Both the position numbers and the translations under genes were made by a program. Source: a virus. From it: a stretch of 64,000 bases of DNA. The notes under the pieces were generated by a model. The model saw nothing but the letters and a program-made list of their open reading frames with translations. It had not been told where the DNA came from and ran no database searches. The stretch is taken from the UHGV virus genome UHGV-1558314, one strand, 5' to 3'. This document shows positions 1 through 64,000 of this stretch, piece after piece (position 1 is the stretch's first letter; each line of letters starts with the position of its first letter).

Positions 1-1457
1 GTTTCTACATCTGCAGACTCTTCGCCGCCAATTGTGACTGTTGAGCCTTGCGGATAGATGAAGTTGCCCTTTGCATCCTGAGGGAATGCAACCTTTGCAC
101 CTGATTCGTCAATGTACATTGGAATGCCGTCTTCCTTGCCAATGACAGGAACTGCGCGATATTCAGCTACAACTGCGCGACTTGTGCAGCGTACTGGTGA
201 ACCATCAGCGCCAATGAAGATGTCGCCAAGTGAAATTGGCAACACTGGTGCAACAAATGAAGTCTTTGAAGCTTCACCTGGCTGCACAAATGGAACCATC
301 ACATTAACAAACTCAGATGACACGAAGTCCTTGAGCTGTTCTTTTGTGATTGCGACATCTGTTGCTGTTGGCGTGCAGTCAATCTTTTCAGGATTGATGT
401 CAGTTGACGGACGAGCCATGCCAAGATATTGATGTGTAGCATCATCAGCAAACAATGGACCCGCAGCTTCATCTACAGAAATGTAGTTCGAACCAAAGAT
501 GTCCACTGCACGTTGGAAACGAGCGTCTTCAATGTCATTTGAATTGTAGAACTCGTCAACCTTGTCAGGGTCAATCTTACACATGATACCTGTCGTGTCT
601 GACACTGCATTCACAGCAGTTTCCAATGACAGTTTGTTGCCATTGATATCAAGCAAGTCAGGAATCAATGAGCCAGATACACGACCCATGTAGCCAGATG
701 CTGCAAGCTTTGACAGTGCCTCAGGACCATACATGCCATCAACTTGTGCACGGATGCCATCCTTTGTGAAGTACTTGCCATATACAGTCGAACCTGCAAG
801 TGATTCATAGTTCGTCAGTTTTTCAGAGAAAAACCAAACATCAACCATATAGTCTGACACAAGGTCATTGCAGTTCACGCCGGGTACATACATTGATGGG
901 AAGCGGTCTTGAACTGACTTGATGTCATAATCATAGCCAGTCAATGTTGTCGGCGTAATGAAGATTGTTGCAGACTTGTTTGTAAGTGTTGAGAAGTTGA
1001 GCAGCTGTACGGGGTCAGCGCCAACAGCATTGAGCAGATTCAATGGCTCAGCTTTCCAGAAGTTTGATGTATCATAGACATCCTTAAATGGAACGTCTAC
1101 AGGTGAGCCATCTTCTCCTGAGCTGTTTGCAGCAAAAGTCACTCGTGACAACACATCGCTATCATTGAATGAGCGCAAGTTCAACACAAGAATTGGGCTT
1201 GTTGCAAGCATTTGCTCTGCAATGAGACCAGCGAAACAGCCGGCACGCTCCAAACGCTTGTCACGTTGACCGAAAATTTCATGCAGCTGGTCTGCATCTT
1301 CAACAAGCACGGCGCGATTGACCGGACCGTTCTTCCACTGGCCTGGCAGCAATCGAAGTGTTTGAGCGGGCAGTGAGTCAAGGTGACTTGCGTCAATGAA
1401 CAGACGATATGTCCCGACTGACTTGAACCGTTCAAATAAAGAAGTGTTATTTGCCAT
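1..1457 (-). CDS. Partial CDS (N-terminal 485 codons; 3' end lies beyond window start); putative major capsid protein by position
   Basis: Hand-translated uninterrupted minus-strand frame from ATG at 1455-1457 to position 1 (MANNTSLFERFKSVGTYRLFIDASHL...); absent from ORF track because no stop in window. Product is positional inference only (downstream of protease/scaffold gene). Confidence 0.5.
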   Translation of the reverse strand, partial: MANNTSLFERFKSVGTYRLFIDASHLDSLPAQTLRLLPGQWKNGPVNRAVLVEDADQLHEIFGQRDKRLERAGCFAGLIAEQMLATSPILVLNLRSFNDSDVLSRVTFAANSSGEDGSPVDVPFKDVYDTSNFWKAEPLNLLNAVGADPVQLLNFSTLTNKSATIFITPTTLTGYDYDIKSVQDRFPSMYVPGVNCNDLVSDYMVDVWFFSEKLTNYESLAGSTVYGKYFTKDGIRAQVDGMYGPEALSKLAASGYMGRVSGSLIPDLLDINGNKLSLETAVNAVSDTTGIMCKIDPDKVDEFYNSNDIEDARFQRAVDIFGSNYISVDEAAGPLFADDATHQYLGMARPSTDINPEKIDCTPTATDVAITKEQLKDFVSSEFVNVMVPFVQPGEASKTSFVAPVLPISLGDIFIGADGSPVRCTSRAVVAEYRAVPVIGKEDGIPMYIDESGAKVAFPQDAKGNFIYPQGSTVTIGGEESADVE

Positions 1458-1555
1458 GTTCGTTATCGTATTTGTAAATTGTGAAATGTTGCTTTGTTTG
1501 ATTATAACTTGATATATGTATGTATATGATGACATCAAACATGTTGTTGACCAAA

Positions 1556-1590
1556 ATCAAAAAGACCAGCTCAATTGAGCTGGTCTTTCA
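1556..1590 (-). terminator. Putative intrinsic terminator after protease/scaffold gene
   Basis: 10-bp perfect stem agaccagctc/gagctggtct with aatt loop (1563-1586), followed on minus strand by T-run (plus-strand caaaaa at 1557-1562). Confidence 0.5.
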
Positions 1591-1611
1591 AATGCTGTTT
1601 AACTATCATCA

Positions 1612-4600
1612 TTAGCCACGAATCAAGTCAACCAAGCGTTGCTGTTCAGGAGTCAATGACGACTTTCCACTGCCATCAACGTTTTCGTTAACGAAACCGA
1701 CTGGCTGCTTAGTCGAATATGACTTGATTGCAGCCCAGTTACGTGAACGATAGAATGCTGCGACATCTGACTCATTTACGAAAGTGCGAACTGCTGCCTG
1801 AGTAGCAATCAATGACTTCTGTTCAGGAGTCAAGCTTTCATAAATGTACTTGTATGCTGTTGGCATGTGCTTCAGATACAATGGCGTATGGTCAATTGGC
1901 TGCAGATTCTCATCCAAGACTGCCACACCTGCAGCATCATAGCGAGTTGCAAGCTGCTTTGTTTGACGACGCAATGCAGCAATTTCATGCTTGATGTTTG
2001 TCAAGCATTCATCTGTTGCTTGCGCGCCAAGATATGTGCGAAGCATATCAGACAGCATCTTCTGATTTGCGTCAGTCAAATCACCTGCGACTTCGATGCC
2101 AGTCAGCTGGTCATCCTTACTGATGACTACAGAAATTGTAGAGCCATCACGCTCAACTGTGCGGAAGTCAAAGTCATCATATGACTTATCCTTAAGAACA
2201 GCTTCACGAATATTGTCATCTACGCCTTCATTGACCATGCTCATGCATTCCTCAACATCTACGTCAAGTCCAAGCTCTTCTGCAGTTTCAGCAATCTTTT
2301 CTGCAAGTTGAGCTTTGTTTTCAACTTTGTCGAGGTCTGCTGCATCTGATACAGCATCGACAAGTTCATCTGCCTGTGCACGAGTAATCGTTGAAGCATC
2401 AACAAGGCCATCAATGATTTGCTCTACATCTGCAGGCGTCGGCTTATTGTCTTCTGTAGCTTCATTGATAAACTTAGCAGTCTTTGGCTTGTAGCTAAGC
2501 TTGCCCTCATTAACCATCTCATCCTGCAATTGTGCAGCGATGTATGCAATCAGCAATGACTTGTTGGCTTCAAGTTCATCGACTGCTTCAGCAGACTTTT
2601 GAGCTTTGATGAGTTCATCGTAAGCTGCTGCAACTTTGTCATCCATCGTAGACTTGTCAGGGTCAATGTTTTTGATGCATGTCTTGACAATGTCATCCTG
2701 ATAGAACTTGTCAATGATTGACTTGTCAGTGTCAGAGTACGTTGCATACAGCTTGTCAGCAACAATTGACTCATTGACAATCTTGCCAGGCTCAGATGCA
2801 GGAACAAGAGTCCACTTACCATCAACTTCTGCAACAATGCCTGATGTCGATTCACCATAAGTGACTGTCAGACGAGTACCAGCTTCATTGTTATCAATTG
2901 TGTTGACGACTGCTTCGAATTCATTGCCATCTGCATCATAGATTTTGATGTTGTCACCGACAGCAGCTTCATCTACTGGTGCTTCGAAGAACTCTTTGAC
3001 AAAGTTCTGAACATCAACGGGCAGACTGTCATATGGCTGTGATGCATAGTACTCTGAGTCAGCGTCAAGGTAGTTCTTTGACAGCAGCCAAGTTTTTCGA
3101 GCAGCAACATCTGCAGCATTCCAAGCATCGACTGACTCATCGCAGTCATCAACAAGTGCAAGATACTCAGGGTCTTTCTTGTCATCAAAACGAAGAGTAA
3201 ACTTTTGCTCGGGCTTGCCAGCAGGCCAAACTTCGACTTCAATTTTTGTAGTGCCTGCAACATTTTTGACTGCGCCTACAACAATCTTGTCGCCTTTGTT
3301 GATGCCATTAGACATGTCGTATGGTGCTTCAATAGATTCATCTGTCGACTGTGCTCGAATTGCAGCTGCAATAGCGTTACGAGATTCATTGTCAAACATC
3401 TCCCATGTAGCATTTGCAGCATCTTCTACGCCAATCTTGTCTTTGCCAATCTGCTCAATTAACTGATTGCGGTCAGCTACTGAAGCATTGTACCACCAGT
3501 CTGCTGCAGGGTCAGAAGCTTCATCAAGCGCTTTGACAGTTTCATATCGACCGTCATACAGCATGTACTTATCACCTTCTTTGATGGCTACAGACTCCTT
3601 GCCATTGTACTTGAATGACACTTTGTCTTCATTGAAGCCAGTCAATTCAGCTGTGATTTTGTCACCGTTCTTGTCATAAACTTCGACAGTTTGTGCTTCA
3701 TCAATGTTCAAGTGCTTCTTGAGTGCATCTACAAGTTCTTTGCCAAGTGCATCTTCATTGTCATGAGCATGTTGGAAGCAATCTTCATCTGACTTATCAG
3801 GCTGAACAGCTTTCAATGCTGTGGCACGATTGAGCATTGACATTGTGCCCCAGATTGATACGAAGCTTTTGCCCTCATTGTCTTGTGCTTTGGCTTCGTC
3901 AATTGCATCAATGTCTTTCTCAAGCATTGCATGATGAGCAATGTCGATGCCAGCCCATTTCGTCTTTGCATTATATGGCAAACCAATATGCTTCGACAAA
4001 ATTGACTGACGCTGGTCATCTGTGAATGAATCCCAAGCTTCGCCAAGTGTTGCATGCTTTGCTTCATCAGCAGCAAATTCAGCTTCAATCTTGAGTTTGT
4101 GGTCCTTGTCAATCAGTTGCCACTTGGCATTTGGACGATAAAACTCAGACAATGACAGCTTGTCAAGAATGACTTTGCGTTCGTCATCTGACAATTCGTC
4201 CCACTTGTTGTCAGCAGATTCATCGATGTTGACGAGTTCTTTCTCAATGAGATTCTTGTCAAGCATTGCATCAATGATTGGCTGCTGGGCTTCTGCTGGA
4301 ATGTCTTTGAACGACTTAATTGCAATGACAGCGTCTTTGTCATCAACTTTAGCAGCTTCAACAATTTCTGTCTTCACTTCATCAGTCAAAGCGCCCCAAG
4401 CAGCATCGAGATAATCAAAGTTGAGAGCTTCATCACATTCAACAATGCCATACTGCTTTGCAATGTCATTGTGCTTGTCAAGATTGCTGTCGAGTTCAGC
4501 TTCAATTGCTGCTTTGATGTCATCAATTGACTTATCTTCAACTTCAAACTCAAGAGCTTTTGCAAATTCAGTCAATGCTGCATCATCAAGCTTGCTAATG

Positions 4601-5562
4601 TCATAAGGCTTAGCATCTTCATTTGTGAAGTCAATGCCAAGCAAAGACATTGCTTGTTTTTTGTTTTCTTCTGAGAGTGCATCGAATGCAGTTGCAAGAC
4701 CGACATCGGTATAGTCACACCCAACTTCGTCAAGCAATGCTTCGACTTTCTGGATGTTTTCTACACCAACTTCATTAGCATCAGCATTGTTGTATGCCTC
4801 AATAAAACGTGATTGGTTTGTCATGGTAGTGAAATCTTCTATTGATTCGTTTATGAGTTGCTGTTTGAGTGCATCCAATGATGCTGAGCCAATCAATGCA
4901 TCAGGGAATAGCTTCTGCAACATGCCTGTACGTGCAAGCTCAATCAATTGGAGCATCAATGAGTTTGGCGAGTCTTCGTCATCTACAGATTCACAAATGA
5001 GAGTGTCTTTTGATTCATTAACTGAACCGACAAGATTGAACTCTGCTTCAGGAAATGACGGCTCGCATACTAAATCGTATGTAATCAACTTTAGTAGAGT
5101 CGTTGCACCTGTAGTAGGATTAACTATACCAAGAGCTCGACTTGATACAAACAATGGTGAGCCTGCAGCCACAACTGCCCATGCAATACGACCTGCTGGC
5201 GTATCAAGAATAGTAATCCAGCCTTCAAATCGTTGCTTATCAGGATTCCATTCAATACTGTCAATGCGGTGTGATACATTCCCATACTTCACAGTACGTC
5301 GCTTAACATGCTCAAGCTCGCCAAATAGACGCTTAGCTTTGATTGCTGATTGCAATGTTTGTACTTGCGCAAAATAATTTTCGAAATTGTATGTTCGACC
5401 ATTACGATTACGCTCGCCAATAGTTGCATATGTACCGAACAATCTACCAAGCGCGCCACTTGGCACATGTTCATCTACAGCTTCAGCAACAAATTGACAA
5501 TCCTGGCGGCTTTCTATAATAAGCTGCGCAGGCTTGCCTTTGTATGTTATTGGTTTTGCCAT
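1612..5562 (-). CDS. Prohead protease (T4 gp21-like N-terminal domain) fused to long acidic coiled-coil scaffold-like region, 1316 aa
   Basis: N-terminal ~170 aa carry motifs matching recalled T4 gp21 (NRNGRTY, GELEHV vs GELNHP, FVSSRALG vs GVSSRGLG); remainder is strongly acidic (D/E-rich) and low complexity. ATG start, TAA stop verified. Confidence 0.6.
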   Translation of the reverse strand: MAKPITYKGKPAQLIIESRQDCQFVAEAVDEHVPSGALGRLFGTYATIGERNRNGRTYNFENYFAQVQTLQSAIKAKRLFGELEHVKRRTVKYGNVSHRIDSIEWNPDKQRFEGWITILDTPAGRIAWAVVAAGSPLFVSSRALGIVNPTTGATTLLKLITYDLVCEPSFPEAEFNLVGSVNESKDTLICESVDDEDSPNSLMLQLIELARTGMLQKLFPDALIGSASLDALKQQLINESIEDFTTMTNQSRFIEAYNNADANEVGVENIQKVEALLDEVGCDYTDVGLATAFDALSEENKKQAMSLLGIDFTNEDAKPYDISKLDDAALTEFAKALEFEVEDKSIDDIKAAIEAELDSNLDKHNDIAKQYGIVECDEALNFDYLDAAWGALTDEVKTEIVEAAKVDDKDAVIAIKSFKDIPAEAQQPIIDAMLDKNLIEKELVNIDESADNKWDELSDDERKVILDKLSLSEFYRPNAKWQLIDKDHKLKIEAEFAADEAKHATLGEAWDSFTDDQRQSILSKHIGLPYNAKTKWAGIDIAHHAMLEKDIDAIDEAKAQDNEGKSFVSIWGTMSMLNRATALKAVQPDKSDEDCFQHAHDNEDALGKELVDALKKHLNIDEAQTVEVYDKNGDKITAELTGFNEDKVSFKYNGKESVAIKEGDKYMLYDGRYETVKALDEASDPAADWWYNASVADRNQLIEQIGKDKIGVEDAANATWEMFDNESRNAIAAAIRAQSTDESIEAPYDMSNGINKGDKIVVGAVKNVAGTTKIEVEVWPAGKPEQKFTLRFDDKKDPEYLALVDDCDESVDAWNAADVAARKTWLLSKNYLDADSEYYASQPYDSLPVDVQNFVKEFFEAPVDEAAVGDNIKIYDADGNEFEAVVNTIDNNEAGTRLTVTYGESTSGIVAEVDGKWTLVPASEPGKIVNESIVADKLYATYSDTDKSIIDKFYQDDIVKTCIKNIDPDKSTMDDKVAAAYDELIKAQKSAEAVDELEANKSLLIAYIAAQLQDEMVNEGKLSYKPKTAKFINEATEDNKPTPADVEQIIDGLVDASTITRAQADELVDAVSDAADLDKVENKAQLAEKIAETAEELGLDVDVEECMSMVNEGVDDNIREAVLKDKSYDDFDFRTVERDGSTISVVISKDDQLTGIEVAGDLTDANQKMLSDMLRTYLGAQATDECLTNIKHEIAALRRQTKQLATRYDAAGVAVLDENLQPIDHTPLYLKHMPTAYKYIYESLTPEQKSLIATQAAVRTFVNESDVAAFYRSRNWAAIKSYSTKQPVGFVNENVDGSGKSSLTPEQQRLVDLIRG

Positions 5563-5663
5563 ATTGTTAAATGTGTTATTTGAAAGTTTGCAACATTTTT
5601 GTTGTTATTGATTATATATGCAAGGCAGACTTGTGTGTTGAAAAATTGCAAATTTTCAGTAAT

Positions 5664-5690
5664 TTGTACATACATAAAATACAAAACCAT
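5664..5690 (+). promoter_or_regulatory. Candidate promoter for plus-strand RuvC-like gene containing TTGTACA box
   Basis: aatttgtacatacataaaatac lies ~40 nt upstream of ATG 5708; same TTGTACA core as the recurrent minus-strand box. Confidence 0.3.
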
Positions 5691-5707
5691 CCAAATCAAT
5701 TCATTGT

Positions 5708-6376
5708 ATGTCAACAAACAATCATGGCAAGCTCAGATTACTTGAGCTCAAAGAAGCACAGCCATATGATACACTCAAAATTGGCATCGACGTATCAGTA
5801 GATGCTACTGGCATGTGCATGATATTTGGCAAGACTGTCGCATTGTTCAAATTTACACCACATTTGCCGCCAGAAGATGACAGTTCAGATGATGTGAACT
5901 TTGTGCAGTTCAACAAAATCTATCTGCAAACATCATCTTCTGCAAGAGAACGCTCAAAAATGCATACTCGACATACGCTTGCAAATAAGATTGTTGATGC
6001 TATTGACATGTTCATGCAGGAAATCTGGCCGAACAGTCCAGCAAACATTCAAATTGTCACAGAAGGGTCTGCATATGGCTATGCTGCGCATAACTCTAAC
6101 AGCTTAGTTGAACTTGCTGAATTTAGAAGCGTGATTTTAGAAAGAGTCTATCATCGTTGGCCTCTTGGTACACATCTAAGTCTTGATGTCATTGCGCCAA
6201 AATCATTGAAGAAACACGCGACTGGTGATGGCAAAGCAGACAAACTAAAGATGATTGAAGCTGCAATCGCTAAGTTGACACGCATTCATTGGGCAGGCAA
6301 AATTGACGATGAATGTGACGCATTGCATCTTTGTATGTATGAGCCATTAAGCAATCCTGAACCACGACTTTGGTGA
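5708..6376 (+). CDS. RuvC-like Holliday junction resolvase
   Basis: RuvC-type motifs: KIGIDVSVDATG, VTEGSAYG, ADKLKMIEAAIAKL, DDECDALHLCMY. One of only two clear plus-strand genes. Confidence 0.7.
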   Translation: MSTNNHGKLRLLELKEAQPYDTLKIGIDVSVDATGMCMIFGKTVALFKFTPHLPPEDDSSDDVNFVQFNKIYLQTSSSARERSKMHTRHTLANKIVDAIDMFMQEIWPNSPANIQIVTEGSAYGYAAHNSNSLVELAEFRSVILERVYHRWPLGTHLSLDVIAPKSLKKHATGDGKADKLKMIEAAIAKLTRIHWAGKIDDECDALHLCMYEPLSNPEPRLW

Positions 6377-6497
6377 CATTACATCATACAACATAAGTTT
6401 CATTTCAAAAACTCAATTCATATGCAAATCCCTCGTAACTGGGGGAGGGGCACAACAAGCCCTCCAAAGCAAGTCAAAGATTCTTGCAAAAGTTGAC

Positions 6498-6773
6498 GTG
6501 TATTTAATGCCAAGCGCAAACATTGACACGCTTATCAAACAAGGCTTTAAGTACATTGTGTATCGCAACACTAATACAATGTCAGCGTATCAATACACGA
6601 ATAGAATGTTTGCTGATTCGTCAACAATGGCAATGCTAACATTGACAGACGTTGAAATTGGCGACATGCATTCGTTTGGCTTGCATAACACAACAAATAA
6701 TACAACAAAGCCTATGCAAATGCGTCAAGTAACAATTACACCAACCTCCACTGTTGTAACTGTGCAATGGTGA
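6498..6773 (+). CDS. Hypothetical protein (91 aa)
   Basis: ORF between RuvC-like gene and bidirectional hairpin at 6801-6827; no recognisable motifs. Confidence 0.25.
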   Translation: MYLMPSANIDTLIKQGFKYIVYRNTNTMSAYQYTNRMFADSSTMAMLTLTDVEIGDMHSFGLHNTTNNTTKPMQMRQVTITPTSTVVTVQW

Positions 6774-6794
6774 GCGCTCATTAGCATATGCATC

Positions 6795-6830
6795 AAAAAA
6801 ACTCCGACAGAATTGTTCTGTCGGAGTTTG
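6795..6830. terminator. Putative bidirectional intrinsic terminator
   Basis: Stem actccgacag/ctgtcggagt with aattgtt loop, flanked by A6 upstream and T-rich downstream on plus strand. Confidence 0.5.
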
Positions 6831-7111
6831 CTGTTGTTATAAACAGTTATCTTAACAACACTGTTATCTCAAAATGTTTTGCAATCTACTGCATGATTCA
6901 ATTTTGTGTGGCACTGTCATCAGATGTTGCAAAGTCAACTTCACCAGTAGACTTTACTGCAGACTTAAATGCATTCAAGCCGCATGTAACAATGCAGATA
7001 ACTACAATTTTTAATGCCAAACAGCTTATAAACTGTTACGACACCATTGTCAATCTTGCGGTTATACGTAATTATTTTCTTAAAAAGTGCATGCTTCGTT
7101 TTCATATGTCA

Positions 7112-8908
7112 TTAGCTTTGTGATGTTTTGGCAGGTTCATCATCAATAGGCTCATCATCAACTGACTCATCATCACCTGTATCAATGCCAGAAGCCGCAG
7201 CAAGTGAAACATCATTAGCGACGCCTTGCTGTTCAAGTTGTTGTTGAGCTTGTTTTGTTTGAATTGCGACAAGTCTTGCAGCTTCCATTGCAAGCTTAAG
7301 ATTCTCTTGAAGTTCGATATCAAGCTGTTCAGCATTAGCTTGCATGTCTTCTTTGCTTAAGCCAAGGTACTTGTTGATAAGCCAATTGCTCGAGAAGAAC
7401 GGGCGTTCAGTGTCAGACATGTTAAGTGAACGAACAAGTGAACTGCGAATATCTTCGATTGTATGTATACGCTTCTGAAGCAATGTGAGCTCCATTTGCG
7501 TTTGGAAGTGATTGTATCGATTGAACTTAAGTTTTAGTGCATTCAACACATCATTGTCACCAATGTAGTTATTGTTTTTGATGCACATCAAAACATACAC
7601 AGGCTTCAATATGATTGCAACGCCAAATCTACGCATCAAAGCTGAAATGAAGATAGCAAAGCGCCGCTCATCACGTTGAATTGACTCTTCAGAAACATTC
7701 CACATGCCACCGCCGTCATCGAATCTGCTTAGAGGCAGCTTTGACAAGCGTTGCAAGTTATTGCGGAAATATGTGACTGCTGAAGTGTCAGATAAGTCAG
7801 GCATGCCTGTGCCAATTGTTTGAATGTTGGGTTTGCCTGCATTAGTATCAGCCAGCCAAAATTCGCTATTGAAGGGCACAGATGCTTCACCGTTAACTTG
7901 GAGTTCGCCGGTTTGATTGTCGAATTCAATTTTTTCGTGGTACTTATTCATTGCTTTACGCAATGTTTCCTGTGCAGCAGCTTTCAGTTTACCGCCAGTA
8001 GGAATTGTGATAAGTGAACGAAAACGAGCAGCTGTCGTAGCATATGCAATGCGGCTTCGCTCCAAAATTCTAAGTAAGTTAAACGCACGAACAAGACGCT
8101 CAAAGTATGACATAGACCCAACCATGTCATCATTCCACTGCAAATATGCTACTTGCGAATCAAGCAAGTTGATTTTTTCTGAATTATTAGACACAAATGC
8201 TGGTGCTTTAACATCAAACATTGTATGTGTCTTAAACATATCTTGTTGAGACTTATCATACTGCCAGAAGAACATGTCGCCCTTCTTCATAGGTGTCAAT
8301 GCAAACGCGTTCAACTTTCTGATGCCAACAACATCAGTTGGCTCATCTGCATTATCAAACACAATCTCATAGCCAAGTCTACCTCGTACAAGATATTCAC
8401 GCAACAATGCTTTGACATCTTGTTTACGAGGTTCTGAGTTCAACCCATTGAATGCATACATCAAATAGACTTGCTTGAATGCATCCATAAAGTCATCTTT
8501 GATTGTCTGCTTTGTTGCGTCATCTATCTCAAGTTTATCGATGTCGCAAAAATCAGGCTCGCAAAAGAAATTGCTATCAGAATTGAACACGATGCACTCA
8601 TCAATCATGCGGTCAAGAATGTCATCGAGTTCCGGTTCTGCACTTAAGATGTCATATTTTTTGGCTCGAAGATAACTTGTCAATCCAAAAAGATTCTTTT
8701 TAGGTGACTCTTTCTGATTGAACACGTCATCAGTAGACAACACAACAACTTCTTGGTCATTGATGTTATGCTCACCTGTATATGCTGCTTTCTCCAAATC
8801 TGCATCAGACCCAGACTTGTGCACGTTCAATTGCTGCAATGGGCTGTCTTTTGGAATTGAGCGCAATGCATCAGTCCCCAGATATGTTCGTTTGGTCTTT
8901 TTAGCCAT
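7112..8908 (-). CDS. Putative portal protein (598 aa), positional assignment
   Basis: Large ORF upstream of protease/scaffold gene in transcription order; acidic C-terminus (DTGDDESVDDEPIDDEP). No motif-level confirmation. Confidence 0.35.
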   Translation of the reverse strand: MAKKTKRTYLGTDALRSIPKDSPLQQLNVHKSGSDADLEKAAYTGEHNINDQEVVVLSTDDVFNQKESPKKNLFGLTSYLRAKKYDILSAEPELDDILDRMIDECIVFNSDSNFFCEPDFCDIDKLEIDDATKQTIKDDFMDAFKQVYLMYAFNGLNSEPRKQDVKALLREYLVRGRLGYEIVFDNADEPTDVVGIRKLNAFALTPMKKGDMFFWQYDKSQQDMFKTHTMFDVKAPAFVSNNSEKINLLDSQVAYLQWNDDMVGSMSYFERLVRAFNLLRILERSRIAYATTAARFRSLITIPTGGKLKAAAQETLRKAMNKYHEKIEFDNQTGELQVNGEASVPFNSEFWLADTNAGKPNIQTIGTGMPDLSDTSAVTYFRNNLQRLSKLPLSRFDDGGGMWNVSEESIQRDERRFAIFISALMRRFGVAIILKPVYVLMCIKNNNYIGDNDVLNALKLKFNRYNHFQTQMELTLLQKRIHTIEDIRSSLVRSLNMSDTERPFFSSNWLINKYLGLSKEDMQANAEQLDIELQENLKLAMEAARLVAIQTKQAQQQLEQQGVANDVSLAAASGIDTGDDESVDDEPIDDEPAKTSQS

Positions 8909-9053
8909 TTTTGTATTGCTTTGAATATCTATACACGTCTTGTCAATTTGACATGACCGCAGTCATCTGCAATTATTTAGTAGTGTGTATATGCGTAATT
9001 TGCGTTGCAATTTGTAGTCAAATCACGAACTTCATATGTTGTAGCAGACTCAT

Positions 9054-10172
9054 TCATAGTAATGATGCTTGTAAAATGTCTATAATGTGCTCATCAGTTT
9101 CACATAAATCTGTATCACTTATTATGCAATATGCAGACAATTCAGTAGATGCATTAACATATGCAGTCATTGCAGCAGCTTTTGCTATGACTATATCATC
9201 ATGCAGCCATTTAGCAGGCTTTATTTCAACAACAATTTGCGCGTTATTAAAATGCACAACAAAATCCGCGATATATACATGTGTAGCACTATTGAACACA
9301 TACTTACACCTTGCAGTTTCTATTGAATAGTGTAACTTATTGCGTTCACAAAAGTGTATAAATTTGCGTTCATTGTTTGAACGAAACGACGCTTTAGCTG
9401 ATAAACAGTATTTTGCAGTTTGAACATAGCCTCTCATGCAGTTCATAAATGGCTGCAATGACATTATGTCTCGACCATTTAACAATGCTCTATGCTGTGC
9501 TTCTGCACGTCTACGTTTAACTTCTGGTTTAGCATCTGTAATTTTGCGAGTAGCACGTATACGTTCTTTAACACCAGGTCGAGCCATGATTGCTTTTGCA
9601 GAAGCACTTCGATGCGCATGTGTTTCAGGCCTTGCGTTAGCAATTAGCATCCCATGCAATTGAGTGTCTTTAACTTCTTGACGCTGCATTGCTATTCGAG
9701 TGCTCTGTGAAATCTTTTGCCTAACTGCAGGATTTGACATTGCACGTTTTGCGCGTTCTGACGCCTTTACACGTAGTTCTGTATTATTTGCATACATGGC
9801 ACGTTGAGTATTACTAATTTTGGTGCCAATGCGTTGTTTATATTCTGCATCTGCAAAGTATTTTGCATTTCTGCATGCATGACTGCAAACATCGCCGTCA
9901 CCATAGCCACGTGTTACACACCACCATGTTAATTGCTTGCCACATATAGAACATGTTGGGATATCTGAGTCATCTTTAATTTCACATAGATATTTGTCAT
10001 ACCATTGCTTCAATGAATAGCCTACAATAGGTTCAGCCTTTCTACTAAAATACGTGCTAAATATCCATGTATCAAGTTCAGGCACGTATAACTGAAACTT
10101 TGTACGTGTTATTTGCTTAACAAATTTGTCCCAATTCTTAGCGGCATTGCGCTTAGCGTCTTCAGCAGTCAT
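9054..10172 (-). CDS. Homing-endonuclease-like protein with basic repeats and C-terminal PD-(D/E)XK-like nuclease motif
   Basis: C-terminal IADFVVHFNNAQIVVEIKP fits D...E-x-K; central lysine/arginine-rich repeat region; CxxC...CxxxC cluster near N-terminus. Confidence 0.45.
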   Translation of the reverse strand: MTAEDAKRNAAKNWDKFVKQITRTKFQLYVPELDTWIFSTYFSRKAEPIVGYSLKQWYDKYLCEIKDDSDIPTCSICGKQLTWWCVTRGYGDGDVCSHACRNAKYFADAEYKQRIGTKISNTQRAMYANNTELRVKASERAKRAMSNPAVRQKISQSTRIAMQRQEVKDTQLHGMLIANARPETHAHRSASAKAIMARPGVKERIRATRKITDAKPEVKRRRAEAQHRALLNGRDIMSLQPFMNCMRGYVQTAKYCLSAKASFRSNNERKFIHFCERNKLHYSIETARCKYVFNSATHVYIADFVVHFNNAQIVVEIKPAKWLHDDIVIAKAAAMTAYVNASTELSAYCIISDTDLCETDEHIIDILQASLL

Positions 10173-10179
10173 TAGAGCA

Positions 10180-10926
10180 TCAAATCATTCTGTTATCACT
10201 AACTGCAAAGTTGATATTGTTGTCTTTCAGATATTGCATGTACATTGCAAATACTTGTTCTGCTGTCATTTTGTTGTACTTTGATGATGGTATGAAAATT
10301 GCTTTCGACCAGTTCTCATAAGTTATTTCAATCAAACCTGTAATGCGTTCTGGAATGTATTCACGAAATGCAAACGCGCCGCCATATGGCTGTACAATTG
10401 GCGCGATTTTGTGCCAATCAACAAACACAGGTGTTTGTTCTGTTCTATAAAGCTCGCCTTTATATTTTGATGCAAATGCTCTAAAAATTGCTTCTGCAAT
10501 CACAAAGCGAACTTCAAGTGGCACAAAGTGTAAGCTTAAGCCAACAGAACGCCATTCACCAGATTGTGTGTAAAAGCCGCCCATACAAAAACATAGGGGC
10601 GTTTCGTCCCACACTGCAAGCCAATCTTTTGTTTTAGGGTCACTGTATACAAACATATACAGCTTCCCAGGCTCCATGTACTTTCTGCGAATCTGCACAT
10701 CAGGATTCGTAGCATATGATTTGAACCATGCAGCAGCTTCTCTACCACCGTTTGGCATTTTGTACCACGGATTGCTTCGAATTTCTTTGCCAAGGTCATA
10801 TTGACCAGACTTTACCAAACGATTGAATAATCGTTGTGCTGCAGTCAATATTGAACGTCCTACTGACTTCGCTTTGTCAATAAAAGACGTTTTTGCTTGT
10901 GTATCTAATGAATTAAACTTTGCCAT
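10180..10926 (-). CDS. Hypothetical protein (248 aa)
   Basis: Intact ORF with ATG start; no recognisable motifs. Confidence 0.4.
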   Translation of the reverse strand: MAKFNSLDTQAKTSFIDKAKSVGRSILTAAQRLFNRLVKSGQYDLGKEIRSNPWYKMPNGGREAAAWFKSYATNPDVQIRRKYMEPGKLYMFVYSDPKTKDWLAVWDETPLCFCMGGFYTQSGEWRSVGLSLHFVPLEVRFVIAEAIFRAFASKYKGELYRTEQTPVFVDWHKIAPIVQPYGGAFAFREYIPERITGLIEITYENWSKAIFIPSSKYNKMTAEQVFAMYMQYLKDNNINFAVSDNRMI

Positions 10927-11073
10927 ATCATCATCGTTTCGGCTTTGTGACTACGTGCCAAGCATTGCATTCTTGACACCACACAGCTCTCTTTGTTTGT
11001 TTAGCATTTAGCACTGCTTGCTTAGCTACTTCTGCATTTGCAGCAATCTTATCATAGCATTTCTTTGTGCAAC

Positions 11074-11514
11074 TCATTTGAAGAATCGTTCAGTTATGAT
11101 TTTGAACTTAACATTTTGTTGTTTGCAATATGCAATTGCGGCATTCCACTTTGCGACATTTTTGCAATATGTTTCTTTCGCATAATTTGACGCAGACCGA
11201 CTTGGGCATTGCGTTTCATGCCATGGTTTCACCTCAACGACATATGTAGAATCTGCGGTTTTGAACAAAAAGTCGGGCCAATATGTGTGCGTTACGCCAT
11301 CAAGCTCATATGCAATTGGCAGTGTCTCAGATGACCAAGCAAGAACCTTTGAACTCATATCGCAAAGCTTGCAAAATCTGAATTCAAGTGAACTGCGGTA
11401 TATGATTGTCTTGTCTGTCGCGTCTTTGCCTTTGTACTTATCTGGGTTCATGCATCTGTAGTAGCCTTGCTTGTAGGGCCCTGATTTGTTTGGCTTAAGT
11501 TGCTTAATGTTCAT
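11074..11514 (-). CDS. Small PD-(D/E)XK-like nuclease family protein
   Basis: WPDFLFKTADSTYVVEVKP resembles the nuclease motif of 9054..10172; ATG at 11512-11514 chosen over GTG at 11523. Confidence 0.4.
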   Translation of the reverse strand: MNIKQLKPNKSGPYKQGYYRCMNPDKYKGKDATDKTIIYRSSLEFRFCKLCDMSSKVLAWSSETLPIAYELDGVTHTYWPDFLFKTADSTYVVEVKPWHETQCPSRSASNYAKETYCKNVAKWNAAIAYCKQQNVKFKIITERFFK

Positions 11515-11519
11515 TGCAG

Positions 11520-11765
11520 TCACTCATTGTCAGGTTTGACGTCTTTGCAGCCAAACTTATGCACAGCGTATTCAAGACCAAGTTGTTGCAATTCTGCAAA
11601 TGTCTTATCTTGCACATATTCTTTTGGAAATCTGCCATGCCATTTACCTATCATAGGCGCACATTCTGAACACATTCGAGGCATATTCTGTAAACGTGCA
11701 GACCAATAATAGCCAAGCGCAGTGTTTTCAATTGCGCCACACTTTTCACATACAAATAAAGGCAT
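11520..11765 (-). CDS. Zinc-ribbon protein (about 81 aa)
   Basis: CEKCG...CSEC Cys pairs; start set to internal ATG at 11763-11765 to avoid 65-nt overlap with upstream gene. Confidence 0.35.
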   Translation of the reverse strand: MPLFVCEKCGAIENTALGYYWSARLQNMPRMCSECAPMIGKWHGRFPKEYVQDKTFAELQQLGLEYAVHKFGCKDVKPDNE

Positions 11766-11769
11766 AATA

Positions 11770-13149
11770 TTAGCTATTAACTTCCCACATATTGTCAATA
11801 TCAAGTACAGGCCACATTCTACGTTGAAGCTCAACTGTTTGTGACAGTTTGCCTGACTTTGTGTAGTTCCATTTCAATGCAGTGCTTATGTATTTGCCGC
11901 TCAATCGCAAATTCTTTGCATTTTGAGATACACTTGGCTGTCGCTTTGGCGAATCTGTAGCCTTTTCATCAGGTTTTGTTGGCTCTTCAAGCTTGTTCTT
12001 GATTGACCATATCTCAACGTTTAGTGTTTTGAATGCATATAGCTGGTTCAGTGTTCGTTGTAATGTGCATGACAAAATTACTCTATCAAGCATGCCTTGA
12101 GACCAATCATACATTGCAGCAGCTTCATAAAAATGCTCATGCACATTTGAGTGGTCTGGGTCTCGTTTAGCAAGTTGAATTGCAGTTTGCTCTGTATAAT
12201 CTGCAAAAGTGTCCCAAATCTTATCTGTAGATTCTTGTTTGATGACAGGCTGAGACGTCTGCACATTTATGCTTTGTTCACCCAAATTATGCTGCATTGA
12301 CACAACATTGACTGCCGATGGCCTACGCATAGACGCTGAATTGTATGTCATGCCATATTTTGTGAATCTTGACATCCAATTTTCACCATTGACATTGTTA
12401 TTCAAGATGAGCTTTTGCGGCTTTGGCAATTCTTTGCCATCAATGTTGTCAATTGTTATTGTGTCATCAAGCGGAGTCTCTTCCATTTCTGCAAACACAT
12501 CAACAATCGTCAAACGATACCAAGGGTCAATGAATGCTTTGACAACTTTGTTTTTGCCAAGCCACATATGTCGTAATACATGACGCCTAATGAAGCTTAG
12601 ATATGTTTCATTGCATTGCAGCCATGTCATTTTGTCATCTGTGCCATCGATATTTGTGACAAGGCCAAGACCTGTATCTTCGCAAATCTTCTTGATGACA
12701 TCAATGCTTGTCATGTCATCAAATGATTGAACCATTGTTTGCTTCAATGCATCATCAACAAACAAATGCGCAGAAATTCGAATGTTGCCATTGTCTTGTT
12801 CTGCATTATCAATCAAAAAGTCAGCTTTGATGACCTTGAATTCTGTGTCAGCAGTATTGCCAATGTAAAGTGTTGCAATGTCGTGTACAAGTGGAAAGTC
12901 ATTGAACATAAAGTTTGCATTGTCATTAAATGACAACTCAAATTGTGGCAAAAAGTCCTTGCCATATGACAGCTCAAAGTACTGAATTGACCCAAAGGGC
13001 ACATTCGTGTTGCACACATACACAAGTGGCACAAGTTTACCTGCAGACTTCAGCACAGATTTTGTCGAGTCTTCATTGACAGGGTCATAATTGACCATTA
13101 TGTCTCGCACTTCATCAATCAAAGTGCCCTTCAGAACTTCTTTGAGCAT
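11770..13149 (-). CDS. Hypothetical protein (459 aa)
   Basis: Long intact ORF, ATG start, TAA stop; no recognisable motifs. Confidence 0.45.
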   Translation of the reverse strand: MLKEVLKGTLIDEVRDIMVNYDPVNEDSTKSVLKSAGKLVPLVYVCNTNVPFGSIQYFELSYGKDFLPQFELSFNDNANFMFNDFPLVHDIATLYIGNTADTEFKVIKADFLIDNAEQDNGNIRISAHLFVDDALKQTMVQSFDDMTSIDVIKKICEDTGLGLVTNIDGTDDKMTWLQCNETYLSFIRRHVLRHMWLGKNKVVKAFIDPWYRLTIVDVFAEMEETPLDDTITIDNIDGKELPKPQKLILNNNVNGENWMSRFTKYGMTYNSASMRRPSAVNVVSMQHNLGEQSINVQTSQPVIKQESTDKIWDTFADYTEQTAIQLAKRDPDHSNVHEHFYEAAAMYDWSQGMLDRVILSCTLQRTLNQLYAFKTLNVEIWSIKNKLEEPTKPDEKATDSPKRQPSVSQNAKNLRLSGKYISTALKWNYTKSGKLSQTVELQRRMWPVLDIDNMWEVNS

Positions 13150-13150
13150 A

Positions 13151-13615
13151 TCAAAAGATGATTTTGCCTGCTTGCTGATTGATAATTACATGTGATGTGC
13201 TTCGCCTGTTTGCAACAATTGATGCATTTGACGCTTGTGCTTCAACTTTATCAGTTGTAGTTTTGTTGACTGTTTGCGGAACCGTTTTTGCATCTGCATT
13301 CTGCTTGTATGTCAGCACTGTTATGGCATCATATACAGAAGTCTCAGGCACAAGTAAGATGTCATCAGGCTCAAAATCAAAGGGCGATTTGCGATTATTG
13401 AATGTCATCAATTGCTCAATGCCACGTTTATGCGCATACACATATTCAGATAAGCCAATGGGATTTGCTGCATACACAGGATGCACAAGAGCAACGCCAC
13501 CAACGCCTACTGTGTCAAATTGTCTTGATTGTGTAGCTGTTATGCGTTCATCTGAGTGCAATGTAACATTGTCAAGCAATGGCATTGCAATATCATCATA
13601 ATTATCTGTGACCAT
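13151..13615 (-). CDS. Hypothetical protein
   Basis: ORF track start at 13639 is TTG; first ATG at 13613-13615 used. Confidence 0.35.
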   Translation of the reverse strand: MVTDNYDDIAMPLLDNVTLHSDERITATQSRQFDTVGVGGVALVHPVYAANPIGLSEYVYAHKRGIEQLMTFNNRKSPFDFEPDDILLVPETSVYDAITVLTYKQNADAKTVPQTVNKTTTDKVEAQASNASIVANRRSTSHVIINQQAGKIIF

Positions 13616-13850
13616 TGTTGTGATGATGTTTATGTTCAATCAAAATGAGTGTGCCTGCTTGCAATTTGAACAACTCTTGCATAACATGCATTTGCAAACC
13701 ATATTGAGTATGATGTTGTCTGTTTGCTTCAATGTCTTTTGCAAGCCATGCTTCTGATTCAGAACTTGTTGTCAAGTAGCATGACAGCGTCATTGTACTG
13801 CAGCCAATGCAACATAGTACACACATAAATGCAACAATGAGCTTTGCCAT
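13602..13850 (-). CDS. Small protein with N-terminal hydrophobic signal-like segment (82 aa)
   Basis: MAKLIVAFMCVLCCIGCS hydrophobic N-terminus; tight spacing after upstream gene stop at 13857. Confidence 0.3.
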   Translation of the reverse strand: MAKLIVAFMCVLCCIGCSTMTLSCYLTTSSESEAWLAKDIEANRQHHTQYGLQMHVMQELFKLQAGTLILIEHKHHHNNGHR

Positions 13851-13856
13851 GACAAT

Positions 13857-14480
13857 TTACGCTTTGTTGATTTCAGATGGCATTCTGAACTTGATGTCAT
13901 TGTACACAAATGTCAATGTGAATGTCATCACGTTCTGGTCTACACGAGTTTTGTCATATGTGAGTTCAGAAATTGCAGAAAACACGACATCAATGAAGTC
14001 GATGCCAAACAATGGTTTCTTTGCACCACCATATGTTGCTACAAATCTGCAAGGCTGAAAGTAGATAGTTTCACGTTTATCATTAGCGTACACAAACAGC
14101 GACTCCAAGCAACAAAAATAATTGAGCCCACCATTCGTCAATCTGCATGTCACTTGGATTCGCTTATCAAGTGCTTGATGAATTGTTTTGCTGCCCTTAT
14201 GAAACTGTGTAATCGACTTCTTCATGCCGCTGTCATCAAGAACTTTATTGACATTTTGAGTGACAATGGGCATTGATATGCCCATCAATGACACAGACTG
14301 AATTGAATCATGCAACAAGTCATTGATGTCATAAATGATTTGTGTTGGTTGTTGCACAAACACTTTATTGTATGTCTCAGCAATGTCTTGCGGAATCAAA
14401 TCAATTGGCAAGTCAAAGCGAAACTGGTCAGAACGTGTATCGAGAATGAGCATATTTTTGATAATTTGTTTATGTACCAT
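13857..14480 (-). CDS. Hypothetical protein (207 aa)
   Basis: Intact ORF; no recognisable motifs. Confidence 0.4.
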   Translation of the reverse strand: MVHKQIIKNMLILDTRSDQFRFDLPIDLIPQDIAETYNKVFVQQPTQIIYDINDLLHDSIQSVSLMGISMPIVTQNVNKVLDDSGMKKSITQFHKGSKTIHQALDKRIQVTCRLTNGGLNYFCCLESLFVYANDKRETIYFQPCRFVATYGGAKKPLFGIDFIDVVFSAISELTYDKTRVDQNVMTFTLTFVYNDIKFRMPSEINKA

Positions 14481-15736
14481 TAACTGTCATACGACCAGTG
14501 ACCACAGTCATACACTGGCACAAATCCAGTGTCAAGCATTTCTTGCTCATTAAAGTCATCATCAAGCAAGTGTTCACCCGATTTTGTATTAACCCAGTGC
14601 TTCTTAATTGTGCATTCATCAACCGCAAAGGGATTAAGTACATTGTCAGTACAGTCAATGAACGCATCATTCAAATGCGCTTCAATGATATGAAGCACAA
14701 TTTCTTGGTCGTGCCAATCAAATATCATGAGTGGCGTGTAGCCACATGCAATTGCAAGTTGTTGCTTCCACCAATGATAGTTTGGCTATTTTGCTTCTGC
14801 AGCATTTCGTTTAAAGCCATACACGCTATTATGAGTATGCGTCGGGTTAACGTCAATTAGCAGATTGCCATAATACAGGTCATATGACGTTATGCCAACA
14901 CCATGTTCAAACTCAAAATGCACACCAAGATGTTCTTCAATGTATGATTGCCACCATCTGTTTGGCGCAGATATGATTTGCCCATTTGCTTGCATACATT
15001 TATTTGTCATGCAAAACCATGGCACACCGTAACGTTCCATACAGGTTTTTGAAATTGCAGCAAGCCATTCATCTTTGTCTCTATGCGGCCATGCATAACC
15101 ATAACGCAGACGGCATGTTTGTTGAGCTTTAGCAACGATTGGCGCTAAACGTTCACCGTATATTTCACGTTTAGTTGCGATGGCTTTGCGTGGATTAGTC
15201 CATCCAGCATCACCCCATCGCTCAAGCTTCGTTTGCTGAGATTTTTCAACAATCAGTTCAAGATTCTCACCATATTTTTGACGACGAGTTTGCATTGCTG
15301 CAACATAATCTGTAATGCATCTATGGCCATACAAACGTTCTTTTGTCGCACATTGAACATCTACTGGACCTTGTGGATAGCCATAGCGTTCCATATTCGT
15401 TTGACGAATATGTGCTTTATCGCCATATGAACTGCCGTAGCGTGCAACTTTAGTGGCAATTGTTTGCTTGATGTTGCCTGCTTTAGAACCATAACGAGCT
15501 TCTTTAGTTGCTACGCATTTTTGTTTGACTTCTGCTCTGTTCCAATTATGCTCAACGCCATGTTTACGAAGATGGCCAATTTTCATGTTGTACACGTTTT
15601 TGATATGACCATGAGATGTCTTACGTGGTGCATATCGTACAAATGGTGTTTCTGCAAGCAACTTATCTCGTTCAGCTTCAAGCTCTTTAATTCGAGCTTC
15701 AAGAGCTTCACCAGTCAAAGGCTCTACATGTTTCAT
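14480..15736 (-). pseudogene. Homing-endonuclease-like repeat protein paralog interrupted by a single in-frame TAG
   Basis: ORFs 14786..15736 and 14480..14728 are in the same frame, separated by an in-frame TAG (plus-strand cta at 14786-14788). The combined product aligns along its length with the intact paralog 22976..24175 (shared N-terminal coiled coil, xRYG repeats, C-terminal FDW...YDCGH). Confidence 0.55.
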
Positions 15737-16221
15737 TCGTGTTTGCCAGTTTGAAATAACGAATCAATTGGGATGTGAATACCAGGTTTGGATTGAATGT
15801 TCCATCCGCGCGCCAAACCATTAAGTACGCAGCTCGTAAGGTAAGAAAACGCGTTTTGAGTTACTGTTGGGTCAAACATTTGCCACTTTGACGCCAAAAT
15901 TAGCATGGCTTCTGCTGCGACATCTGCTTGCAAGTCTTTGTCTCTGTAGTATAAACGTCTCTGCACATGTTTGATAAGCAACTCAAACATGTGTATAAGT
16001 TTATCTGACAGCTGCCCAGATACTTTGCATGCGCATATTTCTGCACAAAGTTCTTTGTTGTTAATGTAATAGTTTGATGGCTGACCACGTTTCTTTGTGT
16101 TTGCTGCTTCTTCACGAAGTTGGTCTTCAAGCTGTGTCAACATGTCATCATCTGACACATATTGAATATGCTTATCTTCTGGCAGTTTAGATTCTATTGG
16201 TTGTAAGTTTTGCAGTGGCAT
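15733..16221 (-). CDS. T4 gp55-like late sigma factor
   Basis: NYYINNKEL and FDPTVTQNAFSYLTSCVLN resemble recalled gp55 (NYVNNKEL; FDETKYKNPHAYITQACFN). Start placed at ATG 16219-16221 downstream of promoter box; stop overlaps start of 14480..15736 (ATGA). Confidence 0.5.
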   Translation of the reverse strand: MPLQNLQPIESKLPEDKHIQYVSDDDMLTQLEDQLREEAANTKKRGQPSNYYINNKELCAEICACKVSGQLSDKLIHMFELLIKHVQRRLYYRDKDLQADVAAEAMLILASKWQMFDPTVTQNAFSYLTSCVLNGLARGWNIQSKPGIHIPIDSLFQTGKHE

Positions 16222-16250
16222 AACAGTGAGCATTAAAATTCCTATATAAA

Positions 16251-16262
16251 TTGTACAACATG
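16251..16262 (-). promoter_or_regulatory. TTGTACAA promoter box upstream of gp55-like gene
   Basis: ttgtacaaca at 16251-16260, about 34 nt upstream of ATG 16221. Confidence 0.4.
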
Positions 16263-16287
16263 CAAAATGTTTTTGCACCATTTTGAT

Positions 16288-16356
16288 ACAACATGCATTG
16301 CATATTTGCAATGATGCAAAGTACGATGTACACAACATGCATTGCATATTTGCAAT
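16288..16356. repeat. Two direct copies of a 25-bp element
   Basis: acaacatgcattgcatatttgcaat at 16288-16312 and 16332-16356, between a terminator and the promoter box. Confidence 0.6.
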
Positions 16357-16357
16357 C

Positions 16358-16392
16358 ATAAAAAAGCTCAGCCAATTACGGCTGAGCTTTCA
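16358..16392 (-). terminator. Putative intrinsic terminator after 16438..17727
   Basis: Stem aagctcagcc/ggctgagctt (16364-16389) preceded on plus strand by A5, giving a T-run on minus strand. Confidence 0.5.
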
Positions 16393-16437
16393 TTGAGATG
16401 CAACTTTTACGTTGACAGCAAACCTAACTATGTTCGG

Positions 16438-17727
16438 TTATTCTTTTGGCAGAAGTTCAGCAATGCGTGACTGCAATTGCTCTTTCTGCTTCAAATAGCT
16501 GTCAAGAATTTGCTGATGAGCTGCATAGCCCTCTGATGTTGGGTCCATACTCTGCATTGTGACTTGAACTGCAGCAATGTCTGATTCGACATTGTTGAGC
16601 ACTGTCTGATATGCGTCGACTTGTGCAGATGCACGAATTGCAGCTTTCATTGCAGTGTCATAATGTTCGCGCCACATTGACTTGATGCATTCGATTTCTG
16701 GTGTGCTTACAGAAATTGACTGCAATGCTGCAATGAGTGCAACAATGCCGCCGTATACTGTAATGACGCCAGACTGAGTGTCAAGCATGTTGAAGTGATT
16801 GCCATCAACTGCGTATACAATGATAGGCGCAGATTGCAGCTTGACTGAATTGTCGAGAACTGCAAGCTTTGTGAACTGCTGCGCTACTGTAATGACTGCA
16901 TTGCAAATTGCCTCTGCAGTCTCAAATTCGCCTGCAACTTGCATGCTAACTTGATTGAGTTGCATATAAGTCTTGACTTTCTCAGCGAATTCAAGTGCAG
17001 TCATAACTTGCGAATCAAGCTCAACTGCATCTTGGCCAACAATGCGAACATGGCCGACAATTGTGTCAGCAAAGAATGCTTCAGTCTTTGGACAATACTG
17101 AACAAGAGACATCGCATCCATCAATGCAACAGATTCTGCAGATGGCTCAGATGCTGTAGCATACAGCAAATTACCATCAGATACAGTGAACCACTTGCCA
17201 ACTACAGGCAGACCCATGATGTCGCCTTCAATAATTGCAAGCACATGCTGGCAATCACCTGTAGCAATGATGTGCTCAGGATTTGCTGCATAGTAGATGT
17301 CTTTTGCCTGCTTAATGAGCGACTTCACCTCAGGGTACATGTCATAATTGTCAAGCACGCCATCAACTGCAATTGCTCGAATGATTGGCTCATCAGTTGA
17401 TGCAACATCTACTGCATCTTCGATTGCTGACGCAGCCCTTTGCATATTTGCAGAGCCATCACTCATCAAATCTTCCATGACAAGTGACGCCTTGAAACCA
17501 AAGCCATCTGCGCCAATTGCTGCTTTCTGTGATTTTGCAAATGCGCGTACAGCAGCATCTTTGCTATTTGCAGCGCTTTCCAAAATCATTGCAGCTTTTC
17601 GAAGAGTCAGACCAGACTTTTTGATTTGTGCAAGTGACTCATTGACAAAGTTTGCACCGCCAAAAGTCAATGCTTTGATGCCTTTGATACCTTGAACAAA
17701 TGCATCAACGTTTACAGTATGTTTCAT
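16438..17727 (-). CDS. Hypothetical protein (429 aa), possibly structural
   Basis: Intact ORF adjacent to Ig-like domain protein; no recognisable motifs. Confidence 0.4.
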   Translation of the reverse strand: MKHTVNVDAFVQGIKGIKALTFGGANFVNESLAQIKKSGLTLRKAAMILESAANSKDAAVRAFAKSQKAAIGADGFGFKASLVMEDLMSDGSANMQRAASAIEDAVDVASTDEPIIRAIAVDGVLDNYDMYPEVKSLIKQAKDIYYAANPEHIIATGDCQHVLAIIEGDIMGLPVVGKWFTVSDGNLLYATASEPSAESVALMDAMSLVQYCPKTEAFFADTIVGHVRIVGQDAVELDSQVMTALEFAEKVKTYMQLNQVSMQVAGEFETAEAICNAVITVAQQFTKLAVLDNSVKLQSAPIIVYAVDGNHFNMLDTQSGVITVYGGIVALIAALQSISVSTPEIECIKSMWREHYDTAMKAAIRASAQVDAYQTVLNNVESDIAAVQVTMQSMDPTSEGYAAHQQILDSYLKQKEQLQSRIAELLPKE

Positions 17728-17734
17728 AGTCTAC

Positions 17735-19225
17735 TTATGCCTTTTTAGATTTACGCTTTGCAGCAACTACGACTTCTGCTACGATAGCTTCTACAGTAGC
17801 TTCAGTTACAACAGACTTGTCTGCAACTTTTACAAGAGCTGCATGCAACTTGTAGTTGCCGACTTTGCTGAAAATGCACTTGAATTCTGTTGTTGCATTG
17901 TATTCTGCAGGTACTGCAAAACCACTGTCAGGACCCCATACACCACTATCTTCGAATGTCCAAGGCTGACCCTGTGAATCTGTTGCAGTGAATGTCACAT
18001 GACCATCTTCAGGTGCTTCTACAATTTCATATTGCAGCTGAACGCCATCAACACCAGCTGTGCCAACTACTTCAGTTGCAAGTGTTGCATTGATTGCAAC
18101 TTCTGTTGCAGGCTGAATGCTTGCAGGGACATCTACAGAAATCTTGTATTCTGATACTTCAGGCTGAACTGGCTCAGCAACAACTACTGTAGACTCTGTT
18201 TCAACAACTACACTGTCATCAGCAACCTTGGCAAGAACTGCATGCAATTTGTATGTGCCTGCCTTGCTAAAGATTACAGTGAACTTTGTAGTTGCATTGT
18301 ATTCTGCTGGAATGTCAAAGCCTACTGCAGGACCCCATGTGCCATTGTCGACAAACGTGTATTCCTCGCCAGTTGTGTCAGTAGCCTTGAATGTCACATG
18401 GCCATCTTCAGGTGCTTCGTCTACACCATAGCGGAACTGAACTTTGTCAACACCGACATCACCAACAGTCTTCGTTTTGAATGTTGCATCAAGCTCAACT
18501 TCAGTGTTTTCGATGATTGTTTCAGGCGCAGACATTTCAAACTCATACTCAGATACTGTTTGCACAGCTTGTTCAAGTTTGATGTTCTTTGTCTTGTTTG
18601 AAATCATAGTTTCACGACCAGCCTGGCTAACGTAGCCCTCTTTAGACACTTCCCAGACAATTTCTTCGCCTGACAAAACAGTCAACGAATTGCGAACTTC
18701 ACCATTCATCTTGACAACTGCATCTGCAGGTTCTACATTGATTGTCAGTGTAGCTTTGCTGAGCTCAACAAGCTCCACTACTTGAATGACATCATGGTTT
18801 GTGAGCGTGATTGTGCCCTCCTGAGATTCATAGCCCTCTTTCGACACTTCCCACTTAATTGGAATGCCTGCAGGCACATTCTCAAGCATCTTTGTAGCCT
18901 CACCATTGATTTCTACGTGAGCATCTTCAGGCACAGGCTGAATTGTGATGCTGAACTTATCTTTGCCAGGTTCAGGGTCTGGTCCTGGTCCTGGGTCATC
19001 ACCAGTAATTGCAGGGATGATAGTGTTTTCGATGACTTTCTGAGCTTCTGCAGTTGTGCCATAGAATTTGAGCGTTTTCTTGGCTTCTTCTACAGACATT
19101 TTCTCAAGATTGTCTGCAAGATATGTCAGACCAGTGACTGCAGCAATTTTCTGCCGCATTTCTGGGCTAATGACTACACCAGTAGATTTGACTACTGGAG
19201 CAGCTTGTTTTTGTTTCTTTGCCAT
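17735..19225 (-). CDS. Protein with tandem Ig-like repeat domains; possible capsid decoration (Hoc-like) protein
   Basis: Two ~85-aa internal repeats (PEDGHVTFKATDTTGEEYTF...YKLHAVLAKVADDSVV and PEDGHVTFTATDSQGQPWTF...YKLHAALVKVADKSVV). Start set to internal ATG (MAKKQKQ); the track start would lie inside the upstream terminator. Confidence 0.45.
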   Translation of the reverse strand: MAKKQKQAAPVVKSTGVVISPEMRQKIAAVTGLTYLADNLEKMSVEEAKKTLKFYGTTAEAQKVIENTIIPAITGDDPGPGPDPEPGKDKFSITIQPVPEDAHVEINGEATKMLENVPAGIPIKWEVSKEGYESQEGTITLTNHDVIQVVELVELSKATLTINVEPADAVVKMNGEVRNSLTVLSGEEIVWEVSKEGYVSQAGRETMISNKTKNIKLEQAVQTVSEYEFEMSAPETIIENTEVELDATFKTKTVGDVGVDKVQFRYGVDEAPEDGHVTFKATDTTGEEYTFVDNGTWGPAVGFDIPAEYNATTKFTVIFSKAGTYKLHAVLAKVADDSVVVETESTVVVAEPVQPEVSEYKISVDVPASIQPATEVAINATLATEVVGTAGVDGVQLQYEIVEAPEDGHVTFTATDSQGQPWTFEDSGVWGPDSGFAVPAEYNATTEFKCIFSKVGNYKLHAALVKVADKSVVTEATVEAIVAEVVVAAKRKSKKA

Positions 19226-19316
19226 AAGATATTGTGAATTTGGTTGTTTATTCTTAACAAAATATGTACATACAGATGCAACAGATGATATGTCAGATAC
19301 ACAAAGCTGCATAAAA

Positions 19317-19354
19317 TGACCAGACTTGCAAATAAATTTAAGCAAGTCTGGTCA
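19317..19354 (-). terminator. Putative intrinsic terminator after DNA polymerase C-terminal gene
   Basis: 13-bp stem tgaccagacttgc/gcaagtctggtca with AT-rich loop; T-run follows on minus strand. Confidence 0.45.
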
Positions 19355-19369
19355 TCAGTTTTGATTGCA

Positions 19370-20662
19370 CTACAACAATGACGGCACTCGTTGAGTTTCA
19401 AGTGGGTCGCTGACATTGATGCCTGTGTATGCAACAAGTCGTTGTATTGGGCCAAGTACGAGTTTTTCGAACATGAGTCGTTTGTTCATTGGCGGCACAT
19501 CTGGCATATACTTCGGTGTCGGCATTTCGCCTGGTGCAAAGCCAAATGCATCGCAATATTGACGAGAGCCAATTGGGATATTTGACAAATCTGACTTTGC
19601 TCTGTCAACAAAGTAGTAGAACACTCGACCGCCTTCAATCAATGGGTATCGTGTTTCCAATCCATGAGCTTTTACAAGACGATTATGCCAACAACATGCC
19701 CTGTACTGAGGCAGTACACCTTTTGCTAACTGCCATTCGCCATCATAGCTTAACACATAGTCATGATACTTGTTTGCATTGACATATGCACAAAGTTTTT
19801 CCAAGTCTTGCTCAGCTTCAAAGCGTTTCCATAATTTCTGTATGAGCTTTGGATATGTCGCAGAAGTCAATTCACCTCTGAACATTTTTTTGAATGCATA
19901 ATCAAGCATTTGCCTAACAAGCATTGATGAGCCTGTTTGAATAAGTTCGATGCCCTTACCTTGAATATGCTCAGTAGGGTCTTCAAATACTCGACCATCT
20001 ACATATATTTGAGACTTCAAATACTTTTTCTTTTGGGCAAATAATGCAGTATCAGAAATCGTCTCAAGGTCGAACATTAGCACAGAATCTCCATGACGCT
20101 TTGCAAGGTCATTTGCATATGACCTATTGAACAGTTCTTCCATACGATATTTGAATATCGCAAGAATCAAGTCATACCAATTTTTGCCTGTGTAACCAAT
20201 TGACTTAACTGTCGGCTCAAAGTGAATGTACAAAGAGTCTGTGTCAATATACAGCACTTTGTCTTCATAGGGTTCTTGCTTTGGCGACACAGACAAATCA
20301 AAATTGCCTTTCAATTTGGGGTCATTGCGCAGCTTTTCATGCAATTCATAATCACACCACCATTTATTGTTGAGATAGTCATTTGCTACTCGTTCGCCAA
20401 AGTGAATGAAGTTACGCCCTTCTGCAGTAATTGATTCTGCAACTGCCATATTGAAGAAGTGATAGAATCGATTACTTGTCGCACCATAAATACTGTTCCT
20501 TAGTGTTTTGAACGTCACCTGCAATGACGCATGTTTAAGCGACTCTTGTATTGCAAAGCCACGTAATTCAAATAGACGCTCAGTAGACAACTGACTCAAA
20601 TCGCCAGTTAAATCTACTCCATCTATTTCAATTTTTGACATGTCTATCTGAGCTTCTGCCAT
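19370..20662 (-). CDS. Family-B DNA polymerase, C-terminal fragment (motifs B and C)
   Basis: KTLRNSIYG (motif B, Kx3NSxYG) and YIDTDSLY (motif C, YxDTDS). ATG start, TAG stop. Confidence 0.8.
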   Translation of the reverse strand: MAEAQIDMSKIEIDGVDLTGDLSQLSTERLFELRGFAIQESLKHASLQVTFKTLRNSIYGATSNRFYHFFNMAVAESITAEGRNFIHFGERVANDYLNNKWWCDYELHEKLRNDPKLKGNFDLSVSPKQEPYEDKVLYIDTDSLYIHFEPTVKSIGYTGKNWYDLILAIFKYRMEELFNRSYANDLAKRHGDSVLMFDLETISDTALFAQKKKYLKSQIYVDGRVFEDPTEHIQGKGIELIQTGSSMLVRQMLDYAFKKMFRGELTSATYPKLIQKLWKRFEAEQDLEKLCAYVNANKYHDYVLSYDGEWQLAKGVLPQYRACCWHNRLVKAHGLETRYPLIEGGRVFYYFVDRAKSDLSNIPIGSRQYCDAFGFAPGEMPTPKYMPDVPPMNKRLMFEKLVLGPIQRLVAYTGINVSDPLETQRVPSLL

Positions 20663-20684
20663 AAGGTATCTTATTTAATTATTA

Positions 20685-20724
20685 TTGTACAACACACATT
20701 GCAATTTTGCAATATGTGTGTTAA
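20685..20724 (-). promoter_or_regulatory. Promoter box plus adjacent palindrome upstream of polymerase C-terminal gene
   Basis: ttgtacaaca at 20685-20694 followed by near-palindrome acacacattgcaa..ttgcaatatgtgtgtt. Confidence 0.35.
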
Positions 20725-20758
20725 ACAAAAATGCAGCAGCAGAACATCTGCTGCTGCA
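20724..20758 (-). terminator. Putative intrinsic terminator after 20802..21629
   Basis: Stem gcagcagcag/ctgctgctgc (20733-20757), loop aacat; A-run on plus strand upstream gives T-run on minus. Confidence 0.5.
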
Positions 20759-20801
20759 TCGGCAGGTATCTTCACATGTATTTGAGTTGATTACGATGTG
20801 A

Positions 20802-21629
20802 TTAGAATGGCAGGTCACCATCGTCACCTGCAGCGCCAAATTCAGCTGCAATGTCATATACCAACGTCATTGCGATTCGCAAATCGCGCTTCTTAGACTT
20901 CAGGCGCATGATATCATGACCAGAATTGTTTGTGATGACTGAACATTCAAACTCTTCATTGCCATCAATAAATGACAACATTGATTTGTGAATTGTGATT
21001 GGCGATAAATCAGATGGGTAATTTGCATCAATCACATATTCAAAGTTGTTGTTCTTGGCAATTAGTCCTCGTTCAGTCGTACGAATCTCAATGCCGGGCA
21101 ATTCCTTATCACCAGTATTCAATGAGCCATACGATGACATGATGCCAAAGTGATTTGACGTCAAATCGAGTTTTCTTAGATTTGTTGTGCTGTCAAACAA
21201 CATTGACATATCATTGTCAGACAGCTCAAAGTAGCCAAGTGATGGCATTGAACAAACCTGATTGATTTTGAGCTGATTGTTTGAGATTACAATGAGCTCT
21301 GCAATTGTATCTGTGCCAATTTGTTTGACATAGATTTCAATCATTGCAGATGAGCCAAATGCAGCAAGTACTCGATTGTTAAACTGTGTGCCGTTGTAAA
21401 TGAGCGCCTTGACTGTGACATCTTTGAGCGTCGACTCATAATGCTCACAAATATCAAGAACATTGAGCGTCTGTGATTTTACAAAGCTGCTGTTGCCAGC
21501 ATCAGTTCTGATTCGCTGGTCATTAAGTGAAAAGCTAAGCTTGCCATCGCACTTTAATGATGATGCAAACAATGCTCGCAGCATATCAATGTTTGCATTG
21601 CGTAACGTAATTTTGTTCAAAGTTTCCAT
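20802..21629 (-). CDS. Hypothetical protein (275 aa); weak resemblance to a sliding-clamp-like processivity factor
   Basis: Sits between polymerase fragments; acidic C-terminus ending DDGDLPF. Function not supported by motifs. Confidence 0.25.
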   Translation of the reverse strand: METLNKITLRNANIDMLRALFASSLKCDGKLSFSLNDQRIRTDAGNSSFVKSQTLNVLDICEHYESTLKDVTVKALIYNGTQFNNRVLAAFGSSAMIEIYVKQIGTDTIAELIVISNNQLKINQVCSMPSLGYFELSDNDMSMLFDSTTNLRKLDLTSNHFGIMSSYGSLNTGDKELPGIEIRTTERGLIAKNNNFEYVIDANYPSDLSPITIHKSMLSFIDGNEEFECSVITNNSGHDIMRLKSKKRDLRIAMTLVYDIAAEFGAAGDDGDLPF

Positions 21630-21697
21630 CTTGTATCTATGTTGTTGATTTTCAATTTAATATATTGAACAACATTTGTTGACATTTTGCAACATTG

Positions 21698-22072
21698 TCA
21701 TCGATTGTCGCCTGACCCATGCAGTACGCCTCGTAATTTTCGAGACTGTAGTTTCTGAATGTTAAGCTGACAAATGTCAGTTAAGCTGTAGCCCAAATCA
21801 TGTGCAAGAGTTGCAGCATACCACATGACATCGCTAAGCTCTTTTGCGATTTCCTTGCGAATGTCTTCATTGTCAAAATCACCATTCTTGTCTCGAATGA
21901 CTTTTTTGACTTTGTCTGCAACTTCGCCTGCTTCACCCGTCAAGCCAAGCGTTGGATAGACAATTGCAGCTGATTTAGGATACACTGCGCTATCAAGTGC
22001 AGCAGTCTGATATTCATCAATGGTTGAAATACAAGTGTGGTCAATTACACCATGTTCATCTCGTTTAAGCAT
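21698..22072 (-). CDS. MazG-like nucleoside triphosphate pyrophosphohydrolase
   Basis: All-alpha NTP-PPase signature (LTGEAGEVADKVKK ... ELSDVMWYAATLAHDLG). Confidence 0.55.
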   Translation of the reverse strand: MLKRDEHGVIDHTCISTIDEYQTAALDSAVYPKSAAIVYPTLGLTGEAGEVADKVKKVIRDKNGDFDNEDIRKEIAKELSDVMWYAATLAHDLGYSLTDICQLNIQKLQSRKLRGVLHGSGDNR

Positions 22073-22073
22073 A

Positions 22074-22565
22074 TCATTTACGTTTTTGTTTGACTCTTAA
22101 TCGTTTTTGCATAAATGCTCTTGTAGCTTCACCAAAAGCCATCTCGTCTCGTTCGCCACCACAAAGCTTTGCAAGCTTATTGAATGTGTCTTGGTCAATC
22201 ATTGTGTACGTTGAGTTGTTGACCACATGCAATGCAAACTGAATCAGCGGTGCGCCTGGCTGCAAGCAGAACGGCTCTTTGCCCGCATTGTACACTGCAA
22301 GATGAATCTCGCCATGATAGTCTGAATCTACAAACTCACTTGTTTTGATGATAAGATGATTTCGTGAAATGCCCGACTTATTGTAGGCAATCAATGCATG
22401 ACAGGCAGGCACAAGTGCTTTGATGCCAGATGGAATTGCAATGCCCTCACCAGGTTGCAGCATTGTTTGCACAAAATCATTGGGTATGCAAAAGTCCCAT
22501 GCGCCAGATTCTGCTGTTGACTTAAAAGGACTTTCTACATTTCTGCATTTTGCAAAGAATAACAT
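22074..22565 (-). CDS. dUTPase / dCTP deaminase family protein
   Basis: VDSDYHGEIHLAVYNAG resembles trimeric dUTPase motif GxIDxDYRGE. Confidence 0.5.
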   Translation of the reverse strand: MLFFAKCRNVESPFKSTAESGAWDFCIPNDFVQTMLQPGEGIAIPSGIKALVPACHALIAYNKSGISRNHLIIKTSEFVDSDYHGEIHLAVYNAGKEPFCLQPGAPLIQFALHVVNNSTYTMIDQDTFNKLAKLCGGERDEMAFGEATRAFMQKRLRVKQKRK

Positions 22566-22588
22566 ATTAAGTATGTGTTTGTATGTTG

Positions 22589-22933
22589 TTAGTACATTTC
22601 TCGTTTAACAAGAGCTTTGCGTTTTGAGCGTAACCCTGCCCTATTACGTAATTCTACTGACCAATCACGAATCATTTGCCATGCAATCCCACCACGTTGA
22701 ATACCACCGTGCTTGAACATTTCATTGCAAATACCTTGAATAAACACCGCATCAGACTTTGTCAATGCGTCAACAATTTGACCATGGTTGTCTTCTGTCT
22801 TGACATCATTACAGAGCTTAAGTTCATCTACTGAAAGTTCGCCAAGCAGCTCATAGTAGTATATGAGAGCTTTGCGTGCGGCAATTGCTTTTCTTGAATT
22901 GCCAGAATAAGACAAAGTTACATGTTTGCTCAT
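22589..22933 (-). CDS. Hypothetical protein (114 aa)
   Basis: Track start at 22939 is TTG; ATG at 22931-22933 used. Confidence 0.35.
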   Translation of the reverse strand: MSKHVTLSYSGNSRKAIAARKALIYYYELLGELSVDELKLCNDVKTEDNHGQIVDALTKSDAVFIQGICNEMFKHGGIQRGGIAWQMIRDWSVELRNRAGLRSKRKALVKREMY

Positions 22934-22949
22934 ATTCAATTATTGTTAT

Positions 22950-22972
22950 TATATGTTGATATTGTACAACAT
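22950..22972 (-). promoter_or_regulatory. Recurrent promoter box (coding-strand ATGTTGTACAATATCAACATATAAT)
   Basis: Plus-strand tatatgttgatattgtacaacat; TATAAT-like element ~10 nt downstream of the box on the minus strand. Confidence 0.45.
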
Positions 22973-22975
22973 GTG

Positions 22976-24175
22976 TTAACTTTTTGCATGACCACAATCA
23001 TACACCGCAACATAGCCAGCATCAATCATCTCTTGCTCATCTTGTCCGCAATCTTCAATATGTTCTTTTGTCTTCAAATGACACCAGTGTTTGCGAATTG
23101 TTGACTTGTCATCTGACAATTGCGGATTGAGTGCGAAGTCAGTTGAGTCTACTGGTTCACCTGCAAGATGCTTTCTAATGACATCAATGACAACATCAAA
23201 TGGCATCCAGTCAAACACTGTAATGCAAGTGTAGCTGTGTTTGATAGCAAGTTGTGTTTTGTTAAAATGGTTGTCATATGGTCGTTGCCAATTATGATTT
23301 GCATTGAACACAATATTTGCAAAACTACGCGTGCTATTATGAGAAATAGTTGGGTTAAGTTCAATTAGCAACTTATGCGATTTGCAAACAATGTCATATG
23401 ACAATGACGTGTTCTCAAATGTAAATTCTTGCTCAAAATGCACATCAAGGTTATCAAATAGCATGTTAAGCCTTGTGCATATTTTTGTATTGTGTGCAGA
23501 CTTTGCTTTAGATTTTGCTCTGCATTGAGGCAATTGGCATGGCCACACTACACCATGACGTGACAATGTTGTTGCACGAATTGCGTCAAGATTCGTTGAT
23601 GGATTGCCATATCGAGCTATTCGAGTTTGCCTTGCTTTGTCTATATTGCCTGGGCCTGCATTGCCCCATCGCTGCAACTTTGTTTGTCGAGCTTGTTCAT
23701 GATTGCTGTAATATGGGTCTCCATATCGTTCAAGCTTTGTTTGCTTTAACTTACTCATGTCGCCAAGCCCATTGCCATACTTAGCACGCTTTGTTTCTAT
23801 GCCTTTCTTTAGATTGCCTCGTTTGTTGCCATATTTTGCAATGTTGTGTGCATTACGTTTTTCAATGTCACCAAACCCATTGCCATATCGTGCAAATTTT
23901 GTTGCTTGCGCTTTTTCAAAATTGACTGCTAATGTGCCATAACGAGCATACTTAGTTGCTTTGCCCTTATCAACGACTTCTTTACGATGCAATGCAGCTT
24001 CAACACCATATTTTCGCAAATTTGTAATTTTTGCATTGTATCGTCGTCTAATTGTTGCATGAGTGTTGTTACGAGACCCTGTTCTGACATATTCAGTTGC
24101 AGCAAGTTCAGCATCACGTAACTGCTCAAGTTCTGCAATTCGTTGTTCAAGTTCAGCGCCTACAAGTGGTTTCAT
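22976..24175 (-). CDS. Homing-endonuclease-like protein with ~18-aa basic tandem repeats (intact paralog)
   Basis: About eight repeats of K-x-x-A-T-K-x-A-R-Y-G-N type; N-terminal coiled coil; C-terminal YDIVCKSHKLLIELNP resembles a PD-(D/E)XK-like core with N in place of K. Located between the two DNA polymerase fragments. Confidence 0.45.
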   Translation of the reverse strand: MKPLVGAELEQRIAELEQLRDAELAATEYVRTGSRNNTHATIRRRYNAKITNLRKYGVEAALHRKEVVDKGKATKYARYGTLAVNFEKAQATKFARYGNGFGDIEKRNAHNIAKYGNKRGNLKKGIETKRAKYGNGLGDMSKLKQTKLERYGDPYYSNHEQARQTKLQRWGNAGPGNIDKARQTRIARYGNPSTNLDAIRATTLSRHGVVWPCQLPQCRAKSKAKSAHNTKICTRLNMLFDNLDVHFEQEFTFENTSLSYDIVCKSHKLLIELNPTISHNSTRSFANIVFNANHNWQRPYDNHFNKTQLAIKHSYTCITVFDWMPFDVVIDVIRKHLAGEPVDSTDFALNPQLSDDKSTIRKHWCHLKTKEHIEDCGQDEQEMIDAGYVAVYDCGHAKS

Positions 24176-24183
24176 GTGTTGTT

Positions 24184-25689
24184 TTACAATTTGATTGCGC
24201 CTCTACGAGCAAGCTCTTCTTCAATCAATCGAACATGATTGTTAGAATACCAGAACTGAATTTTTTTGTGATAATTACGCTTGTCTCCAAGTTCTTCCTG
24301 TACTGCTTTGTACATGCTTTTTTCATGATTGTCATACAAGCAGTCATTAACGGACACAAAGTACTCTGGCAATGACTTGTAATGCGCAATTTCATCAGGA
24401 TTTGTCAGACGTCTGATAAAGTTATCCGGTGATACATTGCATGATTTCATTGAACTTGGATAGAGTGAATTTGCATCAACACAAACAACTTTATGAGCCC
24501 AATGGTTAAATGGTTGCTTCACAAAGCCACCTTCAAATGCATGCACAACATTTTCTGGACCGCCTTGAGCACATACGACTTTGCCACCATATTTGTTGTA
24601 CAAATATGTCATCATGACGCCCTCAGATTGCTTAACTGGGCCTTGACAGTGGTTCATATCAATGTTTGACACATTTGACAAGCCCATCACATTTGATATC
24701 AAGTCAGTTTTTGCAGCAATCATCGCATTGACCATCGTATCGACAGCATTATATGCAATGAACGTGCATGGATGATACAAATACAGCTCTTTAAGTGTAC
24801 AATCATAGGGCAGCTTACCTACACCGAACATACGATGTGCAATATAGTCAAGTCGCAATGACTCTTTTTGCCACACTGAATAGTCGTATGTGTCCATGAG
24901 CTGCATGTAGTCATCAATGTACTTGTGATATGGCATACCATTGCCCCAGACAGTTCTGCCAACTGGAGATGCCAATGCTAAATCAATATTGTGCATTGCG
25001 CATCGATTTTTGACATAGATGTTGTCGAAGCCATTGATGTTCCAGCCTGTCAATGCAGGAATGTTTTTGAAGAGCTTAGTCACCCAAAAATGCAACAATT
25101 CATGCTCATTTGCATGTTGAAAGATTTTGACAGTTGGATGTTCTTTCAAATACGCAGCAAAGCAATGTTGACCCATGTACTCTTGAATGATGCCATTGAC
25201 AAACTCAAATGCATCATCCAGTGTTGGGTTTTGTTTGCCACAGCTTTTGCGCAAATCATCATCATTCAACAAGTCAACAGTAGTCTGAATGACACAATTG
25301 CATTGTTCATCGCATGTACTTATTGCATTAATGGGCATTTCAGCTTTGTCAGGCTTTGGAAAGCCATTGCCAATTTCAGTCTCAATATCGTAAAAGTATA
25401 ACTTTGGTCTACGATAAGCAAACAATTCAACTTTGTCAGCTTCAGGCAATTCAAATAAGAATTGCAGCAAGTCAAATTGATTGAATCGTTTTGCTGTGAC
25501 TCGAGTCACAGGCAATTTGCGCCAATCTTGAATATCTGCATATTGCGGCTCTACATGGTCTGATATTTGCCATACTGGAAATTGATATGGCTGTTCACAG
25601 ACTGGGTATGTTTTGATGTCAATGCCACCTTGCTCATTAACGTATGAAACTTCAATGCCATGTGACAAATATGCTACGTCGACAATCAT
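24184..25689 (-). CDS. Family-B DNA polymerase, N-terminal fragment (3'-5' exonuclease motifs and motif A)
   Basis: Exo I FYDIETE, Exo II NINGFDNIY, Exo III YNAVD, motif A VDANSLYPS. Track start 25725 is TTG; first ATG 25687-25689 used. Confidence 0.8.
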   Translation of the reverse strand: MIVDVAYLSHGIEVSYVNEQGGIDIKTYPVCEQPYQFPVWQISDHVEPQYADIQDWRKLPVTRVTAKRFNQFDLLQFLFELPEADKVELFAYRRPKLYFYDIETEIGNGFPKPDKAEMPINAISTCDEQCNCVIQTTVDLLNDDDLRKSCGKQNPTLDDAFEFVNGIIQEYMGQHCFAAYLKEHPTVKIFQHANEHELLHFWVTKLFKNIPALTGWNINGFDNIYVKNRCAMHNIDLALASPVGRTVWGNGMPYHKYIDDYMQLMDTYDYSVWQKESLRLDYIAHRMFGVGKLPYDCTLKELYLYHPCTFIAYNAVDTMVNAMIAAKTDLISNVMGLSNVSNIDMNHCQGPVKQSEGVMMTYLYNKYGGKVVCAQGGPENVVHAFEGGFVKQPFNHWAHKVVCVDANSLYPSSMKSCNVSPDNFIRRLTNPDEIAHYKSLPEYFVSVNDCLYDNHEKSMYKAVQEELGDKRNYHKKIQFWYSNNHVRLIEEELARRGAIKL

Positions 25690-25700
25690 ATTATTATCTT

Positions 25701-26111
25701 TTAGAATAGAGATATTGTACAACAATTTGATTCAGGTTGCCATTCTACAATATGCGCATCAAAGTGTTTGTTAAGCCAATGTGCAAGTATGTGTCTATGA
25801 CAAAATGCAGATGGTCTGCACCAACATAACAATACAATGTCTCGTTCGCCTGCAAAAATCTTTATGCGATGCAGCATCAAACTTATCTGTGACAATGCAG
25901 CGTCAAGTTTTGCTGCATATTGCTCTGCATATTGTGCATTGTCAAGCAAGCCTGCTTTATGCAAACGAACAAGTGACATGTAATCAGGCATGACGTCAGT
26001 CCATGTAAAATCTGCTATGAAGCCCTTAGGCTTTGTTGCAGACACTTGAACAAGAAATGCGTTATCAGGCAGATGCCTGCATGCATAATATGAAGTCAAG
26101 ATTCTTGTCAT
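25701..26111 (-). CDS. Small protein with C-x-x-x-x-C-H-R motif (DUF488-like?)
   Basis: LLCWCRPSAFCHRHILAHWL; family assignment from memory only. Confidence 0.3.
   Translation of the reverse strand: MTRILTSYYACRHLPDNAFLVQVSATKPKGFIADFTWTDVMPDYMSLVRLHKAGLLDNAQYAEQYAAKLDAALSQISLMLHRIKIFAGERDIVLLCWCRPSAFCHRHILAHWLNKHFDAHIVEWQPESNCCTISLF
25711..25726 (-). promoter_or_regulatory. Promoter box upstream of polymerase N-terminal gene
   Basis: attgtacaaca at 25714-25724, embedded in the 3' end of the upstream gene. Confidence 0.4.
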
Positions 26112-27031
26112 TCTACAGTAATTGTTGCAAGTTTGTTAATTGGCTGTATGAACACATCAAAGCTTTTAACAGTGCCAAACGCATTTCGTTTAACTGCATA
26201 TAACATTGTAGTGTTCACATCATGCTTTGCATAGCGAGTTTCAATGACTTGACTGATGTAGCCTTTTGAATCTCGAATGTATTCTATGCTTGTAGCAATT
26301 TTGTTTGCTTTGATAGAGTTTACTGTAATCAATGCGCCATTCTGACCATATGCATATTGCATTGTTGCTGTAGATGGCTTTGCAGCATTCACACTTAACT
26401 GCTGAATGACTTGCATTTTGCGACCATGCGAATCATAGTAATATGTGAATGTGCATGGAAACTTGCCAACCAAACTGTTCAAATGACGCAACTGCTCATA
26501 ATGATAGCTGAACTGCACTACACTACTATTAGATTCACAAATGCTGCTTGGTCTGTAGTAGCCATTGAAGCACCCATACTGAATTGTGTATGTTTCAAAA
26601 TGACCTCTACGATACAAACTAAGCAAACTAAGCATAGTCGTAGCCTCATCAACATGCAAGAACTTAATGTCTGCGCATGCATTGCTCTTGGCATAATCAG
26701 CTGCATTCCACTTATCAACGACTTTCCAAGAGTAGCATTTGATGCTTTGATTGCGCTCATTGACAAAGTGTATGCCATTTGACTGCACCTTTACAATGTC
26801 ATAGCAATTCAAATGACCATTACTGTCAATGAATTTTTGCAGCCAGTTTAAGGCCATAATATTTGTTGCAAATGTCTGTGCAAATGCAATTTGACCATCT
26901 GCAAATGCTGCTGTGTATGTCTTGTTCTTATCGTAGATTGGCAATGTTGCATCTGCATATGATGCTGCTACAAACGCATAGCCAATCACATTATTCTCAG
27001 AACTTAAATTAGAATGTCTCAACTGTTCCAT
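26108..27031 (-). CDS. Hypothetical protein (307 aa)
   Basis: Intact ORF; no recognisable motifs. Confidence 0.4.
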   Translation of the reverse strand: MEQLRHSNLSSENNVIGYAFVAASYADATLPIYDKNKTYTAAFADGQIAFAQTFATNIMALNWLQKFIDSNGHLNCYDIVKVQSNGIHFVNERNQSIKCYSWKVVDKWNAADYAKSNACADIKFLHVDEATTMLSLLSLYRRGHFETYTIQYGCFNGYYRPSSICESNSSVVQFSYHYEQLRHLNSLVGKFPCTFTYYYDSHGRKMQVIQQLSVNAAKPSTATMQYAYGQNGALITVNSIKANKIATSIEYIRDSKGYISQVIETRYAKHDVNTTMLYAVKRNAFGTVKSFDVFIQPINKLATITVE

Positions 27032-27240
27032 GTGCCATTACGCTTACGACGTTCAATTTCTGCCTCAACGTCATCAATGTCATGATTTATTTGAGCAAGA
27101 CGAATGTCATTGTCATACTCTTTAAGTAGCTGTTCAAACAAATCTTCTTTGAACTGCTTCAAACGTTCATTTGAAAATGCTCTTACGTTCATATCAAAGT
27201 CTACATTCTTTTTCAAGTTTCTTGTCATTGATGACAACAT
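27019..27240 (-). CDS. Hypothetical small protein (73 aa)
   Basis: ATG start verified; charged, likely coiled coil. Confidence 0.3.
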   Translation of the reverse strand: MLSSMTRNLKKNVDFDMNVRAFSNERLKQFKEDLFEQLLKEYDNDIRLAQINHDIDDVEAEIERRKRNGTWNS

Positions 27241-27763
27241 TCAACAAATAGTTGACATGTTTGCATGAATGACGATACATAAAGCCTGGGCAATCACAAT
27301 ACGCTTGCATTGATTCAGGATATAACACAAGTACATGTGAATTGCCTCGTGAGCCAAAGACTTTGTACTTGACCGGTACTGTCGGCAAGCCAATCAAATT
27401 ATTGACGTCTTGTGAATGTCTGATGTTATGCAGCTGTTTAAGTGAAACCCAGTGTTCTGCGGCTTCAGTAGCAGACATCAAATTAATGCCAAATGCTTGT
27501 TTATATTGCTGTTTGCAAAACAACTGCCATTTGTGTGCATATACAGAGTTCTTTTGCAGTATCTCTTTATGCAACAAATACTCTTCAATATATCTTGGTT
27601 GCCAACGAGTCGACCATGACGCAAATTCAGGCACAAACTGAATGTCTTCAAGAGTTGTGCCTGCTGGTACAGAATGCCAAGCATCACCTGTACATGCATA
27701 AGTGCCTGTTGTTGTTACAATTATTGCCGGATTACATTTGCCAATGATTTGAATCTTGTCCAT
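27194..27763 (-). CDS. SWIM zinc-finger protein
   Basis: C-terminal CDCPGFMYRHSCKH matches CxCxnCxH. Confidence 0.45.
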   Translation of the reverse strand: MDKIQIIGKCNPAIIVTTTGTYACTGDAWHSVPAGTTLEDIQFVPEFASWSTRWQPRYIEEYLLHKEILQKNSVYAHKWQLFCKQQYKQAFGINLMSATEAAEHWVSLKQLHNIRHSQDVNNLIGLPTVPVKYKVFGSRGNSHVLVLYPESMQAYCDCPGFMYRHSCKHVNYLLNVVINDKKLEKECRL

Positions 27764-27795
27764 CTTATTTATGATTTGATGTCTTGTATTTATAT

Positions 27796-27816
27796 TATAT
27801 GTTGATATTGTACAAC
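27796..27816 (-). promoter_or_regulatory. Recurrent promoter box
   Basis: Plus-strand tatatgttgatattgtacaac; minus-strand context TTGTACAATATCAACATATAATATAAATAC. Confidence 0.45.
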
Positions 27817-27975
27817 GCTAAGTGTCATTTTGCACTGTCGTCACCAATTGTTATTGATGGTGTTGCAAACAATGCAAGCAAACACCAACCACTTTTAGTA
27901 ACTGCACAAGCAACTGCTATTGCAGCAAAGAAGCTTGCATAAATGATTGCTGCAGCAAGCCAACTTGTTTTATCG

Positions 27976-28266
27976 CTATATTTGTTGTTCGATGAGTTCT
28001 CCATTGATAATGTCTTTTCTGATGTAAACGCCCTTTAATGTTGGATGCTGCTGTACAAACGTCATGTGACCAATAACATGCACTTTGTGATTTTTAGGCA
28101 GTACAATGCCATGCTCAAATATAGCATGAGTATCTGTAAATTGCAACAGTTTCACCGGTGCTGTAATACAATTGACAAAGTACAACTTGCCAACTTGCGC
28201 ATCTGCTGCTTTGATTTTGTCTTTCATTGTTATGCAATTTGAGTACTGGCGTATTTTACAAGCCAT
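27976..28266 (-). CDS. Hypothetical protein (96 aa)
   Basis: ATG start verified. Confidence 0.3.
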   Translation of the reverse strand: MACKIRQYSNCITMKDKIKAADAQVGKLYFVNCITAPVKLLQFTDTHAIFEHGIVLPKNHKVHVIGHMTFVQQHPTLKGVYIRKDIINGELIEQQI

Positions 28267-28508
28267 GCATACACATCATAGTGAAAAATCTTCACATAAT
28301 GCGGCATGCTAAAGCATTCACCACAACTGCAATGCGCATCAATGTTGCCTGTAATAACGTTGTATGTTAGCCGAACAATTTCATATGACTCAGAGCCCAT
28401 TTGACAATGCTGCTTAATGTCAATTGTTCTGCCAAATCGTTTGCGAAACCATATAACAAGTTGTGCATACAAATCATCAATGTTTGATGTCATTGAGCAG
28501 TCTTTCAT
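28230..28508 (-). CDS. Hypothetical protein (92 aa)
   Basis: ATG start verified; contains HCSCGEC. Confidence 0.3.
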   Translation of the reverse strand: MKDCSMTSNIDDLYAQLVIWFRKRFGRTIDIKQHCQMGSESYEIVRLTYNVITGNIDAHCSCGECFSMPHYVKIFHYDVYAWLVKYASTQIA

Positions 28509-28532
28509 ATGCGTAAGGATAGTCGGGATTTG

Positions 28533-28979
28533 TCAGCAAACGCTTAATAAACTGTTGAGCTCAAATTTGCTGTCAAATGATTGAACTGCAGGCCTGCCAA
28601 CAAATTTGAGATATTTGATTGCTTCTTTAGCAAATTTGCCTGCAGAATTACTGTCAAGCATTATGTATGATGTCAAAGTGTCAATCATAAAAATGCTTCG
28701 CCAACTTGGTGCGCCACAAATGACTTCTACTGCATTCCTGTTAGGAATGCGTCGTACACGTACATTAAGAATGGTCATCAAGTCATTCCAAGATGCGTCT
28801 CTGCATGTACATGGCTGCAAATTCCACTGACGTGTCATATGACACCAATATAGAATTGTGTTTGCAGGCAATTCTGCTCGTTCAGCTTTGCTAAGCTTAT
28901 GGCCATCTGCTGCATAGACAGCTTGTCTGCTAATCTGAACAGAGCTAAGCTTGCCTCGTTTGTGTGTAACTGCTACCAT
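28533..28979 (-). CDS. Hypothetical protein (148 aa)
   Basis: ATG start verified. Confidence 0.35.
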   Translation of the reverse strand: MVAVTHKRGKLSSVQISRQAVYAADGHKLSKAERAELPANTILYWCHMTRQWNLQPCTCRDASWNDLMTILNVRVRRIPNRNAVEVICGAPSWRSIFMIDTLTSYIMLDSNSAGKFAKEAIKYLKFVGRPAVQSFDSKFELNSLLSVC

Positions 28980-29371
28980 GTCTTTGCATAGTTAATGAGC
29001 TGCTTAACATCAAAGAATGCAGGATTGTCGTACGTAGACTTGCTGTAGTCAAAGATGACACAAATGTTGTTGCCAAGCAATCTGCAGTTGCCATAGATTT
29101 TTGCAATCTTTGTGTTACGTTTCTTGTCAACGCAAATATTGATTGCTTGTACTTTCATGACATCAAGCCACTGACCAGTGTATTCATTCTGAACTGCAGA
29201 TGGTTCACAAGTTGGCAATGCAAGCACATATGTCTTACCACTGTCAAGTCGTTCAATGACTTCACCATGATATTGAGGTTCAAGAATGTTGACGCCATTG
29301 ACATCAGGATTTGCTGTTCGTAATGCAACTTTCAATTCTTCTGTAGTTGCGTTGTAATTTATTCTGTACAT
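28973..29371 (-). CDS. Hypothetical protein (about 132 aa)
   Basis: Track start 29503 is TTG and overlaps the next gene; internal ATG at 29369-29371 used. Confidence 0.3.
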   Translation of the reverse strand: MYRINYNATTEELKVALRTANPDVNGVNILEPQYHGEVIERLDSGKTYVLALPTCEPSAVQNEYTGQWLDVMKVQAINICVDKKRNTKIAKIYGNCRLLGNNICVIFDYSKSTYDNPAFFDVKQLINYAKTW

Positions 29372-29387
29372 ATCTATTGATATTTTG

Positions 29388-29618
29388 TTATTCGAAATCC
29401 GTGTCATCTGCATTTTCATTAGGGTCATAGATAAGCCATACAAATGCTGCACAGCCAAGTATGAATAAGCCTCCGCCAATGATTGTAGTGAAGATTGAGC
29501 CAATGTAGTGTTTTACAATATCGCCAAGCGGATTCAGTGTTTCGTAACCCATCATAAATGCGACAAATACAACTATTATTGCTGCTATTGCTTTGTTTGT
29601 CGTGTTTCGTTTTATCAT
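29388..29618 (-). CDS. Small membrane protein (about 76 aa)
   Basis: Two hydrophobic segments (AIAAIIVVFVAFMMGY; IIGGGLFILGCAAFVWLIY); start at ATG 29616-29618. Confidence 0.35.
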   Translation of the reverse strand: MIKRNTTNKAIAAIIVVFVAFMMGYETLNPLGDIVKHYIGSIFTTIIGGGLFILGCAAFVWLIYDPNENADDTDFE

Positions 29619-29741
29619 TATTGTAGAGGTTTTAGTGTTCTGTATATTATGTTCGAATATATGGGGGCATATATTATATATAGATATATTACAACACACA
29701 AATCATTTTTGCACACTTTTATAAACCAAAATTTCACAAAA

Positions 29742-30050
29742 ATGCAAACACAAGAAGTTTTAACGGATGTCATTGACATGTCACAATCAGCTCGCAATTA
29801 TGCGCTTGGCACTGTATGTGACGCAGAAGAGCATGAAGATGCTGTTGACGCAGTTATCGAAGATTACATGCAAGGCGCAAGAGAAATGTACGTCAAGTTG
29901 ACTACATTTGTCAATGTCAATGATGCAGTGCCTACAAATAACTACCCAGTCATTGCAAAGCTTGCAAATGATTCATATGCAATTGCAACATTTGAAAATG
30001 ACATGTGGTCAGTTGACCATATTGTTGCGTGGCGCAAGTTGCACATTTAA
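29742..30050 (+). CDS. Hypothetical acidic protein (102 aa), plus strand
   Basis: ATG at 29742 with AT-rich upstream region; ends 12 nt before a strong bidirectional terminator. Confidence 0.4.
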   Translation: MQTQEVLTDVIDMSQSARNYALGTVCDAEEHEDAVDAVIEDYMQGAREMYVKLTTFVNVNDAVPTNNYPVIAKLANDSYAIATFENDMWSVDHIVAWRKLHI

Positions 30051-30061
30051 GATTACAGCAC

Positions 30062-30100
30062 AACAAAAAAGTCCGAGCAATGCTCGGACTTTTTTGTTGT
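30062..30100. terminator. Bidirectional intrinsic terminator between convergent genes
   Basis: aaaaaagtccgagcaatgctcggacttttttg: 10-bp stem flanked by A6 and T6. Confidence 0.7.
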
Positions 30101-30111
30101 GCACTGATTGT

Positions 30112-33100
30112 CTATCGAACAATCGATGTAATTGATGCTACTGGTATCGTACCAATGATTGATGTAGTTGAGCGGAAGTCTGCATAGACTTTAATGTCAA
30201 ATGTGAACTCCTTGCCACCAATGTAGCATATGAAATTCATTGTTTTTGTGTATGACAACTTGTTTTGTTGAGTATTGCTGTCAATGTCAGATGAACCAAC
30301 TGCATCAGTCATACGAGCCTGGAACAACAATGGTATCAGCAATGCATTGTTTTCACCAGGCTTAACTACATAAGCTGCAGAATCAGTACTATTCGAAACT
30401 TGCATTTGATTGACTGTTGTCGGATTCAACAGCAAGAATGCGCCACGACTATTTGCGCCGACTGCATAGACGTCGTTGTCTGTGAATGCGCATTTAGGTG
30501 CGTTTTCTGCAGTAAGTTCAAGTGGCAGAATCTGCTGATACTTTGACTTAATAACAGAATTGAACTTAGCAAGTTCTGCAAATGCAGCAGTCAATGCTGC
30601 TTTTGTTTGTTCATTCTTATTTGCTGAGTATGCAATCCATGCAGGATGCTGAACAGACAGCAGATTATATGCGTCTGGTGATACTGTCGACTTCAATGCA
30701 ATCGCTTCATAATCATCGTCATTCTTATGAACAAATTTGCGATTTGCTGCTTGTGCAGAAGTGTCAATGTTTTGTGTTTCTACAGTAGACGATGATGGTG
30801 TTTCTGCAGCAATGTACAGCTTTTCTGTGCCTGTTACGTTTTTCAAACCAGCATACAATGCTTGTCCCATGTATTGACGAGTGCCATACGGCGCCAAGAT
30901 GTCATTGCTGTCATATGCATCGCTGTTAAGCACTACAGGCACATCATAGACATCTGCAAAATCTTGTAGCTTGTCTGTAATATGCTGTGACAAGTCACCA
31001 TGATATCGTGGGTACAATGAAATGTTTTCTGCACCAATGTTGTAGAACTTCAGCCAATATTGTCGAGTAAGCACTTTACCATAGTTGTCTGCTGAAGTGA
31101 TGTCAAACTTATCTGCATAAGTGCCAGCAAACAAAACATTGCTTGAGCCATTCAGAATTTCTGTTTGATTGCCTTCGTCATCTATGATTGCAACTCGAAG
31201 CATCGAGCCTTGATTCAGAATGATGTCTTTGAGCTGCGCGACTTCATTGCTAAGTGACAACAGTTTTTCGTATGTCGTCACTTTTGCAAGCTCTGATGTA
31301 AAGAAGCCTGATGCGATGTTTTGAGCATTGTGAGCATAGTAGATGTTGTTTTCTGAGAATGCATCTGCAATATGCTTGATAAGACCTTTGTTCTCAAGCA
31401 TATTTTCAAGAGCTACATTTTGCTTATCAATTGCAAGTTCATCTTTAAGTGTGACAAACATTGCAGAAGCTGCAAGACTTTCTGGGAATTGAATGCTAAC
31501 AATATTCGACCACTCAGATTCATTGAGTACATTTGGATAGCCTGCTTCGCCAATCGCTTTAACACGGAACTGAACAATCTCATTAGCAGAAATTGGAATT
31601 TCAAGCTGATTGCATGAGATTGCATCAATGGATTCTGAATTGATTGGTTCCCATTGAATGCTACCATCGACAATGATTTTGCGACGAAGTGGCGTAAATA
31701 CTTCATTCCATGTGCTAAATGCTGCTGTCGTAATTGTGCCTGCTGCGTTTTCGATGTCAAATGTGTCTGCCTTTGCTACTGTGCCATTCAATGATGCATA
31801 TCTGTACTGCACCTTGAATTGCACAATGTTTTGTGCTGCAGTAAACCTACTGATTGCAGGGTCTTGTACCGGTAAGAAGCCTCGAACTCTGAACTTTGGA
31901 TTGTACAATGCGTCATATGCAGCACCATTGATATTCAGCATCTCATCAATGATATTTGTGAGTGTTTGCAGTCGTTCTGCTCTTTGCTGAGTCAATGTAA
32001 CATATTGTGTAGACGCTTTTTGACGTTCAACATCATTCTTGAAATTGTTTGTATTGAGCTTTGACATCACAGATGCAATGTCAGAGTCAAGCACCGACAT
32101 TTCTTGCTGAACTGCTCGTTTTTGATTGTACAATGACAAAATTCGAGATTTGTCAGTGTTGTCAATCAAATGCGTGTTAAGCTGAATGACTTTGAATGCT
32201 TCTGCAGACAATTGCAAACGATTTGGCTTAATTGCATATTGCGATGGCGCAAGCATATCAGTAGTCAATGCGGCAATATAAGTGCCAATTGATGCGTCGC
32301 CATGTGACAACATATACGAGTTTGCATTGACAAGCTCATTTGTTGCAGTACGAATTGTAAGTGTTGCAGTGTCAATCAAAACTGCTGGGCTGTACTGAGC
32401 TACTGTGTTATATGCATCATGCACAGGCGACAAGAACAACACGAATTTTTCAGAATGTCGAAGTGGTACTTCAATGACTTTTCGAACAATGGGCTCTACA
32501 AAGACGAGGTCAGTGACTTCTACATTCAATGCATTCAAGCCTGCAGTACGCTGCAGTATACATGTTTGCGACAGTTTGTCAATCGAAACAATTTGCAGTA
32601 ATACTGAACCAGTTGGGTCTGACAATGTGTCACCGACTTTCAATGTCAGTGAACCAGCAACTTTTGCGTCAATTGCATCATATACAATGCTGTCAAGTTT
32701 GACAGCGATTGTGCCATTGTTCGCATTTTGCTTCTTGAGAATTTTGAAGCTGCCACTTGATGCTGCTCGTCGTGGTCGCAGATTAACTGTGAAGTCTTCA
32801 AGAGTATAGTCATCATCAGTATGCCAGCCATGCGCATCAATTTCAGCAAGCAATGCAGCATGGCTCATTTCAATGCCTGTTTGTGTCACAATTTGCTGCA
32901 ATGCAGCAAACATGACGTCTGAGCATATGTACTTTGTAACTTGACATTGTTTAAGATACGATGATGCTTGACCAGTCACATCAATTTGCACGTGCATACC
33001 AAGCGCTGTTGCGCGTTCAAGCATATCATTGCCAAGTGCGACAACATTGTTATCTTCTGCTATCGTGCCTTGCAAAGTTTTCAAAGTCTCAGGCTGATTC

Positions 33101-33417
33101 AACAAGCTCATATGCACCATTGTACGCATATTGTTGTTTGCATCTACAAGTTGTGCATACAACTGCTCGCCATTATTTAAGCCTATCAAGACTTTCATAT
33201 TTTGCTCAATGACAGTCATGCGACGTTGAATTGACGCAAAGCTTGGCACAGTAATGCTTGTTGTGTTGCCATCGTCATTTGTCAATGTTATTGTGACTGT
33301 ATCTTCTGATGATGACACTGCAGCTTGCAGCACATCAAGGTATTGCAGACTATTGTCATACAGTTGCTTAATGTCTGACAGCAATTGTTGCATTGCATTT
33401 GTTGAAACTTCTGACAT
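30112..33417 (-). CDS. Large virion structural protein (about 1100 aa), putative tail fiber or baseplate component
   Basis: Very long ORF; track start is TTG, ATG at 33415-33417 used; no enzymatic motifs. Confidence 0.4.
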   Translation of the reverse strand: MSEVSTNAMQQLLSDIKQLYDNSLQYLDVLQAAVSSSEDTVTITLTNDDGNTTSITVPSFASIQRRMTVIEQNMKVLIGLNNGEQLYAQLVDANNNMRTMVHMSLLNQPETLKTLQGTIAEDNNVVALGNDMLERATALGMHVQIDVTGQASSYLKQCQVTKYICSDVMFAALQQIVTQTGIEMSHAALLAEIDAHGWHTDDDYTLEDFTVNLRPRRAASSGSFKILKKQNANNGTIAVKLDSIVYDAIDAKVAGSLTLKVGDTLSDPTGSVLLQIVSIDKLSQTCILQRTAGLNALNVEVTDLVFVEPIVRKVIEVPLRHSEKFVLFLSPVHDAYNTVAQYSPAVLIDTATLTIRTATNELVNANSYMLSHGDASIGTYIAALTTDMLAPSQYAIKPNRLQLSAEAFKVIQLNTHLIDNTDKSRILSLYNQKRAVQQEMSVLDSDIASVMSKLNTNNFKNDVERQKASTQYVTLTQQRAERLQTLTNIIDEMLNINGAAYDALYNPKFRVRGFLPVQDPAISRFTAAQNIVQFKVQYRYASLNGTVAKADTFDIENAAGTITTAAFSTWNEVFTPLRRKIIVDGSIQWEPINSESIDAISCNQLEIPISANEIVQFRVKAIGEAGYPNVLNESEWSNIVSIQFPESLAASAMFVTLKDELAIDKQNVALENMLENKGLIKHIADAFSENNIYYAHNAQNIASGFFTSELAKVTTYEKLLSLSNEVAQLKDIILNQGSMLRVAIIDDEGNQTEILNGSSNVLFAGTYADKFDITSADNYGKVLTRQYWLKFYNIGAENISLYPRYHGDLSQHITDKLQDFADVYDVPVVLNSDAYDSNDILAPYGTRQYMGQALYAGLKNVTGTEKLYIAAETPSSSTVETQNIDTSAQAANRKFVHKNDDDYEAIALKSTVSPDAYNLLSVQHPAWIAYSANKNEQTKAALTAAFAELAKFNSVIKSKYQQILPLELTAENAPKCAFTDNDVYAVGANSRGAFLLLNPTTVNQMQVSNSTDSAAYVVKPGENNALLIPLLFQARMTDAVGSSDIDSNTQQNKLSYTKTMNFICYIGGKEFTFDIKVYADFRSTTSIIGTIPVASITSIVR

Positions 33418-33503
33418 ATGCTTAAAATGTGGTGTTTGAATATGTACAAACAAAAAGACTGCTGCAAATTATTGCAGCAGTCTTTGATAATTGCTTGTTT
33501 ATG

Positions 33504-34397
33504 CTATGTCAATGCAATAAAGACATCACCAGATTGCTCAGCCTCAAGCTCTTTTTCAACTGTCTGTTGCATTGTTTGACCTTTTGACGCAAGTCTATCA
33601 AAGTTAATGCGAACATTGCCGGGCAACTTGAAGTCATATGTGCCAATGATATCTGCAAGTTCTTGCATGCATTGACCAGTGCAGTATCTCAAGAAACGCC
33701 TGTCTTCATACAATGATTGCAGTGGCACTCTTACCCAACACATCAACACCAAATCAGACCCTTCATTGTCACCAAGAATGTTCAGCTTATGACTAAATCT
33801 GTTGAAGTTATACGTGATTGTTCGTTGCAGAATGCTTTCATACGTGCCAATTTCATACATTGTCACCCACAAGTCATCTGCAATTGATGCATTTTGAGAA
33901 CCTGCAGGCCCAGCGTAGTTAAATGACACACCATTTGCCTCACTGTAGAAATTGATTGAATTGCTAAGCAGTCGTTCAAGATAGAAATTTGCACGCCGCA
34001 TTGATAACTTATGCTGCGATTCAAGTAGCTGAACATCTGATACAGCCCAGATTTGTGGCGGCAATTTGACAATTTTGTTTGCGCCATCAGTCATGTCAAT
34101 ATCGCGAACAACAAACCAGCGCTCTTCAAGAGCAGACTCAGAATGTTCAAAGAACCATTCTGCACAAGTCTCAATGATTTGTGGCATACGAGTCTTCGGA
34201 ATTGCAAATGGCAATGCACAGCCTCGTGTGACTTCTTGTACAAGTCGCTCAATAAATCGCAAGTCTATGCTGTAGTCATATCGAGAATTGATATTTTCGA
34301 CTTCAGGCTTATTGCACGCAGTTGTTGTAGCACCTTCAACTTTCCAAGAAGTTGCACCATCATTAAATTCTGCTTGTGGTTTACGATTGACTTTCAT
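33504..34397 (-). CDS. Hypothetical structural protein (297 aa)
   Basis: Intact ORF in presumed tail/baseplate block. Confidence 0.35.
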   Translation of the reverse strand: MKVNRKPQAEFNDGATSWKVEGATTTACNKPEVENINSRYDYSIDLRFIERLVQEVTRGCALPFAIPKTRMPQIIETCAEWFFEHSESALEERWFVVRDIDMTDGANKIVKLPPQIWAVSDVQLLESQHKLSMRRANFYLERLLSNSINFYSEANGVSFNYAGPAGSQNASIADDLWVTMYEIGTYESILQRTITYNFNRFSHKLNILGDNEGSDLVLMCWVRVPLQSLYEDRRFLRYCTGQCMQELADIIGTYDFKLPGNVRINFDRLASKGQTMQQTVEKELEAEQSGDVFIALT

Positions 34398-34846
34398 AGA
34401 GTTTGTCTTACAACAAGTTGAATGACCGGCATATTGTACACGTCCATTTTGAATATGTCTTCGCCTTCTGTCATTAGCAATGCATCAAGAACCGCATTGC
34501 CAATGGGTGAATTCATAAACATTGACGTGCTATTAAGTGCCAATTCAGCCAAATATGTAGAAATATCTACATTATCGCCAGGTCGCATTTCCTGACGTAT
34601 ATAATAAGGGTCGTTTGGATTATCCAAGTAATCATTCCAGCCAAAACCATCGGGCTGCTTAGTATAAGCAATATCAGTAAAACCAAGCTGTGCTCTTATC
34701 ATCTTATCATTGTCAAGTAACTTGTACCAAACTTGGCCATCAGCAGATACCATGTAATTTGATGGCACAGTTAAGTTGTACTTTGATTTTGCTTGTGCAG
34801 CAGTTAATACGCCGCTTTCAAATGTGAAGCCAGCTGTTGCATGCAT
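34394..34846 (-). CDS. Hypothetical structural protein (150 aa)
   Basis: Start overlaps stop of upstream gene by 4 nt. Confidence 0.35.
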   Translation of the reverse strand: MHATAGFTFESGVLTAAQAKSKYNLTVPSNYMVSADGQVWYKLLDNDKMIRAQLGFTDIAYTKQPDGFGWNDYLDNPNDPYYIRQEMRPGDNVDISTYLAELALNSTSMFMNSPIGNAVLDALLMTEGEDIFKMDVYNMPVIQLVVRQTL

Positions 34847-34989
34847 AGCATTTTGTGCTCTGTAATGTTATTGAGTTACACGTGACATATGAGTCTCAAT
34901 TTTATTGTGTTTGTTTATCTATCAACTTGTGATTATCTCTATCTATCAACTTATGATTGTCCATCTCTTATCAAAGTTGTGATGTCAAC

Positions 34990-35601
34990 TTATGGTGCAA
35001 CAATCGGTCCGCCACCAGGCAGACTTGAGCATGTTTGCATGTACGAGTACAACAAGTTGCCAATGTTCTGCATAATGTTTGCAAACATAAGTGCAATGCC
35101 TCGCAAATCTGCTTCGCCTTCAAATGTGTTGATAAATGCTTGCTGAGCGCATGCAAACATTACTGGCACAGTCGATGCACTTGTCATTGCTATCACAGGT
35201 CCACCAGGCGACAAGGGCAGCACCGGTGGTGATGCTGGCACAGTTAAGTTTGTTGGAATCCATGCTGCAACTGCTGCAGCATAGGGCTTAAAGCCATTGC
35301 CAAACTTTATTGCAATGTTCTTTGGGTCTGCTTCACCTTGAAAAGTTTCTATAAGTGCTTGTCTGCCTGCTTCAAATAGAGATTGCTCAAGTGTAGCAGT
35401 TGGACCTGCAGCTATTGGACCGCCGACAGGCAAACCTGTGCAAGTTGCAATGTAGCTTGCTACACCTGTAGCAAACAATTGACTGAATTTGTTGGCAAAC
35501 TTTGATGCAATTTGTGGTCTATCAAGCTCACCTTGAAAAGTTGCAGTGTATGCTTGATATGCAATTGGCTGCACAGCAGCTTGCAATGTAGCGCCTGACA
35601 T
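34990..35601 (-). CDS. Protein with three internal ~60-aa repeats
   Basis: Repeats TFQGELDRPQIASKFANKF / TFQGEADPKNIAIKFGNGF / TFEGEADLRGIALMFANIM each followed by PxGGP segments; start at internal ATG 35599-35601. Confidence 0.4.
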   Translation of the reverse strand: MSGATLQAAVQPIAYQAYTATFQGELDRPQIASKFANKFSQLFATGVASYIATCTGLPVGGPIAAGPTATLEQSLFEAGRQALIETFQGEADPKNIAIKFGNGFKPYAAAVAAWIPTNLTVPASPPVLPLSPGGPVIAMTSASTVPVMFACAQQAFINTFEGEADLRGIALMFANIMQNIGNLLYSYMQTCSSLPGGGPIVAP

Positions 35602-35602
35602 A

Positions 35603-35887
35603 TCAATCCAACAATTGAGCAGCAGCAACTGCGCCAAGTGCTGCAGATATGAATGATTGCGCAATGTATGATAAACTCCAGCAACGTTCTATTGCATAGA
35701 GTTTTGACAAGCCACATGCAATAATGTCAAGTGTTACTGAAAGTAACGTAACTACAAGCAAATGTGTTCGCAATGGCACTTCAATTGTGTCGTATGTCAT
35801 TAGTGTTGTTGCAAATGCAATGAATGCGATTATTACGCAGTGCAGCAGTGCAAACATCAAGCGTTCAATGAAATGTTGACTGTTCAT
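35603..35887 (-). CDS. Small membrane protein (94 aa)
   Basis: Three hydrophobic helices. Confidence 0.35.
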   Translation of the reverse strand: MNSQHFIERLMFALLHCVIIAFIAFATTLMTYDTIEVPLRTHLLVVTLLSVTLDIIACGLSKLYAIERCWSLSYIAQSFISAALGAVAAAQLLD

Positions 35888-35889
35888 AT

Positions 35890-36768
35890 TTAGTCTTGGC
35901 CTTTATCAATTGTTGCGATTTTTGATAGTGTCTCAGGCAAAAAGTTTGAGTCTTTCTTATGTGTACTGTTTGATGGCTGCTGCACTTTTGTAGGATATGT
36001 TCCAAACACAGGTGCGAGTGGACTTGTGTATGGATTGCCTTGAGCTGTTGTCTGGAGCTGCTTCATGACTTCTGCAAGATTGTCAACAACTTCTTTCACA
36101 TAGTCAAGAACATTTTGATGCGCAGTTTTGTTGTCATCTCCAACTACACAAGGCTGTTCTGATTTATCTGTGCTGCCAAAGCTCAAATGACCATCAGCAG
36201 TCATATGAATGACTCCATTTTTGTCAGCATCAGTAGTCATATGAATTGACTTGTCCTTGCGCAAATTGATGTCTGTGCCATTGTAGTGAATATGCCAGCC
36301 TTGTTCAGGTGTCCACCAAATGCCAAACTTGCCCTCTGTGCCATATCGTTCAGCATCATCATAGACAACAATCTTTGCTTTGGCGTTTTCATCACCAATG
36401 ACATCTTTTGCGATATCTGAACGAGAATCAAGATGCATCCAAGTCATATTGTAAACACCTCGACTCAAATCAAGCATAACCCAGTCACCCACAATTGGCG
36501 CATCATACATGTTCATCATGCTGCTATCTGCATAGCACCATGGCAGCTTGTCTGTAGCAATTTCATTGTCAGCAAATCGAGTAAAGCCATCAATTTGACA
36601 GCGTATACGACATTGTAACATGTCATCATCAACATCAACAACTTCACCAATGAGCTTAACTGGCATACCCTCTGTCAAAGACCCAATTGATGATGCAGTT
36701 ATTGATGCATTGTATGCTGATATCTTTTCAAACAGCTCTTCTTGAGTAACAAGCAACATATCAGACAT
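35890..36768 (-). CDS. Hypothetical structural protein (292 aa)
   Basis: Start overlaps upstream stop (TAATG). Confidence 0.35.
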   Translation of the reverse strand: MSDMLLVTQEELFEKISAYNASITASSIGSLTEGMPVKLIGEVVDVDDDMLQCRIRCQIDGFTRFADNEIATDKLPWCYADSSMMNMYDAPIVGDWVMLDLSRGVYNMTWMHLDSRSDIAKDVIGDENAKAKIVVYDDAERYGTEGKFGIWWTPEQGWHIHYNGTDINLRKDKSIHMTTDADKNGVIHMTADGHLSFGSTDKSEQPCVVGDDNKTAHQNVLDYVKEVVDNLAEVMKQLQTTAQGNPYTSPLAPVFGTYPTKVQQPSNSTHKKDSNFLPETLSKIATIDKGQD

Positions 36769-38198
36769 TACATTGAATCTTCATACACATTGATACGACC
36801 AAGCTTTGGTAGTTTGCTTTGGTCTGGTTCATACACAGGATTTGCAAGTGCTTTCTGTGATAAGTTGTCATCATACTTTGTTACTGCAGACCCTTTGAGC
36901 AATTGCTTTGCTCTTGAATATGCAAACTGTGGATTTGTCAATGCTGCAATTTCAACAGAATTCAAGCCATAAACATTGCCAACAGTCTTGCCAACAAGTA
37001 TTCGACTTGCTTGCATATTGATTTCAGCCAACGCATTTGCTGCAGTAGACAAAGCAAACTCTTTTGCATATTCAAGCGCTTCTTTAGCCGCTTTATTGAC
37101 TGCGTCTTTGAGCAATTGTTTGACTGATTGACCTTTCATTGTCGACACAACTTGCTGTGTAATCTTGCCGTATTTGCTGTCTTTTGCAAGCTTGACAAAT
37201 TGCTGGCCGTACGTCTCTTTCTTTTTCTCAACTGTTTCTGATGTATCAGTGTCACTAAGAATTTTTTGAGACTGCACTACAAGGCCCTTATGGCTATCTT
37301 TCATTGCTGCAAATGCAGATGAAATTGACAATGTGCCATATGACACTTTGATGTTGTTTGTCGCCATTGTAGGCTCAGCAGTGTTGTCTATGTCTTGTAC
37401 AAAATTTGCGCCAGAATCGGGCATAAATGCACATTGCCCAAAATTGAAGAGCACATACTGACCAGCATTGATTACGACTGCAATGTCATCAGGTCTTGCC
37501 ATTTGAGTTGATGATGACACGCCTTCTATGCGTGCTTGCTGAATTGCTTTGATGTCTTCACCGTAGTTTGCAACTTCTGTTCTCGTATCACCAAAACTGT
37601 GCTCTGACATACCAAGCATTTGCTCAACTTCATTGTCAAGTTTTAATGACTTGTCATCTGCAAGTTCTTCTTGGAATATGCGAACTTCTGTTACATACAC
37701 AAACATATTGAAGCGTTGCAAGTTCAGTGGTAGCACATAGACCATGCGGTCGTAGTCATATAACACTTGCTTGAGCAGTGTGTTAATTGTCGCAAATCGC
37801 CAGTCAACGCTTTCTGTCACAGTAAGCCCAATGGTTTTGTCATTCAAAATGACTTCTTTCATTGTTCGCTTATATGCGTCAGCAAGTCCTTGAATGCCTG
37901 TAAAGCAATGAAACGCAGAGTCCTGAATTGCTTGCAGCATCTTTATGACAATTTCAAGCTGTGCATATCGTGTATCATCACCAATTCGCTTCAAATACGC
38001 CAATGCGCTGTTCTTAAACTTAGCATCTGCAAGTAAACCCATTTCAGAGTCAAAGTTAAAGAACACTCTGAATGTCAAATATGTTGGGTCTTGATATGCA
38101 TTGCACAACACACCATTTATGACCTCTGGGTCAAGTGACATGAACTGGTATACACCATTGAACATGTCTATGCGTGAAGTTGCGTGATTTGATGGCAT
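36768..38198 (-). CDS. Hypothetical structural protein (476 aa)
   Basis: Intact ORF; no recognisable motifs. Confidence 0.4.
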   Translation of the reverse strand: MPSNHATSRIDMFNGVYQFMSLDPEVINGVLCNAYQDPTYLTFRVFFNFDSEMGLLADAKFKNSALAYLKRIGDDTRYAQLEIVIKMLQAIQDSAFHCFTGIQGLADAYKRTMKEVILNDKTIGLTVTESVDWRFATINTLLKQVLYDYDRMVYVLPLNLQRFNMFVYVTEVRIFQEELADDKSLKLDNEVEQMLGMSEHSFGDTRTEVANYGEDIKAIQQARIEGVSSSTQMARPDDIAVVINAGQYVLFNFGQCAFMPDSGANFVQDIDNTAEPTMATNNIKVSYGTLSISSAFAAMKDSHKGLVVQSQKILSDTDTSETVEKKKETYGQQFVKLAKDSKYGKITQQVVSTMKGQSVKQLLKDAVNKAAKEALEYAKEFALSTAANALAEINMQASRILVGKTVGNVYGLNSVEIAALTNPQFAYSRAKQLLKGSAVTKYDDNLSQKALANPVYEPDQSKLPKLGRINVYEDSM

Positions 38199-38304
38199 AT
38201 TGTGTATAGTTTGCTTTCTTAATTTTTGGATATATACACATGCTCAAACTGCACAAAAAACTTCGCATCAATAACTTGATGCGAAGTGTACTCAATGTAA
38301 TATG

Positions 38305-39966
38305 CTAACGACCGTAGCTGTATGCATTTGCTTTATCAGCATTTGCTTTACGTGCATTGTTTCGTTGAGTTTGACTACGAATTGCTTTCTTATTGCCAGA
38401 TGCTGCAAGTGCATCATTGTACTGCTTAACTGCTGCATTGAGCTCGTTCACAAATTGCTGTGTATTGCATTGTTCAAGCAACAGCATGTCAGATGTCAAT
38501 TGCGCTGACTCAGTATTATCATTGAGCTGCTCCAAATCACGACAATTGTAATATGTGGTGACGTCATCATCTGTAATGCTGACACAAGTTGATGCAAATG
38601 CCACTGTAGGCTTAGCAATGTTGCATTCATATTCATAGTATTTGACGTCTTGATAGTCATATCCACCACTCAAGCGCTTAACTTTGACATTATTGCGAAC
38701 TTGTTCTACTTTCTGAATGTTTGCTATCTGTGCAAGCTGTGCATACTTAGACGCATCAATGGTTGCAACTCCAAGTGATTCAGATGCTTTAATGTCTTCA
38801 AGCAATTCATAAATTGCTGCAGCAATGTTTGATTTGATGCCTACATAATTTGCTGTTAGCTGCTGAGGCGTACGAGCTTGTTCAACAATCTTTACATTTT
38901 GACGAAGCTTAGCAAAGTTGTCAGTGCTTGTTAGCAATGCATTGTAGAGCAAAGTGTCATTTGCAGGCTCACCACCGTATTTGGCGCATAATGCATCGTT
39001 GGGCTTGCCAAACACGTCTTCAATACGATTTGCGTAGATACCAGTTGGAATTCGTGCAGCACTTCTGTTTGTCACATAGATTTCATTACCAGATTCATCG
39101 CAAATTGCTAAGTAACTGTTGTCTTCTGTGTATACTCTGCAAGTTTTGCCTTTGATATTTTTGAGCTTATATTTGCGATTGTTACTGTCAAACCATACGC
39201 TGTCGCTTTTAATGACATTGCCATCAGTGTCATAATTTGCAAACCACTGAAAAGTTTTAGAATTGAAACTCTTAGACTGCACTGCATCATTAGGTTCCCA
39301 AGTTGCATTTGGCAGCTGACGAGCATGCGTAGTCAATTCATATCGTCCATCGTCAGCATTCCATGTTTTTGTAATGATATGCGCCTTTGTTTTGTCTGTC
39401 CATACAGTGCAAGTGCCATCAGATGTTCGCTCAGAATACATTTCGCCAATAGGACTGATTTCCCAAAAGATGTCACCAGTTTTGCCAGCAGTCTGTATAA
39501 ACTTGCGATTGTCTTCACCAGTGATTCTATCGATGCGACCAACAAGTTCATATTTGCTTACAGTGTATTCATAGCCATTGTCGTCATATGCAATAGTGTG
39601 TTTGAGTCTGCACTGATATTTGCCATTGTCGGTATACAACTCCTGATAAACTTCACGGCCTTTGCTGTCATATGACCACTTGCCTAACAGTTGACCAAGT
39701 GAATTGTATTCAAGCCAAGTGCCTGACTGCTTGCCATCATTGTCCCAAGTTCGAATCATAGCAAGTTGAGCGTTATCGAACCACTGTTCGTCTTTAATGA
39801 CGACGCCTGCAGCATTCGTAGTAGTTCTACTACGCAAGCATTTGTCTACAAGACTTCCGTCTTTAAGTGTTTGCCAATGCGTCGTCGTGACTTTTTGTGC
39901 GTCTGCGTTTACATGCATAAGCACACTTGCCGCTAATACAAGCAGCAACATTTTTAGTGTTTTCAT
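38305..39966 (-). CDS. Secreted repeat protein with N-terminal signal peptide (553 aa)
   Basis: MKTLKMLLLVLAASVLMHVNADAQ signal-like N-terminus; multiple W/Y-x-x-D/N-G-K repeats resembling MORN/YwqK-type. Confidence 0.45.
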   Translation of the reverse strand: MKTLKMLLLVLAASVLMHVNADAQKVTTTHWQTLKDGSLVDKCLRSRTTTNAAGVVIKDEQWFDNAQLAMIRTWDNDGKQSGTWLEYNSLGQLLGKWSYDSKGREVYQELYTDNGKYQCRLKHTIAYDDNGYEYTVSKYELVGRIDRITGEDNRKFIQTAGKTGDIFWEISPIGEMYSERTSDGTCTVWTDKTKAHIITKTWNADDGRYELTTHARQLPNATWEPNDAVQSKSFNSKTFQWFANYDTDGNVIKSDSVWFDSNNRKYKLKNIKGKTCRVYTEDNSYLAICDESGNEIYVTNRSAARIPTGIYANRIEDVFGKPNDALCAKYGGEPANDTLLYNALLTSTDNFAKLRQNVKIVEQARTPQQLTANYVGIKSNIAAAIYELLEDIKASESLGVATIDASKYAQLAQIANIQKVEQVRNNVKVKRLSGGYDYQDVKYYEYECNIAKPTVAFASTCVSITDDDVTTYYNCRDLEQLNDNTESAQLTSDMLLLEQCNTQQFVNELNAAVKQYNDALAASGNKKAIRSQTQRNNARKANADKANAYSYGR

Positions 39967-40273
39967 TGTTTGTTGTTATTTGAGATGGTTTTGGGCAAGC
40001 TGCAAAGAATGGATTGCATTTGTAGTTGTTCAGTCGCAAATCATCATACTGTGACTTGTCAATGTATTGCACTGTGACTTTGTTAAACGCTAGTTTGACG
40101 CCAAATCGAGCAGCGCATTGGCCATATAACATATAACGATAATTGACGTTCTTACGAGATATGCTGCTGTCCTTATTAAAGGATATTTTTCGTGTGCTTA
40201 TGTATGCAAATGTAACATCGCCGTCAAGACATGTAAACTTGCGTGCATACACATATACTAGAACAGTTTTCAT
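39863..40273 (-). CDS. Cys-rich hypothetical protein
   Basis: Start set to ATG 40271-40273; overlaps start of 38305..39966 by ~100 nt in another frame, so uncertain. Confidence 0.25.
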   Translation of the reverse strand: MKTVLVYVYARKFTCLDGDVTFAYISTRKISFNKDSSISRKNVNYRYMLYGQCAARFGVKLAFNKVTVQYIDKSQYDDLRLNNYKCNPFFAACPKPSQITTNNENTKNVAACISGKCAYACKRRRTKSHDDALANT

Positions 40274-40277
40274 AGCA

Positions 40278-41543
40278 TTACCGATATTTGATGTGCCATG
40301 GCCGCATAAATGCGCATGCATTAATGCAGTTTGCATACACATATCGAAGCATTGCAATTGCATTGCTGACATCACTTACTGCAGCAGGCTCATAATTTGC
40401 ATGGCCGCCAATCTTAGCATTCAAAGCATCACGAGTAATTGGTGCAAGACTCCCATTTCTGAGTTCAGGCCATAACTGTGCTGCAAGTGATGCATTGTTT
40501 ACAATGGCTTGCTTATGAAATATTGCATTTTCTCGTGCGTTCTTTTTGCAATTTGACTGCCATATGCCATACACAAAGTATGGCTGATGCATAACCACAC
40601 AATTGCCAGACAGCTGCAAAATTGCATGCACAAAGTCGATTGCAGTGTCTGCATCAAGACCCTTTGTTTTGCAATCATTGTAATCGATATTGTACAACTT
40701 AAGCCACTCTGCATCGAACATCTCATATGGGTCATTGATGTAAATGTGCTTGAACCATAGCAATTCTGCATCAGAAGACATCACTGCAATGTCTACTTGT
40801 GCAATACGCTGCCAGTTGTCATCAAATATGCTGCTTGGGATGCTGTCATGCTTTACGCCACTGTAGCATGTCATTGCTGCAGTGCAATGCAGCATAGGCC
40901 AAACTTGAAGTCGCTTGCAGCATTCTGCAAAAACATCTGCGCATGCATTGACATCAGCAAGGGCGTCATGAGCAGATTCAAAGTCATGACCGAACAAACC
41001 TCGATATGCATCGACAAGTTTTGCAGACCCATTGCTCAAATGCTTTGCAAAGCCTTTGTACAGAAACTTTGTGTCAATGACGGGATATTGAGTCATGAAG
41101 TTTGCAGTTTTGCAACGCTGACATTCATAATCGAGAATCGTCAAGTCATATGGTGCGTTGTGTGCAATAAGATGCGTTACACCAAAACGCTCCAAGTCAA
41201 GTCTGAACTGGTCAAGCACTTTTTGCATTGGCTCTCCATGTTCATACAACTGCGCCATAGTATGACCATGCACAGCAAGAGCTTCTGCTGGCATATCATC
41301 AAAACTGCTGTTGAATCTGCCAAGTGGCATTACAAGCATGTTGTTTCGATGCAGTTCTATAATGTTGCCCGCATAGTCAAGTCTGAAGATTTTGTATGCA
41401 AGCTGAACTACAAATGACATCTCTTGCAAATCAATGACATCTTGCTTATGCCAGTAATCGACTGCTAACCCTGTTGACTCTACATCAAACGCTGCGCATA
41501 CAAGCTCTGTGATATGCTCTTTGCTTTTATTGATATGTTCCAT
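40278..41543 (-). CDS. DnaQ-like (DEDDh) 3'-5' exonuclease with ~200-aa C-terminal extension
   Basis: Exo motifs AAFDVESTG, HNAPYDL, HDALADV. Confidence 0.6.
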   Translation of the reverse strand: MEHINKSKEHITELVCAAFDVESTGLAVDYWHKQDVIDLQEMSFVVQLAYKIFRLDYAGNIIELHRNNMLVMPLGRFNSSFDDMPAEALAVHGHTMAQLYEHGEPMQKVLDQFRLDLERFGVTHLIAHNAPYDLTILDYECQRCKTANFMTQYPVIDTKFLYKGFAKHLSNGSAKLVDAYRGLFGHDFESAHDALADVNACADVFAECCKRLQVWPMLHCTAAMTCYSGVKHDSIPSSIFDDNWQRIAQVDIAVMSSDAELLWFKHIYINDPYEMFDAEWLKLYNIDYNDCKTKGLDADTAIDFVHAILQLSGNCVVMHQPYFVYGIWQSNCKKNARENAIFHKQAIVNNASLAAQLWPELRNGSLAPITRDALNAKIGGHANYEPAAVSDVSNAIAMLRYVYANCINACAFMRPWHIKYR

Positions 41544-41545
41544 GC

Positions 41546-42178
41546 TTATAAGAATTTTTCTGCAATCAAGCCAGGTGTAAAATCAGGATGGAACTGCAGA
41601 GGCCCATTATCAATGACATTGATTTCGAGATGATTGCCATCGATGTCTATGACAGACGCTTTGTCAAAGCCTACAGGGCTATTGTAGATGTACGCATTGC
41701 CAGATTTGTCAATGACAATATCACCATGAACAAAGTATTCACGCTCAGTTACAGCAAAGCCTCCGCAAGTTGCAGTGTTGTCTGACTCTTGTTTGACATC
41801 GTAGTCAGCTTTCAATGCTTGTGCAAGCGTAATGACATCTTTGCTGTACTTTCTGCGGCCAATAGGCGTGTCAATCATATTGATGAGCGACGTAATTTTG
41901 TCTTGCGGCGACATGTTCATAGCAGCATATTGCAATGCTGACATACAATGTAGCAATTCGCATGTATCAGTTGTAATACGACAAATCTGACAAACGTCAC
42001 CAATTGCAATGTCATCAATGTTGTCGCATTTTATTGATGTCACCAATAACTTTACGTTGTCATGCATGCACGATACTACAATAGAACTGATGCTGTTATC
42101 ATAATAACGTTCAATTTTTGTCACGGTTGCAATGCGGTAATTGCTGCGCTCTATCATGCGATAATTTGTTTTATTCAT
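41546..42178 (-). CDS. Hypothetical protein
   Basis: Start set to ATG 42176-42178, overlapping upstream stop by 8 nt. Confidence 0.3.
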   Translation of the reverse strand: MNKTNYRMIERSNYRIATVTKIERYYDNSISSIVVSCMHDNVKLLVTSIKCDNIDDIAIGDVCQICRITTDTCELLHCMSALQYAAMNMSPQDKITSLINMIDTPIGRRKYSKDVITLAQALKADYDVKQESDNTATCGGFAVTEREYFVHGDIVIDKSGNAYIYNSPVGFDKASVIDIDGNHLEINVIDNGPLQFHPDFTPGLIAEKFL

Positions 42179-42392
42179 ATGTGTAAGTGTGAAGTTGTTC
42201 AAAAAGGTCTTCAATTGAGTTTGTTTCAAATGCAAACTCATCTTTTGATATGCAAGTGACCATATAAATGCCATCAATATTTACAATGCGGCAATCATGG
42301 CCATCTGGGCTGAACTTCTTGTCTTTGTACAGAATTTCAGCCATGATGAGTCGTTGGTTAAGCGTAAGTGGATTGCTATAGAATCGTTTCAT
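42171..42392 (-). CDS. Hypothetical small protein (73 aa)
   Basis: ATG start verified. Confidence 0.3.
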   Translation of the reverse strand: MKRFYSNPLTLNQRLIMAEILYKDKKFSPDGHDCRIVNIDGIYMVTCISKDEFAFETNSIEDLFEQLHTYTYE

Positions 42393-42396
42393 ATCA

Positions 42397-42618
42397 TTAA
42401 GCTTCTTTGAAATTCAAGCAATTATTGAACCAGAGTTCTTCTGCAATCGTAAGCTCCAGTTCAGAGCAGTTATTCTTAATGAAGTCAGTCGGGTCATAAT
42501 TGAAATACACATATTCACCTGAATAGTGAAAAGGCTGTTCCATAGCAATCAATGCGAACATTAAACTGTCGATGTCCCTTTTATTGCCATATGCTACGTA
42601 AACTTTAATCTGTTTCAT
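42397..42618 (-). CDS. Hypothetical small protein (73 aa)
   Basis: ATG start verified; preceded by promoter-box variant. Confidence 0.3.
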   Translation of the reverse strand: MKQIKVYVAYGNKRDIDSLMFALIAMEQPFHYSGEYVYFNYDPTDFIKNNCSELELTIAEELWFNNCLNFKEA

Positions 42619-42636
42619 TGTTGTAGAGGTTTTATA

Positions 42637-42660
42637 TTATATATTGATATATTACAACAT
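42637..42660 (-). promoter_or_regulatory. Promoter-box variant (TTACAACA)
   Basis: tatatattgatatattacaacat immediately upstream of ATG 42618. Confidence 0.3.
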
Positions 42661-42763
42661 TTGTTGTCAATTTGCACAATTGTTGTTAACAAAATGCATT
42701 ACATTGACAAAAAAATAAAGGCTCAGTTTGTATAACTGAGCCTCTTGAAATGACACGAACTTA

Positions 42764-43822
42764 TTACTGCTTCAAGCCTGTGAACAGTTCATACTTGAAT
42801 GCAGGCCCTGCTGTGTAAGCCTCAAAGTAGAAGTCACCAATATTGATGCTTGCAATAGCGTCATCGACAGCTTTCTTGTAGCCTACACGTTCAATTGTCT
42901 GCTTATCGCATTTACGCCAATATGTGCTGTGCATCATAAGCGTGGGTGATGCAGCATAGTCTACTGCAAGCTGTTGTTTTGCAGTGTCAATGTGATGTTC
43001 ATAGATGTGCACATCATTGCCAGTCCAAATGAACTCTCTTGCCGCACAGTTAGTCAATGTTGCAACAATATGTGTAAGCAATGCATATGATGCGATATTG
43101 ATGGGCACACCAAGACACATGTCACAACTACGCTGAGTAAGCGCACAGTCAAGCCACATGCTTGGTACTTGAGCAGAATCAAGGCATTCTGCAGAACAAT
43201 CATGCACAAGCATGCTATCATTAGCAATCTGAATTCGTTCTTCAAGAGTCATTGGCTGACAATTGAACTGAAACAGCATATGACATGGCGGCAATGCCAT
43301 CTGAGACATTTGTGCAGGATTCCATGCAGACACGACTTTGTAGCGGCCAGTTGGATTGATGACAATGTCTTTAATGCAAGTTGCAAGTTGGTCATATCCA
43401 CTGTCATTGAAGTTGCGCCACTGATACCCATAGATAGGTCCGCAATCACCATACTCAGGCTTGCTGAATTTTGTGTTATGCAGTTCTGTGCACCAAGTTT
43501 CAAAGTCGACATCTTCACCTGGATGCAGTTTACGCCAATGACGATATGCATCCTGATGCCAGAACTTTGTAATACCAAGCGTGTCAAGCGTTTTTACATT
43601 TGTATCACCTGACATAAACCACAGAAGTTCTCCAATGACACCCTTGACAAACATTCTCTTGGATGTCAACAGTGGAAAGCCTTTACGCAAATCAAATCGC
43701 ATTGATTCTACAAACAATGACTTTGTGCGAGGCATGTTTTCACGAGCAGGCTCCTTAAATCTGCCATGTTCAATAACATTGTTAAGTACTCTCAAGTACT
43801 CAGTGTCGTGTTTGATATTCAT
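42764..43822 (-). CDS. thyA: Thymidylate synthase (ThyA family, canonical dUMP-type)
   Basis: ELLWFMSGDTN, LPPCHMLFQF (catalytic Cys), GVPINIASYALL with Asn at the base-specifying position. Confidence 0.75.
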   Translation of the reverse strand: MNIKHDTEYLRVLNNVIEHGRFKEPARENMPRTKSLFVESMRFDLRKGFPLLTSKRMFVKGVIGELLWFMSGDTNVKTLDTLGITKFWHQDAYRHWRKLHPGEDVDFETWCTELHNTKFSKPEYGDCGPIYGYQWRNFNDSGYDQLATCIKDIVINPTGRYKVVSAWNPAQMSQMALPPCHMLFQFNCQPMTLEERIQIANDSMLVHDCSAECLDSAQVPSMWLDCALTQRSCDMCLGVPINIASYALLTHIVATLTNCAAREFIWTGNDVHIYEHHIDTAKQQLAVDYAASPTLMMHSTYWRKCDKQTIERVGYKKAVDDAIASINIGDFYFEAYTAGPAFKYELFTGLKQ

Positions 43823-44444
43823 GAATGGGATGTTTATGAGTGTCTAATGATATGTCTGAGAATTCATATGCATACTTTGATATTGCAACACCATTTGCAT
43901 CTTCAAATGCTTCTGTAAAGTTGCTATCAATCCATCGTTTGACAGACTTAACTCCGCCTAAATGACATGCTGCAAGCAATGACGCTTCGGTTATTGTAAA
44001 TGTGTTATCATTGTATGTCGCTTTACGCCCAATTGCGTCATAACAACCGTAGTGCTGCAGCAATTCTTGTTGACGTTCAAGTAGCATATGCTGCACCGCA
44101 ATCTGCTTTGTAGAATCTTTAGCAATTTCTTGCAGTGAACAAGTCAATCCTTTGTATCGTACCAAGTCATCATGAGCAATCTTTGTTAGCTGCCATCGAC
44201 CTGTTGCGCCAAATCGATTTGTGATATGCCAACGATTGCGAGATTCAAGATAGCCCAGCTTATCTAAGTATTCTGCAAAGCTGCAAGTTTCTGGTTCAGT
44301 GACGTCTAACAAGACGTGCACATTTGACAAATTTGCGACTGGCGCATATGTGACATGTTTTGTTGCAGTGCAATCACATAATGTCGGCCATGCAATGATA
44401 AAAGCAACACCAATTTTGATGAGCGATTCACATAATCTTATCAT
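43800..44444 (-). CDS. Lytic transglycosylase (SLT-domain)-like protein with N-terminal hydrophobic segment; candidate endolysin
   Basis: YLESRNRW...GATGRWQL resembles SLT ES...GAxGLMQ; N-terminal SLIKIGVAFIIAWPTL may be a membrane anchor. Track start is TTG; ATG 44442-44444 used. Confidence 0.35.
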   Translation of the reverse strand: MIRLCESLIKIGVAFIIAWPTLCDCTATKHVTYAPVANLSNVHVLLDVTEPETCSFAEYLDKLGYLESRNRWHITNRFGATGRWQLTKIAHDDLVRYKGLTCSLQEIAKDSTKQIAVQHMLLERQQELLQHYGCYDAIGRKATYNDNTFTITEASLLAACHLGGVKSVKRWIDSNFTEAFEDANGVAISKYAYEFSDISLDTHKHPIHEYQTRH

Positions 44445-44488
44445 TTGTTTGAAATTAGTGAAGAGCACTTGCAGGCAGCTCAATCTCC

Positions 44489-44504
44489 TGACAGTACACT
44501 GTCA
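44489..44504. promoter_or_regulatory. Perfect inverted repeat TGACAGT-AC-ACTGTCA
   Basis: Between helicase stop (44510) and SLT-like gene start. Confidence 0.3.
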
Positions 44505-44509
44505 TGCAA

Positions 44510-46387
44510 TCAAAAGCCTGCAAAGAAATCAGCATCAGCAGCATCTTGCTGCGATGTTGACTCTTGTTCAATCACAAATCGACTGTGCAACTTTTGATTA
44601 TGTTTTATGTATGGCATAATGCGCCGGATTGATTCATCAATGACAAACGTTTCACACCAGTCATTTGCATGTCGAATGCCTCGACCAACTGACTGTACGA
44701 AGCTTTGATAGCACTTATTGCGATACCAGCTTTCGTGATTTGCAGCTTTTGTTTTGACTACGATATCACCAAGTGATTGCCAAGGTAATTTTGCAACAAT
44801 TTGACATCTACAACGATTGTCTGGTAAGTCAACGCCTTCAGTAATGCTAAAGCCTACAAGTACGTAGTTAGTGCCATCAGCAAGCATTGCAAGTTTGTTT
44901 TGTTTATCTTCAGCATTGACATATGTCAGCATTCTGCGTTTGTGCTTGCTGTTATTGATGATATAGTTTGCAATGTCTCGTGTTGATGTGTGTATGATAC
45001 AGTTGCAGTCATGCGTGTCAAGAATGCTGTCAATCTTCTCAACAAGTCGAGGCATATTTGCCGCTTTATTCTTGTAGCTCAATGACAACGCAGGCCTGCA
45101 CAGTACAATGGGGGATTTGCTAAAATCCCAATCAGGCTCCATGTAGAATGCTACATAGTTTTTGATGCCATTGAGTGCAGCAAATGTGTCGATGTCACCA
45201 ATTGTCGCTGACATCCACAATTGTGCGTGTGTAGCATCACTGTGATGCACCAGCGTATTTGCAAGAAGCTCATCATTGACACATTTGAATTGCAAGCTGT
45301 TTGTTGCAGCGTCAAGTACTACAAGCATGTCACCAGGTGATTGTTCAGTTGCATCAAGCATTGTAATGATTGAATATGACAACGTATCACAGCTGGCAAC
45401 AAAGCGAATGAACGCTTTCTCAAATTGACCAAGTATTTTACCAGAATCCTGAAGTTCACTTAGCTTGTCATATGCAGTATGCAAAAAGTCTACAAGTTCT
45501 GACAACTGCTGTGCAAGCACTCTTGCTTCTGCTCGCATTGTTGCAATGTCATATTGTGTTGTTGCAAGCTTAATGATTGCTTTGACTTGTGCAAACACAT
45601 TATTGCGAAGTTCTACATATTTATTCTGATTTTCAAGAGTCATGATACCTGCAATCAGTGACTCGGCCTTTGTGCAATTCTGAATGAATCGAGGACCAAT
45701 TGACGTGTAAAGAAAGCCTGACAAAATGTCATCAATCTTATGGCACTCATCGAATATTGTCAATTCACGAGGCCCAAATAAGTTTTTGACGCAATTGACT
45801 TGTATCAACCAGTATGCATAATTGAGCACAGTGCAATTTGCTGCTGCAGCCTTTTGACGAGTCTGCAAATATGCGCATTTAGGTCCGCATGGCAATGCAA
45901 GAGCTTTCTTTGATGACAGCCCGTCTTGCTGGCATTTGCCCATACTGAATGGCAGCCCATTGACATGACAAATGTAGTTGTCTCGACCTTTGAGCATTAC
46001 ACAACTTCTGAATGCTGAAGTAGTTGTATCTGCTTTAGCATTGTTGTCGTACAAATATTGCTGAATGAACTTGTCGTACTGGTCTTGCAGCAGTTTATCA
46101 GAAGTCAGTACATACGACTTAAAGAACGTTGCACAAAACATTGCAACCACAGATTTCCCCGTTCCAGTCGCGCCCTGCAACACAACATTTTGCCCATTTG
46201 CAATGCAACGAATGATGTCAATAATTAGTTGACGTTGAGTTGCGTCAAAACGTGCTTGGTCCCATTTGCATGTCTTTGATTGTGCAAGATATGCTGAGAA
46301 TTTGTCGATATGTGCTACAATGAGCTCATCAAGCTCTTGCTGAGACTGTTCTTCTGTCTTATGTTCTGTTGGTGTTAGTCTACCCAT
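44510..46387 (-). CDS. DinG/XPD-family Fe-S helicase
   Basis: Walker A GATGTGKS, DECH box FDECHKID, four-Cys cluster between them, C-terminal VGRGIRHANDWCETFVIDE. Confidence 0.65.
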   Translation of the reverse strand: MGRLTPTEHKTEEQSQQELDELIVAHIDKFSAYLAQSKTCKWDQARFDATQRQLIIDIIRCIANGQNVVLQGATGTGKSVVAMFCATFFKSYVLTSDKLLQDQYDKFIQQYLYDNNAKADTTTSAFRSCVMLKGRDNYICHVNGLPFSMGKCQQDGLSSKKALALPCGPKCAYLQTRQKAAAANCTVLNYAYWLIQVNCVKNLFGPRELTIFDECHKIDDILSGFLYTSIGPRFIQNCTKAESLIAGIMTLENQNKYVELRNNVFAQVKAIIKLATTQYDIATMRAEARVLAQQLSELVDFLHTAYDKLSELQDSGKILGQFEKAFIRFVASCDTLSYSIITMLDATEQSPGDMLVVLDAATNSLQFKCVNDELLANTLVHHSDATHAQLWMSATIGDIDTFAALNGIKNYVAFYMEPDWDFSKSPIVLCRPALSLSYKNKAANMPRLVEKIDSILDTHDCNCIIHTSTRDIANYIINNSKHKRRMLTYVNAEDKQNKLAMLADGTNYVLVGFSITEGVDLPDNRCRCQIVAKLPWQSLGDIVVKTKAANHESWYRNKCYQSFVQSVGRGIRHANDWCETFVIDESIRRIMPYIKHNQKLHSRFVIEQESTSQQDAADADFFAGF

Positions 46388-46388
46388 T

Positions 46389-46422
46389 CTAAATGAGATT
46401 TAGATTATGTTCGAATATATGA
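46389..46422 (-). promoter_or_regulatory. Conserved 5' leader hairpin plus shared 16-mer upstream of helicase gene
   Basis: Inverted repeat TCTAAAT-gag-ATTTAGA abuts the ATG, identical to the leader of 49413..53339; tatgttcgaatatatg also occurs at 29648-29663. Confidence 0.4.
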
Positions 46423-46631
46423 GAACATATATTATTTGTAAAGATATAATACTACAAACAGCACACATTTGCACTTTGACATAACTGATTGAGTATCAAT
46501 CAATTATGAGTTTATAAAAGTTTTTCAAAAGTAGGGTGTTGTTGTTTGAGTAGAGTGTTGTTAATGCTGTCAGCTGTCTTGTTAGCATTATCGATTGCTT
46601 GCAAACTATCAGCCGTCATAGAACATCACAA

Positions 46632-46665
46632 AAGCAAGCAGACTACAATTGCAGTCTGCTTGCTT
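46632..46665 (-). terminator. Palindromic terminator-like element, copy 1
   Basis: aagcaagcagact acaattgc agtctgcttgctt; 27/28 identical to element at 62977-63004. Confidence 0.45.
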
Positions 46666-46687
46666 TGACATATGTGTAGCATATAGC

Positions 46688-47044
46688 TTATTTGCACATA
46701 AACAATGCAGCAAACCAATTCACTGGCTTGTCAATAAGCTGCTTCCACATAGTCCAATTGTACATGCCATGTGCAAACATTGTAAGAGCAAACAGCAGCA
46801 TACACATTGATACAAGCCAATCAGCAAATGGCATATTGCCCCATCGAATGTACTCGAAAATGCCAACTTTAACAAGCTGAGCAAACAAAATGAGCATTAC
46901 AGCCATTGCAAGTCGCGTCCAGACTACATATTGCTGAGTCTTATCTACAAACTTTGCAATCAATGCTGGCACAAAGTACATAATGTATGCAAACAGCAGC
47001 AAGCAAAAGCCTGCATACAGCAGATTAGAAATAAAAGCTCCCAT
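46688..47044 (-). CDS. Multi-pass membrane protein (118 aa)
   Basis: Four hydrophobic segments. Confidence 0.4.
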   Translation of the reverse strand: MGAFISNLLYAGFCLLLFAYIMYFVPALIAKFVDKTQQYVVWTRLAMAVMLILFAQLVKVGIFEYIRWGNMPFADWLVSMCMLLFALTMFAHGMYNWTMWKQLIDKPVNWFAALFMCK

Positions 47045-47047
47045 ATT

Positions 47048-47929
47048 CTATCGTTTGAATTTGATGAAGTGTTCAGCATCGAGGCCCTCAAATACATACG
47101 GGTCAAGAGTTTCCCAGAAGTTTGAGTATGTCGTTGTCTTTGCAATGCTTGTTTGCTTTGACAAGTTCATATTTGGGTAGCCAAGCATTGCATAGTGTCG
47201 CTCATATATGTGCATTGACGTCGCATTATGCACATATGCGCCAAGCTTAAGACCAAGTTCATTTGCGACAAGTTCTTGCAACAAAGTGAATGCAAACTGG
47301 TCGTTGCAAAAGCCCCAAATGACATCATTGCTTCGCATGTATGTTGTCAAGTACAGCTTATCACCACGAACATTGAAAACAAGATTCAATGTGCATGGCA
47401 TGTCTTTGCCAGTGTAGTTTGCATATTGCGGCTCATAAATGCTAATAACTGCTCGTCTTGTGCATTCATGATTTCGCAAACGTTCAATGACATCTGCAAT
47501 CTGCTTGTGCCAAATTGCGCCATACTGTGAATTGACATTGACACCATCGTCGCTGAATTGCTTCCAACGAGGCAAATAACGTTCAATGCATTCAACTGCA
47601 GGATTGGCTGTCATGTACCACGCAAATTCTGCAGCAGCATTGAGCTTTTTCCATGGTCGTACGTCAATCTTGATTTGCCGCTGTGAAGGGTCCTGAATAA
47701 CTACAGACACATTCAGCAATTCTTTTGTTCGAGTCACTGTTTGTGCATTGTTGCCCTTTGATTCTACAAACTCACCTCTACAATGAAGTTCATACAAAAT
47801 TGAGCGAAATGCTTCTGTTGCAGTGTTTTCAATGATTGTCGTCTGTTGATAACATAAATTTGACGACAATGCTTCAGCATCATTGTACTTTATGCTGTCA
47901 TTGTCATAAGGTGAATTTTTTGTGTGCAT
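47048..47929 (-). CDS. Deoxycytidylate hydroxymethylase-like protein (ThyA-family paralog)
   Basis: RRAVISIY, PCTLNLVF (catalytic Cys), MRSNDVIWGFCNDQFAF with Asp at the base-specifying position, MHIYERH; closely resembles recalled T4 gp42 (MRSNDVVFGFRNDYAW, LHVYSRH). Confidence 0.55.
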   Translation of the reverse strand: MHTKNSPYDNDSIKYNDAEALSSNLCYQQTTIIENTATEAFRSILYELHCRGEFVESKGNNAQTVTRTKELLNVSVVIQDPSQRQIKIDVRPWKKLNAAAEFAWYMTANPAVECIERYLPRWKQFSDDGVNVNSQYGAIWHKQIADVIERLRNHECTRRAVISIYEPQYANYTGKDMPCTLNLVFNVRGDKLYLTTYMRSNDVIWGFCNDQFAFTLLQELVANELGLKLGAYVHNATSMHIYERHYAMLGYPNMNLSKQTSIAKTTTYSNFWETLDPYVFEGLDAEHFIKFKR

Positions 47930-47953
47930 ATTTTGGGATGTTTGTTTTTGTTA

Positions 47954-49048
47954 TCATACAACGACGGTATCTCGTTTGCAATCTGTTCTGTCGAATATCG
48001 AGCAACAATATGATGCAGATTGCTCTTTGATTGCAATAGCTTCGTCATTGTCAAGTGATGAAATACCATCTATGTATGCTTTTGTATTGCCAGCGATGTC
48101 ATCATTTGTTAGCAATGCTGCACGACGTTCAGTACCAAAGAAGCCAAAGCACAATTGACGCTGCAATGCTTCACGAGAAATCTTGTCATCAAACTCGGAT
48201 TTCATGTGTTGCATAAATTCGACAATATCATCAATGTCGCATTGAGTAAAGTCAATGTACAATTTATGCATGTACTTGAATCGTTTGTAGTCTGTTGCAA
48301 GAATTTCTGGGTGCACAATGAACAACGTCTTTTTGCTGTCTATTGGATTTGCAATGACTGACGCTTGAACATAATCAACAAGCACGCCAGATTCACGAAG
48401 TTGCTCAACTGTTTTGCCAAATATATGCCCAAACGTGTCATCAAACCACTTCAAGTATACTTCGTTGTCTTCATCTTTTGATGCGCCAACAATGTAAATC
48501 TCATTGACTCCAAGCGCTTTAAGACGAGTGTCAGATAGCATCGTGTTCAATTGATGCTGCACATACAGCATTGGGCTGCTATGCAAAACTGTTTTGACAA
48601 TCTCACAAGCAATGTCCATATATGCATAGTCAAGCTTTGCAGATTTTGACACATACACTGCACGTTGCTGCAATGGCTCAATTGCTGAGCATGTGGTCAC
48701 AAAGTTGCCAACACATTCTGCTACTGCAATGTCATGCAAGTCATCTGCAATGTACACAATACTTGACAAGTCATCAAATGTTTGAACAAGTTGCTGAAGC
48801 TTTGTTTTGTAATTGCAGAGCATCAATGACTTGATGTTGCAATTGCCAAGCATTGTCTTGATGAGTCGTTGACCTGCTTCAGTGCTGTCACCAGAAATGA
48901 CATGCACATCGCAGTCAAACCAGTTCAACATGTCGATTGCATGCCGAACGCCATATTGCATTTGTTTTGCGAACTTGCCAGATTCATTGAACAGCATTTC
49001 ACCTGACATAATGCCGTCAAAGTCACATACGATTTGAAGTCTGTCCAT
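47954..49048 (-). CDS. HAD-superfamily (KdsC-like) phosphatase domain protein with uncharacterised C-terminal half
   Basis: N-terminal VCDFDGIMSGE ... VHVISGDS ... IADDLHD. Confidence 0.4.
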   Translation of the reverse strand: MDRLQIVCDFDGIMSGEMLFNESGKFAKQMQYGVRHAIDMLNWFDCDVHVISGDSTEAGQRLIKTMLGNCNIKSLMLCNYKTKLQQLVQTFDDLSSIVYIADDLHDIAVAECVGNFVTTCSAIEPLQQRAVYVSKSAKLDYAYMDIACEIVKTVLHSSPMLYVQHQLNTMLSDTRLKALGVNEIYIVGASKDEDNEVYLKWFDDTFGHIFGKTVEQLRESGVLVDYVQASVIANPIDSKKTLFIVHPEILATDYKRFKYMHKLYIDFTQCDIDDIVEFMQHMKSEFDDKISREALQRQLCFGFFGTERRAALLTNDDIAGNTKAYIDGISSLDNDEAIAIKEQSASYCCSIFDRTDCKRDTVVV

Positions 49049-49052
49049 GTTG

Positions 49053-49385
49053 CTACAATTTTGAAGTTAAGTCAATTCGAATTTTGTCTGCGTTGCTTTG
49101 GTCAACAAATCTGTCATCAAAGAAACATTCAACTACGACAAGCTTCTTTGAATTCACAAATTCGATTAGCGATTTTTGCATTGCATCAAGTTGCTTCATG
49201 CATTTACAAAAGCTGCTGTATGACATGATTTGCTTTGGTAACATATCAAATGCGTCTGCAATTCGCTGATGAGCAATCTTTTTTGATGTTGCAATAATGA
49301 CATCTGCTTTGTTGTCATTTGCATGATTGCCAAATATCGCAATATGGTAAACTTTCATTGTATGAGTGATTTTGCTGTTATACAT
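49053..49385 (-). CDS. Hypothetical protein (110 aa)
   Basis: ATG start verified. Confidence 0.3.
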   Translation of the reverse strand: MYNSKITHTMKVYHIAIFGNHANDNKADVIIATSKKIAHQRIADAFDMLPKQIMSYSSFCKCMKQLDAMQKSLIEFVNSKKLVVVECFFDDRFVDQSNADKIRIDLTSKL

Positions 49386-49412
49386 TTATGTTATATATGC
49401 ACATTGTGCCAG

Positions 49413-52400
49413 TTAACAAATTGATGACGTGCCATCAGTATTTGCTACAACTGTCAATGCACTATCAAACTCATCTTGTTGCAATACATGGTCAACTATG
49501 AGTGTTTTGCGAATTGCAGAAAGCTTGGTAAGCAACTGCATCAACACTTGCTGATAATTGATATTGTTGACATCATGCTCAGCGCCAACAATCTGCCCAT
49601 TGCTAAGCTTGCCACTGATTTCGTCAATGAGCAAGATGTTGCCCACTTTGTTTAAGCGTTGAGTCAAAATGAGATGCACGATTGCAAGACCTGCGAAAGT
49701 TCCTTCCATGCCAGACATTTGACTTACACTTCGAATTGACTTCGAGCCCATCAAGTCAATCATCTTCAACACATTGTTGTCATTGATGTCAAAGAACACT
49801 CGGTAGTTCAATGAATCCAGCAAATCATTGAGCTGTGCATTCAGTGATGTTGCAATTGCTGCAAAGACATATGAAACTAAGCCTCGTTTGCTTGTGCACT
49901 GCTTATATGCATTGTACACCAAGTTTGCAATGTTCCACTTTTTCGAAGCTTGCAAATCTTTCTTGAGAGCTTCAATTCGCACATTGTTTGCTGATAAGTC
50001 TGCTTGCATTGTTGCAATTTCTGCATTGATGCTTAGCAGTTTTGAGTTCGCTTCAGTTTCATGCTGCTTAGCATCATCAATGTCGACTTGCAATGCAGCA
50101 TTTGTTGTAATATGCTGCTGAGTTTGCTGTGCATGTTCAAGTGCAAATGCTGCAGCAGTCTTATCAATCTCAAGTTGTTTAAGCGCAGACTCATATGTCG
50201 CTTTCTTATCATACTCTGCTTGAGCAATTTCAAGTTCAGCATTTATTGCAGCCAGTTCTGATTCTACTGTAGATTTTGATTGCAATACATCTTGCTTTGC
50301 TTGTTCAGCTTTACGTTTGATGTCTGCAAGTTGATTTGTGATATCTGCAATTTGCATTTTGACTGCTTCGACTTCAAGCAATGTTGCTGCAGTAGCCATT
50401 GGTTGTGCAATGAATGCATCTAAGTCTCTTTGCGCATTGACTACAGTTCTCTGCAAATCATTGAGCTTTTCTGCATGCATGTCATATGCTGCTTTGTGTG
50501 CTGGATTCAGTGCAGCAATTATTGCATTTGAATCTGTAACATCTATGATTGCTGCTTGCAGTTGCTCAATTTCATACTTCAAATTGCCAATTTTGACAAC
50601 ATTCTCATTGAATTGCTCTGTCTTTTGCGCACATTCTTGACGCAACTTAGCAAGCTCAGTTGACAACCACAGCTTGTATGCTTGTCCTGTGCCAGATGTC
50701 AAGTCATTTGTACATACAGGGCATTTGTCGTTTTCAAGTTGCTTTTGCTTGTCTATAACATTGTCGATGTTTGTTTTTGCAGCAGATATTTCTGTTCTAA
50801 GTGCATTTTGAACAGTGTTGATGTCTTCAATTTGCTTTTGCAAAGCATCTATTTTTGCCCGAGTGTTTGCATTGTACGACTTGCCAAGATTTATCAGCAC
50901 AGAATCAATGTGCTGCTTTGCTGCATCATATGCAAGCTTTGATTCATCAAGCTTTGTTCTGTACAATGACTCTGCATGCGCAACTTCTTTCTGCACTTTT
51001 GCAGATAGCTCATTCTGTTTTGTAAGCAGCTCAGCATATGTATTGTGCAGCTGTGAGCCAGATGCTATGACATTTGTGTATGCTGTATTAGCTTCATTGT
51101 CAATATTAGTGAGTTGCTGCTCAATCTGTGCTTTTGCTGTTTGCAACTTAGACATATCTTGCAATGCAAGTGCAGCAATGTCAAGCTCAACTTTGTGAAT
51201 CTTTGCAATGATGCCATCGATATTTGCTGTTGCATCTTCTATAGTTAAGATGTCTGCAGGAATTTGATGTAGTTTCTTTGAGAGCTCTTCTACTTTTGCA
51301 CGAGCTTTTGTAAGCTTCGCGGACCACTCTTTTTGATTATCTTGTCGTAACTGCAAAGAGTAATTGAGTTCATTGCAAGTTGTATTGAGAGACTCAAGTT
51401 CTGCTTTTATTGCAACATCAGTCAATGCGGGCTTACTAAGGCCATCAAACAATGCAGCCTTTGCAGCATCATTAGAATTGCCAAGCTGTACAAATGTATT
51501 GATGCCAAGAGTATCAAGTAGCCAGTCATTCAATGAATTTGAGTCCATTGCAATGATTTGGTCAAGTAGTGTCTGATTGATACAAACATATCGCGACAAT
51601 TCCCAGATAGAGCCAAAGATTGCATATAGCGTGTCTTTGATTTCATGCTGCGGCACTACGTAGTCATCTGACAATCTTACAAGCTGAACAGTCTCATTGA
51701 CTGCTGACACGTTATCTCGCCATGAGCCATCTGCATTTATTCGAGAACCTCGTTTGAATTTGCGTTCAAGTGTTCGAATCAATTTGTAGTGAACATTTTG
51801 ACCTGCTACTACATGCACAAAGACACAAGAAGCTTCAAGCTTATCATATGACTCATTGTCAATCAATTTGTCATTGAAGTATGTCAAAGCGTTCTGCTTT
51901 GTTGCTGCAGAAGACTGTTCAGCGTCAATAAAGCCAGTCAGCAGCCATTTGATAAGTCTGAAGATTGTAGTCTTGCCATTGCCATTGTTGCCTCTAACTT
52001 GTGTAAGCTGTGCAAGATTGTCAAAGCTGACATCAACATCTTTCAATGCCATGAACTGATTTGCTTTAACATTTTGAATGACATATTTTGCAACTTCAGT
52101 GTCAAAAGACAATTTATCAATTTGTTCATCAATCAATGACTTGAACATGTCAACAAACTGCTGAGCATCTTCAGTAGCAACTATGGCATTGCGTTCAATG
52201 TATGCATTGACCCAGTCAAGTGCAGCGTCTTTAAGCCATTCAGCAGTTTGAACCTTTTGCAGCAAATTGTCGCCATTTGCGTCTACAGCATTGATTGAAT
52301 CAATGACAGCAGAATCATACAGAATGTCAATTGCAGCAACAACATATGAACTTACAAGATTCTGTGCAATGCGCTCAACAATACCAGACAGTTCGGGCTT

Positions 52401-53339
52401 TGTGACCTTTGACTTGATTTTGATTTTATTGATGCGGCCAGGGTTGATGAGTGCAATCTTGTCTGTTTTGACATCATTATCAATTGTGATTGTATGATAA
52501 TGCACAAGCTGCTCAAGTGGATGCCACTCTACCACAATTCGCTTGTTGTCAATATCGATGTCAAGCAAGTTGTAGCCATGTTCTGCAGTACCATGCTGTA
52601 TTGCAGTGTCATTCAACAAATAGTCGCCTTCACCAAAATCTCTGACAATTGGCGAGCCGCAATATGTTAATGTCTTATCACCAGCAACCCATATTGCATG
52701 CTTATGAATGTCACCCATTGCAACAAAGTTGCTATTAAATTGCATTGCATCTATACGACTGTCATTGTCACCACGAACAATACAATCATCAAAGTTGACA
52801 CAATTCTTTACAGGGTCATGGAACAGCTCAATGACACACATTGATGACAATGCTGCAATCTGCGATTCATCAAGTGATGCCCAAGGCGAATATGTGCCAC
52901 CAGACCACTTCTCATTTTGAGCCCATACTGCAGCAGCAAAACCAGGTGCAAGCAGTTCAACTCTTGAACTGTTGATATACTTGATTCGCTTGTCATCAAT
53001 TGCAGTTACAAGCTTGTCAATGCTATCTGTCCACTGCATTTGTGAACCATCACCAGCATCAAATGTGTTATCACGTTGCTTCAAATCATGATTGCCAGCA
53101 GTAATGACAATTTGAAGCTTGTCATTGACTTCAAGCATGCCTTTGAGCAGCTTAACAAACAGCGACTCTTCAAGTGAATTGCTATTCCAATGCTCAAACA
53201 CGTCGCCGACAATGAATACAAACTCAACTGACTTTGCTTTGTCAATTAGTTGTTTGTTGATGTGCTCATATTCTACGAAACGTCGTAAATGACCTTGTCG
53301 AACATTATATTGAATGTCTGCTATGTGAAGTGCTTTCAT
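49413..53339 (-). CDS. Fused Mre11/SbcD-like nuclease and Rad50/SbcC-like ATPase (1308 aa)
   Basis: N-terminal phosphoesterase motifs (LHIADIQ, IVGDVFEH, TAGNHD) resemble recalled T4 gp47; then Walker A GNNGNGKTT, long coiled coil, zinc hook CPVCTNDL, C-terminal LLIDEISGKL. Confidence 0.65.
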   Translation of the reverse strand: MKALHIADIQYNVRQGHLRRFVEYEHINKQLIDKAKSVEFVFIVGDVFEHWNSNSLEESLFVKLLKGMLEVNDKLQIVITAGNHDLKQRDNTFDAGDGSQMQWTDSIDKLVTAIDDKRIKYINSSRVELLAPGFAAAVWAQNEKWSGGTYSPWASLDESQIAALSSMCVIELFHDPVKNCVNFDDCIVRGDNDSRIDAMQFNSNFVAMGDIHKHAIWVAGDKTLTYCGSPIVRDFGEGDYLLNDTAIQHGTAEHGYNLLDIDIDNKRIVVEWHPLEQLVHYHTITIDNDVKTDKIALINPGRINKIKIKSKVTKPELSGIVERIAQNLVSSYVVAAIDILYDSAVIDSINAVDANGDNLLQKVQTAEWLKDAALDWVNAYIERNAIVATEDAQQFVDMFKSLIDEQIDKLSFDTEVAKYVIQNVKANQFMALKDVDVSFDNLAQLTQVRGNNGNGKTTIFRLIKWLLTGFIDAEQSSAATKQNALTYFNDKLIDNESYDKLEASCVFVHVVAGQNVHYKLIRTLERKFKRGSRINADGSWRDNVSAVNETVQLVRLSDDYVVPQHEIKDTLYAIFGSIWELSRYVCINQTLLDQIIAMDSNSLNDWLLDTLGINTFVQLGNSNDAAKAALFDGLSKPALTDVAIKAELESLNTTCNELNYSLQLRQDNQKEWSAKLTKARAKVEELSKKLHQIPADILTIEDATANIDGIIAKIHKVELDIAALALQDMSKLQTAKAQIEQQLTNIDNEANTAYTNVIASGSQLHNTYAELLTKQNELSAKVQKEVAHAESLYRTKLDESKLAYDAAKQHIDSVLINLGKSYNANTRAKIDALQKQIEDINTVQNALRTEISAAKTNIDNVIDKQKQLENDKCPVCTNDLTSGTGQAYKLWLSTELAKLRQECAQKTEQFNENVVKIGNLKYEIEQLQAAIIDVTDSNAIIAALNPAHKAAYDMHAEKLNDLQRTVVNAQRDLDAFIAQPMATAATLLEVEAVKMQIADITNQLADIKRKAEQAKQDVLQSKSTVESELAAINAELEIAQAEYDKKATYESALKQLEIDKTAAAFALEHAQQTQQHITTNAALQVDIDDAKQHETEANSKLLSINAEIATMQADLSANNVRIEALKKDLQASKKWNIANLVYNAYKQCTSKRGLVSYVFAAIATSLNAQLNDLLDSLNYRVFFDINDNNVLKMIDLMGSKSIRSVSQMSGMEGTFAGLAIVHLILTQRLNKVGNILLIDEISGKLSNGQIVGAEHDVNNINYQQVLMQLLTKLSAIRKTLIVDHVLQQDEFDSALTVVANTDGTSSIC

Positions 53340-53341
53340 AT

Positions 53342-53383
53342 TCTAAATGAGATTTAGATTATATGTTGATATTGTACAACATG
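53342..53383 (-). promoter_or_regulatory. Promoter box plus conserved leader hairpin upstream of Mre11-Rad50 fusion gene
   Basis: Minus strand GTTGTACAATATCAACATATAATCTAAATCTCATTTAGAAT then ATG. Confidence 0.45.
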
Positions 53384-53418
53384 CAAAATGCACTTGCATT
53401 TTGATACAACGTATGTCA

Positions 53419-53766
53419 TTATTTTGCAAGCATTTTGCTGATTGCATCTATCACAGTTTCACTGAGCAAGTAGTAGACAACGCTTATCAGCAATGATATC
53501 AGTACTGCAGCTGTGATAAATTGCAACGCATTCACAATTGCACGCACAAATGTTATCTGTGTGTTGTATGCAAGCACTATGCAGCATAGCACAATAATGA
53601 CACACCAGACTACAATTGCATATGCAGGCATCAATGAATTTGTCCATATGCAGTACAATACAGTAGTTAGCATCAAAAATGCTATTGCTCTGATGACTGA
53701 CACAATGATGTCTATGTAGAGCTTCATTACACGTAAATGAACTCTTGGCTTATGCGGTTTCATCAT
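53419..53766 (-). CDS. Small multi-pass membrane protein
   Basis: Start at ATG 53764-53766 overlapping upstream stop (ATGA); three hydrophobic helices. Confidence 0.35.
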   Translation of the reverse strand: MMKPHKPRVHLRVMKLYIDIIVSVIRAIAFLMLTTVLYCIWTNSLMPAYAIVVWCVIIVLCCIVLAYNTQITFVRAIVNALQFITAAVLISLLISVVYYLLSETVIDAISKMLAK

Positions 53767-54995
53767 GACTTTATGTACAATTCTGCAAGTTGTCTGGTGT
53801 ACAATCGTGGATTGTGATATGCTTTCCAATATGCAGTAGACTTTATTGCAGCAAGAATCTCATCATAATGTTTGACTGCTTTTGCTACAACTTCATCAAG
53901 TACATGCAAATCTTCTACACTAACAAGCAGCCATTTTTCTACAATGTCAATGAATTCTTGATTGCAATTAAAGCCATATTTGTAGTTGCAAGTGTCAAGT
54001 ACAAGTGGGATGCAGTCATTTGTCAGTGCTTCAAAAAATCTACGAAGACTGAAACAATTCTCATCATATGATGGAATGCTTAATGTAAACTTGGCAGTCT
54101 TGATGAGTTGCAAATACTCTTCGTATGGAATCAGAGGACCATTGTGCTTCCACTGATTGTTATGTCGTCTTGTTGTGTACTTGAACAAAAACTTTGAACT
54201 GTCAAGCTCACAAAGATGGTCCATGCGTAAAATGTAGTTATAGCGGTCTCTTCTATCAGGCCAACTGTCAGTCATTGCAAACACAAAGTCTCTTTGCTTG
54301 TCACATTTTGCTGACATACCTCTATGCTGACACATGCAGTACCAATATTGCTGCGATGGACTGAACTCGAACTTTGAGTGATGCTCACTGCCATCTTTGC
54401 ATTGTTGAACGTAAATATTGTCAGGCACAAAGTGAAAGTAGAAATGTCGAATTTGCAAGCCGTCAATGTAGTCAAGCTTATGCTGCAATGGGTCCTCACA
54501 GAAATTGTAACACTGAATGCGTTTTGCTGCAGCATACTCAGCAACTATGAATGTGCACACCCATTGCAATGCGATGTCTTCACTCTTCAAAAAGTCAACA
54601 AGTGGCTCATTTGGATGCGCTTTGCATTCATTGAACATTTTGTACCACTTGCATTGCTCCATGTCATACTTGGAGACTGTATTGCCATTAAAAAATGACA
54701 CAGTATCAATTTTGAATGCCTCAAGTTGTTTATGCACAATGTCGATTGCTTGTGCATATGTGACAGTCTCATCAGACATTATTTGTGCAAACTTGATTGG
54801 ATGCGCATGCAAATTTGCAATTGTGTCTGCTGACATTTTGCGCTGTGTATGATAATCGACATACAAAAACTGACACTTGTCTGTAAGCAATTCAAGCATT
54901 GCTACAGATTTCCATCGAATTGCTTGAAAGAAATTGAAGTGCGCAGTTTGAAAAATGAGATGCGTAGGCTTGTCAGAATGAGTCAAAGTTTGCAT
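53763..54995 (-). CDS. Glycosyltransferase-like protein (GT-B-type C-terminal motif), paralog B'
   Basis: IPSYDENCFSLRRFFEALTNDCIPLV resembles GT-B donor-binding motif; paralogous to 58026..59582 (shared EDPLQHKL, PSQQYWY). Track start is TTG; ATG at 54993-54995 used. Confidence 0.45.
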   Translation of the reverse strand: MQTLTHSDKPTHLIFQTAHFNFFQAIRWKSVAMLELLTDKCQFLYVDYHTQRKMSADTIANLHAHPIKFAQIMSDETVTYAQAIDIVHKQLEAFKIDTVSFFNGNTVSKYDMEQCKWYKMFNECKAHPNEPLVDFLKSEDIALQWVCTFIVAEYAAAKRIQCYNFCEDPLQHKLDYIDGLQIRHFYFHFVPDNIYVQQCKDGSEHHSKFEFSPSQQYWYCMCQHRGMSAKCDKQRDFVFAMTDSWPDRRDRYNYILRMDHLCELDSSKFLFKYTTRRHNNQWKHNGPLIPYEEYLQLIKTAKFTLSIPSYDENCFSLRRFFEALTNDCIPLVLDTCNYKYGFNCNQEFIDIVEKWLLVSVEDLHVLDEVVAKAVKHYDEILAAIKSTAYWKAYHNPRLYTRQLAELYIKS

Positions 54996-56158
54996 GGACA
55001 AATGTCGCAGTTATGTTGATGTTTGTGTTTATTTATGAAGTCATATGTCACTGCAAAAAAGTGCTTTGCAATGTCATATCGAGTTTTCAAATATGCTGCT
55101 TGTCGTTCACAAAATGCTGCATAAATATCTGGGTGTTGTTTGAATGCTGCAATGCGTTGCTGTACTTGTTCTGCAGAATGCACATATGACACTTTGCTCA
55201 AATATACATCATCTGCAAATAATCGTTTGTCTTTGTCAACTGCGCAATCAACAAAAGTTGCAATTCGTGCAACAATTGCTTCACCGACACGATTTGGTAT
55301 TAGCCCATATTGCTCATATTGCTGTTCGCCGATAGCAATGTGTGCTGCTGCATATGACATTGCATATGGCACACTATAAAATGGCACACTAAAATCAAAT
55401 GAACAATTTGACTGCAGCAATTGTGTTTGTGCATCAGACAATCTACTTGTCAAGTTGCCTGTATATTTGTGCTCACCAAGAAAACTTGAGCGACAGCCTG
55501 AATCTACATAGTATCGAATGACTTTGTTTATGCGACTGTCAGATAGCATATGCCAATCTCTTGTAGCATATATCAAGTCTACTGTTTTTGCGCCAATATG
55601 ACGAGGCTCTATCGCAACATTGCTGTATGTTGGCAGCATAAACAATGGCAGCCATTTGACATTGTTGAACACTGAATGCTCATTTGACAAATTCATGCAC
55701 TGGCTAAGTTCAAGTACTGGCTCATCATACACGCCATGTAGCTCAACTCTGCCTGCATGCACAAAGTTGACACGCTTAAATGGAAATCGCATATCAGTGC
55801 AAACTGTCATTCTTGCTGCAATAGACATTCGCCACATAGCATGCAGCTTAACAACTGCTTCTGCTTGAGGTCGAGGCAACATATTTAGCAAATCAATCCA
55901 GCCGCCCCACAAAATCCAAACATCATTTGAACAGATGTTGAATTGCAAACTCAATATGTCTTCTACTGTTGTAGCAATAATGTCATGCCCATTGATGCTT
56001 GCAAGGTGTTTTCGTTGATTTGCAATAATAATGACTTGACTGAATGGAGACTCTGGAAATGACACAAGCGCTTTTGCAAACAACACGGGTTCTTGCGACA
56101 CCAAGTTGTTTGAGTATGGGTCGATTATGCAATCAAGCTTGTGTATGAAGAGTCTCAT
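54983..56158 (-). CDS. Hypothetical protein (391 aa), paralog A' of 59579..60745
   Basis: Shared N-terminus MRLFIHKLD vs MSKLFILKFD and TDMRFPF vs TDLRFDF; sits immediately upstream of a GT-like gene. Confidence 0.4.
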   Translation of the reverse strand: MRLFIHKLDCIIDPYSNNLVSQEPVLFAKALVSFPESPFSQVIIIANQRKHLASINGHDIIATTVEDILSLQFNICSNDVWILWGGWIDLLNMLPRPQAEAVVKLHAMWRMSIAARMTVCTDMRFPFKRVNFVHAGRVELHGVYDEPVLELSQCMNLSNEHSVFNNVKWLPLFMLPTYSNVAIEPRHIGAKTVDLIYATRDWHMLSDSRINKVIRYYVDSGCRSSFLGEHKYTGNLTSRLSDAQTQLLQSNCSFDFSVPFYSVPYAMSYAAAHIAIGEQQYEQYGLIPNRVGEAIVARIATFVDCAVDKDKRLFADDVYLSKVSYVHSAEQVQQRIAAFKQHPDIYAAFCERQAAYLKTRYDIAKHFFAVTYDFINKHKHQHNCDICPCKL

Positions 56159-56889
56159 TTTGCAGATGATTCAAAAAATTTGTAGACATCGCAGTTAGCA
56201 ATGTGGTCATTCCAAGCATCTTCAGAGTCTGCAACAAAGCCACAATGACAGCGTTTTGGCTGCCAAACTGGTTCAACTACTGCAGGCATTGCTTCTTCAA
56301 TAGTGTTTGCAGGTTCATTATCTGCTGGCAATACTTCAACGTCTTCAACTTGTGCTGCATCTTGTTGTGCACGCTGCTCAATGACATTGCCCTCAAAGTC
56401 AAACTGAATGCCAGCTTGTTCTGCTTTTGTACGATTATTACGAGCTACGAACAAATACGCAAAGATGAATTCGACAAGCGCTATGGCAAGTGACTTCAGT
56501 GCATTGACAAGAAGCATGATGCCTGTTGATAAATGGCCGTCAAAGCTCAAAAACACGAACACACATGTAAAGCATGACATAAACACTGCAATCAGTGGAA
56601 TGTTCTTGTATTTTGGCAACAAATCAGAGTTGACTGATGTAAGCAACACAACGAATTGATAACCTATTGCAAGCCAATAGTCGCCAAACACTGCATAGAT
56701 ATGCGTAGTGATGCCAATAAGAAATGTGATAGTCACAATCATAATGAGCAACACACTTGTCAGAAAGTCTGCAATAGAATTGCTGAGCTTGTCATACCAG
56801 TGTTTGTTGACAATTGACGTGTTGGCTACGCGCACTTTACTAAGTGCATCTATGCCGCTTTTGATATTTGATTGTGCTTTCATACACAT
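56155..56889 (-). CDS. Multi-pass membrane protein with C-terminal Cys/His-rich soluble domain (244 aa)
   Basis: Several hydrophobic helices; C-terminal CHCGF...HIANCD; ATGA overlap with next gene. Confidence 0.4.
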   Translation of the reverse strand: MCMKAQSNIKSGIDALSKVRVANTSIVNKHWYDKLSNSIADFLTSVLLIMIVTITFLIGITTHIYAVFGDYWLAIGYQFVVLLTSVNSDLLPKYKNIPLIAVFMSCFTCVFVFLSFDGHLSTGIMLLVNALKSLAIALVEFIFAYLFVARNNRTKAEQAGIQFDFEGNVIEQRAQQDAAQVEDVEVLPADNEPANTIEEAMPAVVEPVWQPKRCHCGFVADSEDAWNDHIANCDVYKFFESSAK

Positions 56890-57136
56890 ATAACGTTATA
56901 TCATATCTACACACAAAGCAAATGCTACTGCAAGTGCAGCCATAATTGCATATACGACTATCGATGCAGTATAATCTGATTCAGGATTCCACTTATCAGG
57001 TGTGTTAAGCTTGTGATACTTGTCTCGTCTCATCTTGAGTCAAAAAATGATGGCTGCTGCTACATTTTGTGAAATCATGTGCAGCAGCCATCTGGCAGGT
57101 TTCTTGCTTTGTAAAGCTTGGATAGAGGATGGATTT

Positions 57137-57195
57137 TATATGTTGATATTGTACAACATGCAAAATGTATTTGCATTTTGATACAACATATATTG
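57137..57195 (-). promoter_or_regulatory. Promoter box with adjacent palindrome
   Basis: tatatgttgatattgtacaacatgcaaaatgtatttgcattttgatacaac, near-identical to 53360-53410. Confidence 0.45.
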
Positions 57196-57411
57196 TCATT
57201 TTGCACAGTCTGATGCAATTAAATCTTTGTCAAAGCATTCATCTATAATGTCTTCAATAAGATACGCTTCGACATTGTTAAGCTTCAAGATATCTACGAG
57301 TTTTGCTTTGATATCGCAAGCTAATGCAGATTCGACTGTATGCAATATGACTGATGATACGACATGCTTGTCTGTCATCATTTGTAATTGCTGTGGTGTT
57401 ACTCTACTCAT
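57196..57411 (-). CDS. Small acidic hypothetical protein (71 aa)
   Basis: ATG start overlaps Tmk-like stop (ATGA). Confidence 0.3.
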   Translation of the reverse strand: MSRVTPQQLQMMTDKHVVSSVILHTVESALACDIKAKLVDILKLNNVEAYLIEDIIDECFDKDLIASDCAK

Positions 57412-57980
57412 GCGCCAAGTTCAGCTAAGCATTTCAACACATTGTCTTGCAGACTTGCATTGTTGTCAATTTCGACAATATGCAATGGTGAGTTCTTTCG
57501 CCACTCATCATATGCAGCAATCATTTCATTGCGTTTGCTGACATCAATGTTGACATCACCGCAAAAATTATCGACAAAATCTGGCACAACATCACGCTTG
57601 CATAAGAACACTACGTGCGGCAATGTTGCAAGCTTCTTTTCATATGCTTCAAAGAATGCTTGATGCTTATCAGTGTGCAGCTCTTTGTAAAGCGTTGTGT
57701 TGAAGATTTGATGCGTGATGAATGAACGGTCACACAAAAACGTTGCTTTGCCAAAGCCTTGAGAGTCATTTCCAATGAACTCTAAGAAGAAGCGCCAATC
57801 ATAAAAGAACGCTTCATTGAGGTCCCAAGGTTCGGGCATTGGGTCATCACCTGACTCATGCTGCTGCCACCAAGAACGAGATGTTCGTTTGCAATTGATA
57901 AACCATGGGCGCCACTTCATCAATTCATTGATGAGTGTTGTTTTGCCTGAAGCTTCTACACCTTCAAATATCGCTATCAT
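57408..57980 (-). CDS. Thymidylate-kinase-like P-loop nucleoside monophosphate kinase
   Basis: P-loop FEGVEASGKTT and CDRSFITHQ (DR-Y/H-like). Confidence 0.55.
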   Translation of the reverse strand: MIAIFEGVEASGKTTLINELMKWRPWFINCKRTSRSWWQQHESGDDPMPEPWDLNEAFFYDWRFFLEFIGNDSQGFGKATFLCDRSFITHQIFNTTLYKELHTDKHQAFFEAYEKKLATLPHVVFLCKRDVVPDFVDNFCGDVNIDVSKRNEMIAAYDEWRKNSPLHIVEIDNNASLQDNVLKCLAELGA

Positions 57981-58025
57981 TGTGTATTATGTTTGATTTT
58001 TGATTACAGTACAACGTAGTTATGC

Positions 58026-59582
58026 TCATTGCACTTCTACGAATGGCTCTTTCAACACAAAGCTGTCACCATTGCAACATGCGGCTGAGCCATCGTCTGC
58101 ATCAAGTGCGCATGACATATCAGACTTGCAGAACTTGCAATATGAACATGACCATGCATGACTCATAAAGTTGTTTGCTTCACAAATTACACAGCGCTCA
58201 TGTGAAAGTGTATTGTCGCAATTGTCACAAGACTTCTTGATTGGCACATCTTTATTGATATATGCAAGATGCAATGCAATATCATACACAAAGTCACCCG
58301 TATATTGCTGAATGAAATCAGTGTGCCACAACTCTTTTAACAATTGTGTATGTCTATATGGCTGAACAATGTCTTCAAGATGCTGCAAGTCATCATCGCT
58401 AACCATGAGCTTCTTAATGACAAACTGTTTGAACTGCGGCCATCTGTCAAACATATAGAGTTTGCATGAGTTGTGCACAAGTGGAACACAGCCAAGCACA
58501 ATGCTTTCACAGAATCTACGCAAACTAAAACAGTTTGCATCATATGACGGCACAATCAATGTGAATCTGCTATGCTTGATGAGTTCAAGGTATGTGTCAT
58601 ATGGCAGTAGCTTGTCTGACAATGGCTGCTGTTGCTTGTCCCTGCTGAAAAATCTGAACACAATGCCTTTATCAATTGCATCTTGATTGTGCAGATGCAT
58701 GAGTTTGTTGATGAGTTCTGTGCGTTCAGTTTTGTCTCGCCAAGTATTCGTCAATGCAAATGCAAAATTCAGTCGCTTGTCATCAAACGTCGCTTCAATG
58801 TCATCCCAAGTTTTGTCATGCAAATACCAGTATTGCTGTGATGGGCACCATCCATAATATGCAATAGCGTCTTGTTCTGCTGTAACGTCATACACATATG
58901 CAGAATTGTATTCAAGGCCAAGCCCTTTGACATTGTTGCAGTCATGAAAGTACCAATGCTGCACTTTGAATATCTTTGATGCACTGAATGCGCTTTCATA
59001 TGGCCCTGAATAGCGATAGTCAATGTAATTGAGCTTGTGCTGCAATGGGTCTTCGACAAAGTTGTTTATGACTGTGCCTTGTTGTTTGCCATTAGTCTTG
59101 CGAGCATTCAATGCAATATTGTACTGCATAATGACTGACAGCATCTCATACACTACATACATGAGTGCTTTGTAGACTGAGCCTGCTGCGTCAATTAGCG
59201 GCAAATCACGTTTGACTGATGCAGTACCAAATGTCTTGCAATATGCAGAAAATGTATCAAGTTCTGCCTGTTGAAATGAATTGCATGCGCCATTGAATAT
59301 GTTGAATGTTGCAATGTAGCTCATATTACAAGATGTCATTGACATATCAAGACGCTTCATAATGTCAGCAATGCGACATTGAGCAAAATCTGACACATCA
59401 ACATATTTGACATGATGACCTGATGCAGTCAAGCCAACTGCGACTTCTTTCATTTGTGGCACAAAGCCTACTACAATGAACAAGTCATCTTTGTTTGCTC
59501 GTTCAAACATTGCTGCACTTTTCCAAGTCAATGAATTGAAAAAGTCTATGTAGCCAGTCTGTGTGATGATATGTGTTCTCAT
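58026..59582 (-). CDS. Glycosyltransferase-like protein (GT-B-type C-terminal motif), paralog B
   Basis: VPSYDANCFSLRRFCESIVLGCVPLV; C-terminal Cys-rich extension (CDNCDN...CVICE...CSYCKFC). Confidence 0.45.
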   Translation of the reverse strand: MRTHIITQTGYIDFFNSLTWKSAAMFERANKDDLFIVVGFVPQMKEVAVGLTASGHHVKYVDVSDFAQCRIADIMKRLDMSMTSCNMSYIATFNIFNGACNSFQQAELDTFSAYCKTFGTASVKRDLPLIDAAGSVYKALMYVVYEMLSVIMQYNIALNARKTNGKQQGTVINNFVEDPLQHKLNYIDYRYSGPYESAFSASKIFKVQHWYFHDCNNVKGLGLEYNSAYVYDVTAEQDAIAYYGWCPSQQYWYLHDKTWDDIEATFDDKRLNFAFALTNTWRDKTERTELINKLMHLHNQDAIDKGIVFRFFSRDKQQQPLSDKLLPYDTYLELIKHSRFTLIVPSYDANCFSLRRFCESIVLGCVPLVHNSCKLYMFDRWPQFKQFVIKKLMVSDDDLQHLEDIVQPYRHTQLLKELWHTDFIQQYTGDFVYDIALHLAYINKDVPIKKSCDNCDNTLSHERCVICEANNFMSHAWSCSYCKFCKSDMSCALDADDGSAACCNGDSFVLKEPFVEVQ

Positions 59583-60745
59583 GATTTGAATGTTTGTTCA
59601 AGAATTGTGTAACACTGCACAATCATTACTGCAAGAGCTTTTTGCTGTGCTTGTTTGCAATCATCAAAATTTGTGGGCGCAGTGCGTACGCGTGTTTTGC
59701 TATTAAGTGTCGCAAATGTCGCGTAGTCATCGAAGCCTATAATGTCAGCAAATAGGGCAATTGGCTTATAATCTACAAGTATGTTGCAGCAATTTGCAAG
59801 TACGCCTTCAACCCATCGATTTGGCAGCAAGTCTGCTTGCACATACAATGAATCACCAACTACAAGATTGTATGCCGACTGTGACATTACACGCGGCATT
59901 GCATCGTATGTGACTTTGTATTTAAGTGTAAAGTTTGGTGCTGCTGATTTAATCGCAGACAAAATTGTGTCATCAAGATATGATGTTATGAGACACGTGT
60001 CGCACATATGTATGACAAATTGTTCAATCACACTTCTACGATACTCGTCAAGATATGTGAAACCTGCACAACTTGCACAGCATGCATATTGCTGCTTTAT
60101 GTCAGCAAAGCTACGCACATGAGCTTCAATTGCATTTTGCATCGTTACTTGTAGTTTAAGCAATCTTGGCTCTTTAATGTATTGAAGCTTCAATGCATTG
60201 ACTGCTGCAATGATTTGCAATGGGGCAAACACACATTGAGACTCATCAAGCCAAGCGTATTTGAGATTTTTGTGCTGGCATAGATGCGTAATGTTGTCTT
60301 TTTGTGATTCTAAGTACTCTTTGTAATTGTGCAATCGCTTTGTCAATGTGCATTCTTTATCAAAGTCGAATCGCAAATCAGTTGTTAGTGTAAATTTGCG
60401 AGCGTTTGACAAACACCATGTTTTGAATGCATTCCACAGAACATCTTGCTGAAATTCTGAGCAATGTTCAAGAGCAGCCTTTGAACCTTGCCAGAATATT
60501 GCGCAATCATCTGATTTTGCGCACTTCAGCATATCTTGCCATGCATGTATGTTATTGATAATATGCACATTATCATACACAAGCTCATCAAGTATTGCAT
60601 GCTTGTTCTCAGGGTCGCCAAACACATATACAGCATCAAACATTGTCTGCACAAAACCTGCAAATGCAATAGGTTCTGTATGCTTAAGATGCTGTACGTC
60701 TGAACGCACGCATGTGTCAAATTTCAAAATGAATAGTTTGCTCAT
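59579..60745 (-). CDS. Hypothetical protein (388 aa), paralog A
   Basis: ATGA overlap with downstream GT-like gene; paralogous to 54983..56158. Confidence 0.4.
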   Translation of the reverse strand: MSKLFILKFDTCVRSDVQHLKHTEPIAFAGFVQTMFDAVYVFGDPENKHAILDELVYDNVHIINNIHAWQDMLKCAKSDDCAIFWQGSKAALEHCSEFQQDVLWNAFKTWCLSNARKFTLTTDLRFDFDKECTLTKRLHNYKEYLESQKDNITHLCQHKNLKYAWLDESQCVFAPLQIIAAVNALKLQYIKEPRLLKLQVTMQNAIEAHVRSFADIKQQYACCASCAGFTYLDEYRRSVIEQFVIHMCDTCLITSYLDDTILSAIKSAAPNFTLKYKVTYDAMPRVMSQSAYNLVVGDSLYVQADLLPNRWVEGVLANCCNILVDYKPIALFADIIGFDDYATFATLNSKTRVRTAPTNFDDCKQAQQKALAVMIVQCYTILEQTFKS

Positions 60746-61442
60746 ATACTTTGCAATTATCTATTACATGTTGATATTGTACTTCATCTATGATGTGATT
60801 TGCAATGACACCATATGAGGCGTCATACATTGGCATCTTCTCATATGACAATGCTGCGTCAAGATTGCATATCACATAATTGCAATGCACAATGTCATCT
60901 ACATTGTCACTAACTGCTACGATATTGACACACTTTGCAAGAAATGCATCATCAAAGTCTACTTGATTGCATGCAACCTCATAATCTGCTGCGCTTCTTG
61001 GGTACCAATATAACTCAATGCCAGCACTACTAAGTAGTCGCAAGCCATCTATGTGATGATACAAGTCAACAAAATGCACTTGCTTAACGCCTGCTTGCAA
61101 AATAAGCTTTGCGCAATCAATGCATGGACTGTATGTTACATACAGCACTGCGTCATTTGCGGTCGCATTGCCATATTTGCACAGCTTCATCAATGCGTTT
61201 GATTCTGCATGCAAAACTTCTTTGTTGGTTTTGATACCTGCCGATGTTGCATGCTCACAACAATTTGACATGCCAGTTGGCATGCCATTGTAGCCATCTG
61301 AAATTATGCAACCATTTTTTACAAGCAATGCGCCAACTTTTGCTCGCTGAGCATATGAATTTAATGACCAAAGCTCAGCCATTTTAAGATATATGAGATT
61401 TCGTTGAAACTGCTTTGTTTCAGACCAAGTTAGCCATTTCAT
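60717..61442 (-). CDS. dCMP deaminase (zinc-dependent cytidine/deoxycytidylate deaminase family)
   Basis: HAESNAL ... SPCIDCAKLI zinc-binding motifs. Confidence 0.7.
   Translation of the reverse strand: MKWLTWSETKQFQRNLIYLKMAELWSLNSYAQRAKVGALLVKNGCIISDGYNGMPTGMSNCCEHATSAGIKTNKEVLHAESNALMKLCKYGNATANDAVLYVTYSPCIDCAKLILQAGVKQVHFVDLYHHIDGLRLLSSAGIELYWYPRSAADYEVACNQVDFDDAFLAKCVNIVAVSDNVDDIVHCNYVICNLDAALSYEKMPMYDASYGVIANHIIDEVQYQHVIDNCKVYEQTIHFEI
60766..60785 (-). promoter_or_regulatory. Promoter box embedded in 3' end of dCMP deaminase gene
   Basis: acatgttgatattgtacttc about 25 nt upstream of ATG 60745. Confidence 0.35.
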
Positions 61443-61446
61443 ATGC

Positions 61447-62829
61447 TTACAGTGAGTTTATAATTTTGATAAAGTCTGTTACAATGTTTGTATGCAACTC
61501 AATGAGATAGTTGTCTTGTAATGTCATAAGCTCATCAAGTTCATCTACACTTAATGACTTGAAGACTTCTGCACAATGCTTGGCATTTTTGATGTGTGCG
61601 ACTTTATGATACTTGATAAAGTCAGGACACACACAATTATTCACGTACATACAAGGCAAGCCTGCAAGCATTGATTCAGTTGCTCTGAATGTAATTGCGT
61701 TGCATTGTTTCATATTCTCTTCACACACAATGTATGCAAAGTCGAACTGCGACAAGTATGTTAACATGTCAAAATACTTGATTGTGCCATTATAGACATG
61801 TGGCATATCAATGTCGATATTGCCGACAACATGAGTTTCGATGTCTGCGCAGCCAAGCAAATCAATGACTTCTTGTTTGCGTTCAGCGCACATGTCATTC
61901 CAAGCAACCATCGGCATTGCAGTAGTCAACTTGCCTGATTGCAATTTTGCTAAACGTTTTTCGTTATGTGATGCATACAATGGAATGCCTTCAAGTCTTG
62001 CATGCTGAATTGTGTTGACATTGATTTCTGTCAGCATTGACAACGCATTATGCATGTTCTGTGCTTGTGTGACAACTGTCATCTTTTTGCAGCGCAATCT
62101 AAAGTTTGCAATGTGTGGCACGAGTCGTAAATCATACCACAGCCATACAATGTCACCCTTCCATGACTCAATAAGCTGCTTGTGCTGTTTGTAGATGACT
62201 GACTGACTCATCAAGTCATTCATTGCTGAGCATACAATGTACAACACACCATATTTGTCAATTGAGTGCTGCACATAGTCAACTGAGCAGCATAGCACAT
62301 CTTTGTCGAAAAGTTTTGGGTCATGCACTTCTGCATCATCTACAATAAGATGTGCCTTGTATTGATGCTGCTTTGTTGCATCAATGATGCGAGCAATTGC
62401 AAAGCATTCTCTACTTTGAATGTCTGTCTTATCTTGTCGTGGTTGGTCTTGTGTTCGTACAGGATATGCAGGCTTAAGTATTACAGGCACAAAATGTGTT
62501 TTTGCAGAATATGGTGCATCTACTGCAGCAAACTCCGCGTTGCATCGTTGTGAATGCAGATGTCGTGCATATGATTGCAACAATTCATGAATCATTGCAA
62601 TGTACTCTTTCAATTCAAACAGCTCGTGTACAGTTGCGTTTGTTATGTCGACTACGACAGTTTGTCGCACAATTGGATACACACAAATAACGTAATCATT
62701 ATATGATAGTGGAATGCCTATAAATGCTGAGCATCTGTTTCGAAGCCATGCAATGCAATCAGCGTCAAACACAATTTCATATTGCTGCTGCAAAGCATTT
62801 AATTGCGCTATAATCAAATCATTGTGCAT
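61447..62829 (-). CDS. Hypothetical protein (460 aa), possible third glycosyltransferase-like protein
   Basis: C-terminal FDFAYIVCEENMKQCNAITFRATESMLAGLPCMYV loosely resembles the same GT-B motif. Confidence 0.3.
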   Translation of the reverse strand: MHNDLIIAQLNALQQQYEIVFDADCIAWLRNRCSAFIGIPLSYNDYVICVYPIVRQTVVVDITNATVHELFELKEYIAMIHELLQSYARHLHSQRCNAEFAAVDAPYSAKTHFVPVILKPAYPVRTQDQPRQDKTDIQSRECFAIARIIDATKQHQYKAHLIVDDAEVHDPKLFDKDVLCCSVDYVQHSIDKYGVLYIVCSAMNDLMSQSVIYKQHKQLIESWKGDIVWLWYDLRLVPHIANFRLRCKKMTVVTQAQNMHNALSMLTEINVNTIQHARLEGIPLYASHNEKRLAKLQSGKLTTAMPMVAWNDMCAERKQEVIDLLGCADIETHVVGNIDIDMPHVYNGTIKYFDMLTYLSQFDFAYIVCEENMKQCNAITFRATESMLAGLPCMYVNNCVCPDFIKYHKVAHIKNAKHCAEVFKSLSVDELDELMTLQDNYLIELHTNIVTDFIKIINSL

Positions 62830-62846
62830 ATTCGTATTGTTTTATC

Positions 62847-62975
62847 ATATATGAATATATTGTACAACATGTATTGAGCTTTTGCACAACATATGTTGTT
62901 AAAATATCATCATTGTACAACATAAAGCGCATATTTGCACGTTGTGTTGCTAAAAATATTGTTATTGTACACAAA
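62847..62975 (-). promoter_or_regulatory. Promoter region with three copies of the TTGTACA(A) box
   Basis: atatattgtacaacatg (62857-62872), cattgtacaacat (62911-62923), ttattgtacac (62962-62972). Confidence 0.4.
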
Positions 62976-62976
62976 A

Positions 62977-63004
62977 CAAGCAGACTGCAATTGCAGTCTG
63001 CTTG
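62977..63004 (-). terminator. Palindromic terminator-like element, copy 2
   Basis: Perfect 28-bp palindrome caagcagactgcaa|ttgcagtctgcttg downstream of 63052..63597. Confidence 0.45.
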
Positions 63005-63051
63005 CACTTGTTATTAACCCTTAAAATCAATGACACTATGTCAATGTCATT

Positions 63052-63597
63052 TTAGTTTGCGTCCGCTTCCTGCGATTCAGCTTCAGCAGACTTTTCAGCA
63101 AGTTCTGCTTGCTTGCGTTTGTCAATTTCCTGCAAGCAAGTATCAAGTGCAGTAGCATTTTCACGATACTGCTCGTCGAACTTCTGTACTTCTGCTGCAG
63201 GTGCCTCAAGCAGATTGTTGAGCGAATCCAGTGCTGCAGCAACCTGAGCACCCTTGAACTTCGTTGTAGATACTGCACGAACAATGTACTTGAACTCGAA
63301 GATGCCCATGGTGCTTCGTCCTTTTGCAGCGTCAGTAGCCCATGCAGCAAATGCGACAACATCACGCATAAGTCGCATATCAAACTCAAGCTGCGGCAAA
63401 ACAAGTTCGCACACATTACGTGCAACAGACTTGAGCAATTCGCCATCAGTCGTGACAATCATCTGCATTGACTGCGATTTGTCTTCGAGTTCTTTTCGAG
63501 CTTCACTGAGCAACTTTTCAAGTGCTTTCAGCTGCTCCATTGTCATGTCTTTGAGTTCAGTTGCAGGCTTTGCTGCAACAGCATTTTTCTTTGCCAT
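63052..63597 (-). CDS. Hypothetical coiled-coil protein (181 aa)
   Basis: ATG start verified; acidic C-terminus. Confidence 0.4.
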   Translation of the reverse strand: MAKKNAVAAKPATELKDMTMEQLKALEKLLSEARKELEDKSQSMQMIVTTDGELLKSVARNVCELVLPQLEFDMRLMRDVVAFAAWATDAAKGRSTMGIFEFKYIVRAVSTTKFKGAQVAAALDSLNNLLEAPAAEVQKFDEQYRENATALDTCLQEIDKRKQAELAEKSAEAESQEADAN

Positions 63598-63610
63598 ATG
63601 AATAAATGTG

Positions 63611-64000
63611 TTATGAGATGATTTTGATGATTGCTAATGCTAATGTTGCTAAGCACAATGCGCTTAACAGAATCTTCCATATTGTGGCAGAATATCTTAA
63701 CAATCGTAAGGGCTGTTCTTCTGCATATGCAAGATATTCGAGTTCAGCAACATTTGACATCACTGTTCTAATGATGCCATTGCCAGTGTAGTTATGTCGA
63801 AGTGTTACGACATCAAGCAGATTGTTTTGCACAAGTTGATTGAAGACAGGTTCCATGCGTTCATGCATGATGTGCTCAACAATTGCGACTGAGTCAAGTG
63901 CTTCAAATTCTGTGCCCTGTATTGTTGCAATGACTTCAGCAGGGAGCTGCGTATGCACAATGAGACATCGTTGTTCATTGAACAATGCAAATCCACTGTT
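63611..64000 (-). CDS. Hypothetical protein, 5'-partial (N-terminus beyond window end)
   Basis: Frame stays open from 63985 to 64000; track start at 63985 is TTG; C-terminal hydrophobic segment. Confidence 0.35.
   Translation of the reverse strand, partial: NSGFALFNEQRCLIVHTQLPAEVIATIQGTEFEALDSVAIVEHIMHERMEPVFNQLVQNNLLDVVTLRHNYTGNGIIRTVMSNVAELEYLAYAEEQPLRLLRYSATIWKILLSALCLATLALAIIKIIS

Follow-up and report, generated by a model that had tools for sequence, protein, structure and literature searches.

In phage lambda the same hairpin of about 15 nt, nut boxB, is found twice per genome, each time downstream of an early promoter, and the hairpin promoters of N4-type phages combine a stem of 5-7 bp and a 3-nt loop with a transcription start about 11 nt from the loop centre and a gene for a giant virion RNA polymerase (vRNAP). 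The sites bound by RegA have no secondary structure, include the AUG and a 5' A tract, and are carried by about 30 mRNAs, and the operator of gp43 is a hairpin of 16-18 nt (PMC3014915). The SOS box of Bacteroidota, CTAA-N5-TTAG, has been defined experimentally and controls recA, recN, ruvB, recQ and similar genes; its regulators are non-canonical LexA proteins related to phage CI repressors, an altered spacer length abolishes binding, and Bacteroidales, the main order in the gut, are reported to lack the regulator family (PMC8565304).

The locus described here belongs to a phage of about 175 kb found in human-gut metagenomes, and the window that we analysed is one 64,000-nt part of that genome. 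The phage has translation signals of the Bacteroidota type and relatives among Bacteroidota phages, and the nearest cultured relatives of its Mre11-Rad50 fusion protein are in phages of Chryseobacterium and Tenacibaculum. No gene in the window is preceded by a Shine-Dalgarno sequence, the leaders are A-rich, and no Rfam family matches anywhere in the window at its gathering score. Two genes carry the same hairpin, which we call H2, at their start codons:

44510-46387, minus strand: XPD/DinG-like DNA helicase gene (625 aa; Helicase_C_2, DEAD_2, phrog_2488)
46388-46404, minus strand: H2 hairpin, helicase copy (TCTAAAT-CTC-ATTTAGA), with its 3' end at -1 of the ATG (46387)
46630-46666, minus strand: hairpin resembling an intrinsic terminator (AAAGCAAGCAGACT..AGTCTGCTTGCTTTT), which ends the Mre11-Rad50 operon upstream of the helicase promoter
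49413-53339, minus strand: Mre11-Rad50 fusion gene (1308 aa; Metallophos and AAA_23/SbcC; phrog_35725)
53342-53358, minus strand: H2 hairpin, Mre11-Rad50 copy, ending at -3 of the ATG (53339)

The start codons of both genes are backed by homologues, and the helicase alignment (A2) shows no variation in the 'MG' start. In both cases the H2 copy precedes the first gene of an operon, the helicase gene being the first after the terminator at 46630-46666.

Searching the window for the 21-mer AATCTAAATCTCATTTAGAAT with up to 3 mismatches allowed gives exactly two sites, 46386-46406 and 53340-53360, both on the minus strand (expected 0, from 100 shuffles). The original prediction had placed the element close to these positions, without its strand, and had described a leader of about 21 nt followed by ATG on both genes. 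The repeat is real and its inverted repeat TCTAAAT/ATTTAGA is perfect, with a CTC loop, as had been noticed; the exact identity extends to 23 nt (ATAATCTAAATCTCATTTAGAAT; 46386-46408 at the helicase, 53340-53362 at Mre11-Rad50), and this sequence is found only at these two start codons. The ATG stands directly after the 21-mer at Mre11-Rad50 alone (..TTTAGAAT ATG), and at the helicase it overlaps the final two bases (..TTTAGA ATG G). A search for the 21-mer had been proposed as a check; besides the two sites in the window, a related contig of 174.6 kb likewise holds two exact copies. Apart from the two H2 copies, no perfect short hairpin of the window comes within 2 nt of a start codon.

Two candidate identities for H2 were rejected. 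An intrinsic terminator is excluded by a stem with one G-C pair and by the lack of a T run after it; true terminators in the window have stems of 10-21 bp. The sizes of stem and loop fit a hairpin promoter of the N4 type, but a start 11 nt downstream would fall on the A of the ATG at Mre11-Rad50 and on the G of the ATG at the helicase, and no vRNAP-like gene was found in the window.

Both genes use one phage promoter family, GTGCAAA-N11-TGTWGTAYAAT, through blocks that are not identical; the claim that the upstream promoters differ is thus right for the individual blocks and wrong for their type. With these blocks H2 makes up a modular promoter-leader cassette, in which it is the module nearest the start codon; the cassette is polymorphic, its pieces are shuffled, and it is known from this one phage species. 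The elements between promoter and start codon, with a third site elsewhere in the window, are as follows:

53358-53399, minus strand: promoter block P, before Mre11-Rad50 (ATGCAAG-N11-TGTTGTACAATATCAACATATAAT; canonical 24-mer at 53358-53381)
46431-46474, minus strand: promoter block P', before the helicase (GTGCAAA-N11-TGTAGTATTATATCTTTACAAATAAT; same family, 3' part 2 nt longer)
46404-46430, minus strand: H1 module, between P' and H2 (ATATGTTCTCATATATTCGAACATAAT; hairpin AATATATG-TTCT-CATATATT at 46414-46433)
29646-29672, minus strand: third H1 module (ATATGCCCCCATATATTCGAACATAAT), after a promoter at 29673-29714

A degenerate tandem copy of block P reaches to about 53428. H1 is flanked by ATAAT direct repeats and is present or absent by strain, and its third copy sits upstream of a gene for a 76-aa protein with two TM segments (ATG at 29618). 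The third and the helicase copies of H1 differ at 3 of the 4 loop bases and at none of the 28 other positions [P about 8e-4 for differences placed at random among the 32 positions, calculated from the sequences]. H1 and the hairpin H2' are both perfect and unrelated in sequence, occupy the same place after the promoter and share the tail TTCGA-N3-TAAT, which fits recognition of a structure and not of one DNA sequence. The spacing within GTGCAAA-N11-TGTWGTAYAAT is fixed, whereas the distance to the downstream TAAT varies; this points to TAYAAT as the -10 element and would put H1 and H2 at about +5 of the transcript.

Given such a start, transcripts of both genes would in every layout have a perfect hairpin (H1, or H2/H2') beginning some 5 nt after the 5' end, and so would those from the third site (29656-29675). 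Together with the position of each H2 before an operon's first gene, and with a constant 3' tail that gives H1 and H2' an arrangement like that of the boxA/boxB pair of nut and put sites, this could indicate a 5'-terminal RNA stem-loop acting on the whole operon, either as a stabiliser of the mRNA against 5'-end-dependent decay or as a nut/put-like loading site for antitermination. We regard such a role as unlikely, since most promoters of the family have no hairpin of the H1/H2 type, a stem of -3 to -4 kcal/mol behind about 4 unpaired 5' nucleotides would protect poorly, and neither an antiterminator nor matching internal terminators were identified.

In the Mre11-Rad50 copy the first T of H2 is the last T of the TATAAT of the promoter block, and in every copy TATAAT or CATAAT precedes H2, with the last T of the hexamer forming the first base of the 5' arm. 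It is because (T/C)ATAAT always precedes H2 and overlaps this arm that the identity spans 23 nt instead of 17. If the downstream TATAAT served as the -10, the 5' arm of H2 would be left untranscribed in the P-H2 layout. The overlap would also suit a temporal switch of the kind documented for the lysozyme gene e of T4 and its relatives (PMC3014915), in which long transcripts with the whole hairpin are poorly translated and a second promoter, with (T/C)ATAAT as its -10-like element, gives well-translated transcripts that have lost the arm; an ORF at 15733-16359 with a weak Sigma70_r2 match (E 0.0076, below the curated cut-off) could be counted in its favour. Such a switch is improbable here, as neither the T4-type TATAAATA motif nor any other recognisable late-promoter consensus was found upstream of structural genes, CATAAT in the H1 tail has no upstream promoter block, and late expression would not be expected of recombination genes.

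As RNA, H2 is predicted to form a weak hairpin of 7 bp with a 3-nt loop (-3.1 kcal/mol), in which every pair except one is A-U and the AUG lies outside the core; a marginal outer helix reaches the AUG only at Mre11-Rad50 (-4.1 kcal/mol). The earlier wording that the element sequesters the initiation region was therefore too strong. Folding predicts the hairpin in both leaders, as had been anticipated, but it is weak and, in contexts of 49-55 nt, not better than in shuffled sequences (z -0.4). The two leaders are outliers in their predicted pairing probability at -20..-1, which is 0.74 and 0.67 (ranks 1 and 3 among 41 genes), compared with 0.2-0.5 for most other genes.

We tentatively favour, over the alternatives, the reading that H2 is a young, species-specific RNA-leader element that lowers or coordinates translation. 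Transcription would begin about 7 nt past the TAYAAT of the phage-specific promoter block, and from this we infer that H2 is transcribed. The RNA would then fold into the AU-rich hairpin at -17..-1 of the helicase and at -19..-3 of Mre11-Rad50, and the folded stretch would be the one in which a ribosome needs a single strand when Shine-Dalgarno pairing is absent; initiation would thereby be lowered and set to a similar level on the first genes of two consecutive DNA-metabolism operons. H2 may in addition be the binding site of a putative factor, and a Pfam scan of 50 window ORFs gave no candidate RNA-binding regulator. Taken without a commitment to mechanism, the sequence evidence suggests that H2 probably tunes the expression of the two recombination genes.

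The strains compared are 95-98% identical and fall into four haplotypes; the proteins themselves are carried by 35-38 strain contigs. Each haplotype has an H2 copy or its remnant adjoining the ATG of both genes, and the copy at the ATG is intact in five of six combinations of gene and layout, the exception being Mre11-Rad50 of strain D. There H2 is duplicated: the ATG-proximal copy has decayed (-0.5 kcal/mol, predicted to pair elsewhere, its CTAA dyad now TTAA), and a second, perfect copy has arisen immediately next to the promoter. This layout implies that the invariant feature is an intact H2 somewhere in the leader, and not an intact H2 at the AUG. Across the four strains none of 48 columns varies in the helicase leader, against 26 of 253 in the remaining intergenic region (P about 0.005). 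H2 is identical or nearly so only among these strains, and the changes seen are of the wobble type without covariation: both substitutions in the variant copy TTTAAGT-CTC-ATTTAGA are compatible with wobble pairing, on the sense RNA only, and the known sequences (three distinct H2) hold no compensatory double substitution. In relatives at 63% protein identity or less H2 is absent, the promoter is present and the two genes share no leader, so that co-regulation is not an old trait. The general idea of the original prediction, a shared cis-element in the two leaders that could act on translation, draws partial support from the pairing ranks, the invariant helicase leader and the H2 copy or remnant at the ATG in all strains, and is weakened by the absence of H2 from these relatives.

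The same palindrome could act as DNA, as a 17-bp operator bound in double-stranded form by a dimeric HTH repressor (CI- or LexA-like, of phage or host) that blocks RNA polymerase just past the promoter and so co-regulates the two recombination operons. Its half-site centres are 10 bp apart, as suits a dimer on one face of the helix, it reads CTAA-N7-TTAG with the same dyads as the SOS box, its arms are constant while bases of the loop or spacer vary, and an intact copy always lies within about +5 to +50 of the promoter, even in strain D, where a perfect copy was gained against the promoter as the CTAA dyad near the ATG was lost. We give this a low probability, since the spacer is N7 and not N5, CTAA-N5-TTAG is absent from the window and from six related loci, and CTAA-N7-TTAG is absent near the promoters of distant relatives. 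The distance from promoter to H2 also shifts by 27-28 nt or more between strains, the unrelated palindrome H1 at the same position would need another protein to bind it, a Pfam scan of 50 window ORFs yielded neither HTH nor S24 proteins, and the 17-mer has 58 matches in 596 Gb of genomes, which is the chance level, mostly in coding DNA.

About as doubtful, in our estimate, is that H2 has no dedicated function and arose passively, as homologous promoter-leader cassettes recombined and slipped at their hairpins; one gene would have received it from the other recently, and gene conversion would maintain the identity. The promoter block accounts for every longer exact repeat in the window, and the promoter regions are visibly mosaic: that of Mre11-Rad50 resembles a copy at 57136-57205 (90% over 70 nt), and strain B has a Mre11-Rad50 promoter layout different from that of the window. 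H1 has been gained or lost independently at both genes between the ATAAT direct repeats, other leader pieces such as TAAAACCTCTACAA recur before unrelated genes, each at a set distance from the ATG, tandem repeats are present in helicase leaders of distant relatives, and the absence of H2 at 63% protein identity or less agrees with a recent origin by copying. Against a purely passive origin stand the significantly lower variability of the leader relative to flanking intergenic DNA, which gene conversion could mimic, the confinement of differences between H1 copies to the loop, the retention of an intact H2 in every layout seen, and the end of both copies within 2 nt of the start codon.

If the RNA-leader element or the SOS-like operator is functional, this phage offers a natural case of translation control by structure, or of SOS-like control, in a host without Shine-Dalgarno pairing; very little is known of gene regulation in phages of such hosts. 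The natural variants (with and without H1, with duplicated or decayed H2) form a ready-made allelic series, and a functionless H2 would still exemplify the recombination of promoter-leader cassettes within a phage species. With a scope of one uncultured phage species, the general impact is modest. A wider and speculative proposal, to which we assign little weight, is that H1 and H2 represent a family of very small hairpin cassettes (about 27 nt) that end in TAAT, have the constant tail TTCGA-N3-TAAT and stand between a phage promoter and the start codon. Within a species such cassettes would be acquired and lost, would duplicate and would pass from gene to gene; in phages of Shine-Dalgarno-less Bacteroidota, for which no such layer of regulation has been described, they might rewire how recombination genes are controlled, post-transcriptionally or in an SOS-like manner (CTAA-N7-TTAG).

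Compared with the operators of T4 RegA, H2 is similarly A+U-rich and at or just 5' of the AUG of early or middle DNA-metabolism genes, but it is a perfect hairpin with a core that excludes the AUG, and it occurs on two mRNAs. The suggestion of a RegA-like site in particular is not supported, given this structure, the two copies in 174.6 kb and the lack of a RegA-family domain (PF01818) among the 50 window ORFs scanned with Pfam, in a window that leaves out about 110 kb of the genome. The hairpin operators of T4 gp43 and of the MS2/Qbeta coat proteins resemble H2 in being small hairpins at or just 5' of an initiation site, with a replication or recombination gene involved, whereas H2 has only -3.1 kcal/mol and one pair other than A-U, stands on two unrelated genes, and has neither an identified cognate protein nor conservation beyond one species. 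Like the T4 gene e, soc and I-TevI leaders, H2 covers with structure the place where the ribosome lands, and a -10-like hexamer overlaps its 5' strand; it is much weaker, its second promoter is hypothetical, and its genes are of the replication and recombination class. Lambda nut boxB shares with H2 the two occurrences in a phage genome, each past a promoter, but H2 abuts the start codon, and no N-like protein, boxA or terminators to override were identified. The SOS box of Bacteroidota differs in its spacer (5 nt, against 7 nt in H2), with no N5 sites in this phage, but has in common with H2 the CTAA/TTAG dyads (T-CTAA-ATCTCAT-TTAG-A), a promoter-proximal position, the repair and recombination genes that it accompanies and a Bacteroidota-associated genome.

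The 64-kb window holds exactly two copies of AATCTAAATCTCATTTAGAAT, at 46386-46406 and 53340-53360, each on the minus strand; allowing up to three mismatches adds no third copy, and shuffled sequences are expected to hold none. The two copies stand at the starts of two repair genes:

44510-46387, minus strand: XPD/DinG-type helicase, 625 aa (Helicase_C_2, DEAD_2, phrog_2488)
49413-53339, minus strand: Metallophos and AAA_23/SbcC fusion (Mre11-Rad50), 1308 aa (phrog_35725, full length)

Both start codons are consistent with homologues. The leader of about 21 nt that the original prediction assigned to both genes is borne out, and the exact identity extends to 23 nt (ATAATCTAAATCTCATTTAGAAT), the sixth-longest same-strand exact repeat in the window, all longer ones being promoter-block copies. 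Its core is the inverted repeat that had been described, TCTAAAT-CTC-ATTTAGA (hereafter H2), which is perfect around its CTC loop. An ATG directly after the 21-mer was found at Mre11-Rad50 only; the helicase ATG overlaps its last two bases, so that the stem ends at -1 for the helicase and at -3 for Mre11-Rad50.

The promoters upstream had been reported to differ, and the blocks before Mre11-Rad50 (P) and the helicase (P') are indeed distinct, but they are not unrelated, as both carry one conserved block, (G/T)TGCAAA-N11-TGTWGTAYAAT, mostly followed by ATCAACATATAAT. This phage-specific, promoter-like block is present at a minimum of 12 minus-strand intergenic sites of the window, before DNA-metabolism genes that include the helicase and Mre11-Rad50.

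Promoter-block sites, minus strand (each position is a 24-mer start, a GTGCAA start or a core-word match): 62887, 60786, 57158, 53381, 46474, 42677, 29714, 27817, 25722, 22971, 20712, 16311/16278

Both in the window phage and in relatives with as little as 34% protein identity, the first part of the block is fixed in spacing, whereas the distance to its final TAAT, absent in some copies, ranges over 24-29 nt; for this reason TAYAAT was taken as the -10. Judged from this spacing, transcription would start about 7 nt downstream of TAYAAT. The block is a poor fit to both the sigma-70 consensus and the Bacteroidota TTTG/TAnnTTTG consensus; a plus-strand promoter of the latter kind was rejected, given that the TA is not conserved and that every copy lies 5-30 nt upstream of a minus-strand start codon. 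A search upstream of the structural genes for a T4-like late promoter (TATAAATA) found none. The ORF at 15733-16359 (minus strand) has a Sigma70_r2 match (E 0.0076) that is weak and under the curated cut-off, and may encode a gp55-like sigma factor; tandem promoter blocks within its 5' extension make the ATG at 16233 the probable true start.

Four strain haplotypes were found: A (the window, L026 and L027), B (L017/L005/L007/L008), C (L022/L023) and D (L024/L025/L020). In DNA, strain B and the window share 95.1% identity over 21.4 kb, and the proteins of the strains are 97-98% identical. Their leaders are assembled from H2 and a second hairpin module, H1, in different layouts:

Mre11-Rad50 leader, strain A (window): P-H2-AT-ATG
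Mre11-Rad50 leader, strains B and C: P-H1-H2-AT-ATG
Mre11-Rad50 leader, strain D: P-H2'-H1-H2''-AT-ATG
helicase leader, strains A, B and D: P'-H1-H2-ATG
helicase leader, strain C: P'-H2-ATG

Here H1 is ATATGTTCTCATATATT(T)CGAACATAAT, with the hairpin AATATATG-TTCT-CATATATT, and H2 is CTAAATCTCATTTAGA; in strain D, H2' (CTAAATTTCATTTAGATTCGATTTAAT) has a perfect 9-bp stem with the loop TTC, and H2'' (TTAAGTCTCATTTAGAAT) has two changes in the 5' arm. The layouts imply that H1, a module of 27-28 nt whose presence at two genes differs between strains of 95-98% identity (L017, L022, L024), was gained or lost independently at both genes, exactly between ATAAT direct repeats. H1 and H2' take the same position after P, the stem base of both being the AAT of the promoter's TAAT, and TTCGA-N3-TAAT lies downstream of both. 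The window itself carries H1 at two places:

46404-46430, minus strand: H1 in the helicase leader
29646-29672, minus strand: third H1 copy, after the promoter at 29673-29714

This third copy differs from the helicase copy in only three of the four loop bases (TTCT versus CCCC), for which we calculate P ~8e-4 if the differences fell at random over 32 positions. H1 could also encode a 7-codon uORF (MFSYIRT* or MPPYIRT*) with its stop just 5' of H2. A second leader module, TAAAACCTCTACAAYAATG, is found at 29616-29634 and 42616-42634 (minus strand), at equal offset before two small genes of 76 aa and 73 aa that are unrelated to each other.

The shared hairpin could lack a function and have arisen through cassette recombination and gene conversion, a reading that we consider unlikely. 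Function in general is favored by the low variability of the leader (in the helicase intergenic region of the four strains, 0/48 columns of the H1+H2 leader vary versus 26/253 elsewhere, P ~0.005), by the restriction of differences between H1 copies to the loop, and by the retention of an intact H2 copy in all haplotypes. The decay of H2'' in strain D indicates that the constant feature is the presence of an intact H2 at some place in the leader, which need not be the AUG.

Distant relatives (L021/L009, at 63% protein identity for the helicase and 51% for the fusion; L010 and L013-L016, at 34-47%) retain both gene order and promoter block; they have neither H2, nor another leader common to both genes, nor a hairpin at the start codons, and H2 is thus young and limited to one species. 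Their helicase leaders contain tandem 13-nt repeats (TACTATTATCATA), with four copies in L016 (1-106) and others in L013 (~16780-16830), and the transcribed stretch right after the promoter seems, from these sequences, to be an indel hot spot family-wide. In a 174.6-kb relative contig the 17-mer core occurs only at the helicase and Mre11-Rad50 genes. In IMG/VR it matches a near-identical phage and five other sequences, which look like chance because none has a start codon after the 17-mer or the promoter block. Bacterial and archaeal genomes (596 Gb) hold 58 matches versus ~70 expected (a rough estimate under uniform base composition), mostly coding, as in a conserved ..GALVSKSHLEKV.. stretch in Flavobacteriaceae; given this roughly chance frequency and coding location, a host regulatory motif was rejected. 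The longer palindrome CCAATCTAAATCTCATTTAGATTGG in G+C-rich contigs (Eisenbacteria MAGs L076 and L085; unclassified bacterial MAG L068, two copies at 981-1005 and 1822-1846) recurs there, it seems, as a repeated element of no relation to H2, with the same 17-mer inside it by coincidence. We conclude that the leader element is real, non-random and species-specific, within an unusually plastic promoter-leader cassette system.

Other features lie upstream of the helicase. The palindrome ATAATTGATTGA-TAC-TCAATCAGTTAT (46481-46507, minus strand), with 12 bp in its stem, precedes the GTGCAAA of the helicase promoter by 6 nt; strain L017 carries the loop inverted (GTA) and a stem made perfect by a T-to-C change. 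A possible 35-aa gene (MTADSLQAIDNANKTADSINNTLLKQQHPTFEKLL; 46512-46619, minus strand), in which 5/7 substitutions relative to L017 are synonymous, lies between this promoter and a terminator hairpin (AAGCAGACTGCAATTGTAGTCTGCTT; 46630-46666, minus strand). The terminator has a near copy at ~63.0 kb (62977-63004), and a 15-nt piece of it is inside the ORF upstream of Mre11-Rad50 (53606-53620, minus strand).

The window belongs to a 175,395-bp contig of a large phage with ~40% G+C and nearly all genes on a single strand. It encodes portal, prohead protease and baseplate proteins, a split family-A DNA polymerase, two thymidylate-synthase homologues, GT47-like glycosyltransferases, dCMP deaminase, dUTPase and MazG. 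Megablast of 12 kb found no close relative among GenBank phages, and helicase-alignment scans of metagenomes and IMG/VR found only two distant relatives and one close one. Cluster members P0062 and P0076 are carried by 35-38 strain contigs, several of them 175-181 kb long. Searches with proteins of the window led back to its own strain alone. The nearest cultured relatives of the fusion protein are in Chryseobacterium and Tenacibaculum jumbo phages (~26% identity), and one related contig (L015) is labelled human gut metagenome. The polymerase halves (24184-25689 and 19370-20662, minus strand) are ~3.5 kb apart, with a homing-endonuclease-like ORF (22976-24175), dUTPase, MazG and other genes between them. 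The two thymidylate-synthase homologues, several GT47-like/beta-glucosyltransferase-like proteins and dCMP deaminase (42764-43822, 47048-47929, 53763-54995, 54983-56158, 58026-59582 and 60717-61442, minus strand) suggest, by homology, hypermodified (glycosylated hydroxymethyl-pyrimidine) DNA. The 1316-aa ORF at 1612-5562 (minus strand) matches prohead protease families (phrog_207) over its first ~240 residues, which makes it a protease fusion of unusual length.

The original prediction also held that the hairpin sequesters the initiation region, and this stands in part. In predicted pairing at -20 to -1 the two leaders rank first and third of 41 genes (0.74 and 0.67; most genes 0.2-0.5), and, apart from the two H2 copies, the window has no perfect short hairpin at a distance of 2 nt or less from a start codon. 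However, the stem is weak (H2 alone, -3.1 kcal/mol; 21-mer z -5.2), the total predicted fold of 49-55-nt contexts is not better than that of shuffles, and the AUG lies outside the core stem, a marginal outer helix (AUAU/AUAUG) including it only at Mre11-Rad50. Rfam at gathering thresholds assigned no family in the whole window.

We tentatively read H2 as a putative cis-acting RNA element lowering or coordinating translation initiation, a possibility that we hold at somewhat less than even. RNA is favored over double-stranded DNA by the position next to the ATG in all layouts despite shifts of at least 27-28 nt from the promoter, and by two unrelated palindromes with the same position and a common tail. 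Two more points favor RNA: the H2'' substitutions (C to U, A to G) preserve pairing, as G.U, on the sense RNA only, and the structure is an outlier where translation relies on open leaders, no Shine-Dalgarno sequence being found before any gene of the window and the leaders being A-rich. Against an RNA element stand the weak stem, the inferred transcription start, the lack of covariation and the decay of the ATG-proximal copy in strain D, where the H2'' stem is predicted at -0.5 kcal/mol and to pair, in the full leader, with the H2' tail instead. A 5' stem-loop acting at the level of the operon, in stability or antitermination, is rather improbable, and a T4 gene-e-type switch with an internal promoter still more so. 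An N4-type hairpin promoter was rejected, as its start would land within the helicase ATG and the window has no vRNAP gene, and so was an intrinsic terminator, the stem being AU and the T tract absent.

H2 might also be a DNA operator, although this too appears unlikely. It reads CTAA-N7-TTAG, with dyads identical to those of CTAA-N5-TTAG, the SOS box defined by experiment for non-canonical LexA proteins of Bacteroidota and found before recA, recN, ruvB, recQ and others (PMC8565304). Binding to that box is abolished by changes in spacer length, and its regulators are absent from Bacteroidales (PMC8565304); identity with the canonical box was rejected on spacer length. No N5 site is present in the window or in six related loci, and neither the window phage nor its relatives have additional promoter-near N7 sites. 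Pfam found no HTH, S24 or RegA domain in 50 ORFs of the window, beyond which the genome (contig ena:ERZ27260853:k119_42272) extends for another ~110 kb. The proposed analogy to the T4 translational repressor RegA does not hold: RegA has ~30 sites, which are unstructured and contain the AUG (PMC3014915), whereas H2 is structured, has the AUG outside its core and is present in two copies only. The element belongs to a known class, that of 5'-leader hairpins or operators, with several candidate readings of its mechanism, which the natural leader variants make directly testable.

Follow-up and report, generated by a model that had tools for sequence, protein, structure and literature searches.

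The question raised by this locus is why one palindrome should stand twice, almost letter for letter, between genes of a single phage, and whether it acts as a transcription terminator, as a protein-binding site or as both. The window, i.e. the whole 64-kb stretch of DNA that was analysed, comes from a large phage, uncultured and with a genome of about 175-181 kb, distant kin of Chryseobacterium, Tenacibaculum and Sphingomonas jumbo phages. As the first-pass annotation had stated, palindrome copy 1 (CAAGCAGACTaCAATTGCAGTCTGCTTG, 46635-46662) and copy 2 (CAAGCAGACTgCAATTGCAGTCTGCTTG, 62977-63004) show a single mismatch over 28 nt, and a chance match with up to 3 mismatches was found in 0 of 100 dinucleotide shuffles, none being expected. 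No further full or half copies were found elsewhere within the 64-kb window. These copies recur in independent assemblies (IMG/VR, ENA, Logan and other metagenome records) and the palindrome is therefore not an assembly artefact.

Nearly all genes of the window are encoded on the - strand and are tightly packed. Intergenic regions of more than 200 nt are few, and two of them hold copies 1 and 2. Read on the - strand, the common unit is slightly longer than the 28 nt, GCAAGCAGACTGCAATTG[T/C]AGTCTGCTTG(C)TTTTGTG (46627-46666 and 62970-63005), and it does lie downstream of both genes named in the first-pass annotation (46688..47044 and 63052..63597). At copy 1, the stop codon is followed after 21 nt by the extended stem and after 25 nt by the palindrome itself, while copy 2 is found 46 nt past the stop codon. 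The unit closed by copy 1 also holds an SbcC/metallophosphoesterase-like protein of 1308 aa and a thymidylate-synthase-like protein, and its last gene is syntenic in three relatives (L005, L006 and L013) and absent in a fourth (L008).

Table 1. Features around the two palindrome copies of the window, in order of transcription at each site.
Feature	Position	Strand	Description
118-aa ORF	46688..47044	-	final gene before copy 1 closes the unit
Putative terminator hairpin, copy 1	46627..46666	-	AAAGCAAGCAGACTGC-AATT-GTAGTCTGCTTGCTTT then TGTG; 16-bp stem with one G.U pair
Candidate 35-aa ORF	46512..46619	-	MTADSLQAIDNANKTADSINNTLLKQQHPTFEKLL; start codon 11 nt past the extended stem of copy 1
AT-rich 13-bp hairpin	46480..46508	-	CATAATTGATTGA-TAC-TCAATCAGTTATG; behind the small ORF; -12.5 kcal/mol
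Promoter-like motif	46443..46474	-	GTGCAAAT-N10-TGTAGTATTATATC; upstream of the helicase gene; 3 matches vs 0.01 expected
Rad3/XPD-like DNA helicase	44510..46387	-	first gene of the unit starting after copy 1
181-aa ORF, coiled-coil-like	63052..63597	-	final gene before copy 2 closes the unit
Putative terminator hairpin, copy 2	62970..63005	-	GCAAGCAGACTGC-AATT-GCAGTCTGCTTGT then TTTGTG; perfect 13-bp stem
Three tandem promoter-like motifs	62849..62973	-	TGTGTACAATAACAATAT (62956-62973); TGTTGTACAATGATGATAT (62904-62922); TGTTGTACAATATATTCATAT (62849-62869)
460-aa ORF	61447..62829	-	opens the unit behind copy 2; dCMP deaminase gene next

The predicted folds of the hairpins are strong. The stems are G+C-rich and 13-16 bp long with an AAUU loop, at -23 to -26 kcal/mol and z about -4.5; compared with shuffles, copy 1 gives a centroid of -26.2 kcal/mol (z -4.6) and copy 2 gives -27 kcal/mol (z -4.3), the latter being the best terminator-like match on the - strand between 44 and 64 kb. 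All strain variants still fold, at -17.8 to -25.7 kcal/mol. On the - strand, the tails at the three sites (the third copy is described below) read TTTTGTG, TTTTGTG and TTTTGTTTG, and a T-run on the + strand is absent at all three. The copies thus combine a stable G+C-rich stem and short loop with an adjoining 3' U-rich tract and stand where a unit ends, oriented like its genes, as intrinsic terminators do, and about ten other - strand elements of the window are built in the same manner (12-14 bp stems, 3-5 nt loops, TTTTTG tails). An apparent terminator with this hairpin core and a T-tract behind it was also found in unrelated bacteria, suggesting that the sequence just makes a good terminator stem; the flanks of these bacterial matches differ, and the matches look convergent.

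The comparison with distant relatives (43-63% aa identity) bears on what is conserved at site 1, the interval between the ThyA-like/118-aa genes and the helicase gene. At the position of copy 1, these relatives hold a hairpin and T-tract of unrelated sequence: GCACCCTTGAC..GTCAAGGGTG-TTTTTT in L005 (63% aa), AAAGCAGTCAT..ATGGCTGCTT-TTGTTG in L006 (47% aa) and TGCACTTCGAA..TTCGAAGTGCA-ATTTTT in L008 (43% aa). Consequently, the function conserved at this site would be termination and not a particular sequence. Among close relatives (about 95-98% identical), on the other hand, a third copy of the hairpin (GCAAGCAGGCTGCAATTGCAGTCTGCTTGTTTTGT) was found outside the window in an IMG/VR relative and a 181-kb ENA contig, 46 nt past a stop codon and upstream of a unit with a 151-aa gene and ribonucleotide reductase. 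The copy number is thus at least three in the about 90-100 kb inspected of the ~175-181 kb genome, and three of about twelve strong terminators have one common sequence. In a phage from SRR14089581 (45-68% aa), each of the three corresponding sites has a different hairpin, and the family is therefore considered lineage-specific. The site-2 hairpin of the 45% aa relative can still be recognised as similar (AAGAGACTACTAATTTAGTAGTCTCTT), scoring 15 where the 99th percentile of the null is 14.

Pairwise scores are 25-31 among the three family members, and those of all other terminator pairs lie inside or close to the range of the shuffles (99th percentile 14), so that the first-pass description of the remaining window terminators as unrelated was essentially right. 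Weak hints of older relationships were seen at 33454-33485 and in a GAGGCTCAG outer stem. The same annotation had called the palindromes terminator-like, which is borne out by the U-rich tail on the coding strand only, the strong hairpin, the placement between stop codon and promoter-like motif in long intergenic regions and the position kept in relatives. It had also seen in them a duplicated element and proposed a search for additional copies and conservation; this view holds and can be extended, since the third copy was found in close relatives and the family is absent where a more distant relative has the corresponding sites.

Behind the hairpins lie motifs related to a 24-nt sequence, TGTTGTACAATATCAACATATAAT, with GTGCAAAT sometimes upstream of it. 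Six occurrences of TGTTGTACAATATCAACATATAAT within 3 mismatches were found, all on the - strand, against 0 expected. The motif is not sigma-70-like, being without -35/-10 elements at 17-nt spacing, and a sigma-70 scan stayed at background (60 found vs 58 expected). The same motif type as in the window precedes the helicase gene in L005, L006 and L008, and only the last of the three tandem motifs at site 2 (62849-62869) is present in the distant relative L011. The distance from hairpin to motif varies: at site 2 the motif (62956-62973) overlaps the T-tail, while the two are about 155 nt apart at site 1 and about 75 nt apart at site 3. Over the 64 kb, terminators number about 10 and promoter motifs at least 10.

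Sequence comparison of the copies and their strain variants was informative on their history. The likeness between copies ends sharply at the hairpin and its tail, and in their flanks no significant common sequence marking a larger duplicated segment and no target-site duplications were found. Strains of the species differ much less in the hairpin than in the spacer directly upstream of it, and small indels and hypervariable spacers flank the hairpins in close strains. Copy 1 is identical in L003 and L013 and has its inner part flipped in L020, and copy 2 varies between strains at arm position 8 (A-T, G-C or A.C). Overall, the family varies between strains by palindrome flips, by G.T and A.C states and by a single compensatory change from A-T to G-C. 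This one pair lends no statistical support to covariation, being equalled in 265-347 of 500 shuffles. Stem position 8/8' is polymorphic at two sites, which could reflect conversion between copies, a shared constraint or a mutational hotspot. Inversions of the loop or inner stem between strains were observed at copies 1 and 3 and also at the terminator 38260-38287 and the hairpin 46480-46508, whose loop is inverted (GTA) in the IMG/VR relative. Since other hairpins of the phage flip too, template switching or gene conversion is indicated. Template switching between inverted repeats is known to cause spacer inversion and arm homogenisation (PMC8604942, PMC8794818), and the variants here are of this kind, in that loops turn up as their reverse complement and a mismatch on one side passes to the opposite arm; it is however a mutational mechanism and not a functional family, and explains the upkeep and flips of the hairpins but not their arrival at another locus.

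Taken together, these palindromes are probably Rho-independent terminators of - strand transcription that became near-identical through recent copying between junctions of one phage lineage. In the RNA, a G+C-rich hairpin of 13-16 bp followed by UUUUGUG would close one gene block and the conserved phage promoter-like motif would then start the next, each site being a terminator-promoter junction, and the hairpin sequence itself would serve no extra function. We infer actual termination from the hairpins, tails and placement. One terminator would have been recently copied to other junctions in this lineage, likely by ectopic recombination or gene conversion at regulatory junctions, while further conversion and palindrome template switching probably keep the copies similar. 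We also infer the mechanism and the direction of copying, site 2 being possibly the oldest.

Another explanation would be that the terminator is also recognised by its sequence, a phage antiterminator, RNase or RNA-binding regulator binding the RNA stem-loop much as happens at lambda nutL/nutR boxB and thereby coordinating read-through or processing at the three junctions. The three like terminators each precede a replication or nucleotide-metabolism unit (helicase; 460-aa protein and dCMP deaminase; ribonucleotide reductase), and the better conservation of the hairpin than of the upstream spacer within the species, together with the similar site-2 hairpin of the 45% aa relative, would fit such recognition. 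The unrelated hairpins at sites 1 and 3 of the more distant relative argue, however, against a conserved regulon, and the stem bases vary: both bases of one pair have changed from A-T to G-C, and A.C mismatches are tolerated. Pfam/PHROG scans of the neighbouring genes gave no candidate binding protein, and no Rfam 15 match at the gathering threshold was obtained anywhere in the window. This explanation is thus unlikely. In its favour, and a difficulty for the main reading, is the candidate 35-aa ORF directly behind copy 1, in which strain differences are mostly synonymous and a 15-nt deletion in L020 is in frame (read by eye). Because it starts behind copy 1 and no promoter lies in between, this ORF, if real, would be expressed by read-through of the hairpin, regulated read-through in the present explanation. 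As a terminator, copy 1 would then need to be leaky or to serve for attenuation or processing. From terminator 1 to the helicase promoter, gene content differs among L005, L006, L008 and the window: no ORF, one of 35 aa, one of 75 aa, or two of 285 and 90 aa. Carried further, the three hairpins might be a small lineage-specific regulon of addressable terminators, at which a phage factor switches termination to read-through or processing before the helicase, dCMP-deaminase and ribonucleotide-reductase units; this is very unlikely, but if true would time nucleotide-metabolism and replication genes and express the small ORF.

Action of the palindrome in DNA, either as the operator of a dimeric protein repressing adjacent promoters or as a recombination or cruciform site marking the ends of a 16.3-kb replication segment for inversion or excision, was judged highly improbable. 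The 28-bp palindrome is perfect or nearly so around a central CAATTG, a promoter-like motif abuts copy 2, the palindromic copies are direct and inverted repeats at once and flank 16.3 kb, and hypervariable spacers and small indels lie beside them, all of which speaks for action in DNA. All other terminators of the phage are nevertheless equally palindromic, the T-tract stands on one strand only with the same orientation at all three sites, and all relatives inspected agree in gene order between copies 1 and 2, none showing an inversion or deletion joint. A palindromic operator is not recognised in a spacing to the promoter that ranges from overlap to about 155 nt, nor in relatives which do not keep the sequence at their orthologous sites 1 and 3; the first-pass suggestion of a protein-binding site besides the hairpin finds no support for these same reasons and from stem bases that change with pairing kept. 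Least probable is a small mobile palindromic element of REP/MITE type, spread by a dedicated transposase or nuclease and terminating transcription only incidentally. Several near-identical intergenic copies with likeness ending at the hairpin borders would be expected of it, but only three copies were found, without target-site duplications or common terminal flanks, which is not the make-up of a REP/MITE-like palindrome. No RAYT or IS200-type gene was found among the proteins scanned (a small part of the genome), scans of IMG/VR and metagenomes gave no copies outside this phage species except at orthologous sites, and the bacterial matches look convergent.

The family accordingly appears to be an ordinary terminator with a mildly interesting history and reveals no new kind of element. 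It shares with intrinsic terminators in general the G+C-rich 13-16 bp stem, 4-nt loop and U-rich tail after the stop codon at a block end, and a position that is conserved while the sequence turns over between relatives; it differs in that stems are normally unrelated whereas three almost identical copies are present per genome here, where termination is predicted from sequence. The boxB hairpins of lambda nutL/nutR have a 5-bp stem and a pentaloop and lie early in the transcript after the promoter, with boxA before them and no U-tract. The likeness to them consists of nearly the same RNA hairpin at two distant sites of one phage, with a one-base difference; the hairpins here are long terminator stems with a U-tract behind them at unit ends, and are not antitermination hairpins of the nut/boxB type. 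The REP/BIME palindromes of bacteria are likewise repeated hairpins downstream of genes and can terminate or stabilise transcripts. Bacterial chromosomes, however, carry tens to hundreds of REP elements, linked to RAYT transposases, whereas three copies were found in the phage here, with no transposase among the proteins scanned.

The closest known analogue appears to be the promoter-early stem-loop (PeSL) terminator/promoter cassettes of T4-type phages (Arbiol et al. 2010, PMC2839356; Comeau et al. 2014, PMC4122927), for which spread by recombination between cassettes has been proposed. PeSLs number about 50 per genome, whereas three junctions share the hairpin here in about half of the genome inspected; their main defining feature is a sigma-70 consensus promoter that contains or adjoins the stem-loop, often with polyG/polyC stems. 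The promoter-like motif of this phage is not sigma-70-like and lies at a spacing from overlap to about 155 nt, and the junction indels between close strains are small here. In both cases, terminator/promoter junctions are repeated between genes of a large phage (including here genes for gp32-like and gp13-like proteins), a stem-loop lies ahead of a conserved promoter (attenuating upstream transcription in PeSLs, and here predicted to do so ahead of a promoter-like motif) and the junctions appear to coincide with variable gene slots. For this phage group, transcription-unit boundaries and a strong promoter motif would thereby be defined for annotation. Terminators of a large phage would be replaced in situ, but also copied between regulatory junctions and reshaped by palindrome flipping, which resembles the PeSL-type modular shuffling of T4-type coliphages and vibriophages and supplies a concrete set of sites at which this idea could be examined beyond the T4 group.

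Two near-identical 28-nt palindromes were found at the loci where the first-pass annotation had reported them, CAAGCAGACTaCAATTGCAGTCTGCTTG (copy 1) and, one base away from it, a perfect version (copy 2). None of 100 shuffles gave any match at ≤3 mismatches, and identical palindromes were recovered from independent assemblies of several sources, so that they are not assembly artefacts; the pair is real and non-random. Within the 64-kb window there is no additional full copy or half-site. On the - (coding) strand, both copies share the unit GCAAGCAGACTGCAATTG[T/C]AGTCTGCTTG(C)TTTTGTG, for which the predicted RNA stem is 13 bp in copy 2 and, through an AAAG/CUUU extension, 16 bp in copy 1, with an AAUU loop and predicted fold energies of -23 to -26 kcal/mol (z about -4.5). 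The U-rich tail follows the hairpin on the - strand only. Copy 1 lies 21 nt past the stop codon of the 118-aa ORF and copy 2 lies 46 nt past that of the 181-aa ORF, in intergenic regions of 300 and 222 nt, respectively, that are among the few long ones in the window, where nearly all ORFs are densely packed on the - strand. In a terminator scan of 44-64 kb, copy 2 was the top terminator-like match, and copy 1 was overlooked only because the scanner runs its stem into the first U residues. About ten - strand hairpin and T-tail elements of like build are present in the window, and no Rfam family was matched. A perfect inverted repeat with 22-nt arms, flanked on either side by an A-tract and a T-tract, separates a + strand ORF from a - strand 1113-aa gene and resembles a bidirectional terminator.

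Gene order around copy 1 is kept in three relatives (L005, L006 and L008), each of which displays at site 1 a hairpin, then a T-tract, then a promoter motif, with stems unrelated to one another and to that of the window. A kept position with a free stem sequence typifies an intrinsic terminator and not a sequence-specific site. Together with the stem, the one-strand U-tail and the placement after stop codons, these unrelated hairpins bear out the terminator-like character that had been predicted. They argue against the protein-binding site also proposed, as does the lack of any DNA- or RNA-binding domain in the neighbouring 118-, 181-, 460-, 264- and 151-aa proteins, for which Pfam and PHROG were uninformative. 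The slot between the site-1 terminator and the helicase promoter varies in gene content and holds, in the window, a candidate 35-aa ORF with no promoter motif between it and the copy 1 hairpin. Across strains this ORF shows mostly synonymous differences, an in-frame 15-nt deletion in L020 and, in the IMG/VR strain, a 1-nt deletion close to its 3' end.

The highly conserved 24-nt promoter-like motif TGTTGTACAATATCAACATATAAT gave six matches at ≤3 mismatches, all on the - strand, where zero were expected. Start codons follow it at 20-60 nt, and it often has TTTTGCA or GTGCAAAT-N10 in front. Relatives at 43-63% aa identity also have it ahead of the helicase, and it is not sigma-70-like, which suggests a phage-specific promoter class and hence a phage-encoded or phage-redirected polymerase. 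Looser forms occur downstream of many hairpins, including both copies, making both sites putative terminator-promoter junctions. At site 2, three such motifs stand in tandem, the first overlapping the T-tail; the distant relative L011 has the last one only, so the other two were gained in the window lineage (an insertion of ~85 nt). In L006, the site-1 terminator is followed by three tandem 19-nt units, TGTTGTGTCATTTGCAATC, which could be iterons or operators, and then by the promoter motif.

The window belongs to a large phage. Both sites are near genes for a Rad3-like helicase, a dCMP deaminase, two thymidylate-synthase-family proteins and an SbcC/metallophosphoesterase-like 1308-aa protein, and just past the window edge relatives have genes for gp32, a second helicase and a thioredoxin. 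Two further proteins have close homologues with weak Exostosin/GT47 glycosyltransferase matches; this set, with the two thymidylate-synthase-family paralogues and the deaminase, suggests phage DNA with a modified, possibly glycosylated, pyrimidine. No tRNA gene was found in the 64-kb window. Near-identical DNA was absent from 50,697 phage records, and identity with a known phage was rejected, the helicase showing no more than about 29% identity to those of jumbo phages of Bacteroidota (Chryseobacterium, Tenacibaculum) and of Sphingomonas. The IMG/VR contig IMGVR_UViG_3300045988_152288 (174,628 bp) has 95.5% identity with the window, and other assemblies show 97-98% protein-level identity.

A search with variation permitted at the two polymorphic stem positions revealed a third copy, GCAAGCAGGCTGCAATTGCAGTCTGCTTGTTTTGTTTGC, in this IMG/VR relative, ~19 kb before the window's starting point. 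It is also present in the ENA contig ERZ27260843 k119_20060 (181,037 bp), and three is a lower bound genome-wide, some 90-100 kb of the roughly 175-181 kb genome having been inspected. Copy 3 is flanked by a 264-aa gene, with its stop codon 46 nt upstream of the hairpin, and by a 151-aa gene 113 nt downstream, past which comes a class II ribonucleotide reductase with an intein. The reductase has 1093 aa in the IMG/VR strain but 1328 aa, with an extra HNH_3 endonuclease domain, in the ENA strain, which makes the homing endonuclease a presence/absence polymorphism. Compared with one another, the three copies scored 25-31 for similarity, against a null 99th percentile of 14; the remaining terminator pairs scored within or near the null, in agreement with the earlier statement that other terminators are unrelated. 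By our own estimate, based on 14 independent positions per palindrome and about a dozen terminators, ~1e-6 identical pairs would be expected by chance convergence inside one genome. Three identical hairpins in a set of about a dozen terminators must therefore be copies, convergence being impossible, and the earlier view of a duplicated element is supported. A longer duplicated segment was rejected from flank alignments between the sites, as upstream similarity was marginal (GGGTTAGTAA, p about 0.016 before multiple-test correction) and the promoter motif accounts for the similarity downstream.

In 596 Gb of bacterial genomes scanned, the degenerate hairpin core gave five matches, a number that equals, by our own estimate, the expectation if terminators in their hundreds of millions draw stems at random. 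Four of the five have a T-tract after the core, three of them in unrelated bacteria, indicating that the stem is simply a good terminator. Apparent terminators with this core and a T-run came from a Lactobacillus MAG (GAAAGCAGACTGCAATTGCAGTCTGCTTTCTTTTGAT), a Segetibacter MAG, Aurantibacter aestuarii and one metagenome contig (L019), and one Lactobacillus terminator has 26 of 28 bases in common with the palindrome. These matches reflect convergence on a good stem and not homology.

The SRR14089581 phage (45-68% aa identity) carries three different hairpins at the three equivalent sites, so that the family is lineage-specific and recent; its site-2 hairpin, AAGAGACTACTAATTTAGTAGTCTCTT-ATTTTTGTG, alone resembles the family, marginally (score 15), and tentatively site 2 may be the original copy. 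No repeated terminator family was seen in the 35, 16 and 22 kb inspected of three more distant relatives. Upstream of the ribonucleotide reductase, the SRR14089581 relative has by eye a candidate tRNA-like gene cluster replacing the 264-aa and 151-aa genes. Candidate members of a possible second terminator family, of older date, have (G)AGGCTCAG / AAAGCTCAG as their common outer stem. Downstream of gp32, relatives at 45-63% aa identity share a terminator whose core, GCTCAGACAGACAT.GTTTGTCTGAGC, is unchanged while its outer pairs differ in a compensatory way (AAAG..CTTT vs GAGG..CCTC).

Coordinates of the features in the window and in related loci or contigs (L numbers)
Feature	Source	Position	Strand	Remark
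Copy 1	window	46635-46662	-	3' of 118-aa ORF
Copy 2	window	62977-63004	-	3' of 181-aa ORF
Candidate 35-aa ORF	window	46512-46619	-	slot content at site 1
TGTTGTACAATATCAACATATAAT motif	window	22948-22971, 27794-27817, 42636-42659, 53358-53381, 57135-57158, 60763-60786	-	24-nt match
Looser TGTTGTACAATATCAACATATAAT forms	window	16250, 20684, 25714, 29686, 46446, 62859, 62912
Three tandem motifs, site 2	window	62849-62973	-	between copy 2 and 460-aa gene
Thymidylate-synthase-family paralogues, dCMP deaminase, Exostosin/GT47-linked proteins	window	47048-47929, 42764-43822, 60717-61442, 58026-59582, 53763-55001	-
Site-1 hairpin and tail	L005			helicase 63% identical; GCACCCTTGAC/GTCAAGGGTG-TTTTTT; slot, 75-aa ORF
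Site-1 hairpin and tail	L006			helicase 47% identical; AAAGCAGTCAT/ATGGCTGCTT-TTGTTG; slot, 285+90-aa ORFs
Site-1 hairpin and tail	L008			helicase 43% identical; TGCACTTCGAA/TTCGAAGTGCA-ATTTTT; slot, nothing
Three tandem 19-nt units, site 1	L006	2706-2762		47% aa relative; between terminator and motif
Core and T-run outside phage	L027, L031, L029, L030, L019	7018-7041, 5-28, 6144-6167, 321-344, 2646-2669 respectively
Flip, terminator loop	window	38260-38287		GTTA; TAAC in L014
Flip, hairpin loop	window	46480-46508		TAC; GTA in L003
Flip, centre of putative bidirectional terminator	window	30058-30102		T; A in L025
Flip, loop or inner stem	window	46635-46662		vs L020
Flip, loop or inner stem	L015	4821-4850		vs L016
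ORF beside 30058-30102 repeat	window	29508-30050	+
Candidate older-family terminators	window	42717-42745, 16362-16391
Candidate older-family terminator	L012	4710-4742
Candidate older-family terminator	L011	3410-3444
Ribonucleotide reductase with intein	L015	722-4003		IMG/VR strain
Ribonucleotide reductase with intein	L032	10001-13987		181-kb ENA strain
Candidate tRNA-like cluster	L034	1-590		SRR14089581 relative

Within the species, the hairpin exists in eight distinct versions, every difference falling at two stem pairs. Pair 8/8' is A-T, G-C (L012 and L018, a double change with pairing preserved), G.T (L015, L032) or A.C (L016, L017), and pair 11/11' is G-C, G.T (copy 1 in the window, L003, L013) or A.C (L020); a covariation test over the 8 distinct variants was not significant. 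The copy 1 mismatch reads G.U on the - strand and A.C on the other, as in copy 3 of L015. This asymmetry is no evidence for action as - strand RNA, given the sense-strand A.C in L020, L017 and L016. Each A.C form is the exact reverse complement of a G.T form, hence the palindrome interior has flipped, and these strain states are flips, not selection. Such flips (a further pair from closely related strains is TGCAATTGTA/TACAATTGCA) recur in this population of phages, in keeping with template switching between arms, known between inverted repeats as a source of spacer inversion and arm homogenisation (PMC8604942, PMC8794818). Every variant is still predicted to fold strongly (-17.8 to -25.7 kcal/mol). 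Strains diverge far more in the spacer immediately ahead of copy 1 than in the hairpin itself, which is consequently either constrained or homogenised.

A sequence-specific role of the hairpin as RNA, nut-like or in processing, is hinted at by the functional theme shared by the units downstream of the hairpins and by the start of the candidate 35-aa ORF 11 nt past copy 1. Such a role is nevertheless unlikely, since the hairpin family is absent from the distant relative, stem changes are tolerated and neither Pfam and PHROG on neighbouring proteins nor Rfam offered a candidate factor. There is likewise little in favour of a DNA operator or recombination site, or of a palindrome driven by a transposase.

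The best reading of these sequences is that the copies are probably intrinsic terminators recently copied between junctions. Ectopic recombination or gene conversion would carry the terminator from junction to junction, and further conversion and template switching would then keep the copies alike. The element belongs to an already known kind, and such copying between junctions has been proposed for the PeSLs, the promoter-early stem-loop terminator/promoter cassettes of T4-type phages (PMC2839356, PMC4122927). The likeness lies in the putative terminator/promoter junctions and in the proposed copying by recombination or conversion, whereas here, unlike in PeSLs, the promoter is not sigma-70-like, the spacing between hairpin and promoter varies and the hairpin is common to three junctions only.

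What the first reader, a model, noticed from the sequence alone, without database searches (positions are those of the whole stretch)
46688..56889. Small multi-pass membrane proteins interspersed among DNA-modification genes
46688..47044, 53419..53766 and 56155..56889 are predicted membrane proteins embedded among, and translationally coupled to, soluble nucleotide/glycosyl enzymes. They could anchor the enzymes, import precursors, or mediate superinfection exclusion.
Basis: inference. Interest (0 to 1): 0.35.

Follow-up and report, generated by a model that had tools for sequence, protein, structure and literature searches.

The report
Membrane proteins beside phage DNA-sugar enzymes
Three real small membrane-protein genes sit among a gut phage's DNA-modification genes, much as in phage T4; two look like fast-evolving envelope or exclusion proteins, and the third is a conserved, uncharacterised phage-only family with a zinc-finger tail.

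Summary
ORFs 46688-47044 (c1, 118 aa), 53419-53766 (c2, 115 aa) and 56155-56889 (c3, 244 aa) are the only multi-pass membrane ORFs in the 64-kb window. They are tightly packed with a dCMP-hydroxymethylase-type enzyme, a T4 beta-glucosyltransferase homolog, a GT47-like transferase and an SbcCD fusion. Their positions are conserved in human-gut metagenome relatives.

The layout has a precedent in T4: a-gt, 47.1 (predicted membrane protein), gp47/46; and imm.1, imm, gene 42, b-gt.

c1 and c2 evolve very fast (15-23% identity where the enzymes keep 36-52%). They end their transcription units and match no known family. I read them as Imm/47.1-like early proteins acting on the envelope, probably in superinfection exclusion. 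This is inferred from position only.

c3 is different. Its four-helix core is 68-76% identical across the same relatives and it is found only in phages. It carries an acidic linker and a C2HC zinc finger. It stays next to glucosyltransferase-like genes even in Chryseobacterium phages. I lean towards a membrane partner or tether for the glycosylation enzymes, but a role unrelated to the enzymes or a role in lysis is not excluded.

Precursor import has no support. Interest is modest, and c3 is the part worth an experiment.

The parts
46688..47044 (-). c1: 118-aa membrane protein with 3 TM helices plus a C-terminal amphipathic helix, probably N-out/C-in. It is the last gene of its transcription unit.
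   Evidence: ORF; hydropathy; AF2 helices. Its start is 3 nt after the TS-like stop. Relatives are 69-97% identical and always lie directly after the TS-like gene. A positional 3-TM equivalent in L018 is 23% identical. dN/dS is about 0.15.
46635..46666 (-). Terminator-like hairpin (16-bp stem) followed by UUUUGUG, directly after c1.
   Evidence: RNA fold -30.6 kcal/mol, z = -5.5. A second copy lies at 62977-63004.
47048..47929 (-). TS-family enzyme (293 aa) with a dCMP hydroxymethylase-type active-site signature; counterpart of T4 gene 42.
   Evidence: Pfam Thymidylat_synt 3.7e-24. The alignment shows N177D and L143D with D169 retained; criteria from PMC13326640.
47954..49048 (-). 364-aa protein with an N-terminal KdsC-like HAD sugar-phosphate phosphatase domain.
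   Evidence: NCBIfam TIGR01670 1.9e-9. The MA9V-1 homolog is annotated as KDO-8-P phosphatase.
49413..53339 (-). SbcD-SbcC fusion nuclease (1308 aa); counterpart of T4 gp47 + gp46.
   Evidence: Pfam Metallophos + AAA_23; conserved in relatives.
53340..53380 (-). Promoter-like motif GTTGTACAATAT (53369-53380) plus a 22-nt leader repeat (53340-53361) between c2 and the SbcCD start.
   Evidence: The motif occurs 14 times against 1.7 expected, 13 of them on the coding strand, and none in the structural-gene part 1-16 kb. The leader repeat is found twice exactly.
53419..53766 (-). c2: 115-aa membrane protein with a basic N-terminus and 3 TM helices, probably N-in/C-out. It is the last gene of its transcription unit.
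   Evidence: ORF; hydropathy; ATGA overlap with the 412-aa gene. Close relatives are 88-97% identical. Positional 3-TM equivalents in L003, L004, L006, L017 and L018 are 15-22% identical and share only a C-terminal pattern.
53763..55001 (-). 412-aa GT-B/GT47-like glycosyltransferase; paralog of the 518-aa protein at 58026-59582.
   Evidence: Weak Pfam Exostosin_GT47 and Glyco_trans_1_2 matches; 9.7e-6 for the paralog; conserved in relatives.
54983..56158 (-). 391-aa homolog of T4 beta-glucosyltransferase; paralog of the 388-aa protein at 59579-60745.
   Evidence: PHROG beta-glucosyltransferase 1.4e-7; hhalign against T4 b-gt 96.3%, E 1.5e-9.
56155..56889 (-). c3: 244-aa protein with a cytoplasmic N-terminus (KHWYD motif), a 4-helix membrane core (about 36-150), an acidic linker (about 160-210) and a C2HC zinc finger (C214, C216, H229, C233).
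   Evidence: Family alignments; AF2. The core is 68-76% identical to relatives. Substitutions are 9 syn / 0 nonsyn. Only 24 clusters match at E <= 0.001 among 1.84 billion proteins, about 22 of them through the membrane core. The stop overlaps the 391-aa start.
56896..57033 (-). 45-aa single-pass membrane ORF directly upstream of c3; not conserved in distant relatives.
   Evidence: 99% nucleotide identity in L014. No equivalent in L003, L005 or L018.
57408..57980 (-). 190-aa P-loop nucleotide kinase, preceded by a promoter-like motif at 58004-58015.
   Evidence: PHROG thymidylate kinase 8.9e-6; homolog of the MA9V-1 thymidylate kinase; motif.

Best explanation
These are real inner-membrane protein genes that travel with the phage's T4-type replication and 5-hydroxymethylcytosine-glycosylation gene block. 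They appear to be transcribed with it, because the same promoter-like motif precedes the polymerase, SbcCD and kinase genes. They are two kinds of thing.

(1) c1 and c2 are short three-helix proteins that evolve very fast and sit at the 3' ends of their transcription units. T4 keeps imm/imm.1 next to gene 42, and 47.1 between a-gt and gene 47, in comparable places. Most likely c1 and c2 act on the envelope of the infected cell and not on DNA chemistry. The best-documented job for such a protein is T4 Imm's: it sits in the inner membrane and blocks genome entry by a second phage by binding that phage's tape-measure protein. This step is inferred from position, size and evolutionary rate only.

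(2) c3 is a separate, slowly evolving family found only in phages. It has a four-helix membrane core with conserved polar residues (S45, H63, N87, E140) and a cytoplasmic tail, here an acidic linker plus one C2HC zinc finger. It stays beside beta-glucosyltransferase-like genes in distant phages. I lean towards c3 being a membrane-embedded partner that holds the glycosyltransferase pair, and possibly the DNA, at the inner membrane. This is the weakest step, inferred from gene linkage and domain make-up.
For: Shown:
- Membrane character and real coding status.
- These are the only multi-pass ORFs in the window.
- Gene junctions: ATGA overlaps and a 3-nt gap.
- Conserved order c3, bGT-like, GT47-like, 3-TM ORF, SbcCD, small ORF, HAD, TS-like, 3-TM ORF in gut-metagenome relatives.
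- T4 has membrane ORFs at comparable places: a-gt/47.1/47 and imm.1/imm/42/b-gt.
- Identity to relatives is 15-23% for c1 and c2, 36-52% for the enzymes, and 68-76% for the c3 core.
- c1 is followed by a strong terminator hairpin. c2 is followed by the promoter-like motif.
- That motif is enriched 8-fold, lies on the coding strand, and is absent from the head-gene region.
- The c3 family is phage-only: nothing in one genome for each of 185,579 species, and only MA9V-1/-2 among GenBank phages.
- c3 is flanked by glucosyltransferase-like genes in MA9V-1/-2 and in L026, and lies about 1 kb from a GT47-like gene in the P0053 contig.
- The zinc-finger residues are invariant in 20 clade members. The same CxCG..F..H..C unit occurs in tandem arrays in other proteins.

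From the literature: Imm is a 9.3-kDa membrane protein that binds the tape-measure protein and blocks genome translocation (bioRxiv 10.64898/2026.03.06.709160).
Against: - There is no sequence or profile similarity of c1 or c2 to Imm, Imm.1 or 47.1. The analogy is positional only.
- c1 lies downstream of the gene-42 counterpart, whereas imm lies upstream of gene 42 in T4.
- MA9V-1 has no membrane ORF at the c1 or c2 positions.
- Two distant c3 homologs have no glycosyltransferase in the short stretches recovered: L024 sits near baseplate genes and L025 near a primase-like gene.
- The conserved part of c3 is the membrane core. The tail, which would be the part to contact soluble enzymes, is variable and lacks the zinc finger in MA9V-1.
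- One c3 homolog is overlapped by a CHAP/PG_binding_1 gene, and a few members give sub-threshold holin PHROG hits.
- T4's own DNA glucosyltransferases need no membrane partner (my background knowledge).
- Expression timing is inferred from a motif, not measured.
Confidence: 0.4

Rival explanations
1. None of the three has anything to do with the neighbouring enzymes. They are independent accessory or core membrane proteins (exclusion, host takeover, envelope remodelling), and their position reflects only inherited gene order in a packed early region. c3's neighbourhood is a historical accident.
For: - c3 homologs occur in non-glycosyltransferase contexts.
- The c3 tail is variable while the membrane core is conserved.
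- c1 and c2 sit at operon ends, where new phage genes tend to accumulate.
- T4's imm and 47.1 sit beside modification genes with no known functional link to them.
Against: c3 remains flanked by glucosyltransferase-like genes in MA9V-1/-2 and L026, although the rest of the block is rearranged there. The c3 stop overlaps the bGT-like start.
Confidence: 0.3
2. One or more are lysis proteins (holin or antiholin). c3 is the main candidate, with several TM helices and a charged cytoplasmic tail. c1 is a second candidate, with a lambda-S-like N-out/C-in 3-TM topology.
For: - In the 138-kb contig carrying P0053, a CHAP + PG_binding_1 gene overlaps the start of the c3 homolog.
- There are scattered sub-threshold hits to holin PHROGs: phrog_3428 at 0.054 for c3, and phrog_1527 at 0.003 for two members.
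- The family is phage-only.
Against: - No peptidoglycan hydrolase was identified near any of the three in the window.
- The ORFs after the P0053 homolog have no TM or lipobox features expected of spanins.
- The genes lie in units behind the same motif as the polymerase and SbcCD genes, not with structural genes.
- The c3 core is better conserved than the enzymes, which is unusual for holins.
- The holin hits are below any threshold and sit amid many other spurious hits.
Confidence: 0.13
3. They import or flip sugar or nucleotide precursors for DNA modification, as small oligomeric transporters in the manner of SemiSWEET, SMR/ArnEF or GtrA.
For: The size and helix count (3-4 TM, about 115-125 residues of membrane core) resemble those families. 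c3 has conserved polar residues inside its helices.
Against: - No match to MtN3/SWEET, SMR, GtrA or any transporter model, even at E up to 10.
- No structural match.
- Described phage DNA-glycosylation pathways use cytoplasmic sugar phosphates and NDP-sugars (PMC13326640).
- c1 and c2 evolve too fast for a substrate-specific transporter.
Confidence: 0.05
4. The ORFs are not genes; they are hydrophobic reading frames that arose by chance.
For: c1 and c2 have no homologs beyond close relatives and match no family.
Against: They are exact, tightly packed ORFs on the coding strand. Equivalents are retained in divergent relatives. Substitutions are mostly synonymous.
Confidence: 0.02

Closest known systems
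T4 Imm (superinfection immunity protein, 83 aa) and Imm.1
   Same: Imm is a small inner-membrane protein encoded in the early replication and modification region, directly beside the dCMP hydroxymethylase gene. Such proteins are expected to evolve fast because Imm binds the incoming phage's tape-measure protein. c1 has a similar size class and helical membrane character.
   Different: There is no detectable sequence or profile similarity. c1 lies downstream, not upstream, of the hydroxymethylase gene. c1 has 3 TM helices plus an amphipathic helix, whereas my hydropathy scan finds 2 TM segments in Imm. Function is untested.
T4 gp47.1 (46-aa predicted membrane protein)
   Same: It lies between a DNA glucosyltransferase gene (a-gt) and the SbcD homolog gp47, and it overlaps the gp47 start. 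c2 lies between the GT47-like transferase and the SbcCD fusion, and it overlaps the transferase stop.
   Different: gp47.1 has 46 aa and 2 TM, against 115 aa and 3 TM for c2. There is no similarity. The function of 47.1 is itself unknown.
Holins (for example lambda S105, class I)
   Same: Holins are small phage membrane proteins with 1-4 TM helices and charged cytoplasmic tails. c1's predicted N-out/C-in 3-TM topology resembles class I. One c3 homolog abuts a peptidoglycan hydrolase gene.
   Different: There is no adjacent endolysin in the window. The genes are co-located with early/middle-type genes. The c3 core is unusually conserved. Only sub-threshold HMM hits were found.
Small 4-TM lipid-sugar flippases (GtrA, ArnE/ArnF, SMR-like)
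   Same: They have a four-helix core of about 120 residues with N and C termini inside, and their genes lie next to glycosyltransferase genes.
   Different: No HMM match. Those systems modify envelope glycans with GT-A or GT-C partners. Here the partner is a T4 beta-glucosyltransferase homolog that acts on DNA.
DUF2637-type phage membrane proteins (actinophages)
   Same: They are four-helix membrane proteins of phages. A weak BFVD fold match was found (prob 0.47).
   Different: The match is not significant (E 0.3), it rests on a low-confidence model, and there is no Pfam hit.

Membership tests
T4 Imm superinfection-immunity family | Sequence or profile homology to T4 Imm | tested here: not met
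   blastp found nothing better than E 0.87. hhalign probability was 2.6% for the c1 family and 0.2% for the c2 family.
T4 Imm superinfection-immunity family | Small helical inner-membrane protein encoded beside the dCMP hydroxymethylase gene in the early region | tested here: met
   c1 has 3 TM helices and starts 3 nt after the hydroxymethylase-type gene. In T4 the layout is imm.1, imm, 42. c1 is on the opposite side of the enzyme gene.
T4 Imm superinfection-immunity family | Blocks genome entry of a superinfecting phage by binding its tape-measure protein | not testable with these tools
   This needs plating-efficiency and interaction assays. The mechanism is described in bioRxiv 10.64898/2026.03.06.709160.
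T4 gp47.1-like ORFs | Small membrane ORF between a DNA glycosyltransferase gene and the SbcD/gp47 gene, coupled to a neighbour | tested here: met
   c2 has an ATGA overlap with the 412-aa gene and is followed by SbcCD. T4 47.1 overlaps gp47. The same position is filled by a 3-TM ORF in L003, L004, L006, L017 and L018.
T4 gp47.1-like ORFs | Sequence similarity to gp47.1 | tested here: not met
   The best blastp E-value was 0.28 over 15 residues.
Holins | Gene adjacent to the endolysin gene or lysis cassette | tested here: inconclusive
   No hydrolase was identified next to c1, c2 or c3 in the window. One distant c3 homolog (P0053) is overlapped by a CHAP + PG_binding_1 gene, but no spanin-like ORFs follow it.
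Holins | Match to a holin family model | tested here: not met
   No PHROG hit at 0.01. Only sub-threshold hits were seen (0.054 for c3; 0.003 for two distant members), among many spurious ones.
Holins | Late expression and timed membrane permeabilisation | not testable with these tools
   The only indirect clue is that the genes lie behind the promoter-like motif shared with replication genes.
Small sugar or lipid-sugar transporters (SemiSWEET/MtN3, SMR/ArnEF, GtrA) | Match to the family HMM | tested here: not met
   Pfam at E up to 10 lists none of these for c1, c2, c3 or their positional equivalents. NCBIfam gives none.
C2HC/C2H2-type zinc finger (c3 tail) | Conserved Cys/Cys/His/Cys ligands with a beta-hairpin-plus-helix fold | tested here: met
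   C214, C216, H229 and C233 are invariant in 20 sequences. AF2 gives strands 212-221 and helix 223-232 with pLDDT about 70. The same unit is repeated in arrays in P0066 and P0069. Metal binding was not tested, and there is no Pfam hit.
T4 beta-glucosyltransferase family (context gene 54983-56158) | Profile homology to T4 b-gt | tested here: met
   hhalign 96.3%, E 1.5e-9 over 225 columns; PHROG 7922 at 1.4e-7. Substrate and sugar are untested.
dCMP hydroxymethylase (context gene 47048-47929) | TS fold with N177D (dCMP specificity) and an acidic residue at L143, D169 retained (E. coli ThyA numbering) | tested here: met
The window's canonical TS serves as an internal control. Criteria are from PMC13326640. 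Activity is untested.

The most novel reading that the evidence does not exclude
c3 defines a phage-only family of membrane-anchored zinc-finger proteins that places DNA hypermodification at the inner membrane. It would tether newly made hydroxymethylcytosine DNA and the beta-glucosyltransferase-like enzymes there. A variant reading is that its conserved membrane core binds a host envelope enzyme, diverting sugar-nucleotide flux from cell-wall synthesis to DNA glycosylation.
Probability: 0.12. Interest if true: 0.65.

Novelty: new variant of a known kind. Interest (0 to 1): 0.35.

Why it matters
Small membrane proteins in phage early regions are mostly unannotated, yet the few that have been studied (T4 Imm, Spackle) control whether a second phage can enter the cell.

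This work shows that the T4 pattern extends to distant gut phages. In T4, membrane ORFs are wedged between the DNA-glycosylation and recombination genes, and the same is true here. That gives concrete candidates for exclusion proteins in phages of Bacteroidota-like hosts.

The c3 family is the more interesting part. It is the best-conserved protein of the whole modification block and is restricted to phages. It combines a polar four-helix membrane core with a nucleic-acid-type zinc finger. If c3 really works with the DNA glycosyltransferases, it would be the first membrane component of a phage DNA-hypermodification pathway. If it does not, the finding is ordinary phage genome architecture.

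Tried and rejected
Searches that found nothing useful:
- Megablast of the 12-kb region against GenBank phages gave no match.
- tblastn of c1 and c2 against phages gave no match.
- Pfam, PHROGs, NCBIfam and PADLOC gave nothing above threshold for c1, c2 or c3. The Tetraspanin hit at 0.0019 (18 bits against a cut-off of 32) was rejected as compositional.
- The AF2 models of c3 and c1 are low confidence. Foldseek against PDB and BFVD found nothing with E <= 0.001.
- IMG/VR scans with c1, the TS-like gene, SbcCD and c3 profiles returned essentially only the window's own 174.6-kb contig.
- A GTDB genome scan for c3 found nothing.
- An alignment of the full c3 family was too divergent to use as a search query.

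Comparisons that were negative:
- hhalign of c1 against c2 showed they are not paralogs.
- Comparisons against T4 Imm were negative.

Ideas dropped:
- By eye, the ORF at 43800-44483 looked like a lytic transglycosylase, which would have made c1 a holin candidate. Pfam, PHROGs and PDB searches did not support this.
- The generic sigma-70 promoter and terminator scan was not above shuffled expectation, so I did not use it.
- The genes upstream of c3 in relatives (443-615 aa, one TM each) gave no family hits.
- PDB sequence searches with the 391- and 412-aa proteins found nothing.


Full report
**What is there.**

All genes between 44 and 63 kb lie on the minus strand. Read in the direction of transcription, the order is:
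- a 388-aa and a 518-aa protein (59579-60745, 58026-59582)
- a P-loop kinase (57408-57980)
- two or three tiny ORFs, including a 45-aa single-pass membrane ORF (56896-57033)
- c3 (56155-56889)
- a 391-aa protein, then a 412-aa protein
- c2 (53419-53766)
- a 1308-aa SbcD-SbcC fusion
- a 110-aa ORF
- a 364-aa protein with a KdsC-like HAD phosphatase domain
- a 293-aa thymidylate-synthase-family protein
- c1 (46688-47044)
- a hairpin
- a DinG/XPD-type helicase

**Check of the observation.**

Kyte-Doolittle scanning finds three hydrophobic 19-mers in each of c1, c2 and c3. AlphaFold2 adds a polar second helix in c3, giving four helices (31-68, 71-90, 97-115, 124-158). For c1 it gives three long helices and a C-terminal amphipathic helix. 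Both models are low confidence, with pLDDT about 58.

On a Hessa-type scale, with values recalled from memory, the candidates' best segments score -4.1 to +1.0. The best segment in any neighbouring enzyme scores +5.4 to +12.2.

- The c2 start overlaps the stop of the 412-aa gene (ATGA).
- The c3 stop overlaps the start of the 391-aa gene (ATGA).
- The c1 start lies 3 nt after the stop of the TS-like gene.

In a greedy ORF map of the whole window, these three are the only ORFs with three or more predicted membrane segments. Against a 97%-identical IMG/VR contig, substitutions are 9 synonymous / 0 non-synonymous in c3, 5/3 in c1 and 7/5 in c2. This fits real genes, with c1 and c2 under looser constraint than the enzymes, whose dN/dS is 0.03-0.11.

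**The context really is DNA modification.**

- The 293-aa protein has Asp at the positions equivalent to E. coli ThyA N177 and L143 and keeps D169. According to PMC13326640, this marks dCMP hydroxymethylases and not 5-hydroxycytosine synthases or true thymidylate synthases.
- A canonical thymidylate synthase is encoded separately at 42764-43822.
- The 391/388 family aligns to T4 beta-glucosyltransferase with hhalign probability 96.3% and E 1.5e-9 over 225 columns.
- The 412/518 family is weakly GT47-like and unrelated to b-gt.

The phage therefore most likely makes 5-hydroxymethylcytosine DNA and glycosylates it. This is inferred from signatures and homology; the sugar is unknown.

**Relatives and synteny.**

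No GenBank phage is close at the DNA level. The nearest isolates are Chryseobacterium phages MA9V-1 and MA9V-2 (213-219 kb), which carry a c3 homolog with 31-36% identity.

Metagenome contigs up to 179 kb carry c3 homologs at 47-95% identity. One of these records is titled as a human gut metagenome assembly. In every such contig examined the order is c3, bGT-like, GT47-like, SbcCD, small ORF, HAD, TS-like.
- An uncalled or short ORF with three membrane segments fills the c2 position in L003, L004, L006, L017 and L018. In L003 its ATG overlaps the transferase stop, as in the window.
- In L018 a 120-aa three-segment ORF follows the TS-like gene at the c1 position. It aligns collinearly with c1 at 21-24% identity.
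- A 69%-identical c1 relative also follows the TS-like gene directly.

**Two classes of protein.**

Identity between the window and three relatives is as follows:

| Protein | Identity |
|---|---|
| bGT-like | 36-45% |
| GT47-like | 45-51% |
| SbcCD | 38-39% |
| TS-like | 47-52% |
| c1 | 23% |
| c2 | 15-22% |
| c3, whole protein | 49-59% |
| c3, residues 30-160 | 68-76% |

So c1 and c2 are the fastest-evolving genes of the block, and the c3 membrane core is the slowest.

c1 and c2 are not paralogs of each other. Neither has homologs beyond close relatives.

**Transcription units.**

Right after c1 comes a 16-bp-stem hairpin followed by a U-run (-30.6 kcal/mol, z -5.5). A second copy lies near 63 kb.

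Right after c2 comes the motif GTTGTACAATAT, then a 22-nt leader that is repeated exactly before the helicase start.

That motif occurs 14 times against 1.7 expected, and 13 copies are on the coding strand. Mostly it lies 20-42 nt upstream of start codons, including those of the DNA polymerase halves, SbcCD, the kinase and the 460-aa gene (my reading of the coordinates). It is absent from the first 16 kb, which hold the head protease and portal genes.

I infer that c1, c2 and c3 are co-transcribed with replication and nucleotide-metabolism genes, and that c1 and c2 are the last genes of their units. This is an inference from sequence; timing was not measured.

**The T4 precedent.**

In the T4 record (AF158101), reading with transcription, the order is:
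- a-gt, then 47.1 ("hypothetical predicted membrane protein", overlapping the gp47 start), then gp47, then gp46
- gp43, then imm.1 ("predicted membrane protein"), then imm ("immunity to superinfection membrane protein"), then gene 42 (dCMP hydroxymethylase), then b-gt

Small membrane ORFs wedged among hydroxymethylase, glucosyltransferase and SbcCD-type genes are therefore an established feature of T4-type genomes. c2 occupies the 47.1 position. c1 sits beside the gene-42 counterpart, though on its other side.

Imm is a 9.3-kDa membrane protein that binds the tape-measure protein of the incoming phage and blocks genome translocation (bioRxiv 10.64898/2026.03.06.709160).

No sequence or profile similarity links c1 or c2 to Imm, Imm.1 or 47.1. 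They work like these proteins at most by analogy and are not family members.

**c3 in detail.**

The family alignment shows four regions:
- a conserved cytoplasmic N-terminal motif (H30-W31-Y32)
- a four-helix core
- a variable acidic linker
- a terminal CxCG-x2-F-x8-H-x3-C unit, whose four ligand residues are invariant in 20 clade members

Across 21 divergent members, S45, G59 and F68 are invariant, and H63, N87, L91, P92, E140 and F147 are nearly so.

AF2 predicts a beta-hairpin plus helix for the terminal unit. The same unit occurs in tandem arrays in two long non-phage proteins. This fits a classical nucleic-acid-type zinc finger, by inference.

A profile search of 1.84 billion representative proteins finds only 24 clusters at E <= 0.001. 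Their tails vary: acidic, coiled-coil, C2H2-like, or absent. No cellular genome among 185,579 species representatives carries a homolog detectable by the scan.

Context of distant members:
- MA9V-1 and MA9V-2: c3 lies between two glucosyltransferase-like genes, although SbcCD and the TS-like gene are far away.
- L026: GT-like, c3, then the start of a bGT-like gene.
- The P0053 contig: a CHAP + PG_binding_1 gene overlaps the c3 start, and a GT47-like gene lies 1 kb downstream.
- L024 and L025: no transferase in the stretches recovered.

The link to transferases is therefore recurrent but not universal.

**Interpretation.**

For c1 and c2, four things fit a T4-Imm-type early envelope protein, probably involved in excluding other phages: very fast divergence, conserved position, operon-end location and lack of any enzyme or transporter signature. 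They fit poorly with a stoichiometric partner of conserved enzymes.

For c3, the slow evolution of a polar membrane core, the phage-only distribution and the persistent neighbourhood point to a defined membrane function tied to the glycosyltransferases. I lean towards a tether or organiser. The conserved part is the membrane core and not the cytoplasmic tail. One homolog abuts a peptidoglycan hydrolase gene, and a few sub-threshold holin hits exist. For these reasons I give the composite explanation only 0.4.

Precursor import is disfavoured. No transporter family matches, and known phage DNA-glycosylation pathways use cytoplasmic sugar phosphates.

**Novelty and verdict.**

The pattern itself is known from T4. 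The particular proteins belong to no described family, and c3 is an uncharacterised phage-specific family with an unusual domain combination.

I rate the finding as a new variant of a known kind, with interest 0.35. The most novel reading not excluded is that c3 makes DNA hypermodification a membrane-organised process (probability about 0.12).

Noticed in passing
window 46386-46407 and 53340-53361 (minus strand): An exact 22-nt repeat, TAATCTAAATCTCATTTAGAAT, ends at the start codons of the helicase and the SbcCD fusion. It contains a perfect 7-bp inverted repeat (TCTAAAT-CTC-ATTTAGA). It could be a shared translational operator or leader. It was not seen upstream of the same genes in L018, L003 or L005.
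   Followed up: partly
window, 14 sites from 16248 to 62868 (e.g. 20682-20693, 22959-22970, 53369-53380, 58004-58015, 62857-62868): The motif GTTGTACAATAT is enriched 8-fold (14 found against 1.7 expected). Thirteen copies are on the coding strand, usually 20-42 nt upstream of start codons of replication and nucleotide-metabolism genes. It is absent from the head-gene region 1-16 kb. It is probably a phage promoter of one temporal class.
   Followed up: partly
window 46635-46666 and 62977-63004: Two copies of a palindromic 16-bp-stem hairpin (core CAGACTGCAATTGYAGTCTGCTTG) followed by a T-run. These look like repeated bidirectional terminator elements.
   Followed up: partly
window 24184-25725 and 19370-20662 (minus strand): Family-B DNA polymerase appears split into two ORFs about 3.5 kb apart with several genes between. 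The first matches PHROG 262 positions 111-490 and the second matches positions 505-842.
   Followed up: no
window 49413-53339: SbcD (metallophosphoesterase) and SbcC (AAA_23) are fused into one 1308-aa protein. The same fusion occurs in all relatives and in MA9V-1 gp070. T4 has two separate genes, 47 and 46.
   Followed up: partly
window 42764-43822 and 47048-47929: There are two thymidylate-synthase-family genes 3 kb apart. One is canonical (Pfam 4e-76, N177 kept). The other has the dCMP hydroxymethylase signature (N177D, L143D, D169 kept). A dCMP deaminase gene lies at 60717-61442.
   Followed up: yes
window 59579-60745 / 58026-59582 and 54983-56158 / 53763-55001: There are two paralogous pairs of a beta-glucosyltransferase homolog followed by a GT47-like transferase, each pair with overlapping stop and start codons. 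This suggests several successive sugar transfers, or heteromeric enzymes, on hydroxymethylcytosine DNA.
   Followed up: partly
window 47954-49048: A KdsC-like HAD sugar-phosphate phosphatase domain, fused to an unknown 200-aa C-terminal part, sits directly upstream of the hydroxymethylase-type gene. Arabinosylating phages have the same neighbourhood: DLP3 gp80 (TS homolog) and gp81 (HAD phosphatase). MA9V-1 is reported to carry KpsF-like and GlmU-like genes. The sugar may therefore not be glucose.
   Followed up: no
window 43800-44483: A 227-aa ORF has an N-terminal hydrophobic segment and an E-S...G-x-x-Q-L stretch that resembles a lytic-transglycosylase motif by eye. Pfam, PHROGs and PDB sequence searches gave nothing, and no homolog occurs at this position in L016 or L018.
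   Followed up: partly
JGI 3300072015 contig (138.6 kb) carrying P0053; partial copy L021 2-1014: In a distant relative, a CHAP + PG_binding_1 peptidoglycan hydrolase gene overlaps the start of the c3 homolog. That homolog ends in a C2H2-like zinc finger.
   Followed up: partly
window 1612-5562: A 1316-aa ORF has only its first 240 residues matching a head maturation protease. The remaining roughly 1000 residues are unassigned.
   Followed up: no
L003 12127-12339 and L017 5312-5524; L001 6524-6667: Additional tiny single-pass membrane ORFs sit inside or beside the transferase pair. Relatives have a 70-aa ORF between the bGT-like and GT47-like genes, and MA9V-1 has a 47-aa ORF upstream of gp055. 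They echo the 45-aa ORF upstream of c3 in the window.
   Followed up: no
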